In this document: positions 1 through 35,614 of the stretch, one piece after another
How positions within the stretch are numbered: position 1 is the stretch's first letter
How the letters are laid out: every line of letters starts with the position of its first letter
Virus genome (UHGV): UHGV-0227898
Length of the DNA: 35,614 nucleotides
Source of the DNA: a virus
Reading direction: 5' to 3' (one strand)
Translations under genes and position numbers: made by a program
Notes under the pieces: generated by a model
The model's input: only the letters and a program-made list of their open reading frames with translations
Databases searched by the model: none
Told to the model about the DNA's origin: nothing

Positions 1-2778
1 ATGTCGGTACCCAACCAGACGCCCTATATTATTTATAATGCCAACGGTCTGACGACCGTTTTCCCGTTTGAGTTCTATATCATCAACGCCGGTGATATTC
101 AGATAAGTATCAACGGTACCGTAGTTACCAGCGGATATTCTGTTACAGGCGTCGGGAACATCGGAGGAGGTGATGTTACGTTCCTTACGCCACCAGCAAG
201 CGGGAATGTGGTAATGCTGGAGCGTGTTGTCCCAACCTACCGCCTGACCGATTACCAGGACAACGGCGATCTGCTGGCCGACACGGTAAATAAAGACTTT
301 GACCGCCTCTGGATGGCTATCCAGCGTTCTTTTATATATCTTGGGCTGGCATTGCGCAGACCGTTGCTGGGTGGTCCGTTTAATGCAGAAGGGTATCGGA
401 TTGCAAATCTGGGCGAGCCAGTTGATAGCCAGGATGCCGCCACCAAAAATTATGTTGATCAGGTTGGTCAAACAAATCTAAATCGCGTAATTCGCGTACC
501 TGAAAGCTACGTTAATCCGGTACCGACAGTAGCCGCACGTAAAAACATGGTGTTTGCCTGGAATGGTGACGGCAACCCAATCGCTGTTCTCCCGCAGTCA
601 GGTTCGGCATCTGATGTCATGATTGAATTGGCAAAACCAACAGGGACGAACTTGATTGGGTATGGCAGTGACATCCTGACTAACTCGATAAGCCGGACAC
701 TAAAATCATTTGGTGCAACGGGTGATGGGTCTGCTTTGGATAATATCGCCGTCATTCTTGCTGATGCCTGGAGTATTTCATCTGGCAAACCGGTAATTGT
801 AACAAACGGGCAATATAAGCTGCTGAACGTACAACTAGGTGGTGAGTATTGGTTCGATAAAGATGCATGGTTTGTTAACGAAGCATTAGGCGCAACTGAC
901 AATATTGTAATCGCCAAGCCCGGATTAAAGCTGAGAGGTTGGAACACAAGGGTAGGATGTGCGGCCTGGCCTACCAGTGGGAACTACGGGAATGCGCTAC
1001 TCGTTGGTTCTTACTATCAACCCGCAGATGATTCCGGGCTTGTTAATGACATTGAGATCTATGACTTTACAATAGTAGGAACGACGACTGCCTTTAGTGG
1101 CCAGGCAATGGAAGGTCTGGGGAACATTGATGGTGTTAAGGTTAAGCGCGGCAAGTGCATAGGGCAGGGTACAGGGATGCTGTTCCATTGGGGTGGTGAT
1201 GTTGATTTGTCCAACCCGCATACAGGTACTGTTACTTATAGCCATCACCCGAGAAACATCGAAGTCGAAGATGTTCAGTTCCTTAGCTCAGACGGGGTTA
1301 CTCCCCGGGCAATCGGTCTTTATTTCAGTGCTTGCTATAATGTAAAAGCCCATAATATTTATGGTGAAAGATGCCCAGCACTTATTAGCGCTAAGCCAGG
1401 TGATGTTTATGATCAGGTGGCTGTAGCTCGCGATAAAGGGAAAGTGCACACAGGCATTGATATTGACAACTGTTATTCAAGACTGCCTCCTGACACGAGC
1501 AGTTCAATGATCGCCATTACCGGTGTTCCTGATACCTATCGTACATCTTCAACACGACTATCTGCACTTGATCCTGCCTCACCTTCAGAAATTACTGCTA
1601 ATAACATTACAGTAGATCTCGGAACAACAGCATATACGAACCCAATGATTCTTGTCCGTGGCGCCAAAAATGTAAAAGGTTCATTTAATGTTGTTGGCGG
1701 TAAAAACACGGTGAATCCATGGGCGTTAATAGACTACACGGTGAAGTCGAAAATAAGGTTTTCAGGTTCGTGTCCTGGTGGAGTGCAGTCTCGTGGATTT
1801 GGGTCTTCAATATCTGAGCATGCTCAGCATTGTGATGAATCAGTTTCTTACTCGTCAACTATGGTCGGCTTCAAACCACAAACCTTTACCCAAACTGGTA
1901 TTACGCTACAGTCTGCTGTAGCGGTAGGCAATACATCAGTCAGTGTTCAGGCAACAGCAGACTCCATAATTTTTTACGGTGCCATGCTTTACAGTGGATC
2001 CGTCTACATAGGTAAAGTGACCAGAACAACCTGGCTCATCGCCGGAGTGACAAACACCATTCCAGTGACTAAGTCAACTAGCGCCGTATCCTCTGGGTCA
2101 GCAATTACGTCGTATCTTACTTCTGAAGGACTTAAGGTAACCGGCACAATTTCCGGTTTTATGTACAACGTTCAGTCAACCAACACGTGGGGTATTGATT
2201 TCGCCGTCAACATTGAAAGAGGGTATCGCGGAGGAATTCTTTGTGATGGAACATACTGTCGTTCTGCTAAGTTCTCAGGCTCTTACGATGGGGTTGGCTG
2301 GGAGGATGGGGCAGCAGTAAATGCAAATATCCATGTGACGGCAACAACTGTAAGAAACGTTACCATTAACGGGTGCAGATTTGACGCTGACGAAACAAAC
2401 CCTACCATCGACATCCATGTTCTGGTATCAACGACAGATCACGCTGGTGTTATTATTTCAGAGAATACCGGGACAGTTCCAAGCGCCGTTGCTTTCAGTA
2501 TTAGCAACTCGACAGTTGCAGAAGCGTATTCCATGCAGCAGATATATGGTAACCATATAAATGGATTGCAGGCACCAGTGGCCACAGCCACCGGAATGTA
2601 TGTTGGTGGTTATTTCCGTGGCGTGGTTAGAAACAATGCTGTCCCTACTACAGGATACTGGAATGTAGGTGACAAAGTAGACAGACCTAGTATATCAACT
2701 GGTGGGCAAGAGGGGTGGGCCTGCACAGTCGGTGGAAGCCCTGGAACGTGGGTTGGGTATGGGGTTATAGGGTCATAG
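1..2778 (+). CDS. Tail fibre / tailspike: T7 gp17-like N-terminal tail-adaptor domain fused to a long beta-helix (pectate-lyase-like) C-terminal domain, probably a polysaccharide/O-antigen depolymerase receptor-binding protein
   Basis: 925-aa ORF from ATG at position 1. N-terminus (FPFEFY..., RLTDYQDNGDLLADTV..., GYRIANLGEPVDSQDAATKNYVDQ) aligns by eye with the T7 gp17 N-terminal domain (IPFEYL..., RLVDFTDGSIL..., GRRIVNLANAVDDRDAVPFGQL). Remainder is Gly/Thr/Ser/Asn/Val-rich as in beta-helix tailspikes. Confidence 0.75.
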   Translation: MSVPNQTPYIIYNANGLTTVFPFEFYIINAGDIQISINGTVVTSGYSVTGVGNIGGGDVTFLTPPASGNVVMLERVVPTYRLTDYQDNGDLLADTVNKDFDRLWMAIQRSFIYLGLALRRPLLGGPFNAEGYRIANLGEPVDSQDAATKNYVDQVGQTNLNRVIRVPESYVNPVPTVAARKNMVFAWNGDGNPIAVLPQSGSASDVMIELAKPTGTNLIGYGSDILTNSISRTLKSFGATGDGSALDNIAVILADAWSISSGKPVIVTNGQYKLLNVQLGGEYWFDKDAWFVNEALGATDNIVIAKPGLKLRGWNTRVGCAAWPTSGNYGNALLVGSYYQPADDSGLVNDIEIYDFTIVGTTTAFSGQAMEGLGNIDGVKVKRGKCIGQGTGMLFHWGGDVDLSNPHTGTVTYSHHPRNIEVEDVQFLSSDGVTPRAIGLYFSACYNVKAHNIYGERCPALISAKPGDVYDQVAVARDKGKVHTGIDIDNCYSRLPPDTSSSMIAITGVPDTYRTSSTRLSALDPASPSEITANNITVDLGTTAYTNPMILVRGAKNVKGSFNVVGGKNTVNPWALIDYTVKSKIRFSGSCPGGVQSRGFGSSISEHAQHCDESVSYSSTMVGFKPQTFTQTGITLQSAVAVGNTSVSVQATADSIIFYGAMLYSGSVYIGKVTRTTWLIAGVTNTIPVTKSTSAVSSGSAITSYLTSEGLKVTGTISGFMYNVQSTNTWGIDFAVNIERGYRGGILCDGTYCRSAKFSGSYDGVGWEDGAAVNANIHVTATTVRNVTINGCRFDADETNPTIDIHVLVSTTDHAGVIISENTGTVPSAVAFSISNSTVAEAYSMQQIYGNHINGLQAPVATATGMYVGGYFRGVVRNNAVPTTGYWNVGDKVDRPSISTGGQEGWACTVGGSPGTWVGYGVIGS

Positions 2779-2784
2779 CATAAA

Positions 2785-2800
2785 AGCCCCGAAAGGGGCT
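2785..2800. terminator. Hairpin agcccc-gaaa-ggggct between the convergent tail fibre and acyltransferase genes. On the minus strand it is followed by a U-tract, so it is a factor-independent terminator mainly for the minus-strand cassette
   Basis: Perfect 6-bp stem with GAAA tetraloop. Reverse complement is followed by ttttatgc. Overlaps the acyltransferase stop codon. Confidence 0.6.
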
Positions 2801-3876
2801 TACATGAATCGTTTTATAAGATTTGGGTTTTCAACGTACTCAGATGCTTTATATGCAAACGCTAACGCAATAACTACGGCGCATAATGCTATGGGAAGCG
2901 CGCTGTAGAATCCGCCCATAACCCTGCTTTCAAATATGCCGATCATAAACATAATAATTGGATAATGGACGATATAAAGCGTATAAGAGTATCTGGAAGA
3001 TGATGGGATAATGTTTATTCTTATATTCATGCACAGAATAAACAGATAAGTTAGTGAGGCAAATGTAAGGCCAAACCACATATTATACATAGTGTAATCA
3101 CCGCCGCTTACGATGAAATTCGAGCCGTTAGCAAAGGCGAACCACGAAGTTATTGCGGTTAAAACGCATGCAATTGCAACATGCATTTTTCCTTTTGCCT
3201 CAATCAGTGAGAGCACAAGCCCTGCAAACCATACGGAACCGAATATCATGAATTTTATATTTGCACCTGAAATTGCATATGCCAGAATAAATGCCAGTAA
3301 TATATAAAACGGCCTCTTTGTAAAAAGCAAGGCTGCTAAAACGTAATACCATGCTTCAAATGGAAGACTCCATAGTGGGGTATTGAAAGGCGTACCTTGG
3401 GGAAGTAGGCCGTTAGTGAAAGTCAGAACAGAGAGTATCTGTGACGGCCAATAGAAGATACCTCTACCTTTAATGAACTCATCCACAGTTGTCGAGAATT
3501 TCTGTGCGCCAGATTCAAAAACATACGGCGCTATTTGAGCCATTATCAAAATGATGATTAATGAAAGAATCAATGGTGGATAGATTCGATGAAAGCGACT
3601 GATTGCATATTCACTCATAGAAAATGAGCCATTGCGGGAAATATTATTCTGAATCGATACTCCGATTAGATATCCGGACATGACGAAAAATATCATGACA
3701 CTCGACTGAGCAATTAGGCCAACCGTTCGATACCATTCTGGATGGTATCTTGCAAGGATGAACTGGAATGTGTGGGCAAGAAAAACGGCAATTGCAGCGA
3801 TTCCTCGCATGGATTCAAGAGAAACTTTTTGGTTTTCAGTTATTTTTTTCATATTCCGTAAACAATAACGGCGCAT
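2800..3876 (-). CDS. Integral-membrane acyltransferase family 3 (OafA/Oac-like O-antigen or polysaccharide O-acetyltransferase); lysogenic-conversion candidate
   Basis: 358 aa, about 10 hydrophobic helices. N-terminal signature SLESMRGIAAIAVFLAH (RGxAA...H) typical of Acyltransferase_3. AT-rich codon usage unlike neighbouring phage genes. Confidence 0.8.
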   Translation of the reverse strand: MRRYCLRNMKKITENQKVSLESMRGIAAIAVFLAHTFQFILARYHPEWYRTVGLIAQSSVMIFFVMSGYLIGVSIQNNISRNGSFSMSEYAISRFHRIYPPLILSLIIILIMAQIAPYVFESGAQKFSTTVDEFIKGRGIFYWPSQILSVLTFTNGLLPQGTPFNTPLWSLPFEAWYYVLAALLFTKRPFYILLAFILAYAISGANIKFMIFGSVWFAGLVLSLIEAKGKMHVAIACVLTAITSWFAFANGSNFIVSGGDYTMYNMWFGLTFASLTYLFILCMNIRINIIPSSSRYSYTLYIVHYPIIMFMIGIFESRVMGGFYSALPIALCAVVIALAFAYKASEYVENPNLIKRFM

Positions 3877-3934
3877 AAGCGCCGTGCAAATAAAAACAAG
3901 GTGTCCAATTTATATCATATTTGTGAGGTTATCA
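3877..3934 (-). other. Intergenic hairpin (cggcgc-ttat-gcgccg on the transcribed strand) between the dioxygenase-like gene and the acyltransferase gene
   Basis: Perfect 6-bp GC stem at 3910-3925 followed on the minus strand by a T-rich stretch. Could be an attenuator or mRNA stabiliser within the two-gene cassette. Confidence 0.35.
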
Positions 3935-4753
3935 TCACAAAAATGCCAAAGAATACTCGTAGCGATCACCATTTTTCCTAATGATGGCATTGTCAATTAA
4001 TCCAGTTTTGTTCAGGGCATCGTAGGCATCCGGGGAGAATGTTACCTTACCCGTTCTGCTCATAGCAGGGCCGCATGGGGATTTACCAGCGATAATGTTA
4101 GCCTTATTACGATCGATGTACTCCATGACAAGAACTGCACGTAGTCCCGCCGGCTCTTCATATAACCCTCTGTGCAAGCATGCGGTATCGAACATGGCTA
4201 TATCACCAGATTTATAGGCCAGCTTAACTTGGTTATCTGCATTCTCGATGTCACGCTTACCAACAAATCTAGCAATTTCGCTCTTGCGAGGGGTATAGGG
4301 CTTGTTGTAGCTGTTAGGGATTACTACCGTTGGTGTGTTTCCATTTCCTTCAAAACACACGTAGATCTTGATTCGGTGCCCTACGTTATCATCATGCCAG
4401 GAGTTTGAGAGGCTCCACTCCTGTCGCTTATCCGGGTCGTACCAAAACAGATAGATATCATCGAGGCGAGTATCCTCGCCAAGGAAACTAACAATTTTTT
4501 CTTTGAAATCGGTTGTGATTTTTGCAGCTAACTCTCCAATCTCGCTTTCAATATCATTGCTGCGCGCGACGCCTTGAGGGCTGTATTTTTCTGGGTACCC
4601 TAACGCGAATGGAGTGAAATAGCTTGGATGGAATTCCGCTCCAGCCCATTTAGTATGATCGACCTTCTCATCCATGCGCCGGATTGTGGATGTTATCTGT
4701 TTTTTATGCAGCCAGTTTTTAAGAGAGAATGCGACTTTCCTTAGACTCTTCAT
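3935..4753 (-). CDS. Putative Fe(II)/2-oxoglutarate-dependent dioxygenase of the PhyH-like type (function unknown), co-oriented with the acyltransferase
   Basis: 272 aa. WHDD (His-x-Asp) then LHRG His about 73 residues later and an Arg 10 residues after that (LRAVLV), matching the HxD...H...R facial triad plus 2OG-binding Arg spacing of PhyH-family enzymes. No TM segments. AT-rich. Confidence 0.4.
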   Translation of the reverse strand: MKSLRKVAFSLKNWLHKKQITSTIRRMDEKVDHTKWAGAEFHPSYFTPFALGYPEKYSPQGVARSNDIESEIGELAAKITTDFKEKIVSFLGEDTRLDDIYLFWYDPDKRQEWSLSNSWHDDNVGHRIKIYVCFEGNGNTPTVVIPNSYNKPYTPRKSEIARFVGKRDIENADNQVKLAYKSGDIAMFDTACLHRGLYEEPAGLRAVLVMEYIDRNKANIIAGKSPCGPAMSRTGKVTFSPDAYDALNKTGLIDNAIIRKNGDRYEYSLAFL

Positions 4754-4831
4754 ATCATTGCCTGTGTAAATAGTAAGATAAAATAAAATTTAATCATAAT
4801 GTGAGTTTAGCTTTTCGCAAAGTGTTTATAT

Positions 4832-4847
4832 GGTCGGGATTCCGACC
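4832..4847. repeat. Copy 1 of the perfect 16-bp palindrome GGTCGGGATTCCGACC, 54 bp upstream of the holin start in the divergent region between the accessory cassette and the lysis cassette
   Basis: Exact match to copies at 23368, 33582 and 35515. Conserved 5' flank T-GG. Confidence 0.9.
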
Positions 4848-4901
4848 GCCAGCCCCCCTTACTCTCACGGAACAAAACAAACTTCCCTCTGGGGGTAAGG
4901 T

Positions 4902-5138
4902 ATGAGGATGAACAACCTTTCAGACGCAGCGGCGGGGCTGTCGTACGGCACATCTATTGGCAGCTTTGGTTACTGGCTGCTGCAACTTCTCGATAAAGTG
5001 AGCCCAAGTCAGTGGGCTGCTATTGGGGTACTCGGTAGCCTCTTATTGGGTTTGCTCACCTACCTGACAAATCTCTATTTCAAAATCAAAGATGACCGTC
5101 GAAAAGAGGCTCGGGACAATGGCTACCAGCAAAACTAG
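4902..5138 (+). CDS. Class II holin of the phage 21 S21 pinholin type with dual-start motif (Met1-Arg2-Met3, antiholin/holin)
   Basis: 78 aa. The sequence ...[58 protein letters not shown]... is near-collinear with S21 as I recall it (...[57 protein letters not shown]...). Two TMDs, the first Gly/Ser-rich. MRM start. Confidence 0.85.
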
Positions 5139-5658
5139 GCTCAGCGCTGCTGTTTTGGGGCTGATTCTTGCTGGCGCTTCTGCCCCGCAAATCCTCGATC
5201 AGTTCCTGAATGAGAAAGAGGGTAACAGCCTCACTGCGTACAGAGACGGGGGCGGCATCTGGACAATTTGTCGTGGCGCCACGATGGTTGATGGCAAACC
5301 GGTGGTGCAGGGCATGAAGCTGACGCAGGCGAAATGCGACCGGGTAAATGCTATCGAACGGGATAAGGCTCTGGCCTGGGTTGACCGGAATATAATGGTG
5401 CCGCTGACCGAACCGCAGAAAGCGGGTATTGCTTCGTTCTGCCCGTACAACATCGGCCCCGGTAAATGTTTCCCCTCAACGTTCTATAAGCGTATCAATG
5501 CCGGCGACCGTAAAGGTGCATGCGAGGCGATCCGCTGGTGGATTAAAGACGGTGGCCGCGACTGCCGGCTGACCAAAGGCCAGAAGAATGGCTGTTATGG
5601 TCAGGTTGACCGCCGGGATCAGGAAAGCGCACTAACGTGCTGGGGGATAGACCAGTGA
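5119..5658 (+). CDS. SAR (signal-anchor-release) endolysin, T4-lysozyme-like muramidase of the P21 R21 type
   Basis: Start chosen at ATG 5119 (AAGAGG 10 nt upstream), not 5092. N-terminal Gly/Ala-rich weak [18 protein letters not shown]. Catalytic E-x8-D-x5-T triad in [20 protein letters not shown]. Overlaps the holin 3' end as in the phage 21 cassette. Confidence 0.85.
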
Positions 5659-6017
5659 CCATTAAATCGAAGTTGTTAGCGCTGGCCGTTCTGCTGGCGC
5701 TCTTTGCTGGTACGTATTATGCCGGTTACCTGAAAGGCTGGTATTCACACAGCGACAAAGTAAACAGCGAGCATAAAGCGAAAAACAAAAAGGCTGAGAA
5801 AGCCGTCGCCACTAGTGAGCAGAAAGCGGCAGCGGCCAGCGCAGAAGGCAGGGTGATTTACCGGACCATTTACCGAGACGTGGTGAAATATGTTAACGAC
5901 CCGAATCATATTAAGTGCAATTTTGACGATCACGCTGTGCAGCTGCGCCAACGAGCTCTCGATGCGGCCAACTCCATCAGCGGATTTGATGCAGGAGCCG
6001 TGCAAGGGAGCGAGTAA
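5637..6017 (+). CDS. Rz-like i-spanin (inner-membrane spanin subunit)
   Basis: N-terminal TMD KLLALAVLLALFAGTYYAGY, then a charged, coiled-coil-like periplasmic part. Position directly after the endolysin. Start may be GTG 5655 (GGGGGA SD). Confidence 0.7.
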   Translation: MLGDRPVTIKSKLLALAVLLALFAGTYYAGYLKGWYSHSDKVNSEHKAKNKKAEKAVATSEQKAAAASAEGRVIYRTIYRDVVKYVNDPNHIKCNFDDHAVQLRQRALDAANSISGFDAGAVQGSE

Positions 6018-6132
6018 AGCTGGAACAGACAGCGACGAAGACCTGCAAGCGGACATCGAAACAGCGGAATGCCTGCGCCAGTTACGGCTGGATAAATATC
6101 GTTGGCAAGCTTGGTACAGGGCTACAGAATAG
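5890..6132 (+). CDS. Rz1-like o-spanin lipoprotein, +1 frame, overlapping (not fully embedded in) the Rz gene and extending 115 bp past it
   Basis: Signal peptide plus Cys-containing lipobox-like LTITLCSC, Pro-rich mature part. Frame overlapping Rz. Confidence 0.6.
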   Translation: MLTTRIILSAILTITLCSCANELSMRPTPSADLMQEPCKGASKAGTDSDEDLQADIETAECLRQLRLDKYRWQAWYRATE

Positions 6133-6153
6133 CGAATTTTTATTCACTAACCA

Positions 6154-6163
6154 TTCCGAAGAT
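6154..6163. repeat. Candidate integrase arm-type site TTCCGAAGAT (P arm); same 9-10-mer recurs twice at 6402-6422 (P' arm)
   Basis: Three copies of TCCGAAGAT flanking the tRNA-fragment core. Confidence 0.4.
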
Positions 6164-6276
6164 TGATAGCGAGTTGGTTGTAAGTGTATGTATTTTAGGT
6201 GTTGTAATTTTGCGCTATGTTCGGAAAAAATCCATAATGCATTGATTGTTCTAGTTTTAACAACCAATTTAAAATC

Positions 6277-6322
6277 CCTCGGCGTTCGCGCTGTGTGGGT
6301 TCAAGTCCCACTCCGGGTACCA
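6277..6322 (+). other. 3'-terminal fragment of a tRNA gene (T-arm GTGGG-TTCAAGT-CCCAC, acceptor 3' strand TCCGGGT, discriminator A, CCA): attP/att core carrying the tRNA 3' end
   Basis: Canonical T-stem/loop and ACCA end at 6295-6322. No D-arm or anticodon arm upstream (AT-rich phage DNA), so only the 3' part is present, as in phages that integrate into tRNA genes and rebuild the 3' end. Confidence 0.55.
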
Positions 6323-6363
6323 TGGGAAACAAAGAATAATCAAAGCAATAAGCAGTGTCGTGA

Positions 6364-6387
6364 AACCACCGAAAGGTGGTTTTTTTG
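6364..6387 (+). terminator. Rho-independent terminator (aaccacc-gaaa-ggtggtt-TTTTTTGTT) downstream of the tRNA fragment
   Basis: 7-bp stem, GAAA loop, T6 tract. Expected position of a reconstituted tRNA terminator. Confidence 0.7.
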
Positions 6388-6408
6388 TTATGTACCCATT
6401 TTTCCGAA

Positions 6409-6442
6409 GATGCGTCCGAAGATGATTTTCCCTCGGACGCAT
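6409..6442 (-). promoter_or_regulatory. 10-bp perfect inverted repeat (ATGCGTCCGA ... TCGGACGCAT, 14-nt loop) 7 nt downstream of the int stop codon: sib-like retroregulation/terminator hairpin candidate
   Basis: Seen directly; location relative to int mirrors lambda sib. Confidence 0.4.
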
Positions 6443-6448
6443 AACCAA

Positions 6449-7501
6449 TCAGTTTTTCTGACCGCCAACAACTGGTACCACTTTTACTTTTCTGTCATAA
6501 ATTGCCGTTTGTCGCGAGTTCTTATGGCCGGAAATTGCCTGTTTCTCTTCAAGGCTGCCCTCCAGATCTGAAATGCCTTTTGCTTTCAGATCGTGGAAAG
6601 TGAAATCAATCGACAGGTGAGGGTACTTAGCCTGGGCTGCGAGTTTTGCCTCTCGCCAGCGCGAATTAAAGCCATCTCGGGTGTATTTGCTTCCACTGGG
6701 TTGATGGATAAGAAACAGGCTCCTTATGCCAGGTTTTAGCGGCAGCGCGCGCGCCAGCGAAACCGCTGCACGTAAACGAGGTGTCCATGCCTTGATCTGC
6801 TTCACGCCAGTTTTACCCTGGCGGATAAATATCCCCATGTCGCTGATCTGCTCTTCACTTAAAGACAGGACATCGCTCTGCCTGGCAACGCATAAATAAG
6901 CGATCTCCATTGCTGCACGGACCACATCAGCCCCCACCTCATACACGGCGTTGTATTCTTCATCCGTCACATAGCGCTCTCGTGATACCTCCTTGAACTG
7001 CTTAACCCCCTGACATGGATTTCTTTCCACATATCCACGCTCGTAGCCCCAACGAAATACCCGCGAAAGGAAACTCTTTTCCCTGTTCGCCTGCGTTCGG
7101 CTTGATATGCCGCGCTGATCCATATAGCGCCGGATATGCTCAGGTTTTATTTTGTTGGGGTCAGTTTTACCGAAAACAGGTAACACCTTAACCGAATATT
7201 TCGTGTAATCTTTTCTGGTTTCCGGTGACAAATCCATAAAGTCAGGCGAGGTCATAAACATATCCGCGAGATTCTGGAATGTATTTTTCCTCACTTCTTC
7301 GCCCACAGCTTTTTCATACGCCAGCCAGACCGATGCCTGTGTTTCGTTAAGGGCACACAGGCGAACGGCTTTGTTATCTTTGGTCCGAAATTCATAAGCT
7401 GCTTTGCCGCGATATACACGCGGTGGCATCCAGCTGTCGGCGGGGTTTTTACGCTTTCCGGACATTAAATACGGCTCCGAAATCTGGTTCTTCATCCTCA
7501 C
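6449..7501 (-). CDS. int: Tyrosine site-specific integrase (lambda/P22-like)
   Basis: 350 aa. Arm-binding-like N-terminus, C-terminal catalytic region with R...HxxR...Y-type spacing. Adjacent to att and xis. Alternative start at 7462 (MSGKRKN). Confidence 0.85.
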   Translation of the reverse strand: MRMKNQISEPYLMSGKRKNPADSWMPPRVYRGKAAYEFRTKDNKAVRLCALNETQASVWLAYEKAVGEEVRKNTFQNLADMFMTSPDFMDLSPETRKDYTKYSVKVLPVFGKTDPNKIKPEHIRRYMDQRGISSRTQANREKSFLSRVFRWGYERGYVERNPCQGVKQFKEVSRERYVTDEEYNAVYEVGADVVRAAMEIAYLCVARQSDVLSLSEEQISDMGIFIRQGKTGVKQIKAWTPRLRAAVSLARALPLKPGIRSLFLIHQPSGSKYTRDGFNSRWREAKLAAQAKYPHLSIDFTFHDLKAKGISDLEGSLEEKQAISGHKNSRQTAIYDRKVKVVPVVGGQKN

Positions 7502-7697
7502 GTACCGGGGAGGTTTCCTGGTTGCGGTATTTTATGGGGTTCATGAAATGCCCCCATGTTGTTTTAGGGTGGCCGTCCGCTCTTTCCATAAAGAATATCC
7601 CGGCTCGACGCAGAGCATCACACTGTTTTGATTTAAGTGGCGTCCCCGTCAGTTCTATCATCTCTTCTCTGGTGATGATGTCGTGATCGTGTCTCAT
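7449..7697 (-). CDS. xis: Excisionase / Xis-like small DNA-binding protein
   Basis: 82 aa, overlaps the int 5' end. RBS GAGGAAAGACC-ATG (conserved cassette). Confidence 0.6.
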   Translation of the reverse strand: MRHDHDIITREEMIELTGTPLKSKQCDALRRAGIFFMERADGHPKTTWGHFMNPIKYRNQETSPVREDEEPDFGAVFNVRKA

Positions 7698-7869
7698 GGT
7701 CTTTCCTCAGCATGCGGTATATCGCATCGTCAGCGTCACTACAGGCGCGTTCTATGTCTGACCTGGTCAGGGTCTTCTTTCGTACACTCGCTGATAATTT
7801 TCCGATCTTGGTATCAAAGTCTGAGAGCAGGATTGCTCCGGGTTGCCAGTGCAGCATTGCGGCCTCCAT
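7698..7869 (-). CDS. Hypothetical small early protein
   Basis: GGAGG 8 nt upstream of ATG 7869. Full ORF (7633..7869) overlaps xis in another frame, so the 3' end is uncertain. Confidence 0.35.
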
Positions 7870-7907
7870 TAAGTGTTTGAGGCCACAATGCTATCGGCTT
7901 AAAGGGA

Positions 7908-8090
7908 TTAATTCTGATTACGCTTAATCAGGTTATCTTTCAGAAACGCGCCTTTCTCGCGTGTAACCTTGACGTTCTCCGGAAGATGTAACCCCAACTC
8001 ACTGCGGCTACAAGCTTCGATGATCCCGTTTGTTCCATCAGGAAACACCACGTGTACCGCATCACCTCTTTTGAGAGTCAGTTTCAGCAT
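7908..8090 (-). CDS. Hypothetical 60-aa early protein
   Basis: ORF tightly packed between neighbours, ATG start 2 nt after the upstream stop. Confidence 0.45.
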   Translation of the reverse strand: MLKLTLKRGDAVHVVFPDGTNGIIEACSRSELGLHLPENVKVTREKGAFLKDNLIKRNQN

Positions 8091-8092
8091 GA

Positions 8093-8653
8093 TTAGCGTA
8101 CCTGTAATGAACGTTCGCTGACTTCCAGATGCGCACCCGGTACCGGATTAAGCAACTCTTCCGGTACCTCACCACCATCGGCTTTGATCTGTTCCGCTGC
8201 TGCCTCGGCTGCCTCTATCCTTTCTTTGATGGCCTTCTTGTCAGGGGCGATTACCGTCTGAACTGTGACCACTTCATCAGGCAAGGCGTCAAGGTTATCG
8301 ATCACAACGCTTACTGAACCCTGACGAGCGGTAAAGGTGTTTCTGGGGGTTTTCAGCTTATCCAGTCCAGCACCTAACAAGCATGACAGAATGTACTTGC
8401 GGAGGTGCTTGTCTTTATTTTCGAAAGACTTTTTGCGTTCAGCCAGACGCTTCATTTCTTCGTCACAGGTTTTCGCGTTGCCCAGGTTATTACGCGCCAC
8501 CACCATAACTGCATCCAGGCGATCGGCCAGCTCACCTTCAATCCCTTCCAGGGTGTCGGCGATCATTTCCGGCGTCAACTCGTCAGAGGTTTCCAGCAGG
8601 TTTAACAGGCTGGAGTAATCATTTGCCAATGCGATTGCGGTTACCTTGCTCAT
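8093..8653 (-). CDS. Acidic coiled-coil early protein, possibly Siphovirus-Gp157-like (partner of the annealing protein)
   Basis: 186 aa, very acidic, predicted long helices. Located directly downstream of the Rad52-like gene with 4-bp overlap. Family assignment from memory only. Confidence 0.3.
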   Translation of the reverse strand: MSKVTAIALANDYSSLLNLLETSDELTPEMIADTLEGIEGELADRLDAVMVVARNNLGNAKTCDEEMKRLAERKKSFENKDKHLRKYILSCLLGAGLDKLKTPRNTFTARQGSVSVVIDNLDALPDEVVTVQTVIAPDKKAIKERIEAAEAAAEQIKADGGEVPEELLNPVPGAHLEVSERSLQVR

Positions 8654-10875
8654 GCTGTTTTCTCCTGGGTTTTGTTCAGTTCTTTCAGACGTTCGTCTTT
8701 GATGGTGGTCAGGCGACGCAGGCGTTTACTCAGGTAATTAGCATGCTGGCTGTCGCCTTTAGCCTCAGCATCTTTACGGTGCACCTCCACTTCACGGGCG
8801 ATAGATGCGAATACTTTTGTAACTTCGTTGGCAGAGACACCAGTTGCCAGCGTGTTTGCCACCCGTGTGAGTTTGTCGTCCAGTTCCTGACGCAGACGTG
8901 CAGCATCTTCTGCGTTATCGCTGGCGTTTTTAAGGGCGAATTCTTCTTTATTTTTCTGCCGATATTCAGGGTTGTCATAGAGACCCATAAAGATATCGGC
9001 GCTGAAACCGAGGGAAGAGAGCGCCTTTTTGGTCGCATCGGTAAGTGATTTTTTAGTCGCTTCGCCGTCGCAAATTGGGCCGTGTTTACTCCCGTAGATA
9101 TACTGCGTACAGCCGAAAGAGATCTCTTCTCCGCGTTCACCGTTACGCACATACCAGAGGCGAATCTTAATGACGTGGTGTTTTTCTGTGAGATATCCTC
9201 CGACACCGTTTGGAATAAGTTCCCATGTATTATTCCCGTCCGGTCCTTTTACGATGCGGGTTATTGGTGCGCCATCATCAAAACGCTCCTCAAGGATATC
9301 AACGCCCCAGCCAATACCTTTCGGGCCGAATTCCCGGGTGGCCAGCATCGTCATATATGTGCCGTTGATCGATGTACCGCCACCGTTAACACTAAACTGC
9401 TTGGTAAAACGCTCATCGGTTTTGAAAACGCGTTTCCAGAGAGCAAGGTTTTCCAGTTCTGTGCCGGTGCGTTCGGAGAGGCTCTTTTCAACGTCATTAA
9501 CGTTAGGGCGTGGCTCATCTTGCACCTGATGGGCTTCTGGTTGCTCCGCGACTTTATCTTGATCGCTGCTGTCCAGCTCCTGATTTGATTCACTGGCGTA
9601 AACGCTGTAGCCCATTTTATTGAGCGTTTCACGCGCGGCTTCTGCCTGTGAATCAGTAACCACTTCCACTTTTTCCACCTCATTTGAGGCGTTCTGCGCT
9701 GTGGTCTGAGTTTCTGTTTTTACCCATTTGGGATCGGTAGGGTCACTGATACCGTCAACATACTCGCCACGCCCAGCGGCCAGAGATTTACTGGTTGCTT
9801 CCGAATCATTAGGGCTATGTTCGAACACACCATTTTCGGCAAGCCAACTGTCGATAAAGCGGCGTAATGAATCGGGGAAGTGATGCGTATCTTTCGCTGG
9901 CACATTCTGGATAACGCCAAAAATAGTGTCGCGGGAATATTTGAGGATCTGCTCAGTAGTGCGCAGCGCCATAGACCAGCGCTTAAAGTCTTCCCGGTCT
10001 TCTTCAATGATACGTTCCGCCTGGCGCAGAGCGCTGACAGATACAGTGGTCGCTGGCTCTATTGGCAACAGTGCGAGAGCGATCTCCTGATCCAGAGTGG
10101 CATATGTGTGTTTGTAACCGCGCTGTGGTGCAACCTGAACGTGGGTATTATCTTCCGTGCTGGTGCTGGTGCTGGTGCTGGTGCTGTTCTGAGGCAGCAT
10201 TTCTTCACGTTTGCCCGGGTTGTCAGTCCATTTTTTAATAAACGAGTAAAGCGCGGCGCCGCCGGGTAACTGGTTCTCAAACTTCACATAAATTGCCTGC
10301 AGGAGATTATTAAGCCCCTCCTGGTGCATGTAGTGAACAGGTGGGTGCGCTTCCATCGCATTAATGATGTAACGATTTAAGCGATCATCCTCCTCGTCAC
10401 CGTACTGGCTGGTGTTTTCGAGATTATCAAGATAGTCACAAACCTGAGAATAAATCTCCCCATCCAGCTGGGCGAGGCCAAATAACACCACCGTTGCGAA
10501 GCGTTCGCGCGGCGAAATAGTCATGAAGTCTAATTTTTCATCATTGTCAGGAAGGTGGCTCATCCCGCCAGTTGGTTCGGCGTTTGCCATCCACTTTTCG
10601 CCATCGAACGTATGGGACTTAGCAAAGTGCTCGTCAAACTTGCCGATCTCCGGGTGAGGCTGATCAGCTGTGTTTTCCCATATTTCAGGTTTAAAGAAGT
10701 TATCGCCGTTCGCCGGATAGTGCTCCCAGAGCTTACCCGTCACGATGCTTTCTGCGATTTTTTTGTTGGGTGCTTCCACGCTGATCGCCAACGCAACGGC
10801 ACCATCTTTGATGGCCGATTTTTTCGGCTTAAACAGGCAGTTGTAAACTGAGATTGTCACTTGGTCTTTCCTCAT
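8650..10875 (-). CDS. Large early protein (about 740 aa) whose C-terminal 250 aa is a Rad52/Rad22-family single-strand annealing domain; N-terminal 450 aa of unknown function; contains a (Ser-Thr)5 repeat and a long acidic linker
   Basis: C-terminal segment FSVNGGGTSINGTYMTMLATREFGPKGIGWGVDIL...ISFGCTQY... has the Rad52/22 hallmark (FGP.GxGWG). The true start may be GTG 10860, since ATGAGGAAAGACCAAGTG contains the conserved RBS cassette. Confidence 0.6.
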   Translation of the reverse strand: MRKDQVTISVYNCLFKPKKSAIKDGAVALAISVEAPNKKIAESIVTGKLWEHYPANGDNFFKPEIWENTADQPHPEIGKFDEHFAKSHTFDGEKWMANAEPTGGMSHLPDNDEKLDFMTISPRERFATVVLFGLAQLDGEIYSQVCDYLDNLENTSQYGDEEDDRLNRYIINAMEAHPPVHYMHQEGLNNLLQAIYVKFENQLPGGAALYSFIKKWTDNPGKREEMLPQNSTSTSTSTSTEDNTHVQVAPQRGYKHTYATLDQEIALALLPIEPATTVSVSALRQAERIIEEDREDFKRWSMALRTTEQILKYSRDTIFGVIQNVPAKDTHHFPDSLRRFIDSWLAENGVFEHSPNDSEATSKSLAAGRGEYVDGISDPTDPKWVKTETQTTAQNASNEVEKVEVVTDSQAEAARETLNKMGYSVYASESNQELDSSDQDKVAEQPEAHQVQDEPRPNVNDVEKSLSERTGTELENLALWKRVFKTDERFTKQFSVNGGGTSINGTYMTMLATREFGPKGIGWGVDILEERFDDGAPITRIVKGPDGNNTWELIPNGVGGYLTEKHHVIKIRLWYVRNGERGEEISFGCTQYIYGSKHGPICDGEATKKSLTDATKKALSSLGFSADIFMGLYDNPEYRQKNKEEFALKNASDNAEDAARLRQELDDKLTRVANTLATGVSANEVTKVFASIAREVEVHRKDAEAKGDSQHANYLSKRLRRLTTIKDERLKELNKTQEKTA

Positions 10876-10878
10876 TTG

Positions 10879-11067
10879 TTATGCTGCGTTGGTCTTGCGC
10901 AGCTTGTTACGAAGAGATTCAATTTCTTTCTGCAAATGGCGAACTTGTCGTTGGTGCTGAAAGAACGTTACATATCGACCGTTCTTCTGCTTTTCCATGC
11001 AGTCACCAAACTCACCACGACGATCTCCGACAGTGCATGTGTAACGAACTATTCCCATCTCTTTCAT
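10879..11067 (-). CDS. Hypothetical 62-aa early protein
   Basis: Strong RBS GAGGTGAT-CGA-ATG. Confidence 0.5.
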   Translation of the reverse strand: MKEMGIVRYTCTVGDRRGEFGDCMEKQKNGRYVTFFQHQRQVRHLQKEIESLRNKLRKTNAA

Positions 11068-11076
11068 TCGATCACC

Positions 11077-11400
11077 TCAGAACGGAATATCACTTTCCTG
11101 GATTGTGGAATGGTCGATGCACAGCAGCTGTTGGATCTTGTCTTCGATGAAAGCGACGCGCTGGTGCGCCTGGTCGACAATTGACGCCTTTTCTTTCTGG
11201 AGGCGTTCAACCTGTTTACCGATAATGTCGATCGGTTCCGGCTGGTTTATTTCAAGGCAAACAGTGCGCGTTTCCAGGAGCACGTAAAGATCCGGATAGT
11301 TCTGTGACATGTCACAGGTATGAACCAGATAAAGTGCAGGGACGTGGGGGTTAGCAGATACGTGGATGTACAGTGTTACCTGCAGGGGTAGCGCTTCCAT
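11077..11400 (-). CDS. Hypothetical 107-aa protein, first gene of the leftward early operon
   Basis: RBS TAAGGAGCCGCT-ATG. Follows a roughly 400-nt structured leader. Confidence 0.55.
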   Translation of the reverse strand: MEALPLQVTLYIHVSANPHVPALYLVHTCDMSQNYPDLYVLLETRTVCLEINQPEPIDIIGKQVERLQKEKASIVDQAHQRVAFIEDKIQQLLCIDHSTIQESDIPF

Positions 11401-11433
11401 AGCGGCTCCTTACTGATGTATAATTCGAGCCGA

Positions 11434-11586
11434 TCAGCGGCTCATGTCGTTGGTCTTTCCTCGGTACAGGGTTGGTCCCCTGTACCACCTCCGGGCGGTT
11501 TGGTCACTGTCCCGGGTAAAGAAGCCCACCTCGGTGGGTTTTTTTACGTCTGGCGCCCGTCTTTCCGGACTGTCAGGGCTGGTCAT
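11434..11586 (-). CDS. Possible 50-aa basic leader peptide (MTSPDSPERRAPDVKKPTEVGFFTRDSDQTARRWYRGPTLYRGKTNDMSR) in the pL leader
   Basis: Preceded by the conserved cassette CGAGGAAAGACCAACGGGC-ATG. Arg-rich. Very uncertain. Confidence 0.2.
   Translation of the reverse strand: MTSPDSPERRAPDVKKPTEVGFFTRDSDQTARRWYRGPTLYRGKTNDMSR
11524..11546 (+). terminator. Plus-strand rho-independent terminator (gcccac-ctcg-gtgggt + T7) inside the leftward pL leader, i.e. antisense to it
   Basis: Stem-loop followed by ttttttt on the + strand; on the minus strand it is preceded, not followed, by the A/T run. Confidence 0.6.
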
Positions 11587-11800
11587 GCCCGTTGGTCTTT
11601 CCTCGTATTCATTGCCGTGAAAAAAGTGCCCCTCATGGAGACGAGGCAAAGACTACACACAGCAATTTTGGATTCGTTGCGGTCTTTCCCGCATGTCATC
11701 GTACTGGCGGCGACCCGCGAATTTGGTGCCTGTCTTTCCAGACTGTCAGAACGTTTTTCTGAACAACTGCCGCGTGGTTAGTGCGTCGTTGGTGATGTGA

Positions 11801-11829
11801 ATATTAGATTTGAGCATATTTGAGGTCAA
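11801..11829 (-). promoter_or_regulatory. pL-like sigma70 promoter for the leftward early operon (-35 TTGACC, 17-bp spacer, -10 TAATAT on the minus strand)
   Basis: Read on reverse complement: TTGACC-tcaaatatgctcaaatc-TAATAT. Shares CTAATATTCA with the pR region. Confidence 0.55.
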
Positions 11830-11881
11830 GTGCAAAATACTCGTAAAAATAATATTTTTTATATGTGTATGATAAATAAAT

Positions 11882-11906
11882 AAAAAAAAATCCCGCAGGG
11901 CGGGAT
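11882..11906 (-). terminator. Rho-independent terminator of the cI transcript (ATCCCGC-cct-GCGGGAT followed by T9 on the minus strand)
   Basis: 7-bp perfect stem 20 nt past the cI stop; nine Ts downstream on the transcribed strand. Confidence 0.8.
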
Positions 11907-11925
11907 TCAGGAATTTGGCGGGAGT

Positions 11926-12414
11926 TTACTGTTTTCTGGCGGCTAGAAGTTCTTCAAAGAGCTTGTCAAAACCACTTACTTTTTCTTTTAATTCAGCAAG
12001 ATGTCGATCTTTTTCGCTCTGAGGCAGTCTTTCATACAGTTCAATTAATTCTGTTTCTTCTGGCTTAAGCAGTCGCCAGCCAGCAGAAGAATAATCGTCA
12101 ATATGTGTACCAGACTTACGAACGTAGTTCATCAGTTCTGCTAAGTCTGGGCGCAGTTCTTCGGGTTTCACTCCCAATAGTGCGGCAAATTTCAACGCTG
12201 CATCGGTGTTGAGAGGAATGTTGCCATTAAGGTAATGGCTAACAGTAGCCTGTGTGCTGAAGCCGAGCGCATCCGCCGCCTTTTCTTGGGTAAGACGTAA
12301 AGTAACTTTTTTTTCGTTCCAGATATCCCGGAGACGCTGAGCTGTTTCAGCTTCTGCTGCATCGAGCGTTTTCTTTCTCATGGCGTCCATATTATTCGCA
12401 AAATTAATTTGCAC
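11926..12414 (-). CDS. cI: CI-like immunity repressor (HTH_XRE N-terminal domain, no S24 peptidase domain)
   Basis: HTH LTQEKAADALGFSTQATVSHYLNG. Divergent from cro. The start may be an internal ATG (MDAM or MRKK) giving a near-leaderless pRM-type message, because a TAATAT -10 overlaps the first ATG. Confidence 0.75.
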   Translation of the reverse strand: MQINFANNMDAMRKKTLDAAEAETAQRLRDIWNEKKVTLRLTQEKAADALGFSTQATVSHYLNGNIPLNTDAALKFAALLGVKPEELRPDLAELMNYVRKSGTHIDDYSSAGWRLLKPEETELIELYERLPQSEKDRHLAELKEKVSGFDKLFEELLAARKQ

Positions 12415-12429
12415 CCAATCTCATAACTA

Positions 12430-12459
12430 TTGACAGTTTCATATTCTTAAAACTAATAT
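12430..12459 (+). promoter_or_regulatory. pR-like promoter (-35 TTGACA 12430-12435, 18-bp spacer, -10 TAATAT 12454-12459) with flanking inverted half-sites TGACAG/CTGTCA as candidate operators
   Basis: Consensus hexamers read directly; AGGAGG RBS of cro follows. Confidence 0.65.
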
Positions 12460-12489
12460 TCATCTGTCACATATACCTTAGGAGGACCG

Positions 12490-12723
12490 ATGGATCTCAA
12501 AACATTTCTTAAAACTTCTGGTGTACGCCAGAAAGCATTTGCCGTACTCGTAGGGCAGACCCAGGGGTATGTCAGCCGTGTCGCCTCCGGAGAGTGTCTT
12601 CTTGGCGCGGCCACAGCACTTAAATGGGCTGCCGCAACTGAATTCCAGGTAACACCGCATGATCTGCGTCCTGATTTATATCCGAACCCAAAAGACGGGA
12701 TTCCAGACAGGGCAGCAGCTTAA
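12490..12723 (+). CDS. cro: Cro-like HTH repressor
   Basis: 77 aa, HTH QKAFAVLVGQTQGYVSRVASG, AGGAGG-N5-ATG, divergent from cI. Confidence 0.75.
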   Translation: MDLKTFLKTSGVRQKAFAVLVGQTQGYVSRVASGECLLGAATALKWAAATEFQVTPHDLRPDLYPNPKDGIPDRAAA

Positions 12724-12788
12724 CAATCAGCAACCAATAAATCTGATTAAGCCTAATCAGGTTTTCAGCGACAGGAGACGCGAAGGAA

Positions 12789-13235
12789 GTGGAAAACCTC
12801 GAAGAACTGAAACGGGAGATCTTCAACTGGGCCGTAGAGCGCGGGCAGGAACATGTTGCCATCGAAATCACTCGTATGTGGTTCCGAATGGGTGGTAACA
12901 CCAGCACGGTAAAGCTTCACCAGATGGAAGATCCAATGGGTAACGCCGACTGGCGGGCCATAAATAACAATCGCCAGCAAATTTTTCGCTGGTTACGTGG
13001 CGACACCAAAGCGGCAAGAGCCAAAACAAGAGCGCTGGCTAAGGCGATGGAAGCGGCGCTGCCTGCAGAACGATACGCGCAGCTGGGAATGACCACTCAG
13101 CATCTGATATGCGTAGCGATACGCGAGTTTGCAGCGGCGATCATCGCGTTACTGCTGGATGCCAGGGATAGACCGCAGAGGATAGCCCAGGCATTGCAAG
13201 CCATCCAGGAAACACAGCGCCTGACCAGCGTTTAA
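12789..13235 (+). CDS. CII-position regulatory protein, possibly YdaT-like
   Basis: 148 aa at the position of cII. Resemblance to Rac YdaT is from memory and weak. Confidence 0.35.
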   Translation: MENLEELKREIFNWAVERGQEHVAIEITRMWFRMGGNTSTVKLHQMEDPMGNADWRAINNNRQQIFRWLRGDTKAARAKTRALAKAMEAALPAERYAQLGMTTQHLICVAIREFAAAIIALLLDARDRPQRIAQALQAIQETQRLTSV

Positions 13236-13256
13236 CTGTACCGAGGAAAGACCAAC

Positions 13257-13481
13257 ATGCTGAATTCAATTGACCGCATTACCTGGCGGAACGGCTTCCG
13301 TTTGAATGGCGCACCGGCCGTCATGGAAGACATCGAAGATATTTTCGAAGGTCGCCGCGCAGCTGCGTTATCTATCTGGGCGCAGTATGAAAAACTGAAA
13401 GAAGAACTACGCGAAATGGAATTGTCACCTGAGGAATATCAGGCGGCATGCCGTCAAATCGCAGAAACATTGGGGATCTGA
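13257..13481 (+). CDS. Hypothetical 74-aa protein
   Basis: Starts with the conserved cassette CGAGGAAAGACCAAC-ATG; stop overlaps the O-like start region. Confidence 0.5.
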   Translation: MLNSIDRITWRNGFRLNGAPAVMEDIEDIFEGRRAAALSIWAQYEKLKEELREMELSPEEYQAACRQIAETLGI

Positions 13482-13483
13482 TT

Positions 13484-14473
13484 ATGAGTATGACCCTGAT
13501 GGCCCGTGCGATGGCAATTAAAACCGGAAACCCCATCCGCAAACTGGTGCTGATCAAACTGGCTGATAACGCCAATGACAGCGGTGAATGCTGGCCGTCG
13601 TACAAACACATTGCCGATCACTGCGAGTGCAGTAAGAGTGCTGTTCGTGATCACATCGATGCGCTGATCGCTATGGGTTTGCTGGTGAAAGAAAACCGCC
13701 CTGGCATCAAAAATGGTAAGGGTAATGCGTCGAATCTGTATTACATGAAACTCGACAACCCTATGCCGCCAAAAAGCATAGCCCCTATGCCGTCAAAAAG
13801 CACAGGTGTGCCGCCAGAAAGCACACCCCCTATGCCGTGTGGCGGCACCAGAACCAGTCACTCTTTTGAACCAGTCAATGAACCTAAAGATCCCCCTAAC
13901 CCCCAAATGGGGGAGGCCGAGGAAATTATTCTCGCTGACGCGAAAAAAGCGCTCGAGTTTTATAACGACTGCACCGGTACCCGCTGCCGTGACGTTAAAC
14001 CGTTCGTCCTCATGCTCACGCCGACCCTGACACGCGAGGGGTACACTCTGGCCGAACTGCAGTTGGTTATCCGCTGGGTTCTGGCTACATGGCATCGCCG
14101 CGGCTCTGGCGCGCCTAAGCCAGCAAATATCTGCCGGGTGAACCGGTTCGACGGTTATCTCGCTGACGCTGAGGCGTGGGCCACCACAGAGGCGAGTATT
14201 GATCCGGTAGCGGTTGTTGATGCCTACAACGAAATTTTCGCTGACGTACTTCCTGCCGCGACCCTTGACGCTGATCGCCGCCAGAAAATTACGCGCCTTG
14301 CAGCTCACATGATGAATAAAACCACGGGGGCGTTTCTGGGCTACCTGGAAAAATTCCGCAATACCGCCCCAGATTTTTACTTTGGTGGCGAGCACCGCGA
14401 CGGCTGGCGTGCCAGTTTTGATTACCTGATGAAACCGGAAACACTGCGTAAGACAAGGGAAGGTGCACTGTGA
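13484..14473 (+). CDS. Replication initiator / replisome organiser (lambda O-like: N-terminal winged-HTH, iterons inside the gene)
   Basis: N-terminus NPIRKLVLIKLADNANDSGECWPSYKHIADHCECSKSAVRDHIDALIAMGLL typical of phage replication-initiator N-domains. Internal iteron array. Stop overlaps the DnaB start. Confidence 0.7.
   Translation: MSMTLMARAMAIKTGNPIRKLVLIKLADNANDSGECWPSYKHIADHCECSKSAVRDHIDALIAMGLLVKENRPGIKNGKGNASNLYYMKLDNPMPPKSIAPMPSKSTGVPPESTPPMPCGGTRTSHSFEPVNEPKDPPNPQMGEAEEIILADAKKALEFYNDCTGTRCRDVKPFVLMLTPTLTREGYTLAELQLVIRWVLATWHRRGSGAPKPANICRVNRFDGYLADAEAWATTEASIDPVAVVDAYNEIFADVLPAATLDADRRQKITRLAAHMMNKTTGAFLGYLEKFRNTAPDFYFGGEHRDGWRASFDYLMKPETLRKTREGAL
13758..13848. repeat. Origin-like iteron array: 4 tandem about-22-bp repeats (CCCTATGCCGyCAAAAAGCAyAG and variants, one self-palindromic GTGTGCCGCCAGAAAGCACAC) inside the initiator gene
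   Basis: Direct repeats read from sequence; encode the PMPPKSIAPMPSKS... linker. Confidence 0.7.
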
Positions 14474-15858
14474 GTCCTCAGGACCTTGAAGCCTGTGTGC
14501 TGGCTGGCCTGCTGAATGGCGGTGCGACGCCAGACGCATTCGATGTGATCGCCAGCACGCCGGAGGAATCATTCAGCATCGGATTCCATCGCCGCGCTTT
14601 CAGCGAAATAAAAAAACAGGCCCTGGCGAACGGCATGATCGATATGCTTTTCATCAGCGAGGCGCTGGGTGGTTCAAGCCTGGCCGATTTGTCAGATATT
14701 TCCCGCATTCCCGCCACGGTACCAAACCTGAAAGGGTATGCAGGGAAAATGGTCAAAGCATGGCGCAGCCGGGCGCTGGCGAAACTGCTGCAGGATGGGG
14801 CCGACGGCATCCGGCAGGCTGCGAACCAGGAACAACGCGATCAGGTGGTCGAAAACGCCGTCGCGCAGCTGCTGGATATGACTGCTGACACGGGCGACAT
14901 CCAGCCGGTACATATCAACGAGCTTTTGCCTGTTTACATGGATACCGTGCAGAAACGCATGGATGGCGATGAGTCGACCCGCAATTTGCTCACGGGTATT
15001 TCGGATCTCGATAGCGCCACTGGAGGTATTAACCCGCAGGATCTTATCGTCGTTGCTGGCCGCCCGGGCATGGGTAAAACAGAGTTCGCGCTGACCGTGG
15101 TGGAAGGGGTAACAGCCAAAGGAGGCGGCGCGCTGATTTTTAGCATGGAAATGGCGGCCACGCAGATTGTCGAACGGTCCCTGGCTGGTGCCGGAAACCT
15201 GTCCGTATCACGACTGCGAAACCCTCAGGACATGTATGACGAGGACTGGGCGCGCCTGACATCAGCGATGGCCACACTTAACGACCGGGATATCTGGATT
15301 GTAGACGCTACCGATCTCACCGTTGAACAAATCCGCGCGATTGCGGAAACGCACAAACGCCGCCACCCGCATTTAGCGATGATCATGGTCGACTACCTCG
15401 GCTTGATAAAAAAACCAAAGGCGGAGCGTAACGATCTCGCTGTCGCACATATTTCGCGAAACCTCAAAACGATGGCTATGCGCCTGCACACACCTACTTT
15501 CGCGCTGAGCCAGCTCTCCCGTGCCGTTGATGCGCGCCCGGCAACCCAGCGCCGTCCGGTGATGTCAGACCTGCGTGATTCCGGTTCTATTGAGCAGGAC
15601 GCCGACAGCATCCTGTTTCTGTATCGCGACGAGGTTTATGACCCTGAAAGCCCGGCAGCAGGACTGGCCGAAGTCATTCTCGGTAAGTGCCGCTTTGCCG
15701 CAGCCGGTACCGTAGTTTACCAGGAATTCAAGAACGGCCATTTCTTACCAATCGATCAACATGTTGGGAAAGAGAAAACCCGCATTCAACTGGAGGCAGC
15801 CAAACCCAAAAAACAGCAGCGTCGGTATTCCGACAAATACAACACCGAACCGTTTTAA
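14470..15858 (+). CDS. DnaB-family replicative DNA helicase
   Basis: 462 aa. Walker A GRPGMGKTEFAL, DnaB C-terminal domain motifs. GTG start overlapping the initiator stop (GTGA). Confidence 0.85.
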   Translation: MSPQDLEACVLAGLLNGGATPDAFDVIASTPEESFSIGFHRRAFSEIKKQALANGMIDMLFISEALGGSSLADLSDISRIPATVPNLKGYAGKMVKAWRSRALAKLLQDGADGIRQAANQEQRDQVVENAVAQLLDMTADTGDIQPVHINELLPVYMDTVQKRMDGDESTRNLLTGISDLDSATGGINPQDLIVVAGRPGMGKTEFALTVVEGVTAKGGGALIFSMEMAATQIVERSLAGAGNLSVSRLRNPQDMYDEDWARLTSAMATLNDRDIWIVDATDLTVEQIRAIAETHKRRHPHLAMIMVDYLGLIKKPKAERNDLAVAHISRNLKTMAMRLHTPTFALSQLSRAVDARPATQRRPVMSDLRDSGSIEQDADSILFLYRDEVYDPESPAAGLAEVILGKCRFAAAGTVVYQEFKNGHFLPIDQHVGKEKTRIQLEAAKPKKQQRRYSDKYNTEPF

Positions 15859-15899
15859 CCGCGCCTGACCAGCGCTAATTAAACAACGAGGAAAGACCA

Positions 15900-16577
15900 A
15901 TGACCGATTTACTGTATGCGAAAACTATCAGCGAAGACGATGGTTGTGACTGGATCCCTGTGATTATCTGGCGCATGAATGCTGGCGCACGTGCGCGCAG
16001 CTGTTCCTGTTTCGTTCCTACGCCTCGCCCGATCCAGGTAAACCCTGTTTATCGTGTAGCCAAACCCAAAAAAGTTCCAGTGCAGGCCGTTAACACCTCC
16101 GGGCGCTGGCTCAAGACCCACACAGCAACGGTGATTACTGCCAAAGGCGAAAAAACGGTAAAAATTCGCGAAACAGCTACTGTCTGGAGTGCCGGCAGCA
16201 AAGGAAATTACGACAAGCTTACCGGGCAGCGCGTCGGCGCACCGGGCCGTTGCCGCCTCCTGCTGGAGTCGATCACCCCGATTGTACGTAAAGCAAAAGC
16301 GGCACCAGAAAAAGCCTCCGGAGAGCTATCAGCACAAAAGCTGGTGGCGCTGATGAAAGGCAAAACCCTGTCATACCAGGGCATTCTCGCCGCGATCAAA
16401 AAATATCACCCGGACATCAAAATTACTCTTGAGCAACTGCAGAAGCGTATCTGGTTCATGCTGCAGTCAAAGTACGTTGGCATCGAACGTCACGACGATA
16501 TGCCAATTACTCATTTCACGCTGAAAAGCGTAGATCCCCGCTATTACGCTCATTCTGAGAAAAACGTGAGGGCATAA
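15900..16577 (+). CDS. Hypothetical 225-aa protein (nin-like region)
   Basis: Conserved cassette CGAGGAAAGACCA-ATG; no recognisable motifs. Confidence 0.5.
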   Translation: MTDLLYAKTISEDDGCDWIPVIIWRMNAGARARSCSCFVPTPRPIQVNPVYRVAKPKKVPVQAVNTSGRWLKTHTATVITAKGEKTVKIRETATVWSAGSKGNYDKLTGQRVGAPGRCRLLLESITPIVRKAKAAPEKASGELSAQKLVALMKGKTLSYQGILAAIKKYHPDIKITLEQLQKRIWFMLQSKYVGIERHDDMPITHFTLKSVDPRYYAHSEKNVRA

Positions 16578-16580
16578 GGC

Positions 16581-16829
16581 ATGGCCGGGCAATCGGATTA
16601 CCTACCGCCCGGCTTACCCCTCAATCGTGCCAAATGGCCGCAGGAATTTCAGCTCAAAGAGCATTACGACATGCGCGCTGCCGCGCTCGTTCGCCAGCTC
16701 TATGAGAAGAAAACCACGCGTTACGCGGTCGTTCAGCAAATTGAGGCAACGCCGGAGAGTCAACGAGAGTTTTTTAGAGAGCGCTTGAATTACTGGCGCG
16801 CGCAGAGAGAAGGTTCAAACGATGAATAA
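16581..16829 (+). CDS. Hypothetical 82-aa protein
   Basis: Tightly coupled to neighbours (4-bp gap, 8-bp overlap). Confidence 0.45.
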   Translation: MAGQSDYLPPGLPLNRAKWPQEFQLKEHYDMRAAALVRQLYEKKTTRYAVVQQIEATPESQREFFRERLNYWRAQREGSNDE

Positions 16830-17169
16830 CAAAGAATTAATCAACGCCGGACACACACTGGCAAAAGCTATCAGCAATGATACGCCGCTGATCGAGATCG
16901 CGAAGATGGTTTCTAATCTCGCCACCCAGCTGGATGTTCAAATTGCACGATCTAACCAATTATCAATAGCGCTGGAAGCCGCAGAGAAGCTGATTGCTGA
17001 GCACCCTGGGCAGAAACGCTTAATTGGCTGGAGGATGGCCGACTACACCGATGAAACCGCAGACCCGAAACTCGCTAAGAATTGGGCTACAGCTGTAGAC
17101 GTGCTGCCTATTTTTGAAGGCGACGTGAATACCAAGCTTACCGCCGCTGGCACCACTAAGGGAGAGTAA
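16822..17169 (+). CDS. Hypothetical 115-aa protein
   Basis: Operon packing. Confidence 0.45.
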   Translation: MNNKELINAGHTLAKAISNDTPLIEIAKMVSNLATQLDVQIARSNQLSIALEAAEKLIAEHPGQKRLIGWRMADYTDETADPKLAKNWATAVDVLPIFEGDVNTKLTAAGTTKGE

Positions 17170-17171
17170 GC

Positions 17172-17405
17172 ATGTGTAATCAAACAACAAAACGCACTGT
17201 TTCCGAGCTGAAACCAAACGATGTAATTAGCGTTTTTGGTGACTGGTTCAGGGTTCGTTATCTCAACTACTGGGGCGGTAATACAACCGTTCAACTTCAG
17301 CGAGAAGTTGATCAGCTATCCCCGTTTACTGATTCAACATGCATGAGCTTTACAGTGCATTCTGAACTCATTGTTTGGATTGAAGTTATGAGGGCTAACC
17401 CATGA
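17172..17405 (+). CDS. Hypothetical 77-aa protein
   Basis: Operon packing. Confidence 0.4.
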   Translation: MCNQTTKRTVSELKPNDVISVFGDWFRVRYLNYWGGNTTVQLQREVDQLSPFTDSTCMSFTVHSELIVWIEVMRANP

Positions 17406-17432
17406 GCATCATTACCAGAGGGCAGATTAATC

Positions 17433-17771
17433 ATGGCTAAATCCGCAGCTGAGCGCAAAAAAGCGCAGCGCGCCCGCCAGGCCAAAGACGGTAACCGCAA
17501 ACTTGAGCTGCAACTCGATGCCCAGGAGATTGAAATGCTCGAGCGCAACTGCGCCGCCCGGCGTCCTGGACGTGCTCCGTACGATATGGCTGAGTACATC
17601 GCGCTACTGATCCGCCAGGATGATACACGAATGCGCAACCGCATTAAGCGTATAAGCACAAGCAAATGTTCTAAGTGTGGTGACGCGCTCCCGGTCAAAA
17701 GCTGCATCATGTTAGGTGATTCACAGTGCTGGGTAACAGGTGGCTGGAAAAAGTTCATACTGACAATATGA
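17433..17771 (+). CDS. Hypothetical 112-aa basic protein with C-terminal CxxC pair (possible zinc ribbon)
   Basis: KCSKCGD...C...C near the C-terminus; followed by a terminator. Confidence 0.45.
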   Translation: MAKSAAERKKAQRARQAKDGNRKLELQLDAQEIEMLERNCAARRPGRAPYDMAEYIALLIRQDDTRMRNRIKRISTSKCSKCGDALPVKSCIMLGDSQCWVTGGWKKFILTI

Positions 17772-17793
17772 GTCAGCAAAGCAATGCATACTA

Positions 17794-17819
17794 CCGCCGG
17801 GAACGGCGATTTTTGTTTT
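17794..17819 (+). terminator. Rho-independent terminator (cgccg-ggaa-cggcg + ATTTTTGTTTT)
   Basis: 5-bp GC stem, tetraloop, T-rich tail. Confidence 0.55.
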
Positions 17820-17880
17820 AAAACAGAGCTATACGCAATGTTGTTTTTCATCTCTTTAACATTTTGTGCTCTTAAAGATT

Positions 17881-17909
17881 TGCACTTCCTGCCACTTGGG
17901 AGTATATAT
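17881..17909 (+). promoter_or_regulatory. Sigma70-like promoter TTGCAC-N17-TATATA inside an AT-rich insert
   Basis: Hexamers and 17-bp spacing read directly. Confidence 0.45.
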
Positions 17910-17945
17910 ACTGTAATTTTATACAGTTGTTTGAGAGGGGGAGGC

Positions 17946-18137
17946 GTGATTGAAAAAACGGAGGTTGGGGATCATCTTCCCGATAACGGACGCGTACTCG
18001 TGACCCTCAGAAATGGCAAGGTATCAGCCATCAGACTGGCTCATGAGGATGAGCATCTTGCATCACTTAAGTCATTGTTTGAATTGGCTAAACTGTCCGG
18101 TTTTAGCATTGTTGAAAAGGACAAAAGTAAGGTATAA
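17946..18137 (+). CDS. Small (63 aa) moron-like ORF with its own promoter; GTG start
   Basis: GAGGGGGAGGC-GTG RBS. AT-rich context distinct from flanks. Confidence 0.35.
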   Translation: MIEKTEVGDHLPDNGRVLVTLRNGKVSAIRLAHEDEHLASLKSLFELAKLSGFSIVEKDKSKV

Positions 18138-18205
18138 TTAATCTATCGGACTGAACACCCGATAACCTGTATTTCTGAGCAATTGCTGCGCTAAAGGGGA
18201 AACCA

Positions 18206-18802
18206 ATGGCGCAGTATTCTTTTGTAAAATCAGCAGGCGGAGTATTAATCCCGGCAACGCCGGAAGCGCGCGAATTTATCGAAAAAAAATGTCGCATGGG
18301 CGCTGTGCTTTACGCCGATTTTAAACAAGCCCGCAATCCGGCATTTCATCGCAAATTCTTCGCTTTGCTTAATCTGGGGTTTGATTACTGGCAGCCGACA
18401 GGCGGTACCATTTCCCCGGCCGATAAAAAACTGGTTCGTGGGTATGTGCAGCTGGTGGCCCACTATGCCGGGCATGAAGAAACCCTCCAGGAACTGGCTG
18501 AACAGTATCTCCGTGACGAAGCGGAAAAACGCGCCGTAAATATCAGTGCAGTAAAATCGTTTGAGGCGTTCCGTGCCTGGGTAACGATTCAGGCAGGCTT
18601 TTACACCGAATACGAAATGCCTGACGGCACCACCCGCAAAGAGCCAAAATCCATATCGTTCGCAAAAATGGACGATATCGAATTTTCCCAGCTCTACAAA
18701 TCCGTTCTCGATGTGCTCTGGAATTTCATTCTGTATCGTACATTCCCGACACAGCAGGTCGCAGAAAACGCAGCCTCGCAATTATTCAGCTACGCCGCGT
18801 AA
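18206..18802 (+). CDS. Nin-region protein, possibly DUF1367-like
   Basis: 198 aa; position and size; family call from memory, weak. Confidence 0.3.
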   Translation: MAQYSFVKSAGGVLIPATPEAREFIEKKCRMGAVLYADFKQARNPAFHRKFFALLNLGFDYWQPTGGTISPADKKLVRGYVQLVAHYAGHEETLQELAEQYLRDEAEKRAVNISAVKSFEAFRAWVTIQAGFYTEYEMPDGTTRKEPKSISFAKMDDIEFSQLYKSVLDVLWNFILYRTFPTQQVAENAASQLFSYAA

Positions 18803-18813
18803 GAGATATCGCC

Positions 18814-19116
18814 ATGACAAACGACGATAAACTCTGGCTGGCCGATGTTGCCTCTCTGGGTTGCGTTGTATGCCGCAATCTTGGCTACGGCGCATCACCC
18901 GCAGAAATTCATCACATACGCACAGGGCAGGGAATAGCCCAGCGTGCAGATCATAAAAAAACATTACCTCTCTGCGCACCTCACCACAGAATCGGCGGGC
19001 ATGGCGTTGCTATCCATGCAGGCCAGAAAACATGGGAAAAAAACTACGGTACCGAAACTGAGTTACTGGATCAGGTGACTATTGAAGTGGGGGAATTACG
19101 ATTATGCAGAATTTAA
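18814..19116 (+). CDS. YbcO-like (DUF1364) putative zinc-binding nuclease of the nin region
   Basis: CVVCRN...HHIR...C.PHH motif pattern resembling E. coli DLP12 YbcO (C.VR.PGVC...HIR...C..CH). Confidence 0.5.
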   Translation: MTNDDKLWLADVASLGCVVCRNLGYGASPAEIHHIRTGQGIAQRADHKKTLPLCAPHHRIGGHGVAIHAGQKTWEKNYGTETELLDQVTIEVGELRLCRI

Positions 19117-19241
19117 TTCCACTCTTAGGGATAGCAGGAAAAACTAAAAAGTGTCATGGCGCCCGGCATCTGGAAAGAACAATATTCTGTTTCCCTTCTT
19201 TTCTCACCACAGCGGCGGGCGATTTTTCCCTTCTCTATGCT

Positions 19242-19255
19242 CGCGCGCGCGCGCG
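19242..19255. repeat. (CG)7 alternating tract followed by TTTT and G6, 17 bp upstream of the HTH gene start
   Basis: Read directly: tcgcgcgcgcgcgcgttttggggggtgaacaATG. Confidence 0.9.
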
Positions 19256-19271
19256 TTTTGGGGGGTGAACA

Positions 19272-19562
19272 ATGCCGCTGGTTGCCACCTTCAAAACCGA
19301 CTGGTTCCGGGTCATTACCGACCTGACCAGGAAAAACCTCACGACACAGGAAATTGCCAACGAACTGGGCGTTTCGAAATCTGCCGTTCTGGGCTGGAAG
19401 TCAGGATCTGAACCTCGCCACGGTCATGGTGAGGCGCTTATTGCATTGTGGTGCATGGCAACCAGCTCTGACAGAAAAAAATTACCCACGGTTTTACATC
19501 GCCGGTGGTTCACCTTCCGTAAATCGCGTTTTGGTCGGGAAACTGACCAGACATGCAAATAA
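19272..19562 (+). CDS. Small HTH DNA-binding protein at the early/late boundary (candidate late-gene regulator)
   Basis: HTH LTTQEIANELGVSKSAVLGW. RBS GGGGGGTGAACA-ATG. Confidence 0.5.
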   Translation: MPLVATFKTDWFRVITDLTRKNLTTQEIANELGVSKSAVLGWKSGSEPRHGHGEALIALWCMATSSDRKKLPTVLHRRWFTFRKSRFGRETDQTCK

Positions 19563-19598
19563 CAATGACCGCTCACCATTCATCCGGAGATATCCAAA

Positions 19599-20078
19599 AT
19601 GGGTCGACCAAGAAAAAACATTGAGGTACCGGGGCAAGAAACTGCTGGTACCGATACAGCCAGTATCGTGGCGGAAGAGCAATTGCTTAATTCTACCCCC
19701 GTTAACCAGACCGTTGCTGATGCTCCAATGACAGCGACTGAGAGCCTGAACGCTGACGGCCAGCGCGCAGAGCCGGAGGTTATCCAGCAGCGCGTTGCCA
19801 GTTTGCTGGACGATGACGCACTCGCAGAGCGTAATACTGTGCTGGGTACCATCAACGAGCAGGGCGCGGCCATCATCGCCCGCTTTGAAGAGTATGGTTT
19901 CACTGACTCAAGTGACAATCCCCTGACAAATTGCATTGAATTCCTCCAGCTCGTCAAAAAAGCCACCACGTCGGAGCCTGCCGCGCCGATGGGCTATGTG
20001 ACGAACGACGAGGGCAAACGCCAACCGGTTACGGGTAAGCCCGTTCTGACTGAGCACGGCTGGCACGTTCCGGGTTAA
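19599..20078 (+). CDS. Hypothetical 159-aa protein with N-terminal GRPRK (AT-hook-like) motif, first gene of the T7-like block
   Basis: GGAG RBS. Acidic; no other motif. Confidence 0.5.
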   Translation: MGRPRKNIEVPGQETAGTDTASIVAEEQLLNSTPVNQTVADAPMTATESLNADGQRAEPEVIQQRVASLLDDDALAERNTVLGTINEQGAAIIARFEEYGFTDSSDNPLTNCIEFLQLVKKATTSEPAAPMGYVTNDEGKRQPVTGKPVLTEHGWHVPG

Positions 20079-20091
20079 GAGGGGGATCGTT

Positions 20092-20322
20092 ATGTGTGGA
20101 GGTGGAGCGCCAAAGGTCGTACAGACCGACCCGCAGGCCGAAGCGGATGCAGCTGCTGATGCAGCAGCAAAAGCGGCAAACGCAGATGCAGCAGCGCGCA
20201 AGAAGCGCAAGAAAGGCTCGTCCCTTCTCGCCAGTGGTGCAGAGGGCGCAGCTGATTCTGGCAGCTCTCTGCTGTCCTCTGGTGCGCAGGCAGCGCAGCA
20301 GAAAAACACTCTGGGGGCGTAA
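20092..20322 (+). CDS. T7 gp6.7-like small virion protein
   Basis: Starts MCGGGAPK... (T7 gp6.7 starts MCFSPK...). Ala/Ser/Gly-rich, Lys-rich patch. Immediately precedes the portal gene as in T7. Confidence 0.45.
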   Translation: MCGGGAPKVVQTDPQAEADAAADAAAKAANADAAARKKRKKGSSLLASGAEGAADSGSSLLSSGAQAAQQKNTLGA

Positions 20323-20325
20323 CTG

Positions 20326-21951
20326 ATGGATGAACTCGCCGTTAAGCTGATTAAGCGTTCCGATACGCTGAAAGCCAACCGCCAGCAGCATGAAAGCGTC
20401 TGGCGCGAGTGCTATGACTACACCTATCCGCTGCGCGGCGCGGGATTCTCTGACGAAGTGCTCGACGCTCAGAGTGCAAAACAAAAGGTGGCGAAGCTAC
20501 TGGACGGCACCGCCACCGACAGCGCCCGCATGCTGGCCTCTGCGCTCATGTCCGGCATGACCCCGGCTAACGCGCAGTGGCTGAACCTCGACAGCGAATC
20601 GCTGCCGGACGACGCCAAAGCCTGGCTGTCTGAGTGCGCCACGCTGGTCTGGGAAAATATCCATGCGGCCAACTTCGATGCGGAGGGCTACGAGGCAAAT
20701 CTCGACGTTGTCTGTGCTGGCTGGTTCGTCCTGTACATCGACGAGGACCGGGAAGAGGGCGGCTATACCTTCCAGCAGTGGCCGCTGGCGCAGTGCTATG
20801 TCACGTCCACCCGCAAAGACGGCATCGTGGACACGATATACCGCCGCTACCAGCTGACCGCAGAGCAGGCCATCAAAGAATTCGGCGCGGACAAGGTCAG
20901 CGAGAAGATCCGCGACGCGGCGAAGAAAAAGCCCGACGATAAATTTGATTTCCTGCACTGCATTTTCCCGCGCGAAACCTACATGGTTGATGCCCGCCTG
21001 GCGAAGAACATGCGCTTTGCGTCGTACAACGTCGACGTGAGCAACAAGCAGATTGTGCGCGAGTCTGGCTATCACGAATTCCCGTGCTGCGTCCCGCGCT
21101 GGATGAAAATCCCCGGCGGCTCTTACGGTATCGGCCCTGTGTACGACGCGCTTCCTGACTGCAAAGAGCTGAACGAAACCAAACGCATGGAGAAAGCTGC
21201 GCAGGATCTGGCTATCTCCGGCATGTGGATTGCCGAAGACGACGGTGTACTCAATCCGCGTACGGTCAAGGTAGGCCCGCGTCGCATCATCGTGGCGAAC
21301 AGCACCGACAGCATGAAACCGTTGCTGACCGGTTCAGATTTCAGCGTGGCATTCACCGCCGAAGAACGCCTGCAGGCATCAATCCGCAAAATCATGATGG
21401 CCGACCAGCTGCAGCCGCAGGACGGGCCAGCCATGACCGCCACCGAAGTGCATGTGCGCGTCGCGCTTATTCGCCAGCTGCTCGGCCCAGTGTATGGCCG
21501 GTTCCAGGCTGAATATCTCCAGTTGCTGGTAGTGCGCTGCTTCGGTATCGCTTTCCGAGCTGGCGTTTTCTCCCCGCCGCCTGAAAGCCTACAGAACGCC
21601 AATTTCAACGTGCGCTACATCTCGCCTTTGGCACGCGCCCAGAAGCTGGAAGACGTGACGGCAATCGAGCGCTATGGGCAGAACATCATGCAGCTGGCGC
21701 AGGCATATCCCGACATTCTGGACAACATGGACAGCGACGAAGCCAGCCGCGTTGTCGGCGAAGCGCTGGGCGTTCCGGCGAAGGTAATGCGCTCTTCTGA
21801 TGATGTGGCAGATATCCGCGACCAGCGCCAGAAAGCACAGCAGCAGGCCGCACAGCAGCAACTCATGATGCAGGCTGGCACCGAGGCGGCTGGAGCCGCA
21901 GGGCAAACAGCAGGCGCGGCAATAGGGCAACGACTGGCAGGTAACCAATGA
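20326..21951 (+). CDS. Portal / head-tail connector protein, T7 gp8-like
   Basis: 541 aa. Segment PRWMKIPGGSYGIGPVYDALPDCKELNETKRMEKAAQDLA parallels T7 gp8 IPIRMVRLDGESYGRSYIEEYLGDLRSLENLQEAIVKMS. Gln/Ala-rich C-terminus as in gp8. Confidence 0.8.
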   Translation: MDELAVKLIKRSDTLKANRQQHESVWRECYDYTYPLRGAGFSDEVLDAQSAKQKVAKLLDGTATDSARMLASALMSGMTPANAQWLNLDSESLPDDAKAWLSECATLVWENIHAANFDAEGYEANLDVVCAGWFVLYIDEDREEGGYTFQQWPLAQCYVTSTRKDGIVDTIYRRYQLTAEQAIKEFGADKVSEKIRDAAKKKPDDKFDFLHCIFPRETYMVDARLAKNMRFASYNVDVSNKQIVRESGYHEFPCCVPRWMKIPGGSYGIGPVYDALPDCKELNETKRMEKAAQDLAISGMWIAEDDGVLNPRTVKVGPRRIIVANSTDSMKPLLTGSDFSVAFTAEERLQASIRKIMMADQLQPQDGPAMTATEVHVRVALIRQLLGPVYGRFQAEYLQLLVVRCFGIAFRAGVFSPPPESLQNANFNVRYISPLARAQKLEDVTAIERYGQNIMQLAQAYPDILDNMDSDEASRVVGEALGVPAKVMRSSDDVADIRDQRQKAQQQAAQQQLMMQAGTEAAGAAGQTAGAAIGQRLAGNQ

Positions 21952-22181
21952 GAACCAAAGAGGCTACACCCGCCGATTACAAGCGGATTTTTGAAGAAAT
22001 GCCAGGCGGTGCGCCTGTGCTGGAAGAACTCACCCGGCGCTTCGGTCGCGAAGCGTACGTGAAAGGCGGTACCGAAGGTGACCGCGAAACCTGTTACCGG
22101 GCAGGACAGCGTTCCGTGCTCGATTTCATTCTCAGTCAGATCAACAGAGCCGATGGAGTAGAAGACGATGTGGAAGCTTAA
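21948..22181 (+). CDS. Hypothetical 77-aa protein, translationally coupled (ATGA) to the portal gene
   Basis: Overlapping start/stop; overlaps the scaffold start by 14 bp. Confidence 0.4.
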   Translation: MRTKEATPADYKRIFEEMPGGAPVLEELTRRFGREAYVKGGTEGDRETCYRAGQRSVLDFILSQINRADGVEDDVEA

Positions 22182-23013
22182 ACACTTATTCATGAACGCT
22201 GAGCAGGGCGCAGAACAACCGGGCGGCGGTAACGGAGGTGGTGAAGGTGGTGAAGATGGTGGCAATAATCCGGGTACTGGCGAACCTTCTGGTAATTCTT
22301 TGCTCAGCACCGGCGCGGGCGAACCGGGCGCGTCTGACTGGCTACCGGAAAAATATCGCGTTATGGGCGAGGACGGAAAACTCAATATTGAGGGCTCTGC
22401 CCGCAAACTGGCGGATGCTCACACTTCGCTTGAGAAACGTCTTGGCAGCGTCGGCACGCCGCCGAAAACTGCAGATGAGTATGCGCCTAAGGTAGAGGTC
22501 GAGGGGTTCAACTGGGAAGAATTCAAAGCCGATCCGCGCATGCAGAGCTTTATGAAAACTGCGCACGCCAAAGGCATCACCAACGACCAGATGAGTTTCA
22601 TCCTGGGTGAATACGCGCAGCGTGCTCCTGAGCTGGTGGGCGGTGCCGCTGAGCTGGATTCACAGTCTGCCACCACGCAGCTGCGCGAGGTATGGAAAAC
22701 CGACGCGGAATTTAACAAAAACATCGGCCTGGCTTTCCGCGCTTTCAACTCCCTGGCTGACGACGCCGACAAAGGCCGCATTGACGAGATCGGCAATAAC
22801 CCGATGGTTATTCGCATGCTGGCTAAAGTCGGCGCTGAAATGCAGGAAGATGCGCCAGCGGGCGGCGATGTCAATCTCGAAGAGCAGCAGACCATTCGCG
22901 ACCTCATGAAATCCCCGGCATACATGGATCCGAAACACGCCGACCACGAACGCGTATCCGCGCGAGTCAAAGCGTATTACCAGAAGCGTTACGGCGATCA
23001 AACCGTAGCGTGA
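22168..23013 (+). CDS. Scaffolding protein (T7 gp9-like): acidic, Gly-rich N-terminus, helical body
   Basis: Position between portal and capsid; composition typical of podovirus scaffolds. Confidence 0.6.
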   Translation: MWKLKHLFMNAEQGAEQPGGGNGGGEGGEDGGNNPGTGEPSGNSLLSTGAGEPGASDWLPEKYRVMGEDGKLNIEGSARKLADAHTSLEKRLGSVGTPPKTADEYAPKVEVEGFNWEEFKADPRMQSFMKTAHAKGITNDQMSFILGEYAQRAPELVGGAAELDSQSATTQLREVWKTDAEFNKNIGLAFRAFNSLADDADKGRIDEIGNNPMVIRMLAKVGAEMQEDAPAGGDVNLEEQQTIRDLMKSPAYMDPKHADHERVSARVKAYYQKRYGDQTVA

Positions 23014-23046
23014 CATGTCACGACAACTTAAAGAGAGGAAAAACCA

Positions 23047-23316
23047 GTGAGCGAAGCAAAACCACAAGATGGCAGTACCGTAAAAGGCTATCGCAAGTTA
23101 AGCGATGCAGAAATTGCAGCAATGAATCGCCTGAAAGAACTGAGCCGCGAATTTATTCGAGAGCTGCGAAACATCCAAATTGATTTACTACCGCAGGATC
23201 CTGCTCTTTCGGATCGTACCGCTGCTTATCGTAGCGCTTCTTTGGCGACTACAAAGATGCAGGAAGCATGCATGTGGGGTTGTCTTTCTGTCGCAAGACC
23301 TGATGCTGATTGCTAA
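23047..23316 (+). CDS. Hypothetical 89-aa protein (GTG start) between scaffold and capsid genes
   Basis: AGAGGAAAAACCA-GTG RBS; followed by a terminator. Confidence 0.45.
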   Translation: MSEAKPQDGSTVKGYRKLSDAEIAAMNRLKELSREFIRELRNIQIDLLPQDPALSDRTAAYRSASLATTKMQEACMWGCLSVARPDADC

Positions 23317-23337
23317 CTCCTAAACACCATCACCAAA

Positions 23338-23362
23338 AGCCAGCCTGACCAGCTGGCTTTTT
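23338..23362 (+). terminator. Rho-independent terminator agccagc-ctgacca-gctggct-TTTTT
   Basis: 7-bp stem, T5 tail; immediately followed by palindrome copy 2. Confidence 0.7.
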
Positions 23363-23367
23363 CATTT

Positions 23368-23383
23368 GGTCGGGATTCCGACC
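23368..23383. repeat. Copy 2 of GGTCGGGATTCCGACC, between a terminator and the major capsid gene
   Basis: Exact 16-mer. Confidence 0.9.
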
Positions 23384-23534
23384 GCACACCTCGCTAACAA
23401 TCTCCTCACAACCAGCCCGGCGGGGACGCCGGATACCTGATTTTTCCAGCAGTGCGTAAGCGCCACCCGCATTGTGCAGATTTGGGCCGGGAAACCGATA
23501 CCCCAGCAGGCGATATTTTCTGGAGTGATTGTTA

Positions 23535-24445
23535 TGCAATTTGATGCCAATAAGAACATGATCACCGCTGCGTTTATCACGCAGTTTCATGATTCTTTCG
23601 AAATCGCCGCGCAGCAGAAGGATTCCCGCCTGCAGGCAGCGGTAAACGACCGTGGGATGATCACCGGCGAAGCGTTCACCATCAACGATATGGGCACCAT
23701 CGAAATGACGCAGATTACCACGCGTTTCGGTGACACCGTATGGGACCTGCCAGAAGCCGGCACCCGTAACGCGTTGATGGCGGACTACGGTGTATTCGTT
23801 CCTGTTGAAAAACGTGACCTGCGTAAACTGCTTGCAGACCCGCAGGGGCCATATCTGCAGCTCACCCTGGCGGCCGCCAACCGCAAAAAAGACGACGTTG
23901 TATATCGTGCGCTGCTCGATACCGTGCTGCGTAAAACGTCCAGCGGCGGGGCATATGCGCCAGTGGCGTTGCCTGCGTCGCAAAAAATCGTTGCAGGTGG
24001 CACAGGCATGACCAAAGCCAAGCTGATCGCCGCGAAAGCGATGTTCCGCCGTAACGAGTGCGACGAGCAGAACGGTGAAGAGCTGTTCATCACCTACAAC
24101 GCCGACATGCTGACGCAGATCCTCAGCGATACCACGCTGACTTCTGCCGACTTCATGGCGGTGAAAATGCTGCAGGAAGGTGCTGTGTCTGGCAACTGGC
24201 TCGGCTTTAAGTGGCTGGCATACGAAAAACTGGATTCTGCTACCGCAGGCGATCCGGCCGTGACCACCAAAACCGCAGCTGCGTGGTGTAAATCCGCTGT
24301 GCATTTCGGTACCGGCGCAGAATACAACGTCGATATCGGTCCACGTCGCGATAAAAACAACACCATTCAGATCTCTGTTGATGCGTCTTATGGTGCTGGC
24401 CGTGCCAACGAGAAAAAAGTCGTCGCCATCGATTTTGTTGTTTAA
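23535..24445 (+). CDS. Major capsid protein (T7 gp10 position)
   Basis: 303 aa from ATG 23535 (GGAG 8 nt upstream). Gene order portal-scaffold-capsid. No strong motif recalled. Confidence 0.6.
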
Positions 24446-24502
24446 GCCGCTGGTGTGTTTGCCGGGGTCTACCACCGGCCTTTTTTCATCTGAGGTTCTG
24501 CC

Positions 24503-25066
24503 ATGACTTCGAGTGTCTCTATCTGCTCAAACGCACTTCTGGCGCTGGGTGCTCACCCGATAAACGATTTCGACGAAGACACGGATCATGCCCGTCTTTG
24601 CGCCAACCTTTACCCTACCGTTCGCAATAAATTACTCCGTGCTCACCCGTGGAATTGCGCGATAAAACGCGTTGTGCTCTCACCTGTCAGCGCTGCGCCC
24701 GTATTTGGGTATGGTTATCAGTTTTCCCTGCCCGGTGATCTTATTCGCGTCCTGTCAGTTGGCGAACCGCGTGACGATATTGATTACCGGATTGAGGGCA
24801 GCAGGCTGCTGGCGAATATCGATGTGATTCGCCTGCGTTATATATTCCGTAACGAGGACGAGTCGACGTGGGACGCCGCGCTGGTGGATGTGGCTGAAAT
24901 GACGATGCAGTCCAAGCTGGCATATGCGGTAACCGGGTCCACTAGCCTGCGTGACAGCCTGACGCAGGAGGCTGCGTTTTTGCTTAAACAGGCAAAAGCT
25001 GTCGACGGCCAGGAAGATCCGCCGGAAGAGCTTGGCGGTTACCCTACCTATGAGTCGAGGTTCTGA
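24503..25066 (+). CDS. Tail tubular protein A (T7 gp11-like)
   Basis: 187 aa (gp11 is 196). Segment IDVIRLRYIFRNEDESTWDAALVDVAEMTMQSKLAYA parallels gp11 [28 protein letters not shown]. Confidence 0.65.
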   Translation: MTSSVSICSNALLALGAHPINDFDEDTDHARLCANLYPTVRNKLLRAHPWNCAIKRVVLSPVSAAPVFGYGYQFSLPGDLIRVLSVGEPRDDIDYRIEGSRLLANIDVIRLRYIFRNEDESTWDAALVDVAEMTMQSKLAYAVTGSTSLRDSLTQEAAFLLKQAKAVDGQEDPPEELGGYPTYESRF

Positions 25067-25067
25067 C

Positions 25068-27056
25068 ATGCGTGCGAACCTCATAAAAACCAATTTCACC
25101 GCGGGCGAAGTTTCCCCGCGCCTGATGGGTCGTGTCGATATCGCCCGCTACGCCAACGGCGCGAAGATTATCGAAAACGCTGTTGTGGTCGTGCAGGGCG
25201 GCGTTGTGCGCAGACCTGGTACACGCTTTGCGGCGGCGACCAAACACGGTGATAAAAAATCCCGACTCATTCCCTACGTGTTTAACCGCTCTCAGGCTTA
25301 CATGCTGGAGTTCGGCGACGGTTACATGCGCATTTTTCAGAACGGTAAGCAGTTGGTCAACGAAGACAACACGCCGTATGAAATCGCCAGCCCATATACC
25401 TCTGACATGCTGCCCGCTGTGAATTATGTCCAGGGCGCTGACACCATGTTTCTGGTTCATCAGTCCGTGAAGCCTCACCGTCTCCAGCGACGCGGTCAAA
25501 CCGACTGGGTGCTTGAGCCTGCACCGTTCATCGTTGAGCCGTTCGACGAGGTACGCGATACACCGCAGAAATGGTGTAAGCCATCCGTCAAAGAGTTCGT
25601 GGGCTCTGAAATTACGCTGACCCTGAGCGATGCGGATCCGGGAGACAATCCAAGCCCGCCATTCACTGGCGCAGGCTGGGTTGCTCAGGATGTAGGCTCA
25701 TATGTCCGCCTTAATGACGGGCTGGTACTGATAAAGAGCATTACCAGTGCGCAGATTGCCGTCGGTACCATCCGTAGCGACTTAACAGCAACGCAGGCAG
25801 CCTCACCGGGTTCGTGGACGCGCGAGGACACGGTCTGGACAGATGCGTTTGGCTATCCCGGTGCGGTTACGCTGTACCAGCAACGCCTTGTCCTGGCGGG
25901 TTCACCAAAGTATCCGCAAACCATCTGGTGGAGTGAAACGGGCGTTTATCTGTCCTTTGAGATTGGTACCGAAGATGATGACGCGATCAGCTTCACGCTG
26001 TCTTCTGACCAGCTCAACCCGATTGTGCATCTGGCGCAGATGAATACCCTGATTGCGCTAACCTACGGCGGCGAGTTTACGATCACCTCCGGCAATGATG
26101 CGGCCATTACTCCGACCAATATTTCGGTGAAAAACCCAAGCCCGTACGGTTGCAACGGGATCCGCCCGGTGCGCGTTGGTACCGAAATCATGTTTGTACA
26201 GCGCGCTGGCCGTAAGCTCTATGCGGTAGCGTACGACCCAGACAGCTTTGTTTCCTATTCCGCCAACGATATGACGGTGCTGGCCGAGCACATCACCTCT
26301 GGTGGCGTGCTGGACATGGCATATCAGCAACAGCCGGATGCATTTATCTGGATGGTCAGAGCGGATGGTGTTGCGGTCACCATGGCTATCGATCGCGCTC
26401 AGGACGTTATCGCATGGTCCCGTCAGGTGACTGCCGGCGTGTTTGAATCGGTGGCTACCATTCCGTCCGAAACCGACGATGTGGTTTACGCTATCGTTCG
26501 TCGTGAAATAAACGGCCAGACAGTTCGCTATGTCGAGGTTTTCGACAGCAAACTTTATACCGATGCTGCAGTTACCGGCACCAGTAGTGACGGTTCTGCC
26601 ACCTGGACCGGTCTTGCTCACCTTGAGGGGCAGACGGTTGATGTGGTGGCCGATGGCGCTGTTATGCCGCAGCACACAGTTTCCTCAGGTCAAATCACAC
26701 TGTCTCGCCCGGCGAAAAGCGTGGAGATCGGCCTGCATTTCGAAAGTACGATCGAAACGCTTTCGCCAGAGGTTCAGACCACTGAAGGTACGACACAGAA
26801 CGCCAGGAAGCGCACCAGCGAAGTGACGATGCGTTTTCTCGAAACCACTGGTGCAGAGTGCAACGGCCAGGTCATCCCGTTCCGTCGGTTCGGTCCAAAA
26901 ATCCTCAACCAGCCCGCACCACTTTTCACCGGCGATCACTACTGGGGAAAACTCGGCTGGGAGCGCGGGGAAGACACCCTGCTTATCCAGCAGCGCCAGC
27001 CGCTGCCATTCCACCTTCTCGCAATTATTTTCACGTTCACCAGTAACGGGGGCTGA
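25068..27056 (+). CDS. Tail tubular protein B (T7 gp12 position)
   Basis: 662 aa, GAGG RBS. Position after the gp11-like gene. Assignment mainly by synteny. Confidence 0.55.
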   Translation: MRANLIKTNFTAGEVSPRLMGRVDIARYANGAKIIENAVVVVQGGVVRRPGTRFAAATKHGDKKSRLIPYVFNRSQAYMLEFGDGYMRIFQNGKQLVNEDNTPYEIASPYTSDMLPAVNYVQGADTMFLVHQSVKPHRLQRRGQTDWVLEPAPFIVEPFDEVRDTPQKWCKPSVKEFVGSEITLTLSDADPGDNPSPPFTGAGWVAQDVGSYVRLNDGLVLIKSITSAQIAVGTIRSDLTATQAASPGSWTREDTVWTDAFGYPGAVTLYQQRLVLAGSPKYPQTIWWSETGVYLSFEIGTEDDDAISFTLSSDQLNPIVHLAQMNTLIALTYGGEFTITSGNDAAITPTNISVKNPSPYGCNGIRPVRVGTEIMFVQRAGRKLYAVAYDPDSFVSYSANDMTVLAEHITSGGVLDMAYQQQPDAFIWMVRADGVAVTMAIDRAQDVIAWSRQVTAGVFESVATIPSETDDVVYAIVRREINGQTVRYVEVFDSKLYTDAAVTGTSSDGSATWTGLAHLEGQTVDVVADGAVMPQHTVSSGQITLSRPAKSVEIGLHFESTIETLSPEVQTTEGTTQNARKRTSEVTMRFLETTGAECNGQVIPFRRFGPKILNQPAPLFTGDHYWGKLGWERGEDTLLIQQRQPLPFHLLAIIFTFTSNGG

Positions 27057-27057
27057 C

Positions 27058-27507
27058 ATGGTACGTAACGCAAAAGCCGGGGACATCCCGGCGCTGATCG
27101 AGCTGGGTGCGCGGATGTATATCGAGTCCCGATATTCGCAGAATTCGCCCTTTGATGAAGAAAAATGCGCAGAGCTCGCCCGCAACCTTATTTCGTCTCC
27201 CGCTGGTTGCCTGCTGGTGGCCGAAAAAGACGGCGCTGTAATCGGCTGGCTGGCCGGTGGTATTGCTGAGCAGTGGTTCAGCCGCCAGTTGATGGCGTTT
27301 GAGTATGGGCTTTTTATCGCGCAGGAACATCGCGGCGGTACAGCTGGCCCGCGTCTCGCGAAAGCGTTTATCACATGGGCTGAAGACCACGGAGCCGCGC
27401 TCATAAACATGGGGATCACCACGGGCGTGCATGAAGAGCGCACGGGTGATTTGTATTCACGTCTCGGCCTGTCGCGCACCGGTCTGCTTTATTCCAAAGA
27501 GGTGTAA
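27058..27507 (+). CDS. GNAT-family N-acetyltransferase occupying the T7 gp13 (internal virion protein A) slot
   Basis: 149 aa. GNAT motif A (QEHRGGTAGPRLAKAF = Q/R-x-x-G-x-A). 1-bp spacing to the upstream gene and 2 bp to the downstream gp14-like gene. Confidence 0.7.
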   Translation: MVRNAKAGDIPALIELGARMYIESRYSQNSPFDEEKCAELARNLISSPAGCLLVAEKDGAVIGWLAGGIAEQWFSRQLMAFEYGLFIAQEHRGGTAGPRLAKAFITWAEDHGAALINMGITTGVHEERTGDLYSRLGLSRTGLLYSKEV

Positions 27508-27509
27508 CG

Positions 27510-27977
27510 ATGTGTACCGGTTTAGAGGTGGCTGCAATTGGCGCGTCCGTTCTTGCTGCGGGTGGCGCTGTCTATAGTGGTCAGCAGCAAAAGAAAATGT
27601 CCAACTATCAGGCAGCGCAGGCAGAAGCCGATGCAGAAGCCGCGCAGGCAGCTGCACGCGTGGAAGCTGATCGCATCCGTAAGGCGGGCAGGGCACAGGC
27701 AGCGCAGGCAAATGCAGCGCTGGCTGCGTCAGGCGTGGATACGGGAGAAGGTACCGCATTGCGTATCCAGTCCGGCATCGTGGGTGACGCTGAACAGGAT
27801 GCGTACCAGACCATTCTGAATGGTGCGAACCAGAGCGCACGGCTCAACGCGCAGGCATCTGCCGACCGCATCAGCGGCCGTAATGCTTCAACATCTGGCT
27901 ACATCAGCGCGGGCAGCTCACTGCTGAGCGCGGGTGGCACAGCGTACAACGGCTGGAAAAAAGCAGGGAGTAAATAA
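27510..27977 (+). CDS. Internal virion protein B (T7 gp14-like)
   Basis: N-terminus MCTGLEVAAIGASVLAAGGAVYSGQQQKKMSNYQAAQ parallels T7 gp14 MCWAAAIPIAISGAQAISGQNAQAKMIAAQ. Ala/Gln-rich. Confidence 0.7.
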   Translation: MCTGLEVAAIGASVLAAGGAVYSGQQQKKMSNYQAAQAEADAEAAQAAARVEADRIRKAGRAQAAQANAALAASGVDTGEGTALRIQSGIVGDAEQDAYQTILNGANQSARLNAQASADRISGRNASTSGYISAGSSLLSAGGTAYNGWKKAGSK

Positions 27978-27979
27978 CC

Positions 27980-30688
27980 GTGAGAATTCCAACGGGTAAT
28001 TTTGGCAACGTTACGCCGCAGGCTAATCCAACCCGGGTCGGGGTCAGTAATGTTGGTCAGATAGGTAATGCTGTAGCCGGGCTGGGGGCTGCTCTGGGCC
28101 AGACTGTAGATGATTTGCAGCGTACGCAGGATAAAGCTGACGTGGCCGCTACCCAGGCGATACTTACCGATCTCGATGCGAAATCCAGCGACCGCTGGGA
28201 GAACCCTGAGACCGGCGCGCTGGTAACCCGGCAGGGGTTCAAATCTTCTGGCGTCGGCCTGGACATGGATAAACTGGACTCCTCCGACTATGAAGAAGCC
28301 CGCAAACGTGTACCGCAGAGCCAGCTGCAGTATTTTGATGCGCAATGGAAAGCGGGTCAGATCCGCCGCGCCAGCACCTACAACAGCTTTGAGCGTAGCC
28401 AGACCGAACAGGCCCAGCGCCAGCAACTCGACGCGACGGTAAAATCGTCCGTTGAACAGGAAGCGGGGGCGTTTGATGATCCGCAGGCCGCTGCGTTGAT
28501 TCGGGGTGCGCGCCAGCACTCCATTTCACTGTATGGCCAGGCACAAGGTTGGTCGCAGGAACAAATTGACCAGGCTGTTTCTGAGGCCAACTTACGCGCT
28601 ATGGATCAGCGAGCCCAGAACTATGCAGTAACCAATCCTCAGGGCTGGTTAAATGGCGATTTTCCCGTGAAAGATACCGGTGCGCTGGATATGCGCGCCA
28701 TCGGAATTGTTGAATCTGGCGGTAAGCATTTTAATGTCGACGGGAGCATTATCACTTCGCCCGCCGGTGCGCAGGGAAAATACCAGCTGATGCCGGACAC
28801 GGGCAAAGAGCTGGCGGCGAAGCGCGGAGTTGAATACAACCCGGCAGATGAAGAACAAAACGCCCTGCTGGCGAGCGATTACGCAAATCAGCTGTACGGT
28901 AAATATGGCTCTGAAATGCTGGCGGGTGCTGCATATAACTGGGGTATGGGAAACGTTGACAAGCTGATCGCGAAAACCGGAGACCCACGCAAGGGCGAAA
29001 TATCTGAGGCTGATTTTGTTCGGCAGCTACCTGCGGAAACTCGCGGGTGGCTGGCCCGGTACCGTAAAAATAAAACCGGTCTCGATCCTGTGTCGGTTAA
29101 CAAAATCGATAACATCGCTGAGTCGAAAATCCGTGAGCAGCGCACAGCTCTGCGCGAGCAAATCGACCCCATCCTGAATAATACGATGGCGCAGCTGTAC
29201 AACGGGGAAGTGCCTGACGCGATGCCCGATAAGGCATCAATTATGTTTGCGTACGGTGAACAGGGGGCAAAGGCAGTTAAGCAGCTCGATATCGCGATCA
29301 ACAACGCCAAAACCTTCCAGGCGATACAGTACGTATCCCCGGAACAGCAGCAGGCAGAAATCGCAAAGTTAAAGCCTCAGGCAAATGACCCTGATTATGC
29401 GCTCAAGCTCGATGCGTATGGCAAGCTCGGCGCGCTGGTCCAGAAAAGCAATGAAGCGATACAGGTGCAGCGTGATGCCCGTCGTTTTAACGAAGCGCTG
29501 TCTATGGGCGAGAAACTCGACCCTACAAATAAATCCATGCAAAAAGCCGCCGACGCCACGCCAACGGCGCAAAACTTCCGGATTAACGATGCCACCACCC
29601 ATGACGGGATTGTGCAGCAGGTGGCTCAGACCGGGATCATCCCTTCGCAGGTAACCACCCAGTTATCGGCGATTTCCCGCTCGCGCAGTCCTGAGGCGGT
29701 CCGTCAGGGAGCCGAGTTATTTAATCGTCTCTATGACACGGATCCCGCGTCTGTTGGCGACATGCCAAAGGACATGCAGGGATTTTATCTCACCGTTAAG
29801 CAGCTTACCGATTCTGGCATGGCGTCCGAAACTGCTATCGAGCAGGCGCAGAATCTGACCTACAACCAGACCGATGCGCTCAAAGCGCAACTGGCCTCAA
29901 CCCAGAGCACCAAGGAATACAAAAAAGACCGCAGCAAAGCGATGGATTCCGCTGTGAGCAGCATGTCGGGCTTCTTTAGCTGGGGAAATCCATCCGCCGA
30001 CGATCAGACGCCAGAGGCCGCACGTTTCCGCAACGATTATCAGTCACTGTATGACATTAATTACCGAACCACTGGCGGCAATGCGGATGCGGCCAAAAAA
30101 ATGACCAACCAGCAGATCGCCCGCACATGGAGTATCAGCGAGGTAAACGGCGACGCCAAACTTATGAAATACGCGCCAGAGGCACTCTATAACTACGGTC
30201 CGTCAGGCTGGCAGGCGGCACAGTGGAAAGAAGAAAAAGAGAGCCTGATGTACGGTGAGCGCAAGGGCGAGATCACCACCAGCCCGACGCAGCTTGGTAT
30301 TACTTCCGGTAGCGCTGCACCTGTTACCAGCAAAACGCCGGAATCGCGTATTGGCGGAGAGCTGGAGATAACTCCTGATGTACTGACGGCCCGCAATGGC
30401 GATTACGCCATCATGGTGCGGACAAAAGATAAGGATGGTATCGAAGCGGTACAGCCGTTCTACGATTCGTACGGCAGGCCAATGCGCTGGAAACCATCAC
30501 TGGAAGAGTGGGCACCATACAAAAAAATGCAGGAAGAGCGCGAAGAACATGATCGAAATGAGCTGCAACGCGGCCAGGACATTCGCGGGTTCAAAGATAA
30601 ACACCGTGCGCTCGACGAACAATATAAGCGCCTGCACAACGAGCGTATGGACAGGGTTAAAAATTACTTTTCGTGGAGCACTGAATAA
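27980..30688 (+). CDS. Internal virion / ejection protein (gp15 position) containing a soluble-lytic-transglycosylase (SLT) domain
   Basis: 902 aa, GTG start. SLT-like segment GIVESGGKHFNVDGSIITSPAGAQGKYQLMPDTGKEL...AGAAYNWGMGNV (catalytic Glu in ES, QLMP/AYN motifs). Confidence 0.7.
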   Translation: MRIPTGNFGNVTPQANPTRVGVSNVGQIGNAVAGLGAALGQTVDDLQRTQDKADVAATQAILTDLDAKSSDRWENPETGALVTRQGFKSSGVGLDMDKLDSSDYEEARKRVPQSQLQYFDAQWKAGQIRRASTYNSFERSQTEQAQRQQLDATVKSSVEQEAGAFDDPQAAALIRGARQHSISLYGQAQGWSQEQIDQAVSEANLRAMDQRAQNYAVTNPQGWLNGDFPVKDTGALDMRAIGIVESGGKHFNVDGSIITSPAGAQGKYQLMPDTGKELAAKRGVEYNPADEEQNALLASDYANQLYGKYGSEMLAGAAYNWGMGNVDKLIAKTGDPRKGEISEADFVRQLPAETRGWLARYRKNKTGLDPVSVNKIDNIAESKIREQRTALREQIDPILNNTMAQLYNGEVPDAMPDKASIMFAYGEQGAKAVKQLDIAINNAKTFQAIQYVSPEQQQAEIAKLKPQANDPDYALKLDAYGKLGALVQKSNEAIQVQRDARRFNEALSMGEKLDPTNKSMQKAADATPTAQNFRINDATTHDGIVQQVAQTGIIPSQVTTQLSAISRSRSPEAVRQGAELFNRLYDTDPASVGDMPKDMQGFYLTVKQLTDSGMASETAIEQAQNLTYNQTDALKAQLASTQSTKEYKKDRSKAMDSAVSSMSGFFSWGNPSADDQTPEAARFRNDYQSLYDINYRTTGGNADAAKKMTNQQIARTWSISEVNGDAKLMKYAPEALYNYGPSGWQAAQWKEEKESLMYGERKGEITTSPTQLGITSGSAAPVTSKTPESRIGGELEITPDVLTARNGDYAIMVRTKDKDGIEAVQPFYDSYGRPMRWKPSLEEWAPYKKMQEEREEHDRNELQRGQDIRGFKDKHRALDEQYKRLHNERMDRVKNYFSWSTE

Positions 30689-33579
30689 TGCCGGTATACG
30701 CCACCCCTGAAGAACTGAATAACGGATTCACTCCGGCGGGCAATGTCCTGGCGGCACCTTCCGGGTTTGATGTCCCTCTGCCTGAAGGTACCAACCCGGC
30801 ACCTCAGCGGGATGAGCCGTCTGTGTGGGGCGCAGCATTTCGCCAGAATAACTTGCTGGGGCAGATGTTCCGCCCGGCTAAGCAGTTCGAGCCGGTAGAC
30901 GGGTACAATCCGTATGTTGATAAAAACGAGCTGCACGGATACGAACAATGGGGATCTGCTTTTGCTGATTCCCGTTCACCGGAAGAAACTGCCTGGCTTA
31001 AACAGCAGATTGACGACGAAAACGAGGACCGTCTGGTGCTTTCAGAGGCGGGCGGGGAGGGTGTCCTGGCCAGTATTGCCGCCGGGGTTGTCGACCCGGT
31101 TACAGTCGCTTCGATGTTTATTCCCGGTGCTCAGGGCGGTACAGTGGCCCGTATCGCGTCACAGGCTGCTATCGGTGCAGCTGCAACAGCAGCGAGCGAG
31201 GTTGCGCTGAACAACCAACAGATCACCCGCACGTGGGGGGAGAGCGCTTCCCACGTCGCAGCCGGTGCGTTGATGAGCGGGGTATTTGCGGCGGCGGGGG
31301 CAGCGCTGACACCCTCTGTTCGCACAGCGGCCACGCGTGAAGTGGCTGATGCGCTCGATAATATGAGTATCACGTCAGCGACGGATACGGCTGCTGCCTC
31401 ACTCCCGGAAGGGGGCAGCGTCGGCGCGGCGCGAATCAGTGAGGCCACGCTCGAGGATCTCACCCCGGCAGCTGGCGGACCGGTCGGTAAACTGGCACGT
31501 AAGGCAGGGAGCTATCTGACACCGTTTACCCGCCTGATGGAGTCACCGTCTAAAACCTCCCGCCGCACCGCGCTTGAGCTGGCAGAGAATAACTACACAC
31601 TGCAGGGCAATGCCCGCGGCATTGAGACACCTATTGCGGCGGAAACCCGTGTTCGCGGGTGGCGTCGTGAAGAAGCTGCTGTCGTGGTGACCAACAAGCA
31701 GGCCTACAGCCAGTATAAAGCCGCCGGGGGCGACCTGAGTTTTTCACAGTTCCGTGAGGAGGTAGGTAACGCCATGCGCAGCGGCGATGTGCATGCAAAC
31801 CCGGTGGTGCAGGAAGCGGCGCAGGCGATGCGCACAGTTATTAACCGGGTGAAGGTGGCGCAGCAAAAGCTTGGCCTGCTGCCGCCTGACGAGGAGCTTA
31901 AAGCCATCGGTCAGGAGAGTTATTTCCCGCGCGTCTACAAAGTCGGCAAGATCGTCAACGAGCGTGATAAGTTCCGCGACATGCTGGTCGACTGGTGGTC
32001 GCGTGGTGAGAAAACCATGTCCCGTGAAGAGGCTGAAATTACTGCTGACGCCACGATCAATAAAATCGTCGGTGCAAAAATTCCGCAGGATTTTGCAAAT
32101 GTCTTTATGGTGAAAGCGGCGGGTAGCACCCGGTCGCGTACGCTCAGCGTTCCCGATCGCCTGATGAAAGATTATCTGGAGAGCGACGCCAACTATGTGC
32201 TGCAGCGTCACATTCGTGAAGCATCGGCAGAGGTTGAGCTGACGCGTGCATTTGGTAACAAATCGCTGGAGAAGCAGCTCAAGGATATTCAGGACGAATA
32301 CGATGCGCTGATGCGCCAGAATCCCAAAGACCAGGCAAAACTGGCGAAAGCCCGCGATAACGATATTCGTGATATCACTGCGCTGCGCGACCGTCTGGCG
32401 GGTACCTACGGCATGCCGGACGATCCATCATCATTTTTCGTACGCGCCGGTGCGTTCCTTCGCAGCGCTAACTTTGTCACCAAGCTGGGCGGTATGACCG
32501 TTTCCGCTATTCCTGATCTCGCGCGTGGTGTGATGGTTAATGGCTTTGGCAATACCATGCGCGGTTACTCTGCGTTGATCACCCGCTCACCGGCATTCAA
32601 GGCAAGCCGCGCCGAGCAGTTAAAAATGGCCGTCGGGCTGGAAACCATCCTTCATACCCGTGCGCGTACGATGGGTGACCTTGTGGACAGTTCCGCCCGT
32701 ACAACGGCAGTGGAAGCGGGTATGGAGCGTGTTACCGATGCGTTCGGCAAGCTCACACTGATGGGCCACTTCGACGATATGAACAAATCGGTGAATGGTA
32801 TGATCACGTCCGACGGCATTCTCTCCGGCTCGTTCGCCGGTCGCCGCCTGGCTAAGCTTGGCATTAACGACAATATGGCCGCGCGTATCCGCAGCGAGTT
32901 CGAAAAACACGGAGAGGTAATCAACGGCTGGCACATCGGTAATTTTGAGAAATGGGACGATCAGCACGTTGCTGGTGTCTTCCAGTCGGCGGTGCTGAAA
33001 GATGTGAACAATACCGTTATCACTCCGGGGATCGGTGATACACCTCTGTGGGCGAGTACGCCGCTGGGTAAAACCATCTTCCAGTTTAAATCCTTCGCTA
33101 CCGCATCCTATAACCGCGCCACGCTGGGCGGCCTGCAGGAGGGAACCGGGCAGTTTTATTACGGTACCGCTTTTCAGATTGGGCTTGGTGCGCTTACGTA
33201 CGCGCTTAAGCAGTCTGCAAACGGCAAGGAGGTAGACTGGTCGCCGCAGAAACTGGTTATTGAAGGTATTGACCGCTCAGGTATTCTCGGCCCGTTAATG
33301 GAATATAACAATATGGCGGAAAAGGCCTCCGGCGGTATGGTGGGGCTGGGGGCATTGCTCGGTACCGGTACACAGTCACGTTATGCCAGTCGCGGTTTTA
33401 TCGGCTCCGCGCTTGGTCCAACGTTCGGTCTGCTCGATACCATTACAGATGTGACAGCTGGTGTACTCAACGGCGATGCCGGTGATCGGGTGCTGCATAA
33501 CGTTCGTACGCTTTTGCCGGGGAATAACCTTTTCTGGATTGCCCCGCTGATAAATCAAGTTGACCCCGGCATGCGGTAA
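30688..33579 (+). CDS. Internal virion / ejection protein (gp16 position), 963 aa
   Basis: Size, position, Ala/Gly-rich mixed-helical composition. Start overlaps the upstream stop (TGAATAATG). Confidence 0.6.
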   Translation: MPVYATPEELNNGFTPAGNVLAAPSGFDVPLPEGTNPAPQRDEPSVWGAAFRQNNLLGQMFRPAKQFEPVDGYNPYVDKNELHGYEQWGSAFADSRSPEETAWLKQQIDDENEDRLVLSEAGGEGVLASIAAGVVDPVTVASMFIPGAQGGTVARIASQAAIGAAATAASEVALNNQQITRTWGESASHVAAGALMSGVFAAAGAALTPSVRTAATREVADALDNMSITSATDTAAASLPEGGSVGAARISEATLEDLTPAAGGPVGKLARKAGSYLTPFTRLMESPSKTSRRTALELAENNYTLQGNARGIETPIAAETRVRGWRREEAAVVVTNKQAYSQYKAAGGDLSFSQFREEVGNAMRSGDVHANPVVQEAAQAMRTVINRVKVAQQKLGLLPPDEELKAIGQESYFPRVYKVGKIVNERDKFRDMLVDWWSRGEKTMSREEAEITADATINKIVGAKIPQDFANVFMVKAAGSTRSRTLSVPDRLMKDYLESDANYVLQRHIREASAEVELTRAFGNKSLEKQLKDIQDEYDALMRQNPKDQAKLAKARDNDIRDITALRDRLAGTYGMPDDPSSFFVRAGAFLRSANFVTKLGGMTVSAIPDLARGVMVNGFGNTMRGYSALITRSPAFKASRAEQLKMAVGLETILHTRARTMGDLVDSSARTTAVEAGMERVTDAFGKLTLMGHFDDMNKSVNGMITSDGILSGSFAGRRLAKLGINDNMAARIRSEFEKHGEVINGWHIGNFEKWDDQHVAGVFQSAVLKDVNNTVITPGIGDTPLWASTPLGKTIFQFKSFATASYNRATLGGLQEGTGQFYYGTAFQIGLGALTYALKQSANGKEVDWSPQKLVIEGIDRSGILGPLMEYNNMAEKASGGMVGLGALLGTGTQSRYASRGFIGSALGPTFGLLDTITDVTAGVLNGDAGDRVLHNVRTLLPGNNLFWIAPLINQVDPGMR

Positions 33580-33581
33580 TC

Positions 33582-33597
33582 GGTCGGGATTCCGACC
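33582..33597. repeat. Copy 3 of GGTCGGGATTCCGACC, 3 nt after the gp16-like stop and upstream of the small terminase
   Basis: Exact 16-mer. Confidence 0.9.
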
Positions 33598-33615
33598 TTA
33601 AACCCGCGCCATCAT

Positions 33616-33644
33616 AGCCCTGTATTCACTACGGGGCTTTTTTT
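33616..33644 (+). terminator. Terminator-like hairpin (agccctgta-ttcac-tacggggct, 9 bp with one G-U) plus T7 tract that runs directly into the terS ATG; sequesters the GGGG SD
   Basis: Seen directly; T-tract 33638-33644, ATG 33645. Confidence 0.55.
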
Positions 33645-33986
33645 ATGCATCAGGATTACAAAACACGCCTTACCGCTCTGAGCGATAAACTCACCGACGT
33701 GGTGCTCGAAGAAGCCGATCCGGATAACTGGCCGGGGGCGGGAAAGAAACCGAGCGAGCTGACCAAAGACGAACGCGGCGACCGCTACTGGGATAAGAAA
33801 AACGCAGCTGCATCGTTGACACTGCTGATTAAGGTGCATTCACTTATCGGCATGCAGACGCGGGGCGGGACACCCTCTGATAACCCTGGTCAGGATGATG
33901 AAGCCTTTGCACTGGGCCAGCAGGTTTCGAAGGCTGAGCGCGAAGCGGCCGCAATTATTGAGCGACTGCAGAAAGGCAAAAAATGA
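33645..33986 (+). CDS. Terminase small subunit (T7 gp18 position)
   Basis: 113 aa, immediately upstream of and overlapping (ATGA) the large terminase. Confidence 0.55.
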   Translation: MHQDYKTRLTALSDKLTDVVLEEADPDNWPGAGKKPSELTKDERGDRYWDKKNAAASLTLLIKVHSLIGMQTRGGTPSDNPGQDDEAFALGQQVSKAEREAAAIIERLQKGKK

Positions 33987-35593
33987 TTTCGTTCCTCGCC
34001 TTCTTTCTGATGTGGGCGGAACGGATGCAGTGGAATGTACCGGACTGTCACTATAAGGCCTGCCACTGGCTGGAGCATCGCGGAAATCTCGCGGTGCTTC
34101 GCTGTTTCCGTGGGTTCGGTAAATCGACGATTCTCGCTGTCTACAATGCCTGGCGGTATTACTGCGACCGTCAGTACCGTATTTTGCACCAGTCTGAATC
34201 TGATGGTACCGCGTATAAAACCAGCCGTGACACCCAGAACGTTCTGCGCAACCATCCGTTGACTAAAGGCATGCTGCCGGACGGGCAGGGGACGGTAGAG
34301 CAGTGGTGGGTTAATGGCGCGCTGGATTTACGTAACGGCAGCATGTACGCCAAAGGCATTCTGTCTAACGTTACCTCCGCCCGCGCAAATGAATGCCAGA
34401 ACGATGACGTAGAGGTACCCCGCAATATCCAGACGCCAGAGGCGCGTGAAAAGCTGCGCTATCGCCTGGGTGAGCAAACTCACATTCTGATCCCAGGCGG
34501 CCGAAAGCTCTACATTGGCACGCCGCACACGCATGACAGCCTTTATGATGAGGTGGAGTCTATGGGCGCTGACTGCCTAACCATCCGGCTGTTTGAGAAA
34601 GAAAAACGCGTTGAAGCGAAAGACGCCACGCAGCTGCACTACGAGTTATCTTTCAGGCCAGAGTACGTTTTCGCGGGCATCCATAAAGCGGCGCGGCTCC
34701 TGGTCGAAGATGTCGATTATAAAATTACGGCCGGCGGCGTTGAGTTTGCATCGGCGCCGGATACTGTTATCGATTTTTATGCAGATTGCGCCTGGCCTGA
34801 GCGATTCACCCGGGAGGAAATGGAGAATCGTCGTAAAGAAACGCGCACCATTAACGAGTGGGATAGTCAGTATCAGCTGCACAGTAAGCCCGTTGGCGAC
34901 GTTCGTCTCGATCCTGACCGTATTCGTGAGTACAACATCCACCCGCAGATCCGCTATGCGAACCGTACGGCTTCGCTCTGGCTGGGTAACGTGCAAATCG
35001 TTGGCGCTGTCGCCTGGTGGGATGTGGCCACAGGTAAAGTTAAGGCTGATGCTTCGGCGTTCTCGCTGATGCTGACGGATGCAAGAGGGCATTTGTACTG
35101 GCACATTTGCCAGGAGCTTACGGGGGAGTTGGCAGAGTTTGACGATAACGACAAAATCACCGGCGGGCAGGTGGCGCAGATCAAAGAGCTGGTGCTCAAA
35201 TATCAGATCCCGGTTGTATGCGTTGAGGTAAATGGCCCCGGCAGCTTCGCAGGTAAATTGCTGCGTCAGGCGCTCAAAGGTACCGGGTGCGGCGTACGTG
35301 AAGAATTCAGCATCACTAACAAGCAAAAGCGCATCCTTGATGCATTTGAAGCGCCGTTGTCGTCACGGTTCCTGTGGGCGCATACCGACGTGCTAGACGG
35401 CCCTGTCTATGATCAGATGCGGGACTTTAACCCGGCGCTGACCAACCAGCCAGATGACTTTATCGACTCAGGCGCTGGCGCTATCAGTCAGACCCCAGTG
35501 CGTATCGGGAAAGTGGTCGGGATTCCGACCGGGCAGTCGCGCGAACATTGGCAGTTAAGTGACGGAGACCATGAGGTCGAAGTCGATTACTAA
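33983..35593 (+). CDS. Terminase large subunit (T7 gp19-like ATPase/nuclease)
   Basis: 536 aa. Walker A-like GFGKST in the N-terminal ATPase; acidic nuclease-type residues in the C-terminal half; terminal gene of the block. Confidence 0.8.
   Translation: MISFLAFFLMWAERMQWNVPDCHYKACHWLEHRGNLAVLRCFRGFGKSTILAVYNAWRYYCDRQYRILHQSESDGTAYKTSRDTQNVLRNHPLTKGMLPDGQGTVEQWWVNGALDLRNGSMYAKGILSNVTSARANECQNDDVEVPRNIQTPEAREKLRYRLGEQTHILIPGGRKLYIGTPHTHDSLYDEVESMGADCLTIRLFEKEKRVEAKDATQLHYELSFRPEYVFAGIHKAARLLVEDVDYKITAGGVEFASAPDTVIDFYADCAWPERFTREEMENRRKETRTINEWDSQYQLHSKPVGDVRLDPDRIREYNIHPQIRYANRTASLWLGNVQIVGAVAWWDVATGKVKADASAFSLMLTDARGHLYWHICQELTGELAEFDDNDKITGGQVAQIKELVLKYQIPVVCVEVNGPGSFAGKLLRQALKGTGCGVREEFSITNKQKRILDAFEAPLSSRFLWAHTDVLDGPVYDQMRDFNPALTNQPDDFIDSGAGAISQTPVRIGKVVGIPTGQSREHWQLSDGDHEVEVDY
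35515..35530. repeat. Copy 4 of GGTCGGGATTCCGACC, inside the terL coding sequence (encoding VVGIPTG) 63 bp before its stop
   Basis: Exact 16-mer. Confidence 0.9.
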
Positions 35594-35614
35594 CCCTGCC
35601 AGAGGTTCAGCACT

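Follow-up and report, generated by a model that had tools for sequence, protein, structure and literature searches.

Related phages already described are the temperate podoviruses epsilon15 (Salmonella) and BPP-1 (Bordetella), which have no annotated RNA polymerase (RNAP) gene, and YeP4-6, induced Yersinia podophages whose particles have been seen by EM (PMC6548840). The 35,614-nt stretch of viral DNA studied here (UHGV-0227898; "the window") is the entire genome (35.6 kb, circularly permuted) of a temperate podophage that infects Enterobacteriaceae; going by the nearest relatives alone, Enterobacter is the probable host. The first-pass annotation had asked whether the record was a tRNA-flanked prophage or a circular contig. 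The record proved to be a metagenome contig, circular and rotated; a leuZ-bounded prophage of the same architecture (∼35.4 kb, with leuZ repeats at both bounds) is found in E. coli 23GD11002. As that annotation had expected for a circular sequence, the late block runs from terL to the fibre gene across the window ends: terL, fibre, lysis, and int genes lie contiguously in the source contig (ERZ27276173 k141_18464), and the fibre ATG (position 1) lies 21 nt after the terL stop, as in the prophage of E. coli B379, whose junction sequence agrees. Two modules make up this mosaic genome, one for virion, packaging, and lysis, the other an early module in lambdoid style (Table 1), and every ORF >300 aa could be placed in a Pfam or PHROG family or domain. 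The best joint explanation, which we hold to be quite probable, is a temperate podophage of the epsilon15/BPP-1/YeP4 lineage with activator-dependent late promoters for host RNAP.

Table 1. Features of the window, in order of position, with the evidence for each
Feature	Position	Strand	Evidence or remark
Tail fibre/tailspike	1..2778	+	Pfam Phage_T7_tail 2e-10; PHROG tail fibre families
Two moron genes	2800..4753	-	Low-GC patch
Acyl_transf_3 O-antigen-acetylase-like gene	2800-3876	-	Pfam Acyl_transf_3 3.5e-27; PHROG O-acetyltransferase
272-aa protein	3935-4753	-	No function given
Motif copy 5	4832..4875	+	GGTCGGGATTCCGACC-N12-TACTCT; upstream of holin gene
Lysis cassette	4902..6132	+	Holin, endolysin, Rz/Rz1
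Phage-21-type class II holin	4902-5138	+	Pfam Phage_holin_2_1 1.6e-32
Endolysin	5119-5658	+	Pfam Phage_lysozyme 6.8e-24
Rz	5637-6017	+	PHROG Rz-like spanin
Rz1	5890-6132	+	PHROG Rz-like spanin; overlaps Rz
attP core	6267..6387	+	3' 56 nt of tRNA-Leu(UAA) leuZ (6267-6322) and tRNA-operon terminator (6362-6387)
Tyrosine integrase	6449-7501	-	Pfam Phage_integrase, Phage_int_M
Excisionase-like gene	7449-7697	-	Pfam DUF4224
Leftward early operon	7908..11400	-	Small ORFs, Sipho_Gp157, 741-aa protein; Pfam and PHROG
Sipho_Gp157	8093-8653	-	
741-aa protein, RecE-central/YdfE_N region	8650-10875	-	Pfam/PHROG
Immunity region	11798..12723		
Operator-like inverted repeats	11798-11819 and 12441-12462		
pL-like promoter	11829-11801	-	
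Terminator past repressor	11908-11888	-	
HTH-only repressor	11926-12414	-	Without peptidase domain
pR-like promoter	12430-12459	+	TTGACA-18-TAATAT
Cro/YdaS-like gene	12490-12723	+	
Rightward early operon	12789..19116	+	YdaT-like gene first; Pfam, PHROG, TRF
O-like initiator	13448-14473	+	Pfam/PHROG
3.4 x 24-bp repeats in O-like initiator gene	13759-13837		TRF
DnaB helicase	14470-15858	+	Followed by small genes
DUF1367/NinB-like gene	18206-18802	+	
Ref-like HNH nuclease	18814-19116	+	
GC-palindrome element	19228-19258	+	Conserved; kept in 12 lineages
96-aa XRE-fold HTH protein	19272-19562	+	Candidate late activator; AF2 and conservation
Motif copy 1	19533..19566	+	Variant GGTCGGGAAACTGACC-N12-AACAAT; upstream of first late gene
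First late unit	19599..23013	+	159-aa and 76-aa proteins, portal, Bbp19-like, scaffold
Portal	20326-21951	+	Pfam Head-tail_con 8e-119; phmmer to T7 portal 6r21 5.5e-7
Bbp19-like protein	21948-22181	+	
Scaffold	22168-23013	+	
Terminator-like hairpin	23338-23367		Ends first late unit, before capsid promoter-like motif
Motif copy 2	23368..23401	+	GGTCGGGATTCCGACC-N12-AACAAT; upstream of capsid gene
Capsid	about 23534 (true start) to 24445	+	Pfam Phage_capsid_2
Terminator-like hairpin	24464-24482		Just past capsid gene
Adaptor/gp11-like	24503-25066	+	AF2 model; Foldseek to T7 gp11 E 5e-6, TM 0.58
Nozzle/gp12-like	25068-27056	+	Pfam Phage_nozzle above cutoff; PDB "Tail Nozzle" 8ck1_A 7e-101
GNAT	27058-27507	+	
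IVP-B-like	27510-27977	+	T7_gp14 19.4 bits, under cutoff of 27
IVP-C-position protein	27980-30688	+	SLT domain
IVP-D/gp16-like	30688-33579	+	PHROG 342; phiKMV tblastn 4e-7
Motif copy 3	33582..33645	+	Core-N12-CATCAT; overlaps terminator-like hairpin 33616-33638 and T-run
terS-position gene	33645-33986	+	Position only
Large terminase (TerL), T7-type	33983-35593	+	Pfam Terminase-T7_RNaseH-like; PDB 4bij (T7 maturase B) 1.4e-16
Motif copy 4	35515..35548	+	Core-N12-GAACAT; in terL 3' end, upstream of fibre ATG

Within the T7 structural supergroup, the virion, packaging, and lysis module falls in the epsilon15/BPP-1/YeP4 lineage. It encodes a portal, an adaptor of gp11 type and a nozzle of gp12 type, internal virion proteins (IVPs) that are ejected, a T7-type TerL, and a fibre. 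The first 150 aa of the fibre make up an adaptor-binding domain of the T7 gp17 type; the receptor-binding part behind it is variable. In tblastn searches, the portal (epsilon15 6e-38, BPP-1 3e-48), nozzle (3e-47 and 1e-82), adaptor (4e-11 and 1e-7), and fibre N-terminus (epsilon15 tailspike N-terminus, 2e-42) have no match to T7 or phiKMV, and the scaffold matches the epsilon15/BPP-1 side in the same exclusive way in pairwise search. The T7-side tblastn links are limited to TerL (T7 gp19, 2e-19 to 4e-19) and IVP-D, which is in the same PHROG as T7 gp16; portal, capsid, and nozzle are tied to T7 families by reciprocal PHROG cross-hits. On these scores the virion module is far nearer to the two temperate phages than to either T7 or phiKMV.

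The first-pass annotation had described a T7-like podophage, and its observations were partly confirmed and its interpretation partly supported. A podovirus virion module of the T7 supergroup is borne out; "T7-like" is nevertheless too narrow a label for head-tail proteins that match epsilon15/BPP-1. Similarity to T7 proteins was recovered for the portal and TerL, with no other detectable by pairwise sequence, and for the adaptor in its fold; the proposed gp14 counterpart (IVP-B) stays below the family cutoff. Its gene list stands for portal, capsid, adaptor, nozzle, internal virion proteins, TerL, and fibre, whereas terS (E = 0.34 against T7 gp18, hhalign), the "gp6.7-like" gene, and IVP-B are assigned by position or sub-threshold scores. 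Contrary to what had been stated, the late block does not follow T7 order: the terS-like gene and terL precede the fibre, a GNAT gene is inserted, and the gp15-position protein has an SLT domain. The overall genome plan is nearly identical to that of epsilon15.

A strict T7-like phage of Autographiviridae type that recently became temperate, with its RNAP lost or kept elsewhere, would be an unusual evolutionary intermediate, as the first-pass annotation implied. The T7-type TerL, the Phage_T7_tail match, the shared IVP-D PHROG, and the gp11 fold agree with such an origin, which we nonetheless regard as highly improbable, given head-tail matches to epsilon15/BPP-1 at 1e-7 to 1e-82 with no T7/phiKMV BLAST match, and pairwise scores that point to a portal/nozzle/capsid clade with epsilon15/BPP-1 outside Autographiviridae. 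The genome also lacks a T7-type replication module and carries genes on both strands. A tblastn search with T7 gp1 over the window and three relatives found no single-subunit RNAP (best E = 0.34), and complete integrated relatives bounded by att repeats have none. All examined members of this large lineage lack one, and RNAP absence is normal for the epsilon15/BPP-1-related group. Since epsilon15 and BPP-1 share this lifestyle without an annotated RNAP, the gene combination of the window is no oddity. Two earlier conclusions stand: that this is a podophage which integrates, lacks its own RNAP, and has a lambdoid-style early half, and that its late genes must accordingly use host RNAP.

The phage is a new member of a very common, barely described enterobacterial prophage family, already represented by the induced, EM-verified YeP4-6 and hundreds of prophages. 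Identity to YeP4 is 65%-84% for portal, scaffold, capsid, adaptor, nozzle, GNAT, IVP-B, terS-like protein, and TerL, and falls lower in the first protein of the late block, the fibre, and both large IVPs. At 90% identity, the portal cluster numbers 940 members, which come from Enterobacter, Citrobacter, E. coli, and Salmonella, and a TerL relative is encoded on 541 IMG/VR contigs, of which we fetched 80 (TerL 85%-99% identical). E. coli prophage relatives sit at leuZ and dusA.

The early module comprises integrase/xis and a repressor/cro switch in divergent arrangement, together with a leftward operon for recombination and a rightward operon carrying O-like initiator and DnaB. Pfam, PHROG, and TRF matches uphold the int/xis, O-like initiator with iterons, DnaB, and nin-like genes proposed earlier. 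"Lambda-regulated" applies to the architecture alone; the cro region is of YdaS/YdaT type, the repressor is HTH-only, and searches of Pfam, PHROG, and NCBIfam turned up neither N nor Q nor any other antiterminator family. The proposed Rad52-like annealing protein has no Pfam, PDB, or NCBIfam support; for the 741-aa protein, the source-contig record lists YdfE_N, and a partial NCBIfam RecE match falls far under cutoff. Every gene from cro to the fibre lies on one strand, and pR read-through may reach the late genes.

The absence of a T7-type promoter repeat, claimed earlier, is correct as to type, but a conserved late repeat, GGTCGGGATTCCGACC-N12-nAnnaT, is present in five plus-strand copies, before the first late gene, capsid, terS-like gene, fibre, and holin (four exact and one variant, 0.24 expected). 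The 16-bp core is a conserved imperfect palindrome, with no -35 hexamer. The motif is syntenic in YeP4, B379, and 23GD11002 and in prophages of Enterobacter, Raoultella, Serratia, Symbiopectobacterium, Pluralibacter, Rosenbergiella, Sodalis, and Pectobacterium; copy 5 has syntenic counterparts in the relatives L001, L003, and L004. Copies with at most one mismatch number 191 on the plus strand vs. two on the minus strand. Among 181 unique copies, many of them orthologous sites in related phages, so that counts overstate independence, position 30 is A in 97% and position 34 is T in 98%, both downstream and unselected; they correspond to -11 A and -7 T of the sigma-70 -10 element, and the spacer positions in between peak at ≤62%. 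In some lineages the -10 is poorer or shifted (ATGCTG/TGcaagct in L008, L016, and L020). A copy precedes terL by 400-500 nt in 77 of the 80 IMG/VR relatives and another lies at +1500 of terL in all 80; part of the conservation of copy 4 may be protein-driven, since the site lies within terL coding sequence. Consensus sigma-70 promoters are depleted across the late region (four found, 12.4 ± 3.3 expected).

We predict from these patterns that the five motifs are activator-dependent late promoters for host RNAP, and the 96-aa XRE-fold protein is the likeliest candidate activator. Its AF2 model (pLDDT 72) has a Cro/C1-type fold, with weak matches (E = 0.03-0.2) to P22 c2 and restriction-modification controller C proteins. 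Phages of both early-module types conserve the gene 5' of the first late gene, and it adjoins motif copy 1 in every intact relative; motif and protein are both absent from vB_EcoM_APEC, epsilon15, BPP-1, T7, and phiKMV. Under this model, the protein would be made from the far end of the rightward early operon, just upstream of the first promoter, and would activate host sigma-70 RNAP at five dedicated promoters, the palindrome spanning about -40 to -25 and the -10 hexamer following 12 nt on. The gene takes the position of Q in lambda, but the mechanism would instead resemble that of -35-replacing activators. Terminator-like hairpins ahead of the capsid promoter, behind its gene, and at the promoter of terS would split the late block into units, a division like that of T7 although here host RNAP would be used; at copy 3, upstream transcripts could end at the hairpin while new ones begin inside it.

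Late expression mainly by antiterminated pR read-through, in the N/Q style of lambda and with the 16-mers not being promoters, would suit the co-orientation of all genes from cro (12490) to the fibre, the terminator-like GC hairpin directly 5' of the 96-aa gene, and the terminator-like hairpins of the late block. We think it unlikely: besides the lack of a recognizable antiterminator, it leaves unexplained the near-invariant -10-like A and T at fixed distance, and two convergent minus-strand genes with a bidirectional terminator part the lysis cassette from the fibre, so that the cassette needs its own promoter, exactly where copy 5 lies. Less probable still is a role of the 16-mer in RNA, as a hairpin for processing, stability, or antitermination, or as a binding site with no part in transcription, such as one for packaging or replication. 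A 6-bp stem could form from the palindrome, and one lineage (L012) shows a symmetric change (GGTCAG...CTGACC), but common variants (AGTCAG..CCGACC, GGTCGG..CCGAAC) break pairing without compensation, RNase III needs a stem longer than 6 bp, and strand and position are fixed upstream of genes, with a conserved -10-like hexamer 12 nt downstream. The motifs could also be promoters that depend on a host factor, on an alternative sigma of the host, or on a different phage protein; the 96-aa protein would then be a repressor or serve some unrelated role. PHROG 16553, its family, is labelled "transcriptional repressor," the fold-search E-values are weak, and GGGAAAC/GGGATTC loosely recalls, in our reading, ECF-type -35 elements. 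We give this about the same low chance as read-through, since no good sigma-E, sigma-28, sigma-32, or sigma-54 consensus match is visible by eye, and the motif is confined to phages encoding the 96-aa protein next to it.

The attP with tRNA fragment and the phage-21-type lysis cassette were both correctly recognized at first pass. Positions 6267-6322 are identical to the leuZ 3' end in E. coli 23GD11002, where the repeat flanks the syntenic prophage; the phage integrates into the leuZ 3' end via this 56-nt core, restoring the tRNA. Nearly every E. coli genome matches the window because the attP core is the leuZ 3' end. By eye, the endolysin translation has a hydrophobic SAR-like N-terminus and an E-8-D-5-T triad. 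GC falls to 0.39 at 3001-4000, within the moron patch, and epsilon15 has O-antigen conversion genes at the equivalent position.

We found no phage RNA polymerase (RNAP) gene in the window, as the first-pass annotation had stated. With T7 gp1 as tblastn query against the circularised window, Yersinia phage YeP4, and the prophages of E. coli strains B379 and 23GD11002, the best match has an E-value of 0.34 over 38 aa. None of the window's ORFs matches an RNAP family in Pfam or PHROG, and all ORFs of >300 aa have a family or domain assignment. An RNAP gene lying just outside the window within the same element is excluded, since the window is the full circle and the integrated relatives are bounded by att repeats.

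The window starts exactly at the ATG of the fibre gene and ends 21 nt past the terL stop codon. Its joined ends match the terL-fibre junction of an E. coli prophage in alignment. The ENA metagenome contig that encodes the window's tail-fibre protein (ERZ27276173 k141_18464, 35,754 bp) has terL, the fibre gene, two genes on the minus strand, the lysis genes, int, and the leftward early genes in one unbroken stretch. We conclude that the window is the whole phage genome, assembled as a circle and rotated, a circularly permuted contig rather than a prophage with flanks, and that the whole element is inside it with nothing beyond. ARAGORN and Rfam report no tRNA gene and no Rfam match in the 35,614-bp window; the piece of tRNA at attP is below the length that they can recognize. 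In E. coli 23GD11002, a syntenic prophage of 35 kb that lies between leuZ and yecA is bounded by the attP repeat as well. The host is likely Enterobacter, since the nearest relatives of the fibre gene and of the gene for a 96-aa helix-turn-helix (HTH) protein both come from that genus.

Features of the window, with positions and the evidence for each assignment
Feature	Position	Strand	Evidence or description
attP	6267-6387		3' 56 nt of tRNA-Leu(UAA) plus tRNA terminator; found by alignment to prophage junction
Integrase and xis-like genes			early half; xis-like gene DUF4224 (Pfam)
Sipho_Gp157 gene			leftward early region
741-aa protein	8650-10875	minus	RecE-central/YdfE_N region; serine/threonine-rich linker
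Repressor	11926-12414	minus	HTH-only, 162 aa, without LexA/S24 autocleavage domain
Cro/YdaS-like gene	12490-12723
O-like initiator			3.4 copies of a 24-bp repeat (TRF)
DnaB; DUF1367/NinB-like; Ref-like nuclease			further rightward early genes
Portal	20326-21951		Pfam Head-tail_con PF12236, 8e-119, 397.7 bits
Capsid	start ~23534		start by comparison with B379; Pfam Phage_capsid_2
Adaptor	24503-25066		AlphaFold (AF2) model, pLDDT 80; gp11-type by predicted fold
Nozzle	25068-27056		Pfam Phage_nozzle, 33.5 bits (cutoff 27); PHROG 457, 3.6e-10; PDB 8ck1_A 'Tail Nozzle', 7e-101
Protein at internal virion protein C (gp15) position	27980-30688		SLT transglycosylase domain (Pfam), residues 240-338
Internal virion protein D	30688-33579		PHROG 342, 1e-203, same family as T7 gp16
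TerL	33983-35593		T7-type; PDB 4bij, 1.4e-16
Fibre N-terminus			Pfam Phage_T7_tail
Lysis cassette			P21-family holin PF04971, 111.7 bits; endolysin PF00959; Rz/Rz1 (PHROGs)
16-mer copy 1	19533	plus	upstream of first late gene
16-mer copy 2	23368	plus	upstream of capsid gene, directly after terminator-like hairpin
16-mer copy 3	33582	plus	upstream of terS-position gene
16-mer copy 4	35515	plus	upstream of fibre, inside terL 3' end
16-mer copy 5	4832	plus	upstream of holin gene

The list of late genes in the first-pass annotation holds up by homology, apart from the terS-position, 'gp6.7-like', and gp14-like assignments, which are based on position or sub-threshold scores. The portal and TerL match T7 proteins by sequence (phmmer to the T7 portal 6r21, 5.5e-7; tblastn to T7 gp19, 2e-19 to 4e-19), and the portal has reciprocal matches to PHROG 332/449. 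For the adaptor, a link to T7 gp11 is seen not by sequence (hhalign of shallow profiles against the single protein, E = 0.08-0.43, not significant) but by predicted fold: In Foldseek, the model matches the Carin-1 connector (8ck1_E, 1.4e-12), T7 gp11 (7box_M, 5.4e-6, TM 0.58), and the KP32 tubular protein A. For the gp14 position (27510-27977), there is no significant match to T7 gp14 (Pfam T7_gp14, 19.4 bits against a cutoff of 27; hhalign, E = 0.46). Similar shallow-profile comparisons with single T7 proteins gave E = 0.34 for gp18 and 0.3 for gp6.7, also not significant; among the nonmatching hhalign queries, the adaptor alone was rescued by structure prediction. PHROG 457, matched by the nozzle, is the family of T7 gp12. 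PDB entry 8ck1 is from Carin-1 according to its title in Foldseek, and a literature search for 8CK0/8CK1 gave no result.

Among the internal virion proteins, the one at the gp15 position is tied to T7 gp15 by position alone, and a PDB sequence search with internal virion protein D returned nothing. Protein D aligns to its family only from profile position 204 onward and so is without the N-terminal SLT domain of T7 gp16. The presence of an SLT domain on the gp15-position protein and its absence from the gp16-family protein looks like a domain relocation between ejected proteins. An extra 89-aa ORF (23047-23316; PHROG 717) lies between the scaffold and capsid genes, in a gap ~300 nt longer than that of B379, where gene annotation is absent. 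The gene at 21948-22181 corresponds to one named 'Bbp19 family' by PGAP in a relative.

A GNAT acetyltransferase gene (27058-27507), conserved in the family, lies in the virion block, after the nozzle gene and before those for the internal virion proteins. GNAT genes occur at the same position in epsilon15 (gp13), between terL and portal in BPP-1 (bbp24), and upstream of portal in phiKMV (gp28; tblastn with the window's GNAT, E = 0.003). A GNAT of phiKMV-type phages, Rac, is reported to inactivate host RNAP (PMC7552054); Rac may be a different protein from gp28 and unrelated to the window's GNAT, for which inactivation of host RNAP would be a paradoxical role.

By pairwise tblastn, we compared each late protein with T7, phiKMV, epsilon15, BPP-1, YeP4, and vB_EcoM_APEC. 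The portal, scaffold, adaptor, nozzle, SLT protein, and fibre N-terminus match epsilon15 and/or BPP-1 (1e-5 to 1e-82), and none of these six matches T7 or phiKMV. E-values for epsilon15 and BPP-1, respectively, are 6e-38 and 3e-48 for the portal, 3e-47 and 1e-82 for the nozzle, and 4e-11 and 1e-7 for the adaptor; the fibre N-terminus matches epsilon15 at 2e-42. Only TerL (T7, 2e-19; phiKMV, 7e-11) and internal virion protein D (phiKMV, 4e-7) fall on the T7 side, and TerL has no match to epsilon15 or BPP-1. The description 'T7-like' is thus right for a T7-supergroup virion and a T7-type TerL but not for the head-tail core, whose tblastn matches are to epsilon15 and BPP-1 rather than to T7 or phiKMV. 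The window is a T7-supergroup podophage of the epsilon15/BPP-1 branch, with a T7-type terminase, acquired or retained, that lies after the internal virion proteins. Epsilon15, BPP-1, BcepC6B, VP5, and Liberibacter SC1 have already been grouped as a T7-related tail-structure subgroup, and RNAP content can reassort independently of tail genes (Hardies et al., PMC4819975).

A closer affiliation with T7 and phiKMV would draw on several homologous components (portal, PF12236; gp11-fold adaptor; gp12-type nozzle; gp16-family internal virion protein; TerL; and fibre N-terminal domain) and on analogies of layout, namely, a terminator-like hairpin behind the capsid gene and, ahead of groups of late genes, several promoter-like sites specific to the phage. 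Unlike these phages, the window lacks a single-subunit RNAP and has an integrase and a repressor, its terminase precedes the fibre, and its SLT domain is on a different internal protein. It also departs from the single-strand gene layout of Autographiviridae, with a leftward operon (6449-12414) and accessory genes (morons, 2800-4753) on the minus strand. T7 gp4 and gp5 have no tblastn match in the window, where replication genes are instead an O-like initiator and DnaB, and T7-type promoters of ~23 bp are absent. A lambdoid affiliation has the early half on its side: Like lambda, P22, the Rac prophage, and phage 21, the window has a divergent repressor/cro pair, pL/pR-like promoters with operator-like repeats, a leftward int-xis-recombination operon, an O-like initiator with internal repeats, and a NinB-like gene, as well as a phage-21-type holin, an endolysin with SAR-like N-terminus, and Rz/Rz1. 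It differs from lambdoid phages in having no S24 peptidase domain, YdaS/YdaT at the cro/cII positions, DnaB instead of P, and no detected N or Q, and the virion module is not lambdoid. Two other candidates were rejected: The mEpimmI phages (PMC11893012) are siphoviruses, and HTVC019P-type pelagiphages, considered as RNAP-less analogs, encode RNAP.

Placement with epsilon15 and BPP-1 extends to gene order and lifestyle. Epsilon15 (Uetakevirus, with relatives such as phiV10) shares with the window a temperate podophage lifestyle, Enterobacteriaceae as hosts, a genome of ~40 kb, and the absence of any annotated RNAP gene. Its annotated plan resembles that of the window from portal, small gene, scaffold/protease, capsid, tubular tail A and B, GNAT-like gene, internal virion proteins (one with SLT), and tailspike onward through minus-strand O-antigen morons, holin/endolysin/Rz/Rz1, attP, int, leftward recombination genes, repressor, and rightward replication genes. 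Its terminase, however, is P22/Sf6-type and lies before the portal, whereas in the window TerL is T7-type and lies, with the terS-position gene, downstream of the internal virion proteins. The SLT-domain protein of epsilon15 matches that of the window (2e-8), but the capsid, early genes, and non-SLT internal virion proteins are not BLAST-similar. BPP-1 (Rauchvirus) is likewise a temperate podophage without an annotated RNAP gene; it integrates at a tRNA 3' end, has a cI/cro switch, and shares the order portal-Bbp19-scaffold-capsid-tubeA-tubeB-IVP-SLT-IVP-D-fibre, with a GNAT gene also in its late block. Features of BPP-1 that the window does not share are a DGR tropism cassette, an early module of DNA polymerase/primase type (as in YeP4 and B379), and terminase genes that are placed before the portal and not similar to the window's TerL.

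The original observation was largely right and its interpretation right in part: The window is a temperate podophage of the epsilon15/BPP-1/YeP4 type with a lambdoid early module, and a missing RNAP is expected for that kind. An integrating RNAP-less T7-like phage is no longer surprising when its virion module is grouped with those of epsilon15, BPP-1, and YeP4. Temperate RNAP-less podophages of this kind have been known since the 2000s.

A megablast search of the window against the phage collection returned only a YeP4-6 scaffold fragment and generic lambdoid pieces, so that a protein-level search was needed for relatives. The closest cultured relatives are the Yersinia phages YeP4, YeP5, and YeP6 (portal, 79% aa identity), which were induced from lysogens and are podoviruses by EM (PMC6548840). 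Protein identity between YeP4 and the window is 65%-84% over most of the late block. The late block of a dusA-integrated prophage in E. coli B379 has 87.6% nucleotide identity to the window, and the E. coli 23GD11002 prophage (~77% nucleotide identity) shares both the lambdoid early module and the leuZ site. All three have the same late module as the window; they differ from it in the distal part of the fibre and in the moron genes, and the ORF at 23047-23316 is extra in the window. The portal cluster at 90% identity comprises 940 members, drawn from Enterobacter, Citrobacter, E. coli, and Salmonella; in IMG/VR, 541 contigs encode a TerL relative, and the 80 that we fetched are 85%-99% identical. 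The window thus belongs to a frequent prophage family and is not an oddity. The family is very common across Enterobacter, Citrobacter, E. coli, Salmonella, Klebsiella/Raoultella, and Serratia, yet is without a name; most genes in its members' gene tables are 'hypothetical', and the structural and regulatory map presented here should aid prophage annotation.

A single late module, which begins ~45 nt ahead of the 96-aa HTH gene, is found with either of two early modules that are not related to each other: the lambdoid O/DnaB type in the window and 23GD11002, and a DNA polymerase/DUF2800/DUF2815/VapE primase type with a LexA-like repressor in YeP4 and B379. Integration sites differ as well (leuZ, dusA). 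This is clean modular exchange at a fixed junction in the YeP4-like family, which combines an epsilon15/BPP-1-type head-tail core with a T7-type terminase and swaps its late module between early modules.

The main added value of the analysis lies in a late promoter-like motif and its candidate activator, which together provide an inferred, cheaply testable model of late control. The first-pass annotation had reported no T7-type promoter repeat; none exists, but the 16-mer GGTCGGGATTCCGACC, an imperfect palindrome, recurs in the late region (four exact copies and one variant, all on the plus strand, versus 0.24 expected in the repeat search). Together with a sigma-70-like -10 element, it is the only late-region repeat family. 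T7 promoters, by comparison, are continuous from -17 to +6. Syntenic copies of the motif are in the relative sequences L001, L003-L012, L016-L022, and L026-L105, among them YeP4, B379, 23GD11002, and prophages of eight other enterobacterial genera. Among the 80 IMG/VR relatives, it occurs 400-500 nt before terL in 77 and at +1500 of terL in all 80, and most also have a third copy after the fibre. Orientation is strongly biased, with 191 plus-strand and two minus-strand copies at one mismatch or fewer.

Across 181 unique copies, downstream position 30 is A in 97% and position 34 is T in 98%, whereas spacer positions peak at no more than 62%; neither position played a part in the motif search. 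Such a pattern is characteristic of the -11 A and -7 T in a sigma-70 -10 hexamer (nAnnaT), here located 12 nt after the 16-mer, which would then span about -40 to -25, in place of the -35 hexamer. Consensus sigma-70 promoters are depleted in the late half (17000-35614; four versus 12.4 ± 3.3 in shuffles) and as frequent as expected in the early half (22 versus 22.0 ± 4.3). Variants of the 16-mer are mostly noncompensatory, which favors DNA recognition over an RNA hairpin. Consensus sequences for sigma-54, sigma-28, sigma-32, and sigma-E, compared by eye rather than in a formal test, gave no convincing match, and a literature search with the 16-mer found only unrelated PCR primers. The late block has terminator-like hairpins ahead of the putative capsid promoter, behind the capsid gene, and across the putative terS promoter (33616-33638), and these would split it into units. 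At 33582-33645, the motif overlaps the last of these hairpins, which with its T-run ends at the ATG of the terS-position gene. With the predicted start for terS inside the hairpin, upstream transcripts would stop there and locally initiated ones would not. This hairpin is kept, with base changes, in the B379 and 23GD11002 prophages.

In phages of both early-module types, the 96-aa protein (19272-19562) is conserved just ahead of motif copy 1. In its predicted structure (pLDDT 72), the HTH fold is of Cro/C1 type; among the nearest solved structures are the P22 c2 DNA-binding domain and controller C proteins of restriction-modification systems, at weak E-values of 0.03-0.2, and the PHROG label of its family is repressor. 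Small XRE-fold proteins of this kind bind palindromes as dimers. The protein and the 16-mer occur together in YeP4, B379, and 23GD11002, and both are absent from vB_EcoM_APEC, epsilon15, BPP-1, T7, and phiKMV. With a likelihood approaching even, we infer that the 96-aa protein is the activator of host RNAP at the five putative promoters, which lack a -35 hexamer. Its genomic position is that of lambda Q, but it would act more in the manner of an activator that replaces the -35 element. T4 MotA at middle promoters, C proteins, and lambda cII offer a mechanistic analogy only: Those systems likewise have a conserved site over the -35 region and a sigma-70 -10 element at fixed spacing, but the candidate activator has no sequence homology to them beyond the generic HTH fold. 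Just upstream of the 96-aa HTH gene lies another conserved element, CTCTATGCTCGCGCGyGCGCGCGTTTwGG (19228-19258), a GC palindrome with a T-run. It is at the same place in L001, L003-L007, L009-L012, and L020, even in phages with unrelated early genes before it, and may control the candidate activator as a terminator/attenuator, an operator, or a promoter (TATGCT).

A bolder reading, somewhat less likely than not, is that the lineage runs a T7-like late layout wholly on host RNAP through an undescribed pair, an XRE-fold activator and a 16-bp -35-replacing site. Separate promoters would then serve the head-assembly, capsid-tail, packaging, fibre, and lysis units, with the terminator-like hairpin after the capsid gene. 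If true, the family would be a tractable E. coli/Enterobacter model for promoter-per-module late transcription in temperate T7 relatives, and a compact orthogonal activator/promoter pair would be gained.

In the early region, a pR-like promoter (TTGACA-18-TAATAT), a pL-like promoter, and a terminator after the repressor gene are present, and repeats common to the pL- and pR-like regions are putative operators. A cI/cro-type divergent switch and an O-type initiator with internal origin repeats are thus both found, and the cro and cII positions (12490-13235, plus strand) are filled by YdaS- and YdaT-type proteins, as in the Rac prophage. Since the repressor lacks an autocleavage domain, induction may require an antirepressor or another route; YeP4 and B379 carry LexA-family repressors instead. 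No early ORF matches N or Q families in Pfam, PHROG, or NCBIfam, searches that took in part of the small unannotated ORFs in the 11400-11800 gap. ORFs 6188-6571, 11416-11781, 12478-12907, and 12659-12898 were rejected as spurious, since they overlap attP, regulatory DNA, or the better-supported cro gene. The 741-aa protein has a region like the noncatalytic middle of RecE (NCBIfam, 85 bits, far under the cutoff), a YdfE_N domain on record, and the PHROG label 'exonuclease'; a PDB sequence search was empty, leaving the Rad52-like C-terminus of the first-pass annotation without support there.

In the lysis cassette, a P21 S-family holin with two transmembrane domains, an endolysin with a hydrophobic SAR-like N-terminus and an E-D-T triad as read from the translation, and spanins make up what appears to be a phage-21-type set. 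Between the fibre and lysis genes lies the low-GC (0.39) moron pair. One encodes an Acyl_transf_3 O-antigen-acetylase-like protein and the other a 272-aa protein that has no family match but contains, by eye, a WHDD...H motif suggestive of a 2OG/Fe(II) oxygenase. By analogy with epsilon15, the pair are likely lysogenic-conversion genes.

Follow-up and report, generated by a model that had tools for sequence, protein, structure and literature searches.

A repeated 16-bp element, probably the operator of activator-dependent late promoters, in the phage genome UHGV-0227898

The repeated element and its position at the late genes

The window analysed here is the whole stretch of 35,614 nucleotides of the virus genome UHGV-0227898, and the identities of its genes were checked against PHROGs. 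The element GGTCGGGATTCCGACC is found four times in exact form, always on the plus strand (Table 1). Copy 1 ends 54 bp upstream of the holin ATG, copy 2 is located directly behind a strong intrinsic terminator and precedes the major head gene, copy 3 lies 2 nt past the stop codon of a 963-aa gp16-like ORF and is followed by a 113-aa ORF and terL, and copy 4 lies inside the final 79 nt of terL. These placements, which had been described in a first-pass annotation of the DNA, were confirmed, and the tail fibre gene proposed to follow terL is seen at this place in the integrated E. coli B379 prophage. In the window the tail fibre gene takes position 1 after circular closure. The start of the capsid gene is probably the ATG at 23534 rather than the GTG at 23474.

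The element was also said to occur nowhere else. This is true of exact copies, but degenerate copies are present at 19533, 15820 and 23483. A search of both strands of the window with up to three mismatches to GGTCGGGATTCCGACC gave 10 matches, compared with 0.24 expected from shuffled sequences; the repeat is real and chance is excluded as its explanation. The degenerate copy at 19533 represents a fifth copy of the promoter type, and the first late unit behind it consists of a 159-aa ORF, a 76-aa ORF, portal and scaffold.

Table 1. Elements, terminators and candidate regulator gene in the window. Promoters and start sites are predicted; the last column gives IMG/VR instances of the element at the same position, many of them related by descent.
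Feature	Position	Strand	-10-like hexamer	Predicted start	Remarks	IMG/VR instances
Operator copy 1	4832..4847	+	TACTCT (4860-4865)	A4874	predicted promoter of the lysis cassette: holin (4902), endolysin, spanins	21
Strong terminator-like hairpin and T-run	6362..6383	+			downstream of the lysis cassette	
96-aa HTH gene	19272..19562	+			candidate late activator; last gene of the early rightward operon	
Fifth, degenerate operator GGTCGGGAAACTGACC	19533..19548	+	AACAAT (19561-19566)	A19575	predicted promoter of the first late unit	
Intrinsic terminator	23335..23361	+			ends the portal-scaffold unit; -14.2 kcal/mol, z -4.7	
Operator copy 2	23368..23383	+	AACAAT (23396-23401)	A23410	predicted promoter of the capsid-to-gp16 unit	55
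Operator copy 3	33582..33597	+	CATCAT (33610-33615)	A33624	predicted promoter of the unit of 113-aa ORF and terL	23
Terminator hairpin (33616-33638) and T-run	33616..33644	+			-13.7 kcal/mol, z -5.1	
Operator copy 4	35515..35530	+	GAACAT (35543-35548)	A35557	in the 3' end of terL; predicted promoter of the tail fibre gene	37

The element consists of two inverted 6-bp arms, GGTCGG and CCGACC, around a GATT centre. Because this centre is asymmetric, the palindrome is imperfect and not perfect as first described; the reverse strand of GGTCGGGATTCCGACC matches with two mismatches. A common 5' flank T-N-GG had been read as well, which was wrong. The bases in common are an A at -4 relative to the element, found before all four exact copies and in 121 of 133 relatives, and a T at -1, found before three of the four. 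At each predicted promoter the element takes the form GGTCGGGAWWCCGACC, with the same two bases preferred in front of it. Among relatives the arms are kept and the centre is variable (TT, AA, AT or AC), as expected for a dimer that reads two half-sites. Recognition would not be fully symmetric, since G7 and A8 of the element are invariant and their mirror positions are not.

In E. coli B379 (a dusA prophage) the element is present at the same five positions as in the window, and the site that matches the window's degenerate copy is an exact element in B379 and in 7 IMG/VR loci. Yersinia phage YeP4 carries the variant T(A/G)GTCGGGAAACCGAAC at four of the positions and GGTCAGGATTCCGACC before the holin, where B379 has AGTCAGGATTCCGACC. 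The proposed synonymous constraint on the copy inside terL was borne out in a set of sequences picked by similarity of the terL protein and independent of the motif: the four 4-fold-degenerate codons of the copy have zero third-position entropy, whereas the 105 other 4-fold codons of terL have a mean of 1.25 bits and all exceed 0.05. Where YeP4 carries its motif variant, the amino acids of its terL are changed as well. Judged from these codons, selection acts on the nucleotide sequence of the terL copy.

The location of the copies at module boundaries and the presence of the identical 16-mer in phages with unrelated early regions could also be explained by a REP-like host repeat or by a linker that promotes recombination between phage modules. 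We consider this the least probable of all readings. The element is absent from about 15 kb of host sequence flanking the B379 prophage, and in a scan of 596 Gb of genomes, for which about 280 matches to the 16-mer are expected by chance, the matches listed (at least 120, about the chance rate) are mostly singletons from unrelated phyla with no enterobacterial excess among them. The single orientation, the frozen terL sites and the fixed distance to a -10-like hexamer described below point instead to a sequence that is read.

Promoter architecture and transcription units

Exactly 12 nt past the element a weak, -10-like hexamer of the form NANNNT is present in all five window copies. Among 133 non-identical IMG/VR instances, which are not independent events because they often share ancestry within one positional class, the A is found in 127 and the T in 126 (~95%), and the positions around these two bases are nearly uninformative. 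At the 12-bp spacing every one of the five positional classes shows a hexamer of its own. A Y-A dinucleotide 8 nt past the hexamer (element positions 42-43) also occurs in five of five window copies; of the 133 family instances, 117 have a pyrimidine at position 42 and 92 have an A at position 43. A -35 hexamer is lacking at the spacers inspected: none of the six bases matches TTGACA at a 16- or 17-bp spacer (GGATTC at 17 bp), and two of six match at 18 bp (GGGATT). The extended -10 TG is absent from all five copies, and a scan for consensus sigma-70 promoters found none at any copy. Given the spacer, the -10 and the predicted start, the element would extend from about -42 to -25 and stand in for the -35. 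With no -35 and only a minimal -10, the unaided activity of the late promoters should be very low. We consider it reasonably likely that the host sigma-70 RNA polymerase uses five activator-dependent late promoters here and that the 16-bp element is their operator.

A different reading, in which a dedicated polymerase or a phage-encoded sigma factor uses the element as a promoter in the style of T7, N4 or phiEco32, would account for the strict conservation and the single-strand orientation, and the phage resembles T7-like phages in its structural module and in where the copies are placed. The comparison with T7 made in the first-pass annotation thus stands for the placement. It fails for a phage polymerase promoter, since the ORF list contains no gene for a single-subunit RNA polymerase and the only early ORF above 700 aa, of 741 aa, is an exonuclease (phrog_2489). 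A sigma-like ORF was not found among the ORFs scanned either; the HTH protein discussed below reaches a sub-threshold 16 bits against Sigma70_r4 (cut-off 24), is too small for a sigma factor and is predicted to fold like XRE proteins. Moreover, the conserved A and T are the two key bases of the sigma-70 -10 hexamer. We therefore regard a promoter of this kind as highly improbable.

The late units are separated by terminators. The A/T-rich flank upstream of copy 2 is made up by the T-run of the terminator at 23335-23361, the hairpin and T-run of which are kept in the consensus of the capsid class. The terminator at 33616-33644 is located behind the -10 of copy 3 and before the ATG at 33645; relatives of the copy 3 class keep its hairpin, and B379 has a U-A in place of one U.G pair. 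Since the start predicted at 33624 coincides with the final base of the 5' arm, transcripts begun there would be without the hairpin. Read-through from gp16 would terminate at this site and the transcripts from copy 3 would escape. Late transcription likely ends at the hairpin at 6362-6383. Because terminators bound each unit, each would need its own copy of the element, and five late units can be proposed: portal-scaffold, capsid-to-gp16, small ORF-terL, tail fibre and lysis.

Terminators between the units, with a strong one right behind copy 3 as in PR'-tR', and an HTH gene in the position of Q would also fit a loading site for a processive antiterminator, acting on DNA like Q or on RNA like put. 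This had been suggested before, but the defining features of the Q type are missing and we rate the possibility as quite unlikely. A Q-family protein was not detected in the ten early and late-proximal ORFs scanned. Q sites lie between a good -35 and a good -10, whereas none of the five sites has a -35, and five sites with a -10 each are found where processive antitermination would need one; membership in the Q type was rejected on these grounds. The terminator behind copy 3 overlaps the predicted start, and its 5' arm would be missing from transcripts begun there. Provided that the predicted starts are correct, RNA made from each promoter does not contain the element, an argument against a put-like RNA.

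The element could finally act as an RNA hairpin that processes or stabilises read-through late transcripts, comparable to the RNase III sites of T7. The RNA would form a stem of 6 bp capped by a GAUU loop (-11 kcal/mol), the copies are located at unit boundaries, and a few variants such as GGTCAGGATTCTGACC alter both arms symmetrically. In the common variants, however, pairs of the stem are lost and not restored by a change in the other arm; these variants are AGTCAGGATTCCGACC (12 contexts), GGTCAGGATTCCGACC (10 contexts) and AGTCGGGAAACCGAAC of YeP4, in total at least 22 contexts. A hairpin would also leave the conserved A and T of the hexamer at their fixed 12 bp and the 5' flank without a role, and little read-through RNA would hold copy 2 because of the strong terminator in front of it. 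Substrates of RNase III are far longer than a 6-bp stem. With a double-stranded stem of about 20 bp required and no compensatory upkeep, an RNase III site was rejected, and an Rfam search matched no family. The nuclease site considered in the first-pass annotation is thus disfavoured, and a role as RNA hairpin seems very unlikely.

The 96-aa HTH protein as candidate regulator

The HTH gene immediately precedes the late genes. No other non-late gene is common to the window and YeP4, a relative with an unrelated early region (47% identity between the HTH proteins), and a homologue is found at the same place in B379, the early region of which is of the YeP4 type. When loci were fetched through the protein, the element was present directly 3' of the HTH gene in 79 of 80; these loci also contain a second copy before the capsid gene and the -10-like hexamer at the same distance. 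An element upstream of the HTH gene itself was not found.

The protein matched no Pfam or NCBIfam family. Its predicted fold is helical and of the XRE/Cro-C1, lambda-repressor-like type, with the HTH in helices 2-3, and is closest to controller proteins of restriction-modification systems, based on a structure model of moderate confidence (pLDDT 72). Residues V34, K36, G41, W42 and K43 of the recognition helix are invariant. In relatives with 30-40% identity (L055 and L065) the 16-mer is exact and the K-S of the recognition helix is retained, whereas BcepC6B gp01 and the homologue of TPWB-05 have a changed helix and no element, a co-variation drawn from very few lineages.

The spacing, the positions and the gene linkage support by comparison the earlier proposal of a cis-element of the late units that is served by a dimeric late activator, the product of the HTH gene. 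We infer that the HTH protein would be made from the early rightward operon and would bind both arms, most likely as a dimer, with the arm centres 10 bp or one helical turn apart. The bound protein would then recruit or stabilise RNA polymerase at the predicted starts. In this arrangement the element is probably the docking site of a small and uncharacterised DNA-binding protein of the phage, by which the genes for the virion and for lysis are turned on. The phage is a temperate podophage that has T7-like virion genes and lacks a gene for an RNA polymerase.

A dimer centred near -33 would sit in the usual place of sigma region 4. Symmetric class II activators are typically centred at -41.5, and -33 is unusual; precedents for activators over the -35 region are lambda CII (-41 to -26) and the pho box of PhoB. 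The same location could mean that the dimer competes sterically with sigma region 4, and the element would then be the operator of a repressor: the HTH protein or another factor bound over the -35 region would hold the late promoters off, and these would fire once it is released. Proteins with an XRE fold are mostly repressors, and the family is labelled 'transcriptional repressor' both in PHROGs (16553) and in RefSeq (BcepC6B gp01), labels which are apparently not test-based. We judge repression to be unlikely, because the promoters have no -35, a minimal -10 and no extended -10 TG. In addition, the prophage repressor silences the early lytic operon, so that the HTH protein would be missing from the lysogen, the state in which repression is needed, and it would appear just before the late genes must turn on.

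Comparison with known regulatory systems

A literature search found no publication on this regulator-operator pair, and the activator reading was compared with systems of related design. As with lambda Q, the regulator is the last early rightward gene, directly before the late genes; lambda has one late promoter with the Q site between canonical -35 and -10 elements and a pause site, none of which is seen here. With T7 the phage shares the order of the virion genes and elements before the capsid and tail fibre genes, but the T7 promoter runs through +1 and the conserved block here stops about 25 nt short of the predicted start.

Ogr of P2, delta of P4 and B of 186 serve four late operons from activator-dependent promoters with a conserved dyad. 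The likeness lies in this dyad and in the dependence of late promoters on an activator, which is predicted for the window; the three proteins are zinc-finger proteins and their dyad, TGT-N12-ACA, is located near -55, so that family and geometry differ. The controller proteins used for comparison (C.EcoT38IS, C.Kpn2I, C.AhdI, C.Esp1396I and C.BclI) show 10-19% identity. Proteins of this group control one operon, their own, from two operators side by side, and their genes are linked to those of restriction-modification systems, in contrast to the five dispersed single sites of the window. Membership in this group was rejected, as no restriction-modification genes lie beside the HTH gene and no double C-box lies upstream of it.

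Lambda CII is a 97-aa HTH activator whose site, from about -41 to -26, straddles the -35 of promoters with poor -35 and -10 elements. At PRE, PI and PaQ, CII (C1 in P22) has almost the same footprint as the one predicted here. CII binds the direct repeats TTGC-N6-TTGC as a tetramer and drives promoters of lysogeny, not late genes. The resemblance between the two proteins is weak and confined to the HTH (30 columns, 33% identity, hhalign probability 24%); homology is unsupported by this value and by a profile search against the CII chains of the PDB (E 0.5-0.7).

The C protein of phage Mu is a member of the Mor/C family that binds a site centred at -43.5, whereas the HTH protein has a predicted XRE/Cro fold and its site would be near -33, about 10 bp closer. 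The sequence of the Mu site is unrelated to the element, and membership of the HTH protein in Mor/C was rejected, as there was no Pfam match and fold searches returned only XRE-type proteins. Mu C is reported to be a small phage HTH activator that acts with the host RNA polymerase, and its late promoters have a recognisable -10, no -35 and a 16-bp imperfect dyad over the -35 region (PMC2582627). The late promoters of Mu and those predicted in the window have in common a -10 without a -35, a 16-bp imperfect dyad that overlaps the -35 region, and the use of one such site at each of several late promoters.

Gene content and copies of the element

According to the ORF map and family scans, the window is a complete temperate phage genome. 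Integrase and exonuclease (the 741-aa ORF in the family scan) are encoded on the minus strand, as is an O-acetyltransferase moron. In addition, the genome encodes a repressor resembling DicA and has a lysis cassette; its early operon runs rightward and includes genes for replication and genes of the nin type. The virion module is T7-like, with genes for the portal, scaffold, major head, tail tube and internal proteins, a 113-aa ORF, terL and the tail fibre gene. The ORF map and the family scans revealed no RNA polymerase gene in the window. The nearest named phages are the Yersinia phages YeP4-6, and related prophages were found in four E. coli genomes. The prophage of strain B379 is located at dusA and has the gene order terL, tail fibre, lysis genes. 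The most likely start codon of the major head gene is ATG 23534, preceded by GGAG, and not GTG 23474, in line with the PHROG match and with the annotation of 303 aa in E. coli B379.

The four exact copies of a 16-mer listed in the first-pass annotation were confirmed, all of them on the plus strand, and the repeated element is real: with up to three mismatches allowed, the two strands of the window contain 10 matches (0.24 expected from shuffles). Its description had to be corrected in several respects. It was called a perfect palindrome, but the reverse strand matches with two mismatches because the 6-bp arms GGTCGG and CCGACC flank an asymmetric GATT centre. An alignment of the four copies showed that their likeness stops at 16-17 bases plus isolated flank positions, and instead of the proposed 5' flank T-N-GG they have in common A at -4 and T at -1 (3/4). 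Finally, the exact copies were thought to be the only ones, and relaxed searches added three degenerate copies.

Coordinates of the element copies and neighbouring features in the window
Feature	Position (strand)	Sequence or stability	Location	IMG/VR instances of the same class (among the matches listed)
Copy 1	4832 (+)	GGTCGGGATTCCGACC	before lysis genes	at least 21 (holin 19, endolysin 2)
Copy 2	23368 (+)	GGTCGGGATTCCGACC	before capsid gene	at least 55
Copy 3	33582 (+)	GGTCGGGATTCCGACC	before 113-aa ORF	at least 23
Copy 4	35515 (+)	GGTCGGGATTCCGACC	inside terL, before tail fibre	at least 37
Degenerate fifth copy	19533	GGTCGGGAAACTGACC	before first late ORF	at least 7
Degenerate copy	15820-15835	CGTCGGTATTCCGACA	last codons of DnaB-like gene	
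Degenerate copy	23483-23498	GGCCGGGAAACCGATA	capsid leader, about 115 nt downstream of copy 2	
HTH gene	19272-19562 (+)			
Strong terminator	23335-23361	-14.2 kcal/mol, z -4.7	ends just before copy 2	
Strong terminator, hairpin (33616-33638) and T-run	33616-33644	-13.7 kcal/mol, z -5.1	between copy 3 -10 and next ATG	
Weaker hairpin			downstream of capsid gene	
Strong hairpin and T-run	6362-6383		downstream of lysis genes, before integrase gene 3' end	
127-aa ORF	6188-6571		overlaps integrase	
O-acetyltransferase gene	2800-3876 (-)		moron cassette	
Familyless 272-aa ORF	3935-4753 (-)		moron cassette	
Sigma-70-like promoter	4820-4793 (-)	TTGCGA-16-TATGAT	moron cassette	

The degenerate copy at 15820 retains the core GTCGG-N4-CCGA and is kept in relatives having the same early module. 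AACCGT, with A at position 2 and T at position 6, follows 12 nt on, and the ORF at 15900 is 65 nt away. This copy may represent a sixth, weak site, or it may be coincidental and preserved by the coding sequence. At the offset of the copy at 23483 many relatives contain GGCCGGGAAACCGACA; this copy could be a second operator, a vestige of promoter duplication or a weaker promoter placed in tandem near the capsid ATG.

The moron cassette (2800-4820) has a low GC content (0.39). Its promoter is separated from copy 1 by about 12 bp and points in the opposite direction, and binding at copy 1 might also affect it. The 127-aa ORF encloses the hairpin downstream of the lysis genes and is probably not a gene; this region is likely the attP region.

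Promoter-like features and conservation of the element

In all five copies (the four exact ones and the copy at 19533) a hexamer NANNNT is located exactly 12 nt past the element (TACTCT, AACAAT, CATCAT, GAACAT and AACAAT). A scan of IMG/VR with the exact 16-mer yielded at least 120 loci, and 133 non-identical instances were compared. Among the matches listed, element position 30 is A in 127/133 and position 34 is T in 126/133; A is found at position 33 in 99/133, and the neighbouring positions carry little information. In a sigma-70 -10 hexamer the conserved A and T correspond to -11 A and -7 T, the two most important bases of this hexamer. Further downstream, again among the matches listed, position 42 is a pyrimidine in 117/133 instances and position 43 an A in 92/133, and the five window copies all have the typical start dinucleotide Y-A at these positions. 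A predicted start at position 41-43 would put the element at about -42 to -25. The bases at the expected place of a -35 hexamer are unlike TTGACA, and a consensus scan detected no sigma-70 promoter at the element sites. In a comparison by eye the consensus sequences of sigma-54 (TGGCAC-N5-TTGC) and sigma-28 did not fit. The sequence comparisons support the reading of the element as a component of activator-dependent phage late promoters, whose functional steps are predicted. An antitermination site of the Q type was considered as well; against it stands that no Q protein was detected among the ORFs scanned and that the -35 and the single-promoter layout are missing. A promoter for a phage polymerase is excluded by the gene content of the window.

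The IMG/VR instances, among the matches listed, sort into the same five positional classes as the window copies, and each class has its own hexamer at constant spacing. E. coli B379 contains five copies in the five matching places, and the host flank of the prophage, about 15 kb in all, contains no copy. The absence from the flank excludes a host repeat. The matches listed in a genome scan are singletons scattered over unrelated phyla, at a rate close to that expected by chance (~280 per 596 Gb). In YeP4, four of the places are occupied by the variant T(A/G)GTCGGGAAACCGAAC and the place before the holin by GGTCAGGATTCCGACC, likewise with NANNNT 12 nt downstream. The variants show conserved arms, the centres of which are 10 bp apart, and differ in two central bases (TT, AA, AT, AC), a pattern that fits a dimeric HTH protein. 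The possibility that the element acts as an RNA hairpin or processing site is unlikely, since pairing is disrupted, with no compensating change, in the most frequent variants, namely AGTCAGGATTCCGACC (12 contexts), GGTCAGGATTCCGACC (10 contexts) and the form found in YeP4; moreover, the stem has only 6 bp and Rfam, at gathering thresholds, finds nothing in the window.

The copies before the lysis genes are often degenerate, with AGTCAGGATTCCGACC or GGTCAGGATTCCGACC (comparison loci L322, 36263, and L121, 1915, and many IMG/VR loci), and the capsid and terL copies stay exact. The lysis promoter may consequently be weaker or later. In an unrelated-looking IMG/VR contig (L007, 5397-5523, and L068) an exact copy, accompanied by the hexamer GACACT and by a good ribosome-binding site, is found in front of a gene without assigned identity, and a degenerate copy is located on the opposite strand 110 bp upstream. 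The element may also drive cargo genes here.

Selection on the DNA inside terL was analyzed with 80 loci fetched by similarity of the terL protein and not by the motif, using 59 non-identical 3' ends. The third-position entropy of the four 4-fold-degenerate codons within the element is zero. For comparison, 105 further 4-fold codons among the final 300 codons of terL have a mean of 1.25 bits, and none of them (0/105) is at 0.05 or below. Furthermore, the -10 hexamer has its T at the third position of a His, Asp or Asn codon, and this T is invariant in the motif-selected set, and in YeP4 the terL residues change together with the motif variant (I to K, T to N). The synonymous constraint that had been claimed for this copy is confirmed by these three findings.

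The late units are bounded by terminators, so that each unit needs a promoter of its own, and this explains the five copies. At copy 3 the 5' arm of the terminator hairpin ends with A33624, the predicted start. Transcripts initiated at this position would not contain the hairpin, and read-through from gp16 would be stopped at the terminator. From this position we infer that the terminator may spare the transcripts of copy 3 and stop those from upstream. The hairpin is conserved within its positional class, and in B379 a U.G pair is replaced by U-A.

The HTH protein as candidate regulator

A comparison of all proteins of the window and YeP4 revealed that only the late proteins, the endolysin and the 96-aa HTH protein are common to both. 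The HTH proteins are 47% identical and the early regions are unrelated. B379 has an early region of the YeP4 type and also the HTH gene, located just before the first copy of the element. In 79 of 80 IMG/VR loci fetched via the HTH protein (out of 164 confirmed stretches) the element lies directly 3' of the HTH gene, with a second copy 3.5-5 kb downstream, before the capsid gene, where the locus extends far enough. In the window, the HTH ORF contains the fifth copy in its 3' tail, where the residues FGRETDQ are the translated element, and the stop codon overlaps the -10 hexamer (19533-19562). Since shorter homologues (84-88 aa) terminate ahead of the element, this tail is likely to be incidental. 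This comparative evidence supports the earlier proposal of a late-activator operator with the HTH gene as candidate reader.

Searches with the HTH protein gave nothing above threshold in Pfam or NCBIfam and only non-significant matches in the PDB, with the single sequence as well as with a profile; its relatives are annotated as hypothetical. The structure model (pLDDT 72) predicts an XRE/Cro-C1 fold, with the restriction-modification controller proteins C.EcoT38IS, C.Kpn2I and C.AhdI and also P22 c2 as best structure matches. The most conserved residues, V34, K36, G41, W42 and K43, are located in the recognition helix. Two loci with 30-40% identity (L055 and L065) retain the K-S of this helix together with the exact 16-mer and a proper hexamer. 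The homologues from BcepC6B (gp01, 34% identical) and Acinetobacter phage TPWB-05 have a changed recognition helix, and the element is absent. A de novo search of both phages for another repeated element yielded only compositional noise, and co-variation of regulator and operator was detected only as presence or absence of the element. BcepC6B (L403) contains at 5751-5766 the symmetric variant GGCCGGGATTCCGGCC with both arms altered alike. It lies within gp07, some 385 bp upstream of the major head gene, and has no -10-like hexamer at the usual spacing.

The most serious rival is that the HTH protein represses the late promoters. XRE proteins are usually repressors, two databases label the HTH family in this way, and the element would cover part of the -35 region. 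Against repression, promoters that lack a -35 and have a minimal -10 should be silent unaided, and the HTH gene is part of the repressed early operon and not of the lysogeny genes. For activation, a symmetric XRE dimer near -33, on the usual place of sigma region 4, would give the polymerase a ready upstream anchor. That the protein replaces the contact of sigma region 4 with the -35, instead of acting as a conventional class II activator, is a tentative and rather improbable proposal.

Distribution, implications and comparison with known systems

The group, temperate podophages of Enterobacterales, is widespread: in IMG/VR the regulator is encoded by at least 164 stretches and a related terL by at least 532. 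Its members include E. coli prophages (one shown at dusA), Yersinia phages YeP4-6 and relatives named from Citrobacter, Klebsiella, Raoultella, Serratia and Pectobacterium. If the protein did replace the sigma contact, the 96-aa protein, the 16-bp site and any NANNNT would form a self-contained, portable late regulon. This regulon, together with the T7-like virion module, would pass from one early region to another, unrelated one and would be insulated by terminator-promoter cassettes, one start lying within the terminator of the preceding unit (33616-33638). Independently of this proposal, activator-dependent late promoters read by the HTH protein would explain how the group runs a T7-like virion module without a phage RNA polymerase. 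A testable function would be assigned to a protein family now labelled hypothetical or "repressor", and a simple sequence rule would be available for annotating late transcription units and start sites in such prophages. With conservation down to 30% protein identity, the protein and its 16-bp operator would also be a compact candidate part for orthogonal gene control.

A literature search with the 16-mer and four variants on either strand gave only two irrelevant matches, and no paper mentioning the element was found; in the literature on YeP4 and on BPP-1/Xfas53 we found no description of late promoters. The kind of system, activator-dependent phage late promoters, is known, and the regulator family is uncharacterised. 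The footprints closest to about -42 to -25 are those of lambda CII and of PhoB at the pho box. Homology to lambda CII was not supported, as the comparison with the HTH protein showed resemblance at the HTH level only. The restriction-modification controller proteins are closest in the modelled structure, but the HTH gene does not share their genomic context. The same logic is found in Mu C: its four late promoters have a -10 and no -35, and the Mu C site is a 16-bp imperfect dyad overlapping the -35 region and centred at -43.5 (PMC2582627). Compared with Mu C, the protein here belongs to a different family and its site would be about 10 bp closer.

What the first reader, a model, noticed from the sequence alone, without database searches (positions are those of the whole stretch)
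11401..11800. Structured 400-nt pL leader: 9-bp hairpin, RBS cassette plus 3-codon mini-ORF, and two 18-bp direct repeats
A good pL-like promoter (11801-11829, minus strand) sits about 400 nt upstream of the first early-left gene (11400). Read on the transcript, the leader contains in order: (1) an 18-bp element CTGACAGTCTGGAAAGAC at 11733-11750. (2) A conserved RBS cassette feeding a 50-codon Arg-rich ORF. (3) A near-identical 18-bp element at 11559-11576 (GTCTTTCCrGACTGTCAG on the + strand, 1 mismatch). (4) A perfect 9-bp hairpin GGTACAGGG-ttggtc-CCCTGTACC (11463-11486). (5) Another RBS cassette followed by the mini-ORF ATG AGC CGC TGA (11446-11435), ending 31 nt before the real gene's SD. 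This is the position of nutL/N in lambda, but no boxA (CGCTCTT) is visible. The arrangement looks like a leader-peptide or hairpin-controlled attenuation or antitermination device, or binding sites for an RNA-binding regulator. It is a candidate novel early-gene control element.
Basis: seen in the sequence. Interest (0 to 1): 0.55.

Follow-up and report, generated by a model that had tools for sequence, protein, structure and literature searches.

The report
Two convergent small RNAs behind pL
The 400-base "leader" between a prophage's early-left promoter and its first gene is not a simple attenuator: it holds two small-RNA genes that face each other, one copying part of the host regulator RprA and one able to mask a ribosome-binding cassette shared by several phage genes.

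Summary
The spacer is conserved in more than 100 related prophages, more strongly than the gene it precedes. It is not a leader-peptide or hairpin attenuator.

1. pL is flanked by operator-like 20-mers. Its last ~48 nt are homologous to the 3' half of the host sRNA RprA.

2. The 9-bp hairpin, the second "RBS cassette" and the mini-ORF lie inside a ~114-nt plus-strand RNA (11432-11545). This RNA has its own -10, helices that covary and pair fully only on the plus strand, and a plus-strand terminator. It is a divergent relative of the Gifsy prophage sRNA IsrB.

3. The plus-strand RNA's invariant UUGGUCUUUCCUC is the exact complement of GAGGAAAGACCAA. This phage family places that translation-start cassette before the exonuclease, the excisionase and two other early genes. 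The "18-bp repeats" are minus-strand hairpins with GAAAGA in the loop.

Best model, which is inferred: the antisense sRNA masks these ribosome sites, and the copies on the pL transcript are its cis target and decoys. Neither small ORF is conserved.

The parts
11801..11829 (-). pL promoter: -35 TTGACC at 11829-11824, 17-nt spacer, -10 TAATAT at 11806-11801. The predicted start is near 11795-11793.
   Evidence: Conservation among relatives with different immunity regions begins at CATCAACGACGC, just after the -10.
11800..11856 (.). Two operator-like 20-mers, AATATTAKTTTTAMGARTAT, at 11800-11819 (over the -10) and 11837-11856 (upstream of the -35). A third copy lies at 12441-12460 between the repressor and cro genes.
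   Evidence: 3 sites found, 0 expected in shuffles.
11620..11795 (-). pL-proximal terminated RNA of about 175 nt ("sRNA1"). Module order: S, hairpin h, a middle hairpin, hairpin k, the RprA-like core R, terminator T1.
   Evidence: The ends are predicted, not mapped.
11759..11782 (-). S element, ACUAACCACGCGGCAGUUGUUCAG. It is invariant in all enterobacterial relatives. A 12+4-bp helix with R is predicted but is tentative.
   Evidence: Searches show invariance. The helix appears in the MFE and alifold structures. Its energy is no better than shuffles.
11728..11743 (-). Hairpin h, GUCUG-GAAAGA-CAGGC.
   Evidence: At least 10 different 5-bp stems keep the pairing around an invariant GAAAGA loop, and the G.U pairs fall on the minus strand.
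11678..11693 (-). Hairpin k, UGCGG-GAAAGA-CCGCA.
11645..11667 (-). R, the RprA-like core AAUUGCUGUGUGUAGUCUUUGCC. The 16 nt UGCUGUGUGUAGUCUU are unchanged in all but one of the relatives that carry R.
   Evidence: Rfam RprA scores 40.9 bits, E 0.0018, here and 61.9 bits, E 2e-7, in relative L048. One search lists the variants.
11620..11647 (-). T1, a minus-strand intrinsic terminator: stem-loop at 11647-11628 followed by U6 at 11625-11620.
   Evidence: The stem sequence differs among relatives with compensatory changes, and a run of 5-8 T always follows on the minus strand.
11592..11604 (-). B1, a cassette copy GAGGAAAGACCAA with no conserved ORF behind it.
   Evidence: The predicted duplex with the plus-strand RNA seed is -37.6 kcal/mol.
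11576..11590 (-). Hairpin x, GGGC-AUGACCA-GCCC. The loop carries GACCA.
   Evidence: Stems covary (GGGC/GCCC, GAGC/GCUC, ACGC/GCGU). G.U counts favour the minus strand, 31 to 7.
11555..11570 (-). Hairpin h2, GUCCG-GAAAGA-CGGGC.
11419..11424 (+). -10 hexamer TATAAT of the plus-strand sRNA, read as GATGTATAAT. The -35 is poor.
   Evidence: TATA[CA]T-type hexamers are present in 81 of 81 distinct relatives. The geometry matches the Gifsy-2 IsrB promoter and its mapped 5' end (PMC2330248).
11432..11545 (+). IsrB-like antisense sRNA of about 114 nt. Helices: hp0 (11432-11441 with 11446-11455), p (11463-11486), hp2 (11491-11515), and T2 (hairpin 11524-11538 plus U7 at 11539-11545).
   Evidence: The fold has z = -7.0. 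Pairing is 97% with 15 of 25 pairs compensatory, in 0 of 500 shuffles. Strand asymmetry is shown. The U-run is on the plus strand in 80 of 80 relatives. Rfam isrB scores 26.3 bits, E 0.016, and the reciprocal CM hits Gifsy-2 IsrB. One copy is found in 96 of 98 related loci searched.
11450..11462 (+). Seed UUGGUCUUUCCUC. The 7 nt UUUCCUC (11456-11462) are single-stranded between hp0 and p and form an anti-Shine-Dalgarno core. GGUCUUUCC is invariant in 27 non-redundant relatives, Serratia included.
11450..11462 (-). B2, the minus-strand cassette copy GAGGAAAGACCAA. It is the cis complement of the seed. The mini-ORF at 11445-11434 follows it.
11427..11443 (-). Hairpin q, GAGCCG-CUGAU-CGGCUC, in the mRNA 5' UTR about 15 nt upstream of the SD AAGGAG (11411-11406).
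   Evidence: The stems change with compensation among relatives, and the G.U pairs fall on the minus strand (alignment, read directly).
13243..13259 (+). Trans cassette plus the start codon of the 74-aa gene after the CII-like gene. A GCGC-CUGACCA-GCG x-type hairpin precedes it.
   Evidence: Duplex energy is -33.5 kcal/mol.
15888..15902 (+). Trans cassette plus the start codon of the 225-aa gene after DnaB. A GCGC-CUGACCA-GCGC hairpin precedes it.
   Evidence: Duplex energy is -33.1 kcal/mol.
10858..10873 (-). Trans cassette at the exonuclease gene. The likely true start is GTG at 10860. A CUGCG-CAAGACCAA-CGCAG hairpin precedes it.
   Evidence: Duplex energy is -28.6 kcal/mol.
7695..7707 (-). 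Trans cassette AGGAAAGACC plus the ATG of the excisionase gene.
   Evidence: Duplex energy is -32.1 kcal/mol.

Best explanation
The interval is a compact riboregulatory locus of a lambdoid (Gifsy-like) enterobacterial prophage. It holds two convergent small-RNA units and a set of matching target motifs.

Shown:
1. pL is flanked by operator-like sites. An intrinsic terminator (T1) sits about 175 nt downstream on the same strand. The 48 nt ending at T1 are homologous to the 3' half of RprA.
2. Positions 11432-11545 encode a structured plus-strand RNA related to IsrB, with its own -10 and terminator.
3. Its invariant stretch UUGGUCUUUCCUC is perfectly complementary over 11-17 nt to the translation-initiation cassette in front of four early genes (exonuclease, excisionase and two of unknown function). 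It is also complementary to two ORF-less cassette copies and, over 8-9 nt, to three GAAAGA hairpin loops on the pL transcript.

Inferred:
- The plus-strand sRNA is made in the lysogen. It masks the Shine-Dalgarno and start region of cassette genes, acting as a fail-safe against leaky exonuclease and excisionase expression.
- It also pairs in cis with read-through pL mRNA just upstream of the first gene.
- When the repressor falls, pL floods the cell with transcripts carrying 5 or more copies of the motif. Convergent transcription also collides with the sRNA promoter. The sRNA is titrated and the cassette genes switch on.
- The RprA-like 3' module gives the abundant T1-terminated RNA an Hfq-type 3' end. 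It may also imitate RprA on host targets.
For: Conservation: 96 IMG/VR contigs plus Enterobacter, E. coli and Serratia loci keep the module order. The leader's 3' half is more conserved than the adjacent gene.

Minus-strand unit: operator-like sites; T1 with covarying stems and a T-run; RprA hits at 40.9 and 61.9 bits.

Plus-strand RNA:
- The U-run after T2 is 4 or more on the plus strand in 80 of 80 relatives, and mostly 2-3 (never above 4) on the minus strand. A -10-like hexamer is present in 81 of 81.
- 97.1% of cells are paired, and 15 of 25 pairs have compensatory changes, in 0 of 500 shuffles.
- hp0, p and hp2 are 97, 99 and 95% paired on the plus strand against 69, 94 and 71% on the minus strand.
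- The plus strand folds more stably in 27 of 27 relatives.
- Rfam isrB gives E 0.016. My model's best non-self hit is the IsrB locus of Gifsy-2 (E 6.5e-4). IsrB is an experimentally detected antisense sRNA in the same genomic position (PMC2330248).

Cassette:
- AGGAAAGACC occurs 295 times outside leaders in 934 kb of relatives against 1.8 expected. 282 copies sit directly before a start codon and an ORF of 40 or more codons.
- Apart from the cis site, B1 and three of the four cassette TIRs are the four best matches among 14,230 windows, and the exonuclease TIR ranks about eighth. Energies run from -28.6 to -37.6 kcal/mol against a mean of -12.4, sd 3.8.
- Hairpin-type copies (GAAAGA loop, covarying stems) occur only in leaders.
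Against: - There is no expression data. Both RNA ends are predicted.
- The -35 of the plus-strand promoter is poor.
- The IsrB and RprA matches are below Rfam's gathering scores.
- Trans-targeting rests on invariance and complementarity only. Cassette and seed do not covary in an informative way: only one Serratia genome shows a shared CCAA-to-CCGA change.
- The complementarity to B2 is automatic, because the sRNA is antisense to it.
- Minimal relatives (Serratia, L045) lack the h and k hairpins in the T1-terminated RNA, so a decoy role of that RNA is not universal.
- How pL transcription passes T1 is unexplained.
- The S:R helix is no better than chance by energy.
Confidence: 0.5

Rival explanations
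1. Protein-recognised cassettes. GGAAAGAC(C) in hairpin loops and at ribosome sites, together with the GACCA loops, would be binding sites for a phage or host RNA-binding protein (a translational repressor of the RegA or coat-protein type, CsrA, or ProQ). The leader copies would be high-affinity decoys or an autoregulatory platform. The plus-strand RNA would then matter only as a cis-antisense RNA.
For: The loop sequences are invariant while the stems covary. The cassettes sit exactly at translation starts. GGA motifs in loops and at SD sequences are the known CsrA site type (my own knowledge). The loop UUUGGUC of hp2 is shared with Gifsy IsrB, yet Gifsy-2 has no matching cassette regulon in its early region. 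A shared protein partner could explain that.
Against: No candidate protein is linked to the locus. The always-adjacent 107-aa product is acidic and matches no Pfam family. The 62-aa basic ORF is absent from relatives such as L001. A perfectly complementary, conserved, structured RNA lies in the locus itself, and this model leaves its invariant seed unexplained.
Confidence: 0.15
2. Processive antitermination device. The hairpins just downstream of pL (5-bp stem, purine-rich GAAAGA loop, boxB-like) or the S region would modify RNA polymerase, through an unknown N-like factor or directly like HK022 put RNA. Polymerase would then read through T1 and later terminators.
For: The position equals that of nutL or putL. 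An intrinsic terminator lies between pL and the genes. Minus-strand-specific structures downstream of T1 imply that some transcripts pass it. The hairpin geometry resembles lambda boxB (my own knowledge).
Against: There is no boxA. No Arg-rich N-like gene is present: the first ORF is acidic and the 50-codon Arg-rich ORF is not conserved. No second copy of S or of GAAAGA hairpins follows pR, whereas nut and put sites occur in both early operons (PMC9378689). Minimal relatives lack h and k altogether.
Confidence: 0.1
3. Recombination scars. The cassettes and x hairpins would be conserved gene-boundary linkers at which modules are exchanged. The leader would be a graveyard of such junctions left by gene loss and gain, with no regulatory role of its own.
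For: Leader length ranges from 276 to 1145 nt, with insertions of 250-600 nt and 1-3 copies of the B-x-hairpin unit. The same cassette marks several gene junctions.
Against: The model does not explain strand-specific covariation on both strands, a conserved plus-strand -10 and terminator, invariant loops, or why the noncoding part is more conserved than the neighbouring gene across Enterobacter, E. coli and Serratia.
Confidence: 0.08
4. One reading: a cis-acting attenuator in which translation of a leader peptide or mini-ORF, or the 9-bp hairpin on the pL transcript, decides between termination and read-through.
For: A terminator does lie in the leader. Cassette-type ribosome sites precede short ORFs in some relatives.
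Against: The ORFs are not conserved in presence, length or frame. The hairpin lies downstream of both terminators and is selected on the other strand. No alternative terminator/antiterminator pairing was found.
Confidence: 0.03

Closest known systems
IsrB (Rfam RF01386), the Gifsy-1/Gifsy-2 prophage sRNA of Salmonella
   Same: It is a plus-strand (antisense) small RNA inside the early-left operon of a lambdoid prophage. Its 5' end lies about 30 nt upstream of the start codon of the next leftward gene. It shares a penultimate hairpin with a UUUGGUC loop, a GC-rich terminator, and a similar -10 and start geometry.
   Different: This RNA scores 26 bits against a gathering score of 35. Its 5' half is different: it has hp0, an anti-SD linker and an extra hairpin p. 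It lies before the first pL gene rather than before the exonuclease gene. Here the seed matches a multi-gene cassette, and no such cassette was found in the Gifsy-2 early region. The function of IsrB itself is unknown (PMC5391140).
RprA (Rfam RF00034), a core enterobacterial Hfq-dependent sRNA
   Same: The 3' half is shared: (A)AUUGCUGUGUGUAGUCUUUGCC plus the terminator. It is almost identical over about 47 nt in relative L048, and part of the AACGAAU stretch is kept.
   Different: There is no 5' stem-loop and no Rcs-type promoter or ydiK-ydiL context. The RNA is driven by a phage early promoter. It falls below the Rfam threshold. Its 5' two thirds are phage-specific (S, h, k).
Phage immunity antisense RNAs that mask ribosome sites: P1/P7 C4, P4 CI, P22 sar and lambda OOP
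   Same: In each case a small phage RNA pairs with short complementary boxes at or near a ribosome-binding site in an early transcript and so holds lytic or antirepressor functions down. The repeated short target boxes in a leader resemble P4 seqA/seqC and P1 a'/b' (my own knowledge).
   Different: There is no Rfam C4 hit. The RNA here is convergent and cis-antisense to the leader rather than processed from it. Its targets are a cassette spread over both early operons.
Prophage anti-sRNAs and sponges (AgvB and AsxR of EHEC; PMC4104026), and StxS, a terminated early transcript that acts as an sRNA (PMC7547250)
   Same: These are prophage RNAs that titrate another sRNA by target mimicry, or a short promoter-proximal terminated transcript that doubles as a regulator.
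   Different: Here the proposed sponge and its sRNA are both phage-encoded and adjacent. The terminated transcript carries a copy of a host sRNA module.
lambda nutL/N and HK022 putL
   Same: The position immediately downstream of pL is the same. The hairpins have a short stem and a purine-rich loop.
   Different: There is no boxA, no N-like gene and no counterpart after pR. The hairpins are dispensable in minimal relatives.

Membership tests
IsrB (RF01386) | Covariance-model score at or above the Rfam gathering score (35 bits) | tested here: not met
   26.3 bits, E 0.016, in the window and 23.3 bits in L048. Gifsy-2 IsrB itself scores 99 bits.
IsrB (RF01386) | Antisense orientation within the early-left region of a lambdoid prophage, ending in a Rho-independent terminator, about 90 nt long | tested here: met
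   The RNA is on the plus strand, opposite the pL operon. The terminator is plus-strand-specific in 80 of 80 relatives. The predicted length is 114 nt, against 88/94 nt for IsrB (PMC2330248).
IsrB (RF01386) | Reciprocal similarity of the 3' domain (hairpin with UUUGGUC loop plus terminator) | tested here: met
   The best non-self hit of model R1 is L187 5979-6084 (+), which is the IsrB locus, at 23.8 bits, E 6.5e-4. E-values from this model are rough.
IsrB (RF01386) | Detected transcript; Hfq or ProQ association | not testable with these tools
   No transcriptome data are available for this prophage.
RprA (RF00034) | Covariance-model score at or above the gathering score (70 bits) | tested here: not met
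   40.9 bits in the window and 61.9 bits in L048. No match was found at gathering level.
RprA (RF00034) | Conserved 3' core UUGCUGUGUGUAGUCUUUGCC followed by the terminator | tested here: met
   The core is identical to the Rfam RprA consensus and to E. coli rprA over 21 nt. UGCUGUGUGUAGUCUU is unchanged in all but one of the relatives that carry R.
RprA (RF00034) | 5' stem-loop and the rpoS-pairing stem-loop region | tested here: not met
   The 5' part is replaced by S, h and k. Only AACGAAU is retained, and the duplex with the rpoS leader is not distinguishable from shuffles.
RprA (RF00034) | Chromosomal ydiK-rprA-ydiL locus | tested here: not met
   The element lies in a prophage between the repressor gene and the early-left genes.
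lambda-type N/nut antitermination | boxA plus a boxB hairpin after both pL and pR, and an Arg-rich N protein as first pL gene | tested here: not met
   No boxA is present. GAAAGA hairpins occur only in the leader. The first ORF is acidic with no Pfam match. The Arg-rich 50-codon ORF is present in 12 of 81 relatives.
HK022 put RNA | A two-stem-loop element of about 70 nt downstream of both early promoters | tested here: inconclusive
   The feature list comes from PMC9378689. No second copy of S or the hairpins follows pR. The put sequence itself was not compared.
Leader-peptide transcription attenuator | A conserved short ORF and mutually exclusive terminator/antiterminator helices | tested here: not met
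   The ORFs are not conserved. No alternative pairing with T1 appears in the fold.
P1 C4 / P4 CI antisense RNA (Rfam C4) | Match to the family model | tested here: not met
   The family does not appear among the matches up to E 10 on 11200-12000 or at gathering level.

The most novel reading that the evidence does not exclude
An RNA-level immunity layer built on a shared ribosome-site cassette. One IsrB-type sRNA would keep a dispersed set of early genes in both operons (exonuclease, excisionase and two unknowns) translationally silent, through a common 13-nt cassette plus kissing loops. The pL transcript would be an induction-triggered multi-copy decoy that flips the switch. The same pL RNA carries a pirated RprA 3' module, so that prophage induction also injects an RprA mimic into the host Hfq network. 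If true, this would give the first function for the IsrB family and the first phage-borne copy of a core enterobacterial sRNA.
Probability: 0.3. Interest if true: 0.8.

Novelty: new variant of a known kind. Interest (0 to 1): 0.62.

Why it matters
IsrB-type prophage sRNAs have been known since 2008 without a function. This locus offers a concrete, testable target set: a cassette at four ribosome sites plus decoy copies in the pL transcript.

I found no report of a phage-borne RprA-like module in the papers searched. Here it recurs in the pL leaders of about 100 related prophages. It also occurs in unrelated E. coli phages (LLS, 606R2) and in N4-like Erwinia phages. That points to exchange of sRNA modules between hosts and phages.

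There are practical consequences for annotation. Small ORFs called in these leaders, such as the 114-nt CDS in phage BUCT708, are probably spurious. The exonuclease start codon is probably mis-set.

Tried and rejected
- Rfam at gathering thresholds on the window and on 12 relatives found nothing relevant.
- Coding potential of the mini-ORF and the 50-codon ORF was rejected, because neither is conserved.
- S:R long-range helix. It is predicted by MFE and alifold, and the Serratia substitutions are wobble-compatible. However, its duplex energy is no better than shuffles (z about 0) and no double compensatory change was seen. I keep it only as tentative.
- RprA-like pairing of the phage RNA with the E. 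coli rpoS leader is not distinguishable from shuffles.
- Covariation between the sRNA seed (B2) and the trans cassettes is uninformative, because both are almost invariant. Only Serratia rubidaea shows a shared change.
- Search for an IsrB-matching cassette regulon in the Gifsy-2 early region found none.
- A CsrA-sponge reading and a type III toxin-antitoxin reading (repeats, terminator, then gene) were considered. The repeats are not tandem, the downstream protein matches no family, and the extended motif GGAAAGACC is not the CsrA consensus. Neither was pursued further.
- Literature searches for the cassette sequence and for phage RprA homologues found nothing relevant.
- The Papenfort 2015 paper on RprA's second seed is not held. 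Statements about that seed rest on memory.
Full report
SETTING

The window is a lambdoid, Gifsy-like enterobacterial prophage. On the minus strand the order is:
- an HTH repressor gene (12414-11926);
- its terminator;
- a sigma-70-type promoter, TTGACC-17-TAATAT (11829-11801);
- about 400 nt without a conserved ORF;
- a 107-aa gene (11400-11077) and a 62-aa ORF;
- a 741-aa exonuclease gene, a Gp157-family gene, an excisionase gene and an integrase gene.

cro-like, CII-like (YdaT), replication and DnaB genes run rightward. Three copies of a 20-mer, AATATTAKTTTTAMGARTAT, lie over the -10 of this promoter, just upstream of its -35, and between the repressor and cro genes. None is expected by chance.

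OBSERVATION

- the two 18-nt elements (11749-11732 and 11576-11559, one mismatch);
- the perfect 9-bp hairpin (11463-11486);
- two copies of CGAGGAAAGACCAACG;
- the mini-ORF (11445-11434);
- the 50-codon ORF of which the mini-ORF is the in-frame tail.

Two coordinates are off by one. GGAAAGAC occurs nine times in the window against 0.85 expected.

Two terminator-like hairpins lie inside the "leader". A stretch matches the host sRNA RprA. The other four GGAAAGAC copies in the window all sit immediately before start codons, in the direction of their operon.

CONSERVATION

An exact 24-mer from the 5' end of the leader retrieves 96 IMG/VR contigs. Protein searches with the 107-aa product add Enterobacter, E. 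coli and four Serratia loci.

The 89 distinct leaders are 276-1145 nt long but keep one module order:
- S;
- hairpins h and k;
- an optional insert of 250-600 nt;
- R plus terminator T1;
- one to three B-x-hairpin units;
- terminator T2;
- two hairpins;
- B2;
- hairpin q;
- the SD and start codon.

Between the window and the Serratia or E. coli relatives, the last 241 nt of the leader are 64-76% identical, while the adjacent gene is 59-62% identical.

NO CODING

The mini-ORF has no start codon within reach of the cassette in 31 of 81 distinct relatives. Elsewhere it is 2, 3, 7, 10, 34, 39 or 47 codons long. The 50-codon ORF exists in 12 of 81. Its ATG, which sits in the loop of hairpin x, is CTG, CTA, TTG and so on in about 40 relatives, and the downstream frames differ. 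Leader-peptide control is not supported.

MINUS-STRAND UNIT

About 175 nt downstream of the predicted pL start lies a hairpin followed by U6 (11647-11620).
- Among relatives the stem takes at least six different sequences, all paired, and is always followed by 5-8 T on the minus strand.
- Just upstream lies AAUUGCUGUGUGUAGUCUUUGCC. It is identical to the RprA consensus, and its 16-nt core is unchanged in all but one of the relatives that carry R.
- Rfam's RprA model scores 40.9 bits (E 0.0018) here and 61.9 bits (E 2e-7) in relative L048. In L048 about 47 nt are almost identical to E. coli RprA.
- All scores are below the gathering score of 70, because the RprA 5' stem-loop is absent.

So this is a homologous module, not an rprA orthologue.

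The 5' two thirds are phage-specific. They comprise an invariant S element and two hairpins with the loop GAAAGA. Folding pairs S with the RprA-like core, and the Serratia substitutions in S are wobble-compatible. But the duplex energy is no better than shuffles, so I treat that helix as tentative.

Ten relatives lack R, and minimal relatives lack h and k.

PLUS-STRAND RNA

The part of the finding that holds the 9-bp hairpin, the second cassette and the mini-ORF is selected on the other strand.
- Terminator. The hairpin at 11524-11538 is followed by a U-run on the plus strand in 80 of 80 distinct relatives (6-7 U in 54). On the minus strand the longest run is mostly 2-3 and never above 4.
- Covariation. 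Three helices (hp0, p and hp2) covary: 97.1% of cells are paired, and 15 of 25 pairs have changes on both sides, in 0 of 500 shuffles. Pairing falls to about 50% or less when partners are slid.
- Strand asymmetry. The same helices are 97, 99 and 95% paired on the plus strand but 69, 94 and 71% on the minus strand. G.U pairs number 62, 11 and 64 on the plus strand against 1, 1 and 5 on the minus strand. The plus strand folds more stably in 27 of 27 relatives. The plus-strand fold has z = -7.0.
- Promoter. A -10 hexamer (TATAAT at 11419-11424; TATACT in most relatives) is present in 81 of 81. The invariant first base of hp0, G11432, lies 7 nt beyond it.
- Relation to IsrB. Rfam's isrB model matches this strand at 26.3 bits, E 0.016. 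A covariance model built from these RNAs finds the IsrB locus of phage Gifsy-2 as its best hit outside the family (23.8 bits, E 6.5e-4). Rfam isrB scores 99 bits at that locus.
- What is known of IsrB. It is an 88/94-nt RNA detected by Northern blot and primer extension, antisense between two early-left genes (PMC2330248). It has been listed among ProQ-associated prophage sRNAs of presumed but untested role in lysogeny maintenance (PMC5391140). Its -10 (TAGAAT) and mapped 5' end have the same geometry as here.
- Prevalence. One copy of the plus-strand RNA is found in 96 of 98 related loci searched.

THE CASSETTE

GAGGAAAGACCAA is a family-wide translation-initiation cassette.
- Outside leaders, AGGAAAGACC occurs 295 times in 934 kb of related contigs against 1.8 expected.
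- 282 copies are followed within 10 nt by a start codon and an ORF of 40 or more codons.
- 159 are preceded within 45 nt by a hairpin with the loop NUGACCA.
- In the window it precedes the exonuclease gene (probable GTG start at 10860), the excisionase gene, a 74-aa gene after the CII-like gene and a 225-aa gene after DnaB.

The plus-strand RNA carries the exact complement, UUGGUCUUUCCUC. GGUCUUUCC is invariant in all 27 non-redundant relatives, Serratia included. UUUCCUC forms the single-stranded linker between hp0 and p. A scan of the whole window with the 25-nt seed region gives these energies, against a background of -12.4 ± 3.8 kcal/mol:

| Target | Energy (kcal/mol) |
|---|---|
| cis site | -47.9 |
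| leader copy B1 | -37.6 |
| TIR of the 74-aa gene (13257) | -33.5 |
| TIR of the 225-aa gene (15900) | -33.1 |
| excisionase TIR | -32.1 |
| exonuclease TIR | -28.6 |

The loops of p and hp2 are also invariant (UUGGUC) and complementary to the GACCA of the x-type loops and of the cassette.

At least ten different 5-bp stems enclose an invariant GAAAGA loop, with G.U pairs on the minus strand. Hairpin x is likewise a minus-strand structure. Hairpin-type copies occur only in leaders. Because these minus-strand structures lie downstream of T1, and no other promoter was found there, some pL transcription must pass T1.

MECHANISM

These points are shown: two convergent RNA units, a shared cassette, and extensive complementarity between them.

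These points are inferred:
- The IsrB-like RNA masks the ribosome sites of cassette genes in trans and pairs with read-through pL mRNA in cis.
- On induction the pL transcripts, which carry 5 copies of the motif here and 2-9 in relatives, titrate it. Convergent transcription also hits its promoter.
- The RprA-like module supplies an Hfq-type 3' end and possibly host-directed mimicry.

Weak points:
- No transcript data exist.
- Both Rfam matches are sub-threshold.
- There is no informative seed-cassette covariation.
- Complementarity to B2 is automatic, because the sRNA is antisense to it.
- The way past T1 is unexplained.
- Decoy hairpins are absent from the short RNA in minimal relatives.

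RIVALS

- A protein that recognises the loops and cassettes cannot be excluded (0.15).
- A nut- or put-like antitermination device is disfavoured (0.1). There is no boxA, no N-like gene and no counterpart after pR (PMC9378689).
- Recombination-linker scars explain the copy-number variation but not the strand-specific selection (0.08).

VERDICT

The locus is best filed as a new variant of known kinds: an IsrB-type antisense sRNA, plus a promoter-proximal terminated sRNA carrying an RprA module. It comes with a specific, testable regulon hypothesis.

Noticed in passing
L188:1500-1545 (Escherichia phage LLS); L189:1501-1546 (phage vB_EcoM-606R2); Erwinia phage Ea9-2 22137-22180: The RprA 3' module (AUUGCUGUGUGUAGUCUUUGCCC plus terminator) also occurs in other phages. 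In LLS it lies between the prophage repressor gene and the first early-left gene. In 606R2 it lies just before a plus-strand gene block. It also occurs in unannotated DNA of N4-like Erwinia phages. These phages lack the IsrB-like RNA.
   Followed up: partly
L003:3120-3440; also L001:3120-3380 and L090: Many relatives carry a 250-600-nt insert between hairpin k and the RprA-like core. It contains a long inverted repeat (CACCACAATCAAAGAGCGCG ... CGCTCTTTTTGATTGTGGTG) and a recurring module GAATTGCAG...CAGAAGATAAGCAYCTGRCRCCACA. It looks like another structured RNA or a small mobile insert.
   Followed up: no
window 10857-10875: The exonuclease ORF is listed from ATG 10875. However, the cassette GAGGAAAGACCAA is followed by an in-frame GTG at 10860, at the spacing seen before other cassette genes, and the PHROG match starts at residue 9. 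The real start is probably GTG 10860.
   Followed up: partly
L187:6690-6740 (Gifsy-2, minus strand): The Gifsy-2 pL leader shares a ~30-nt module, AACGTTCCGCNGGCCGGCGATAAGGCAAA, with the minimal leaders of L045 and the Serratia relatives. The pL-proximal RNAs of the two phage groups therefore share modules beyond IsrB.
   Followed up: no
window 11800-11819, 11837-11856, 12441-12460: Three copies of a 20-mer look like the repressor's operators: two at pL and only one found between the repressor and cro genes.
   Followed up: partly
L001:3591-3704 (phage BUCT708 record): A 114-nt "hypothetical protein" CDS is annotated inside the leader of the deposited phage genome. It overlaps the B-x-hairpin modules and is probably not a gene. 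The record's listed host (Stenotrophomonas) is odd for a phage whose relatives are all enterobacterial.
   Followed up: no
L104:2438-2452 and L104:3147-3165 (Serratia rubidaea): In this one genome, the cassette under the sRNA seed and the cassette of the next gene but one both read GACCGA instead of GACCAA. Three cassettes read UAGG instead of GAGG. This could be co-variation or gene conversion. With a single genome it is not evidence either way.
   Followed up: partly
L010:10882-10970: One related contig has a full-score match to Rfam sRNA-Xcc1 (66 bits). It is far from the leader and unrelated to this finding.
   Followed up: no
window 19172-19182: A one-mismatch copy of the cassette, GGAAAGAACAA, lies on the plus strand in the region before the terminase genes.
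   Followed up: no
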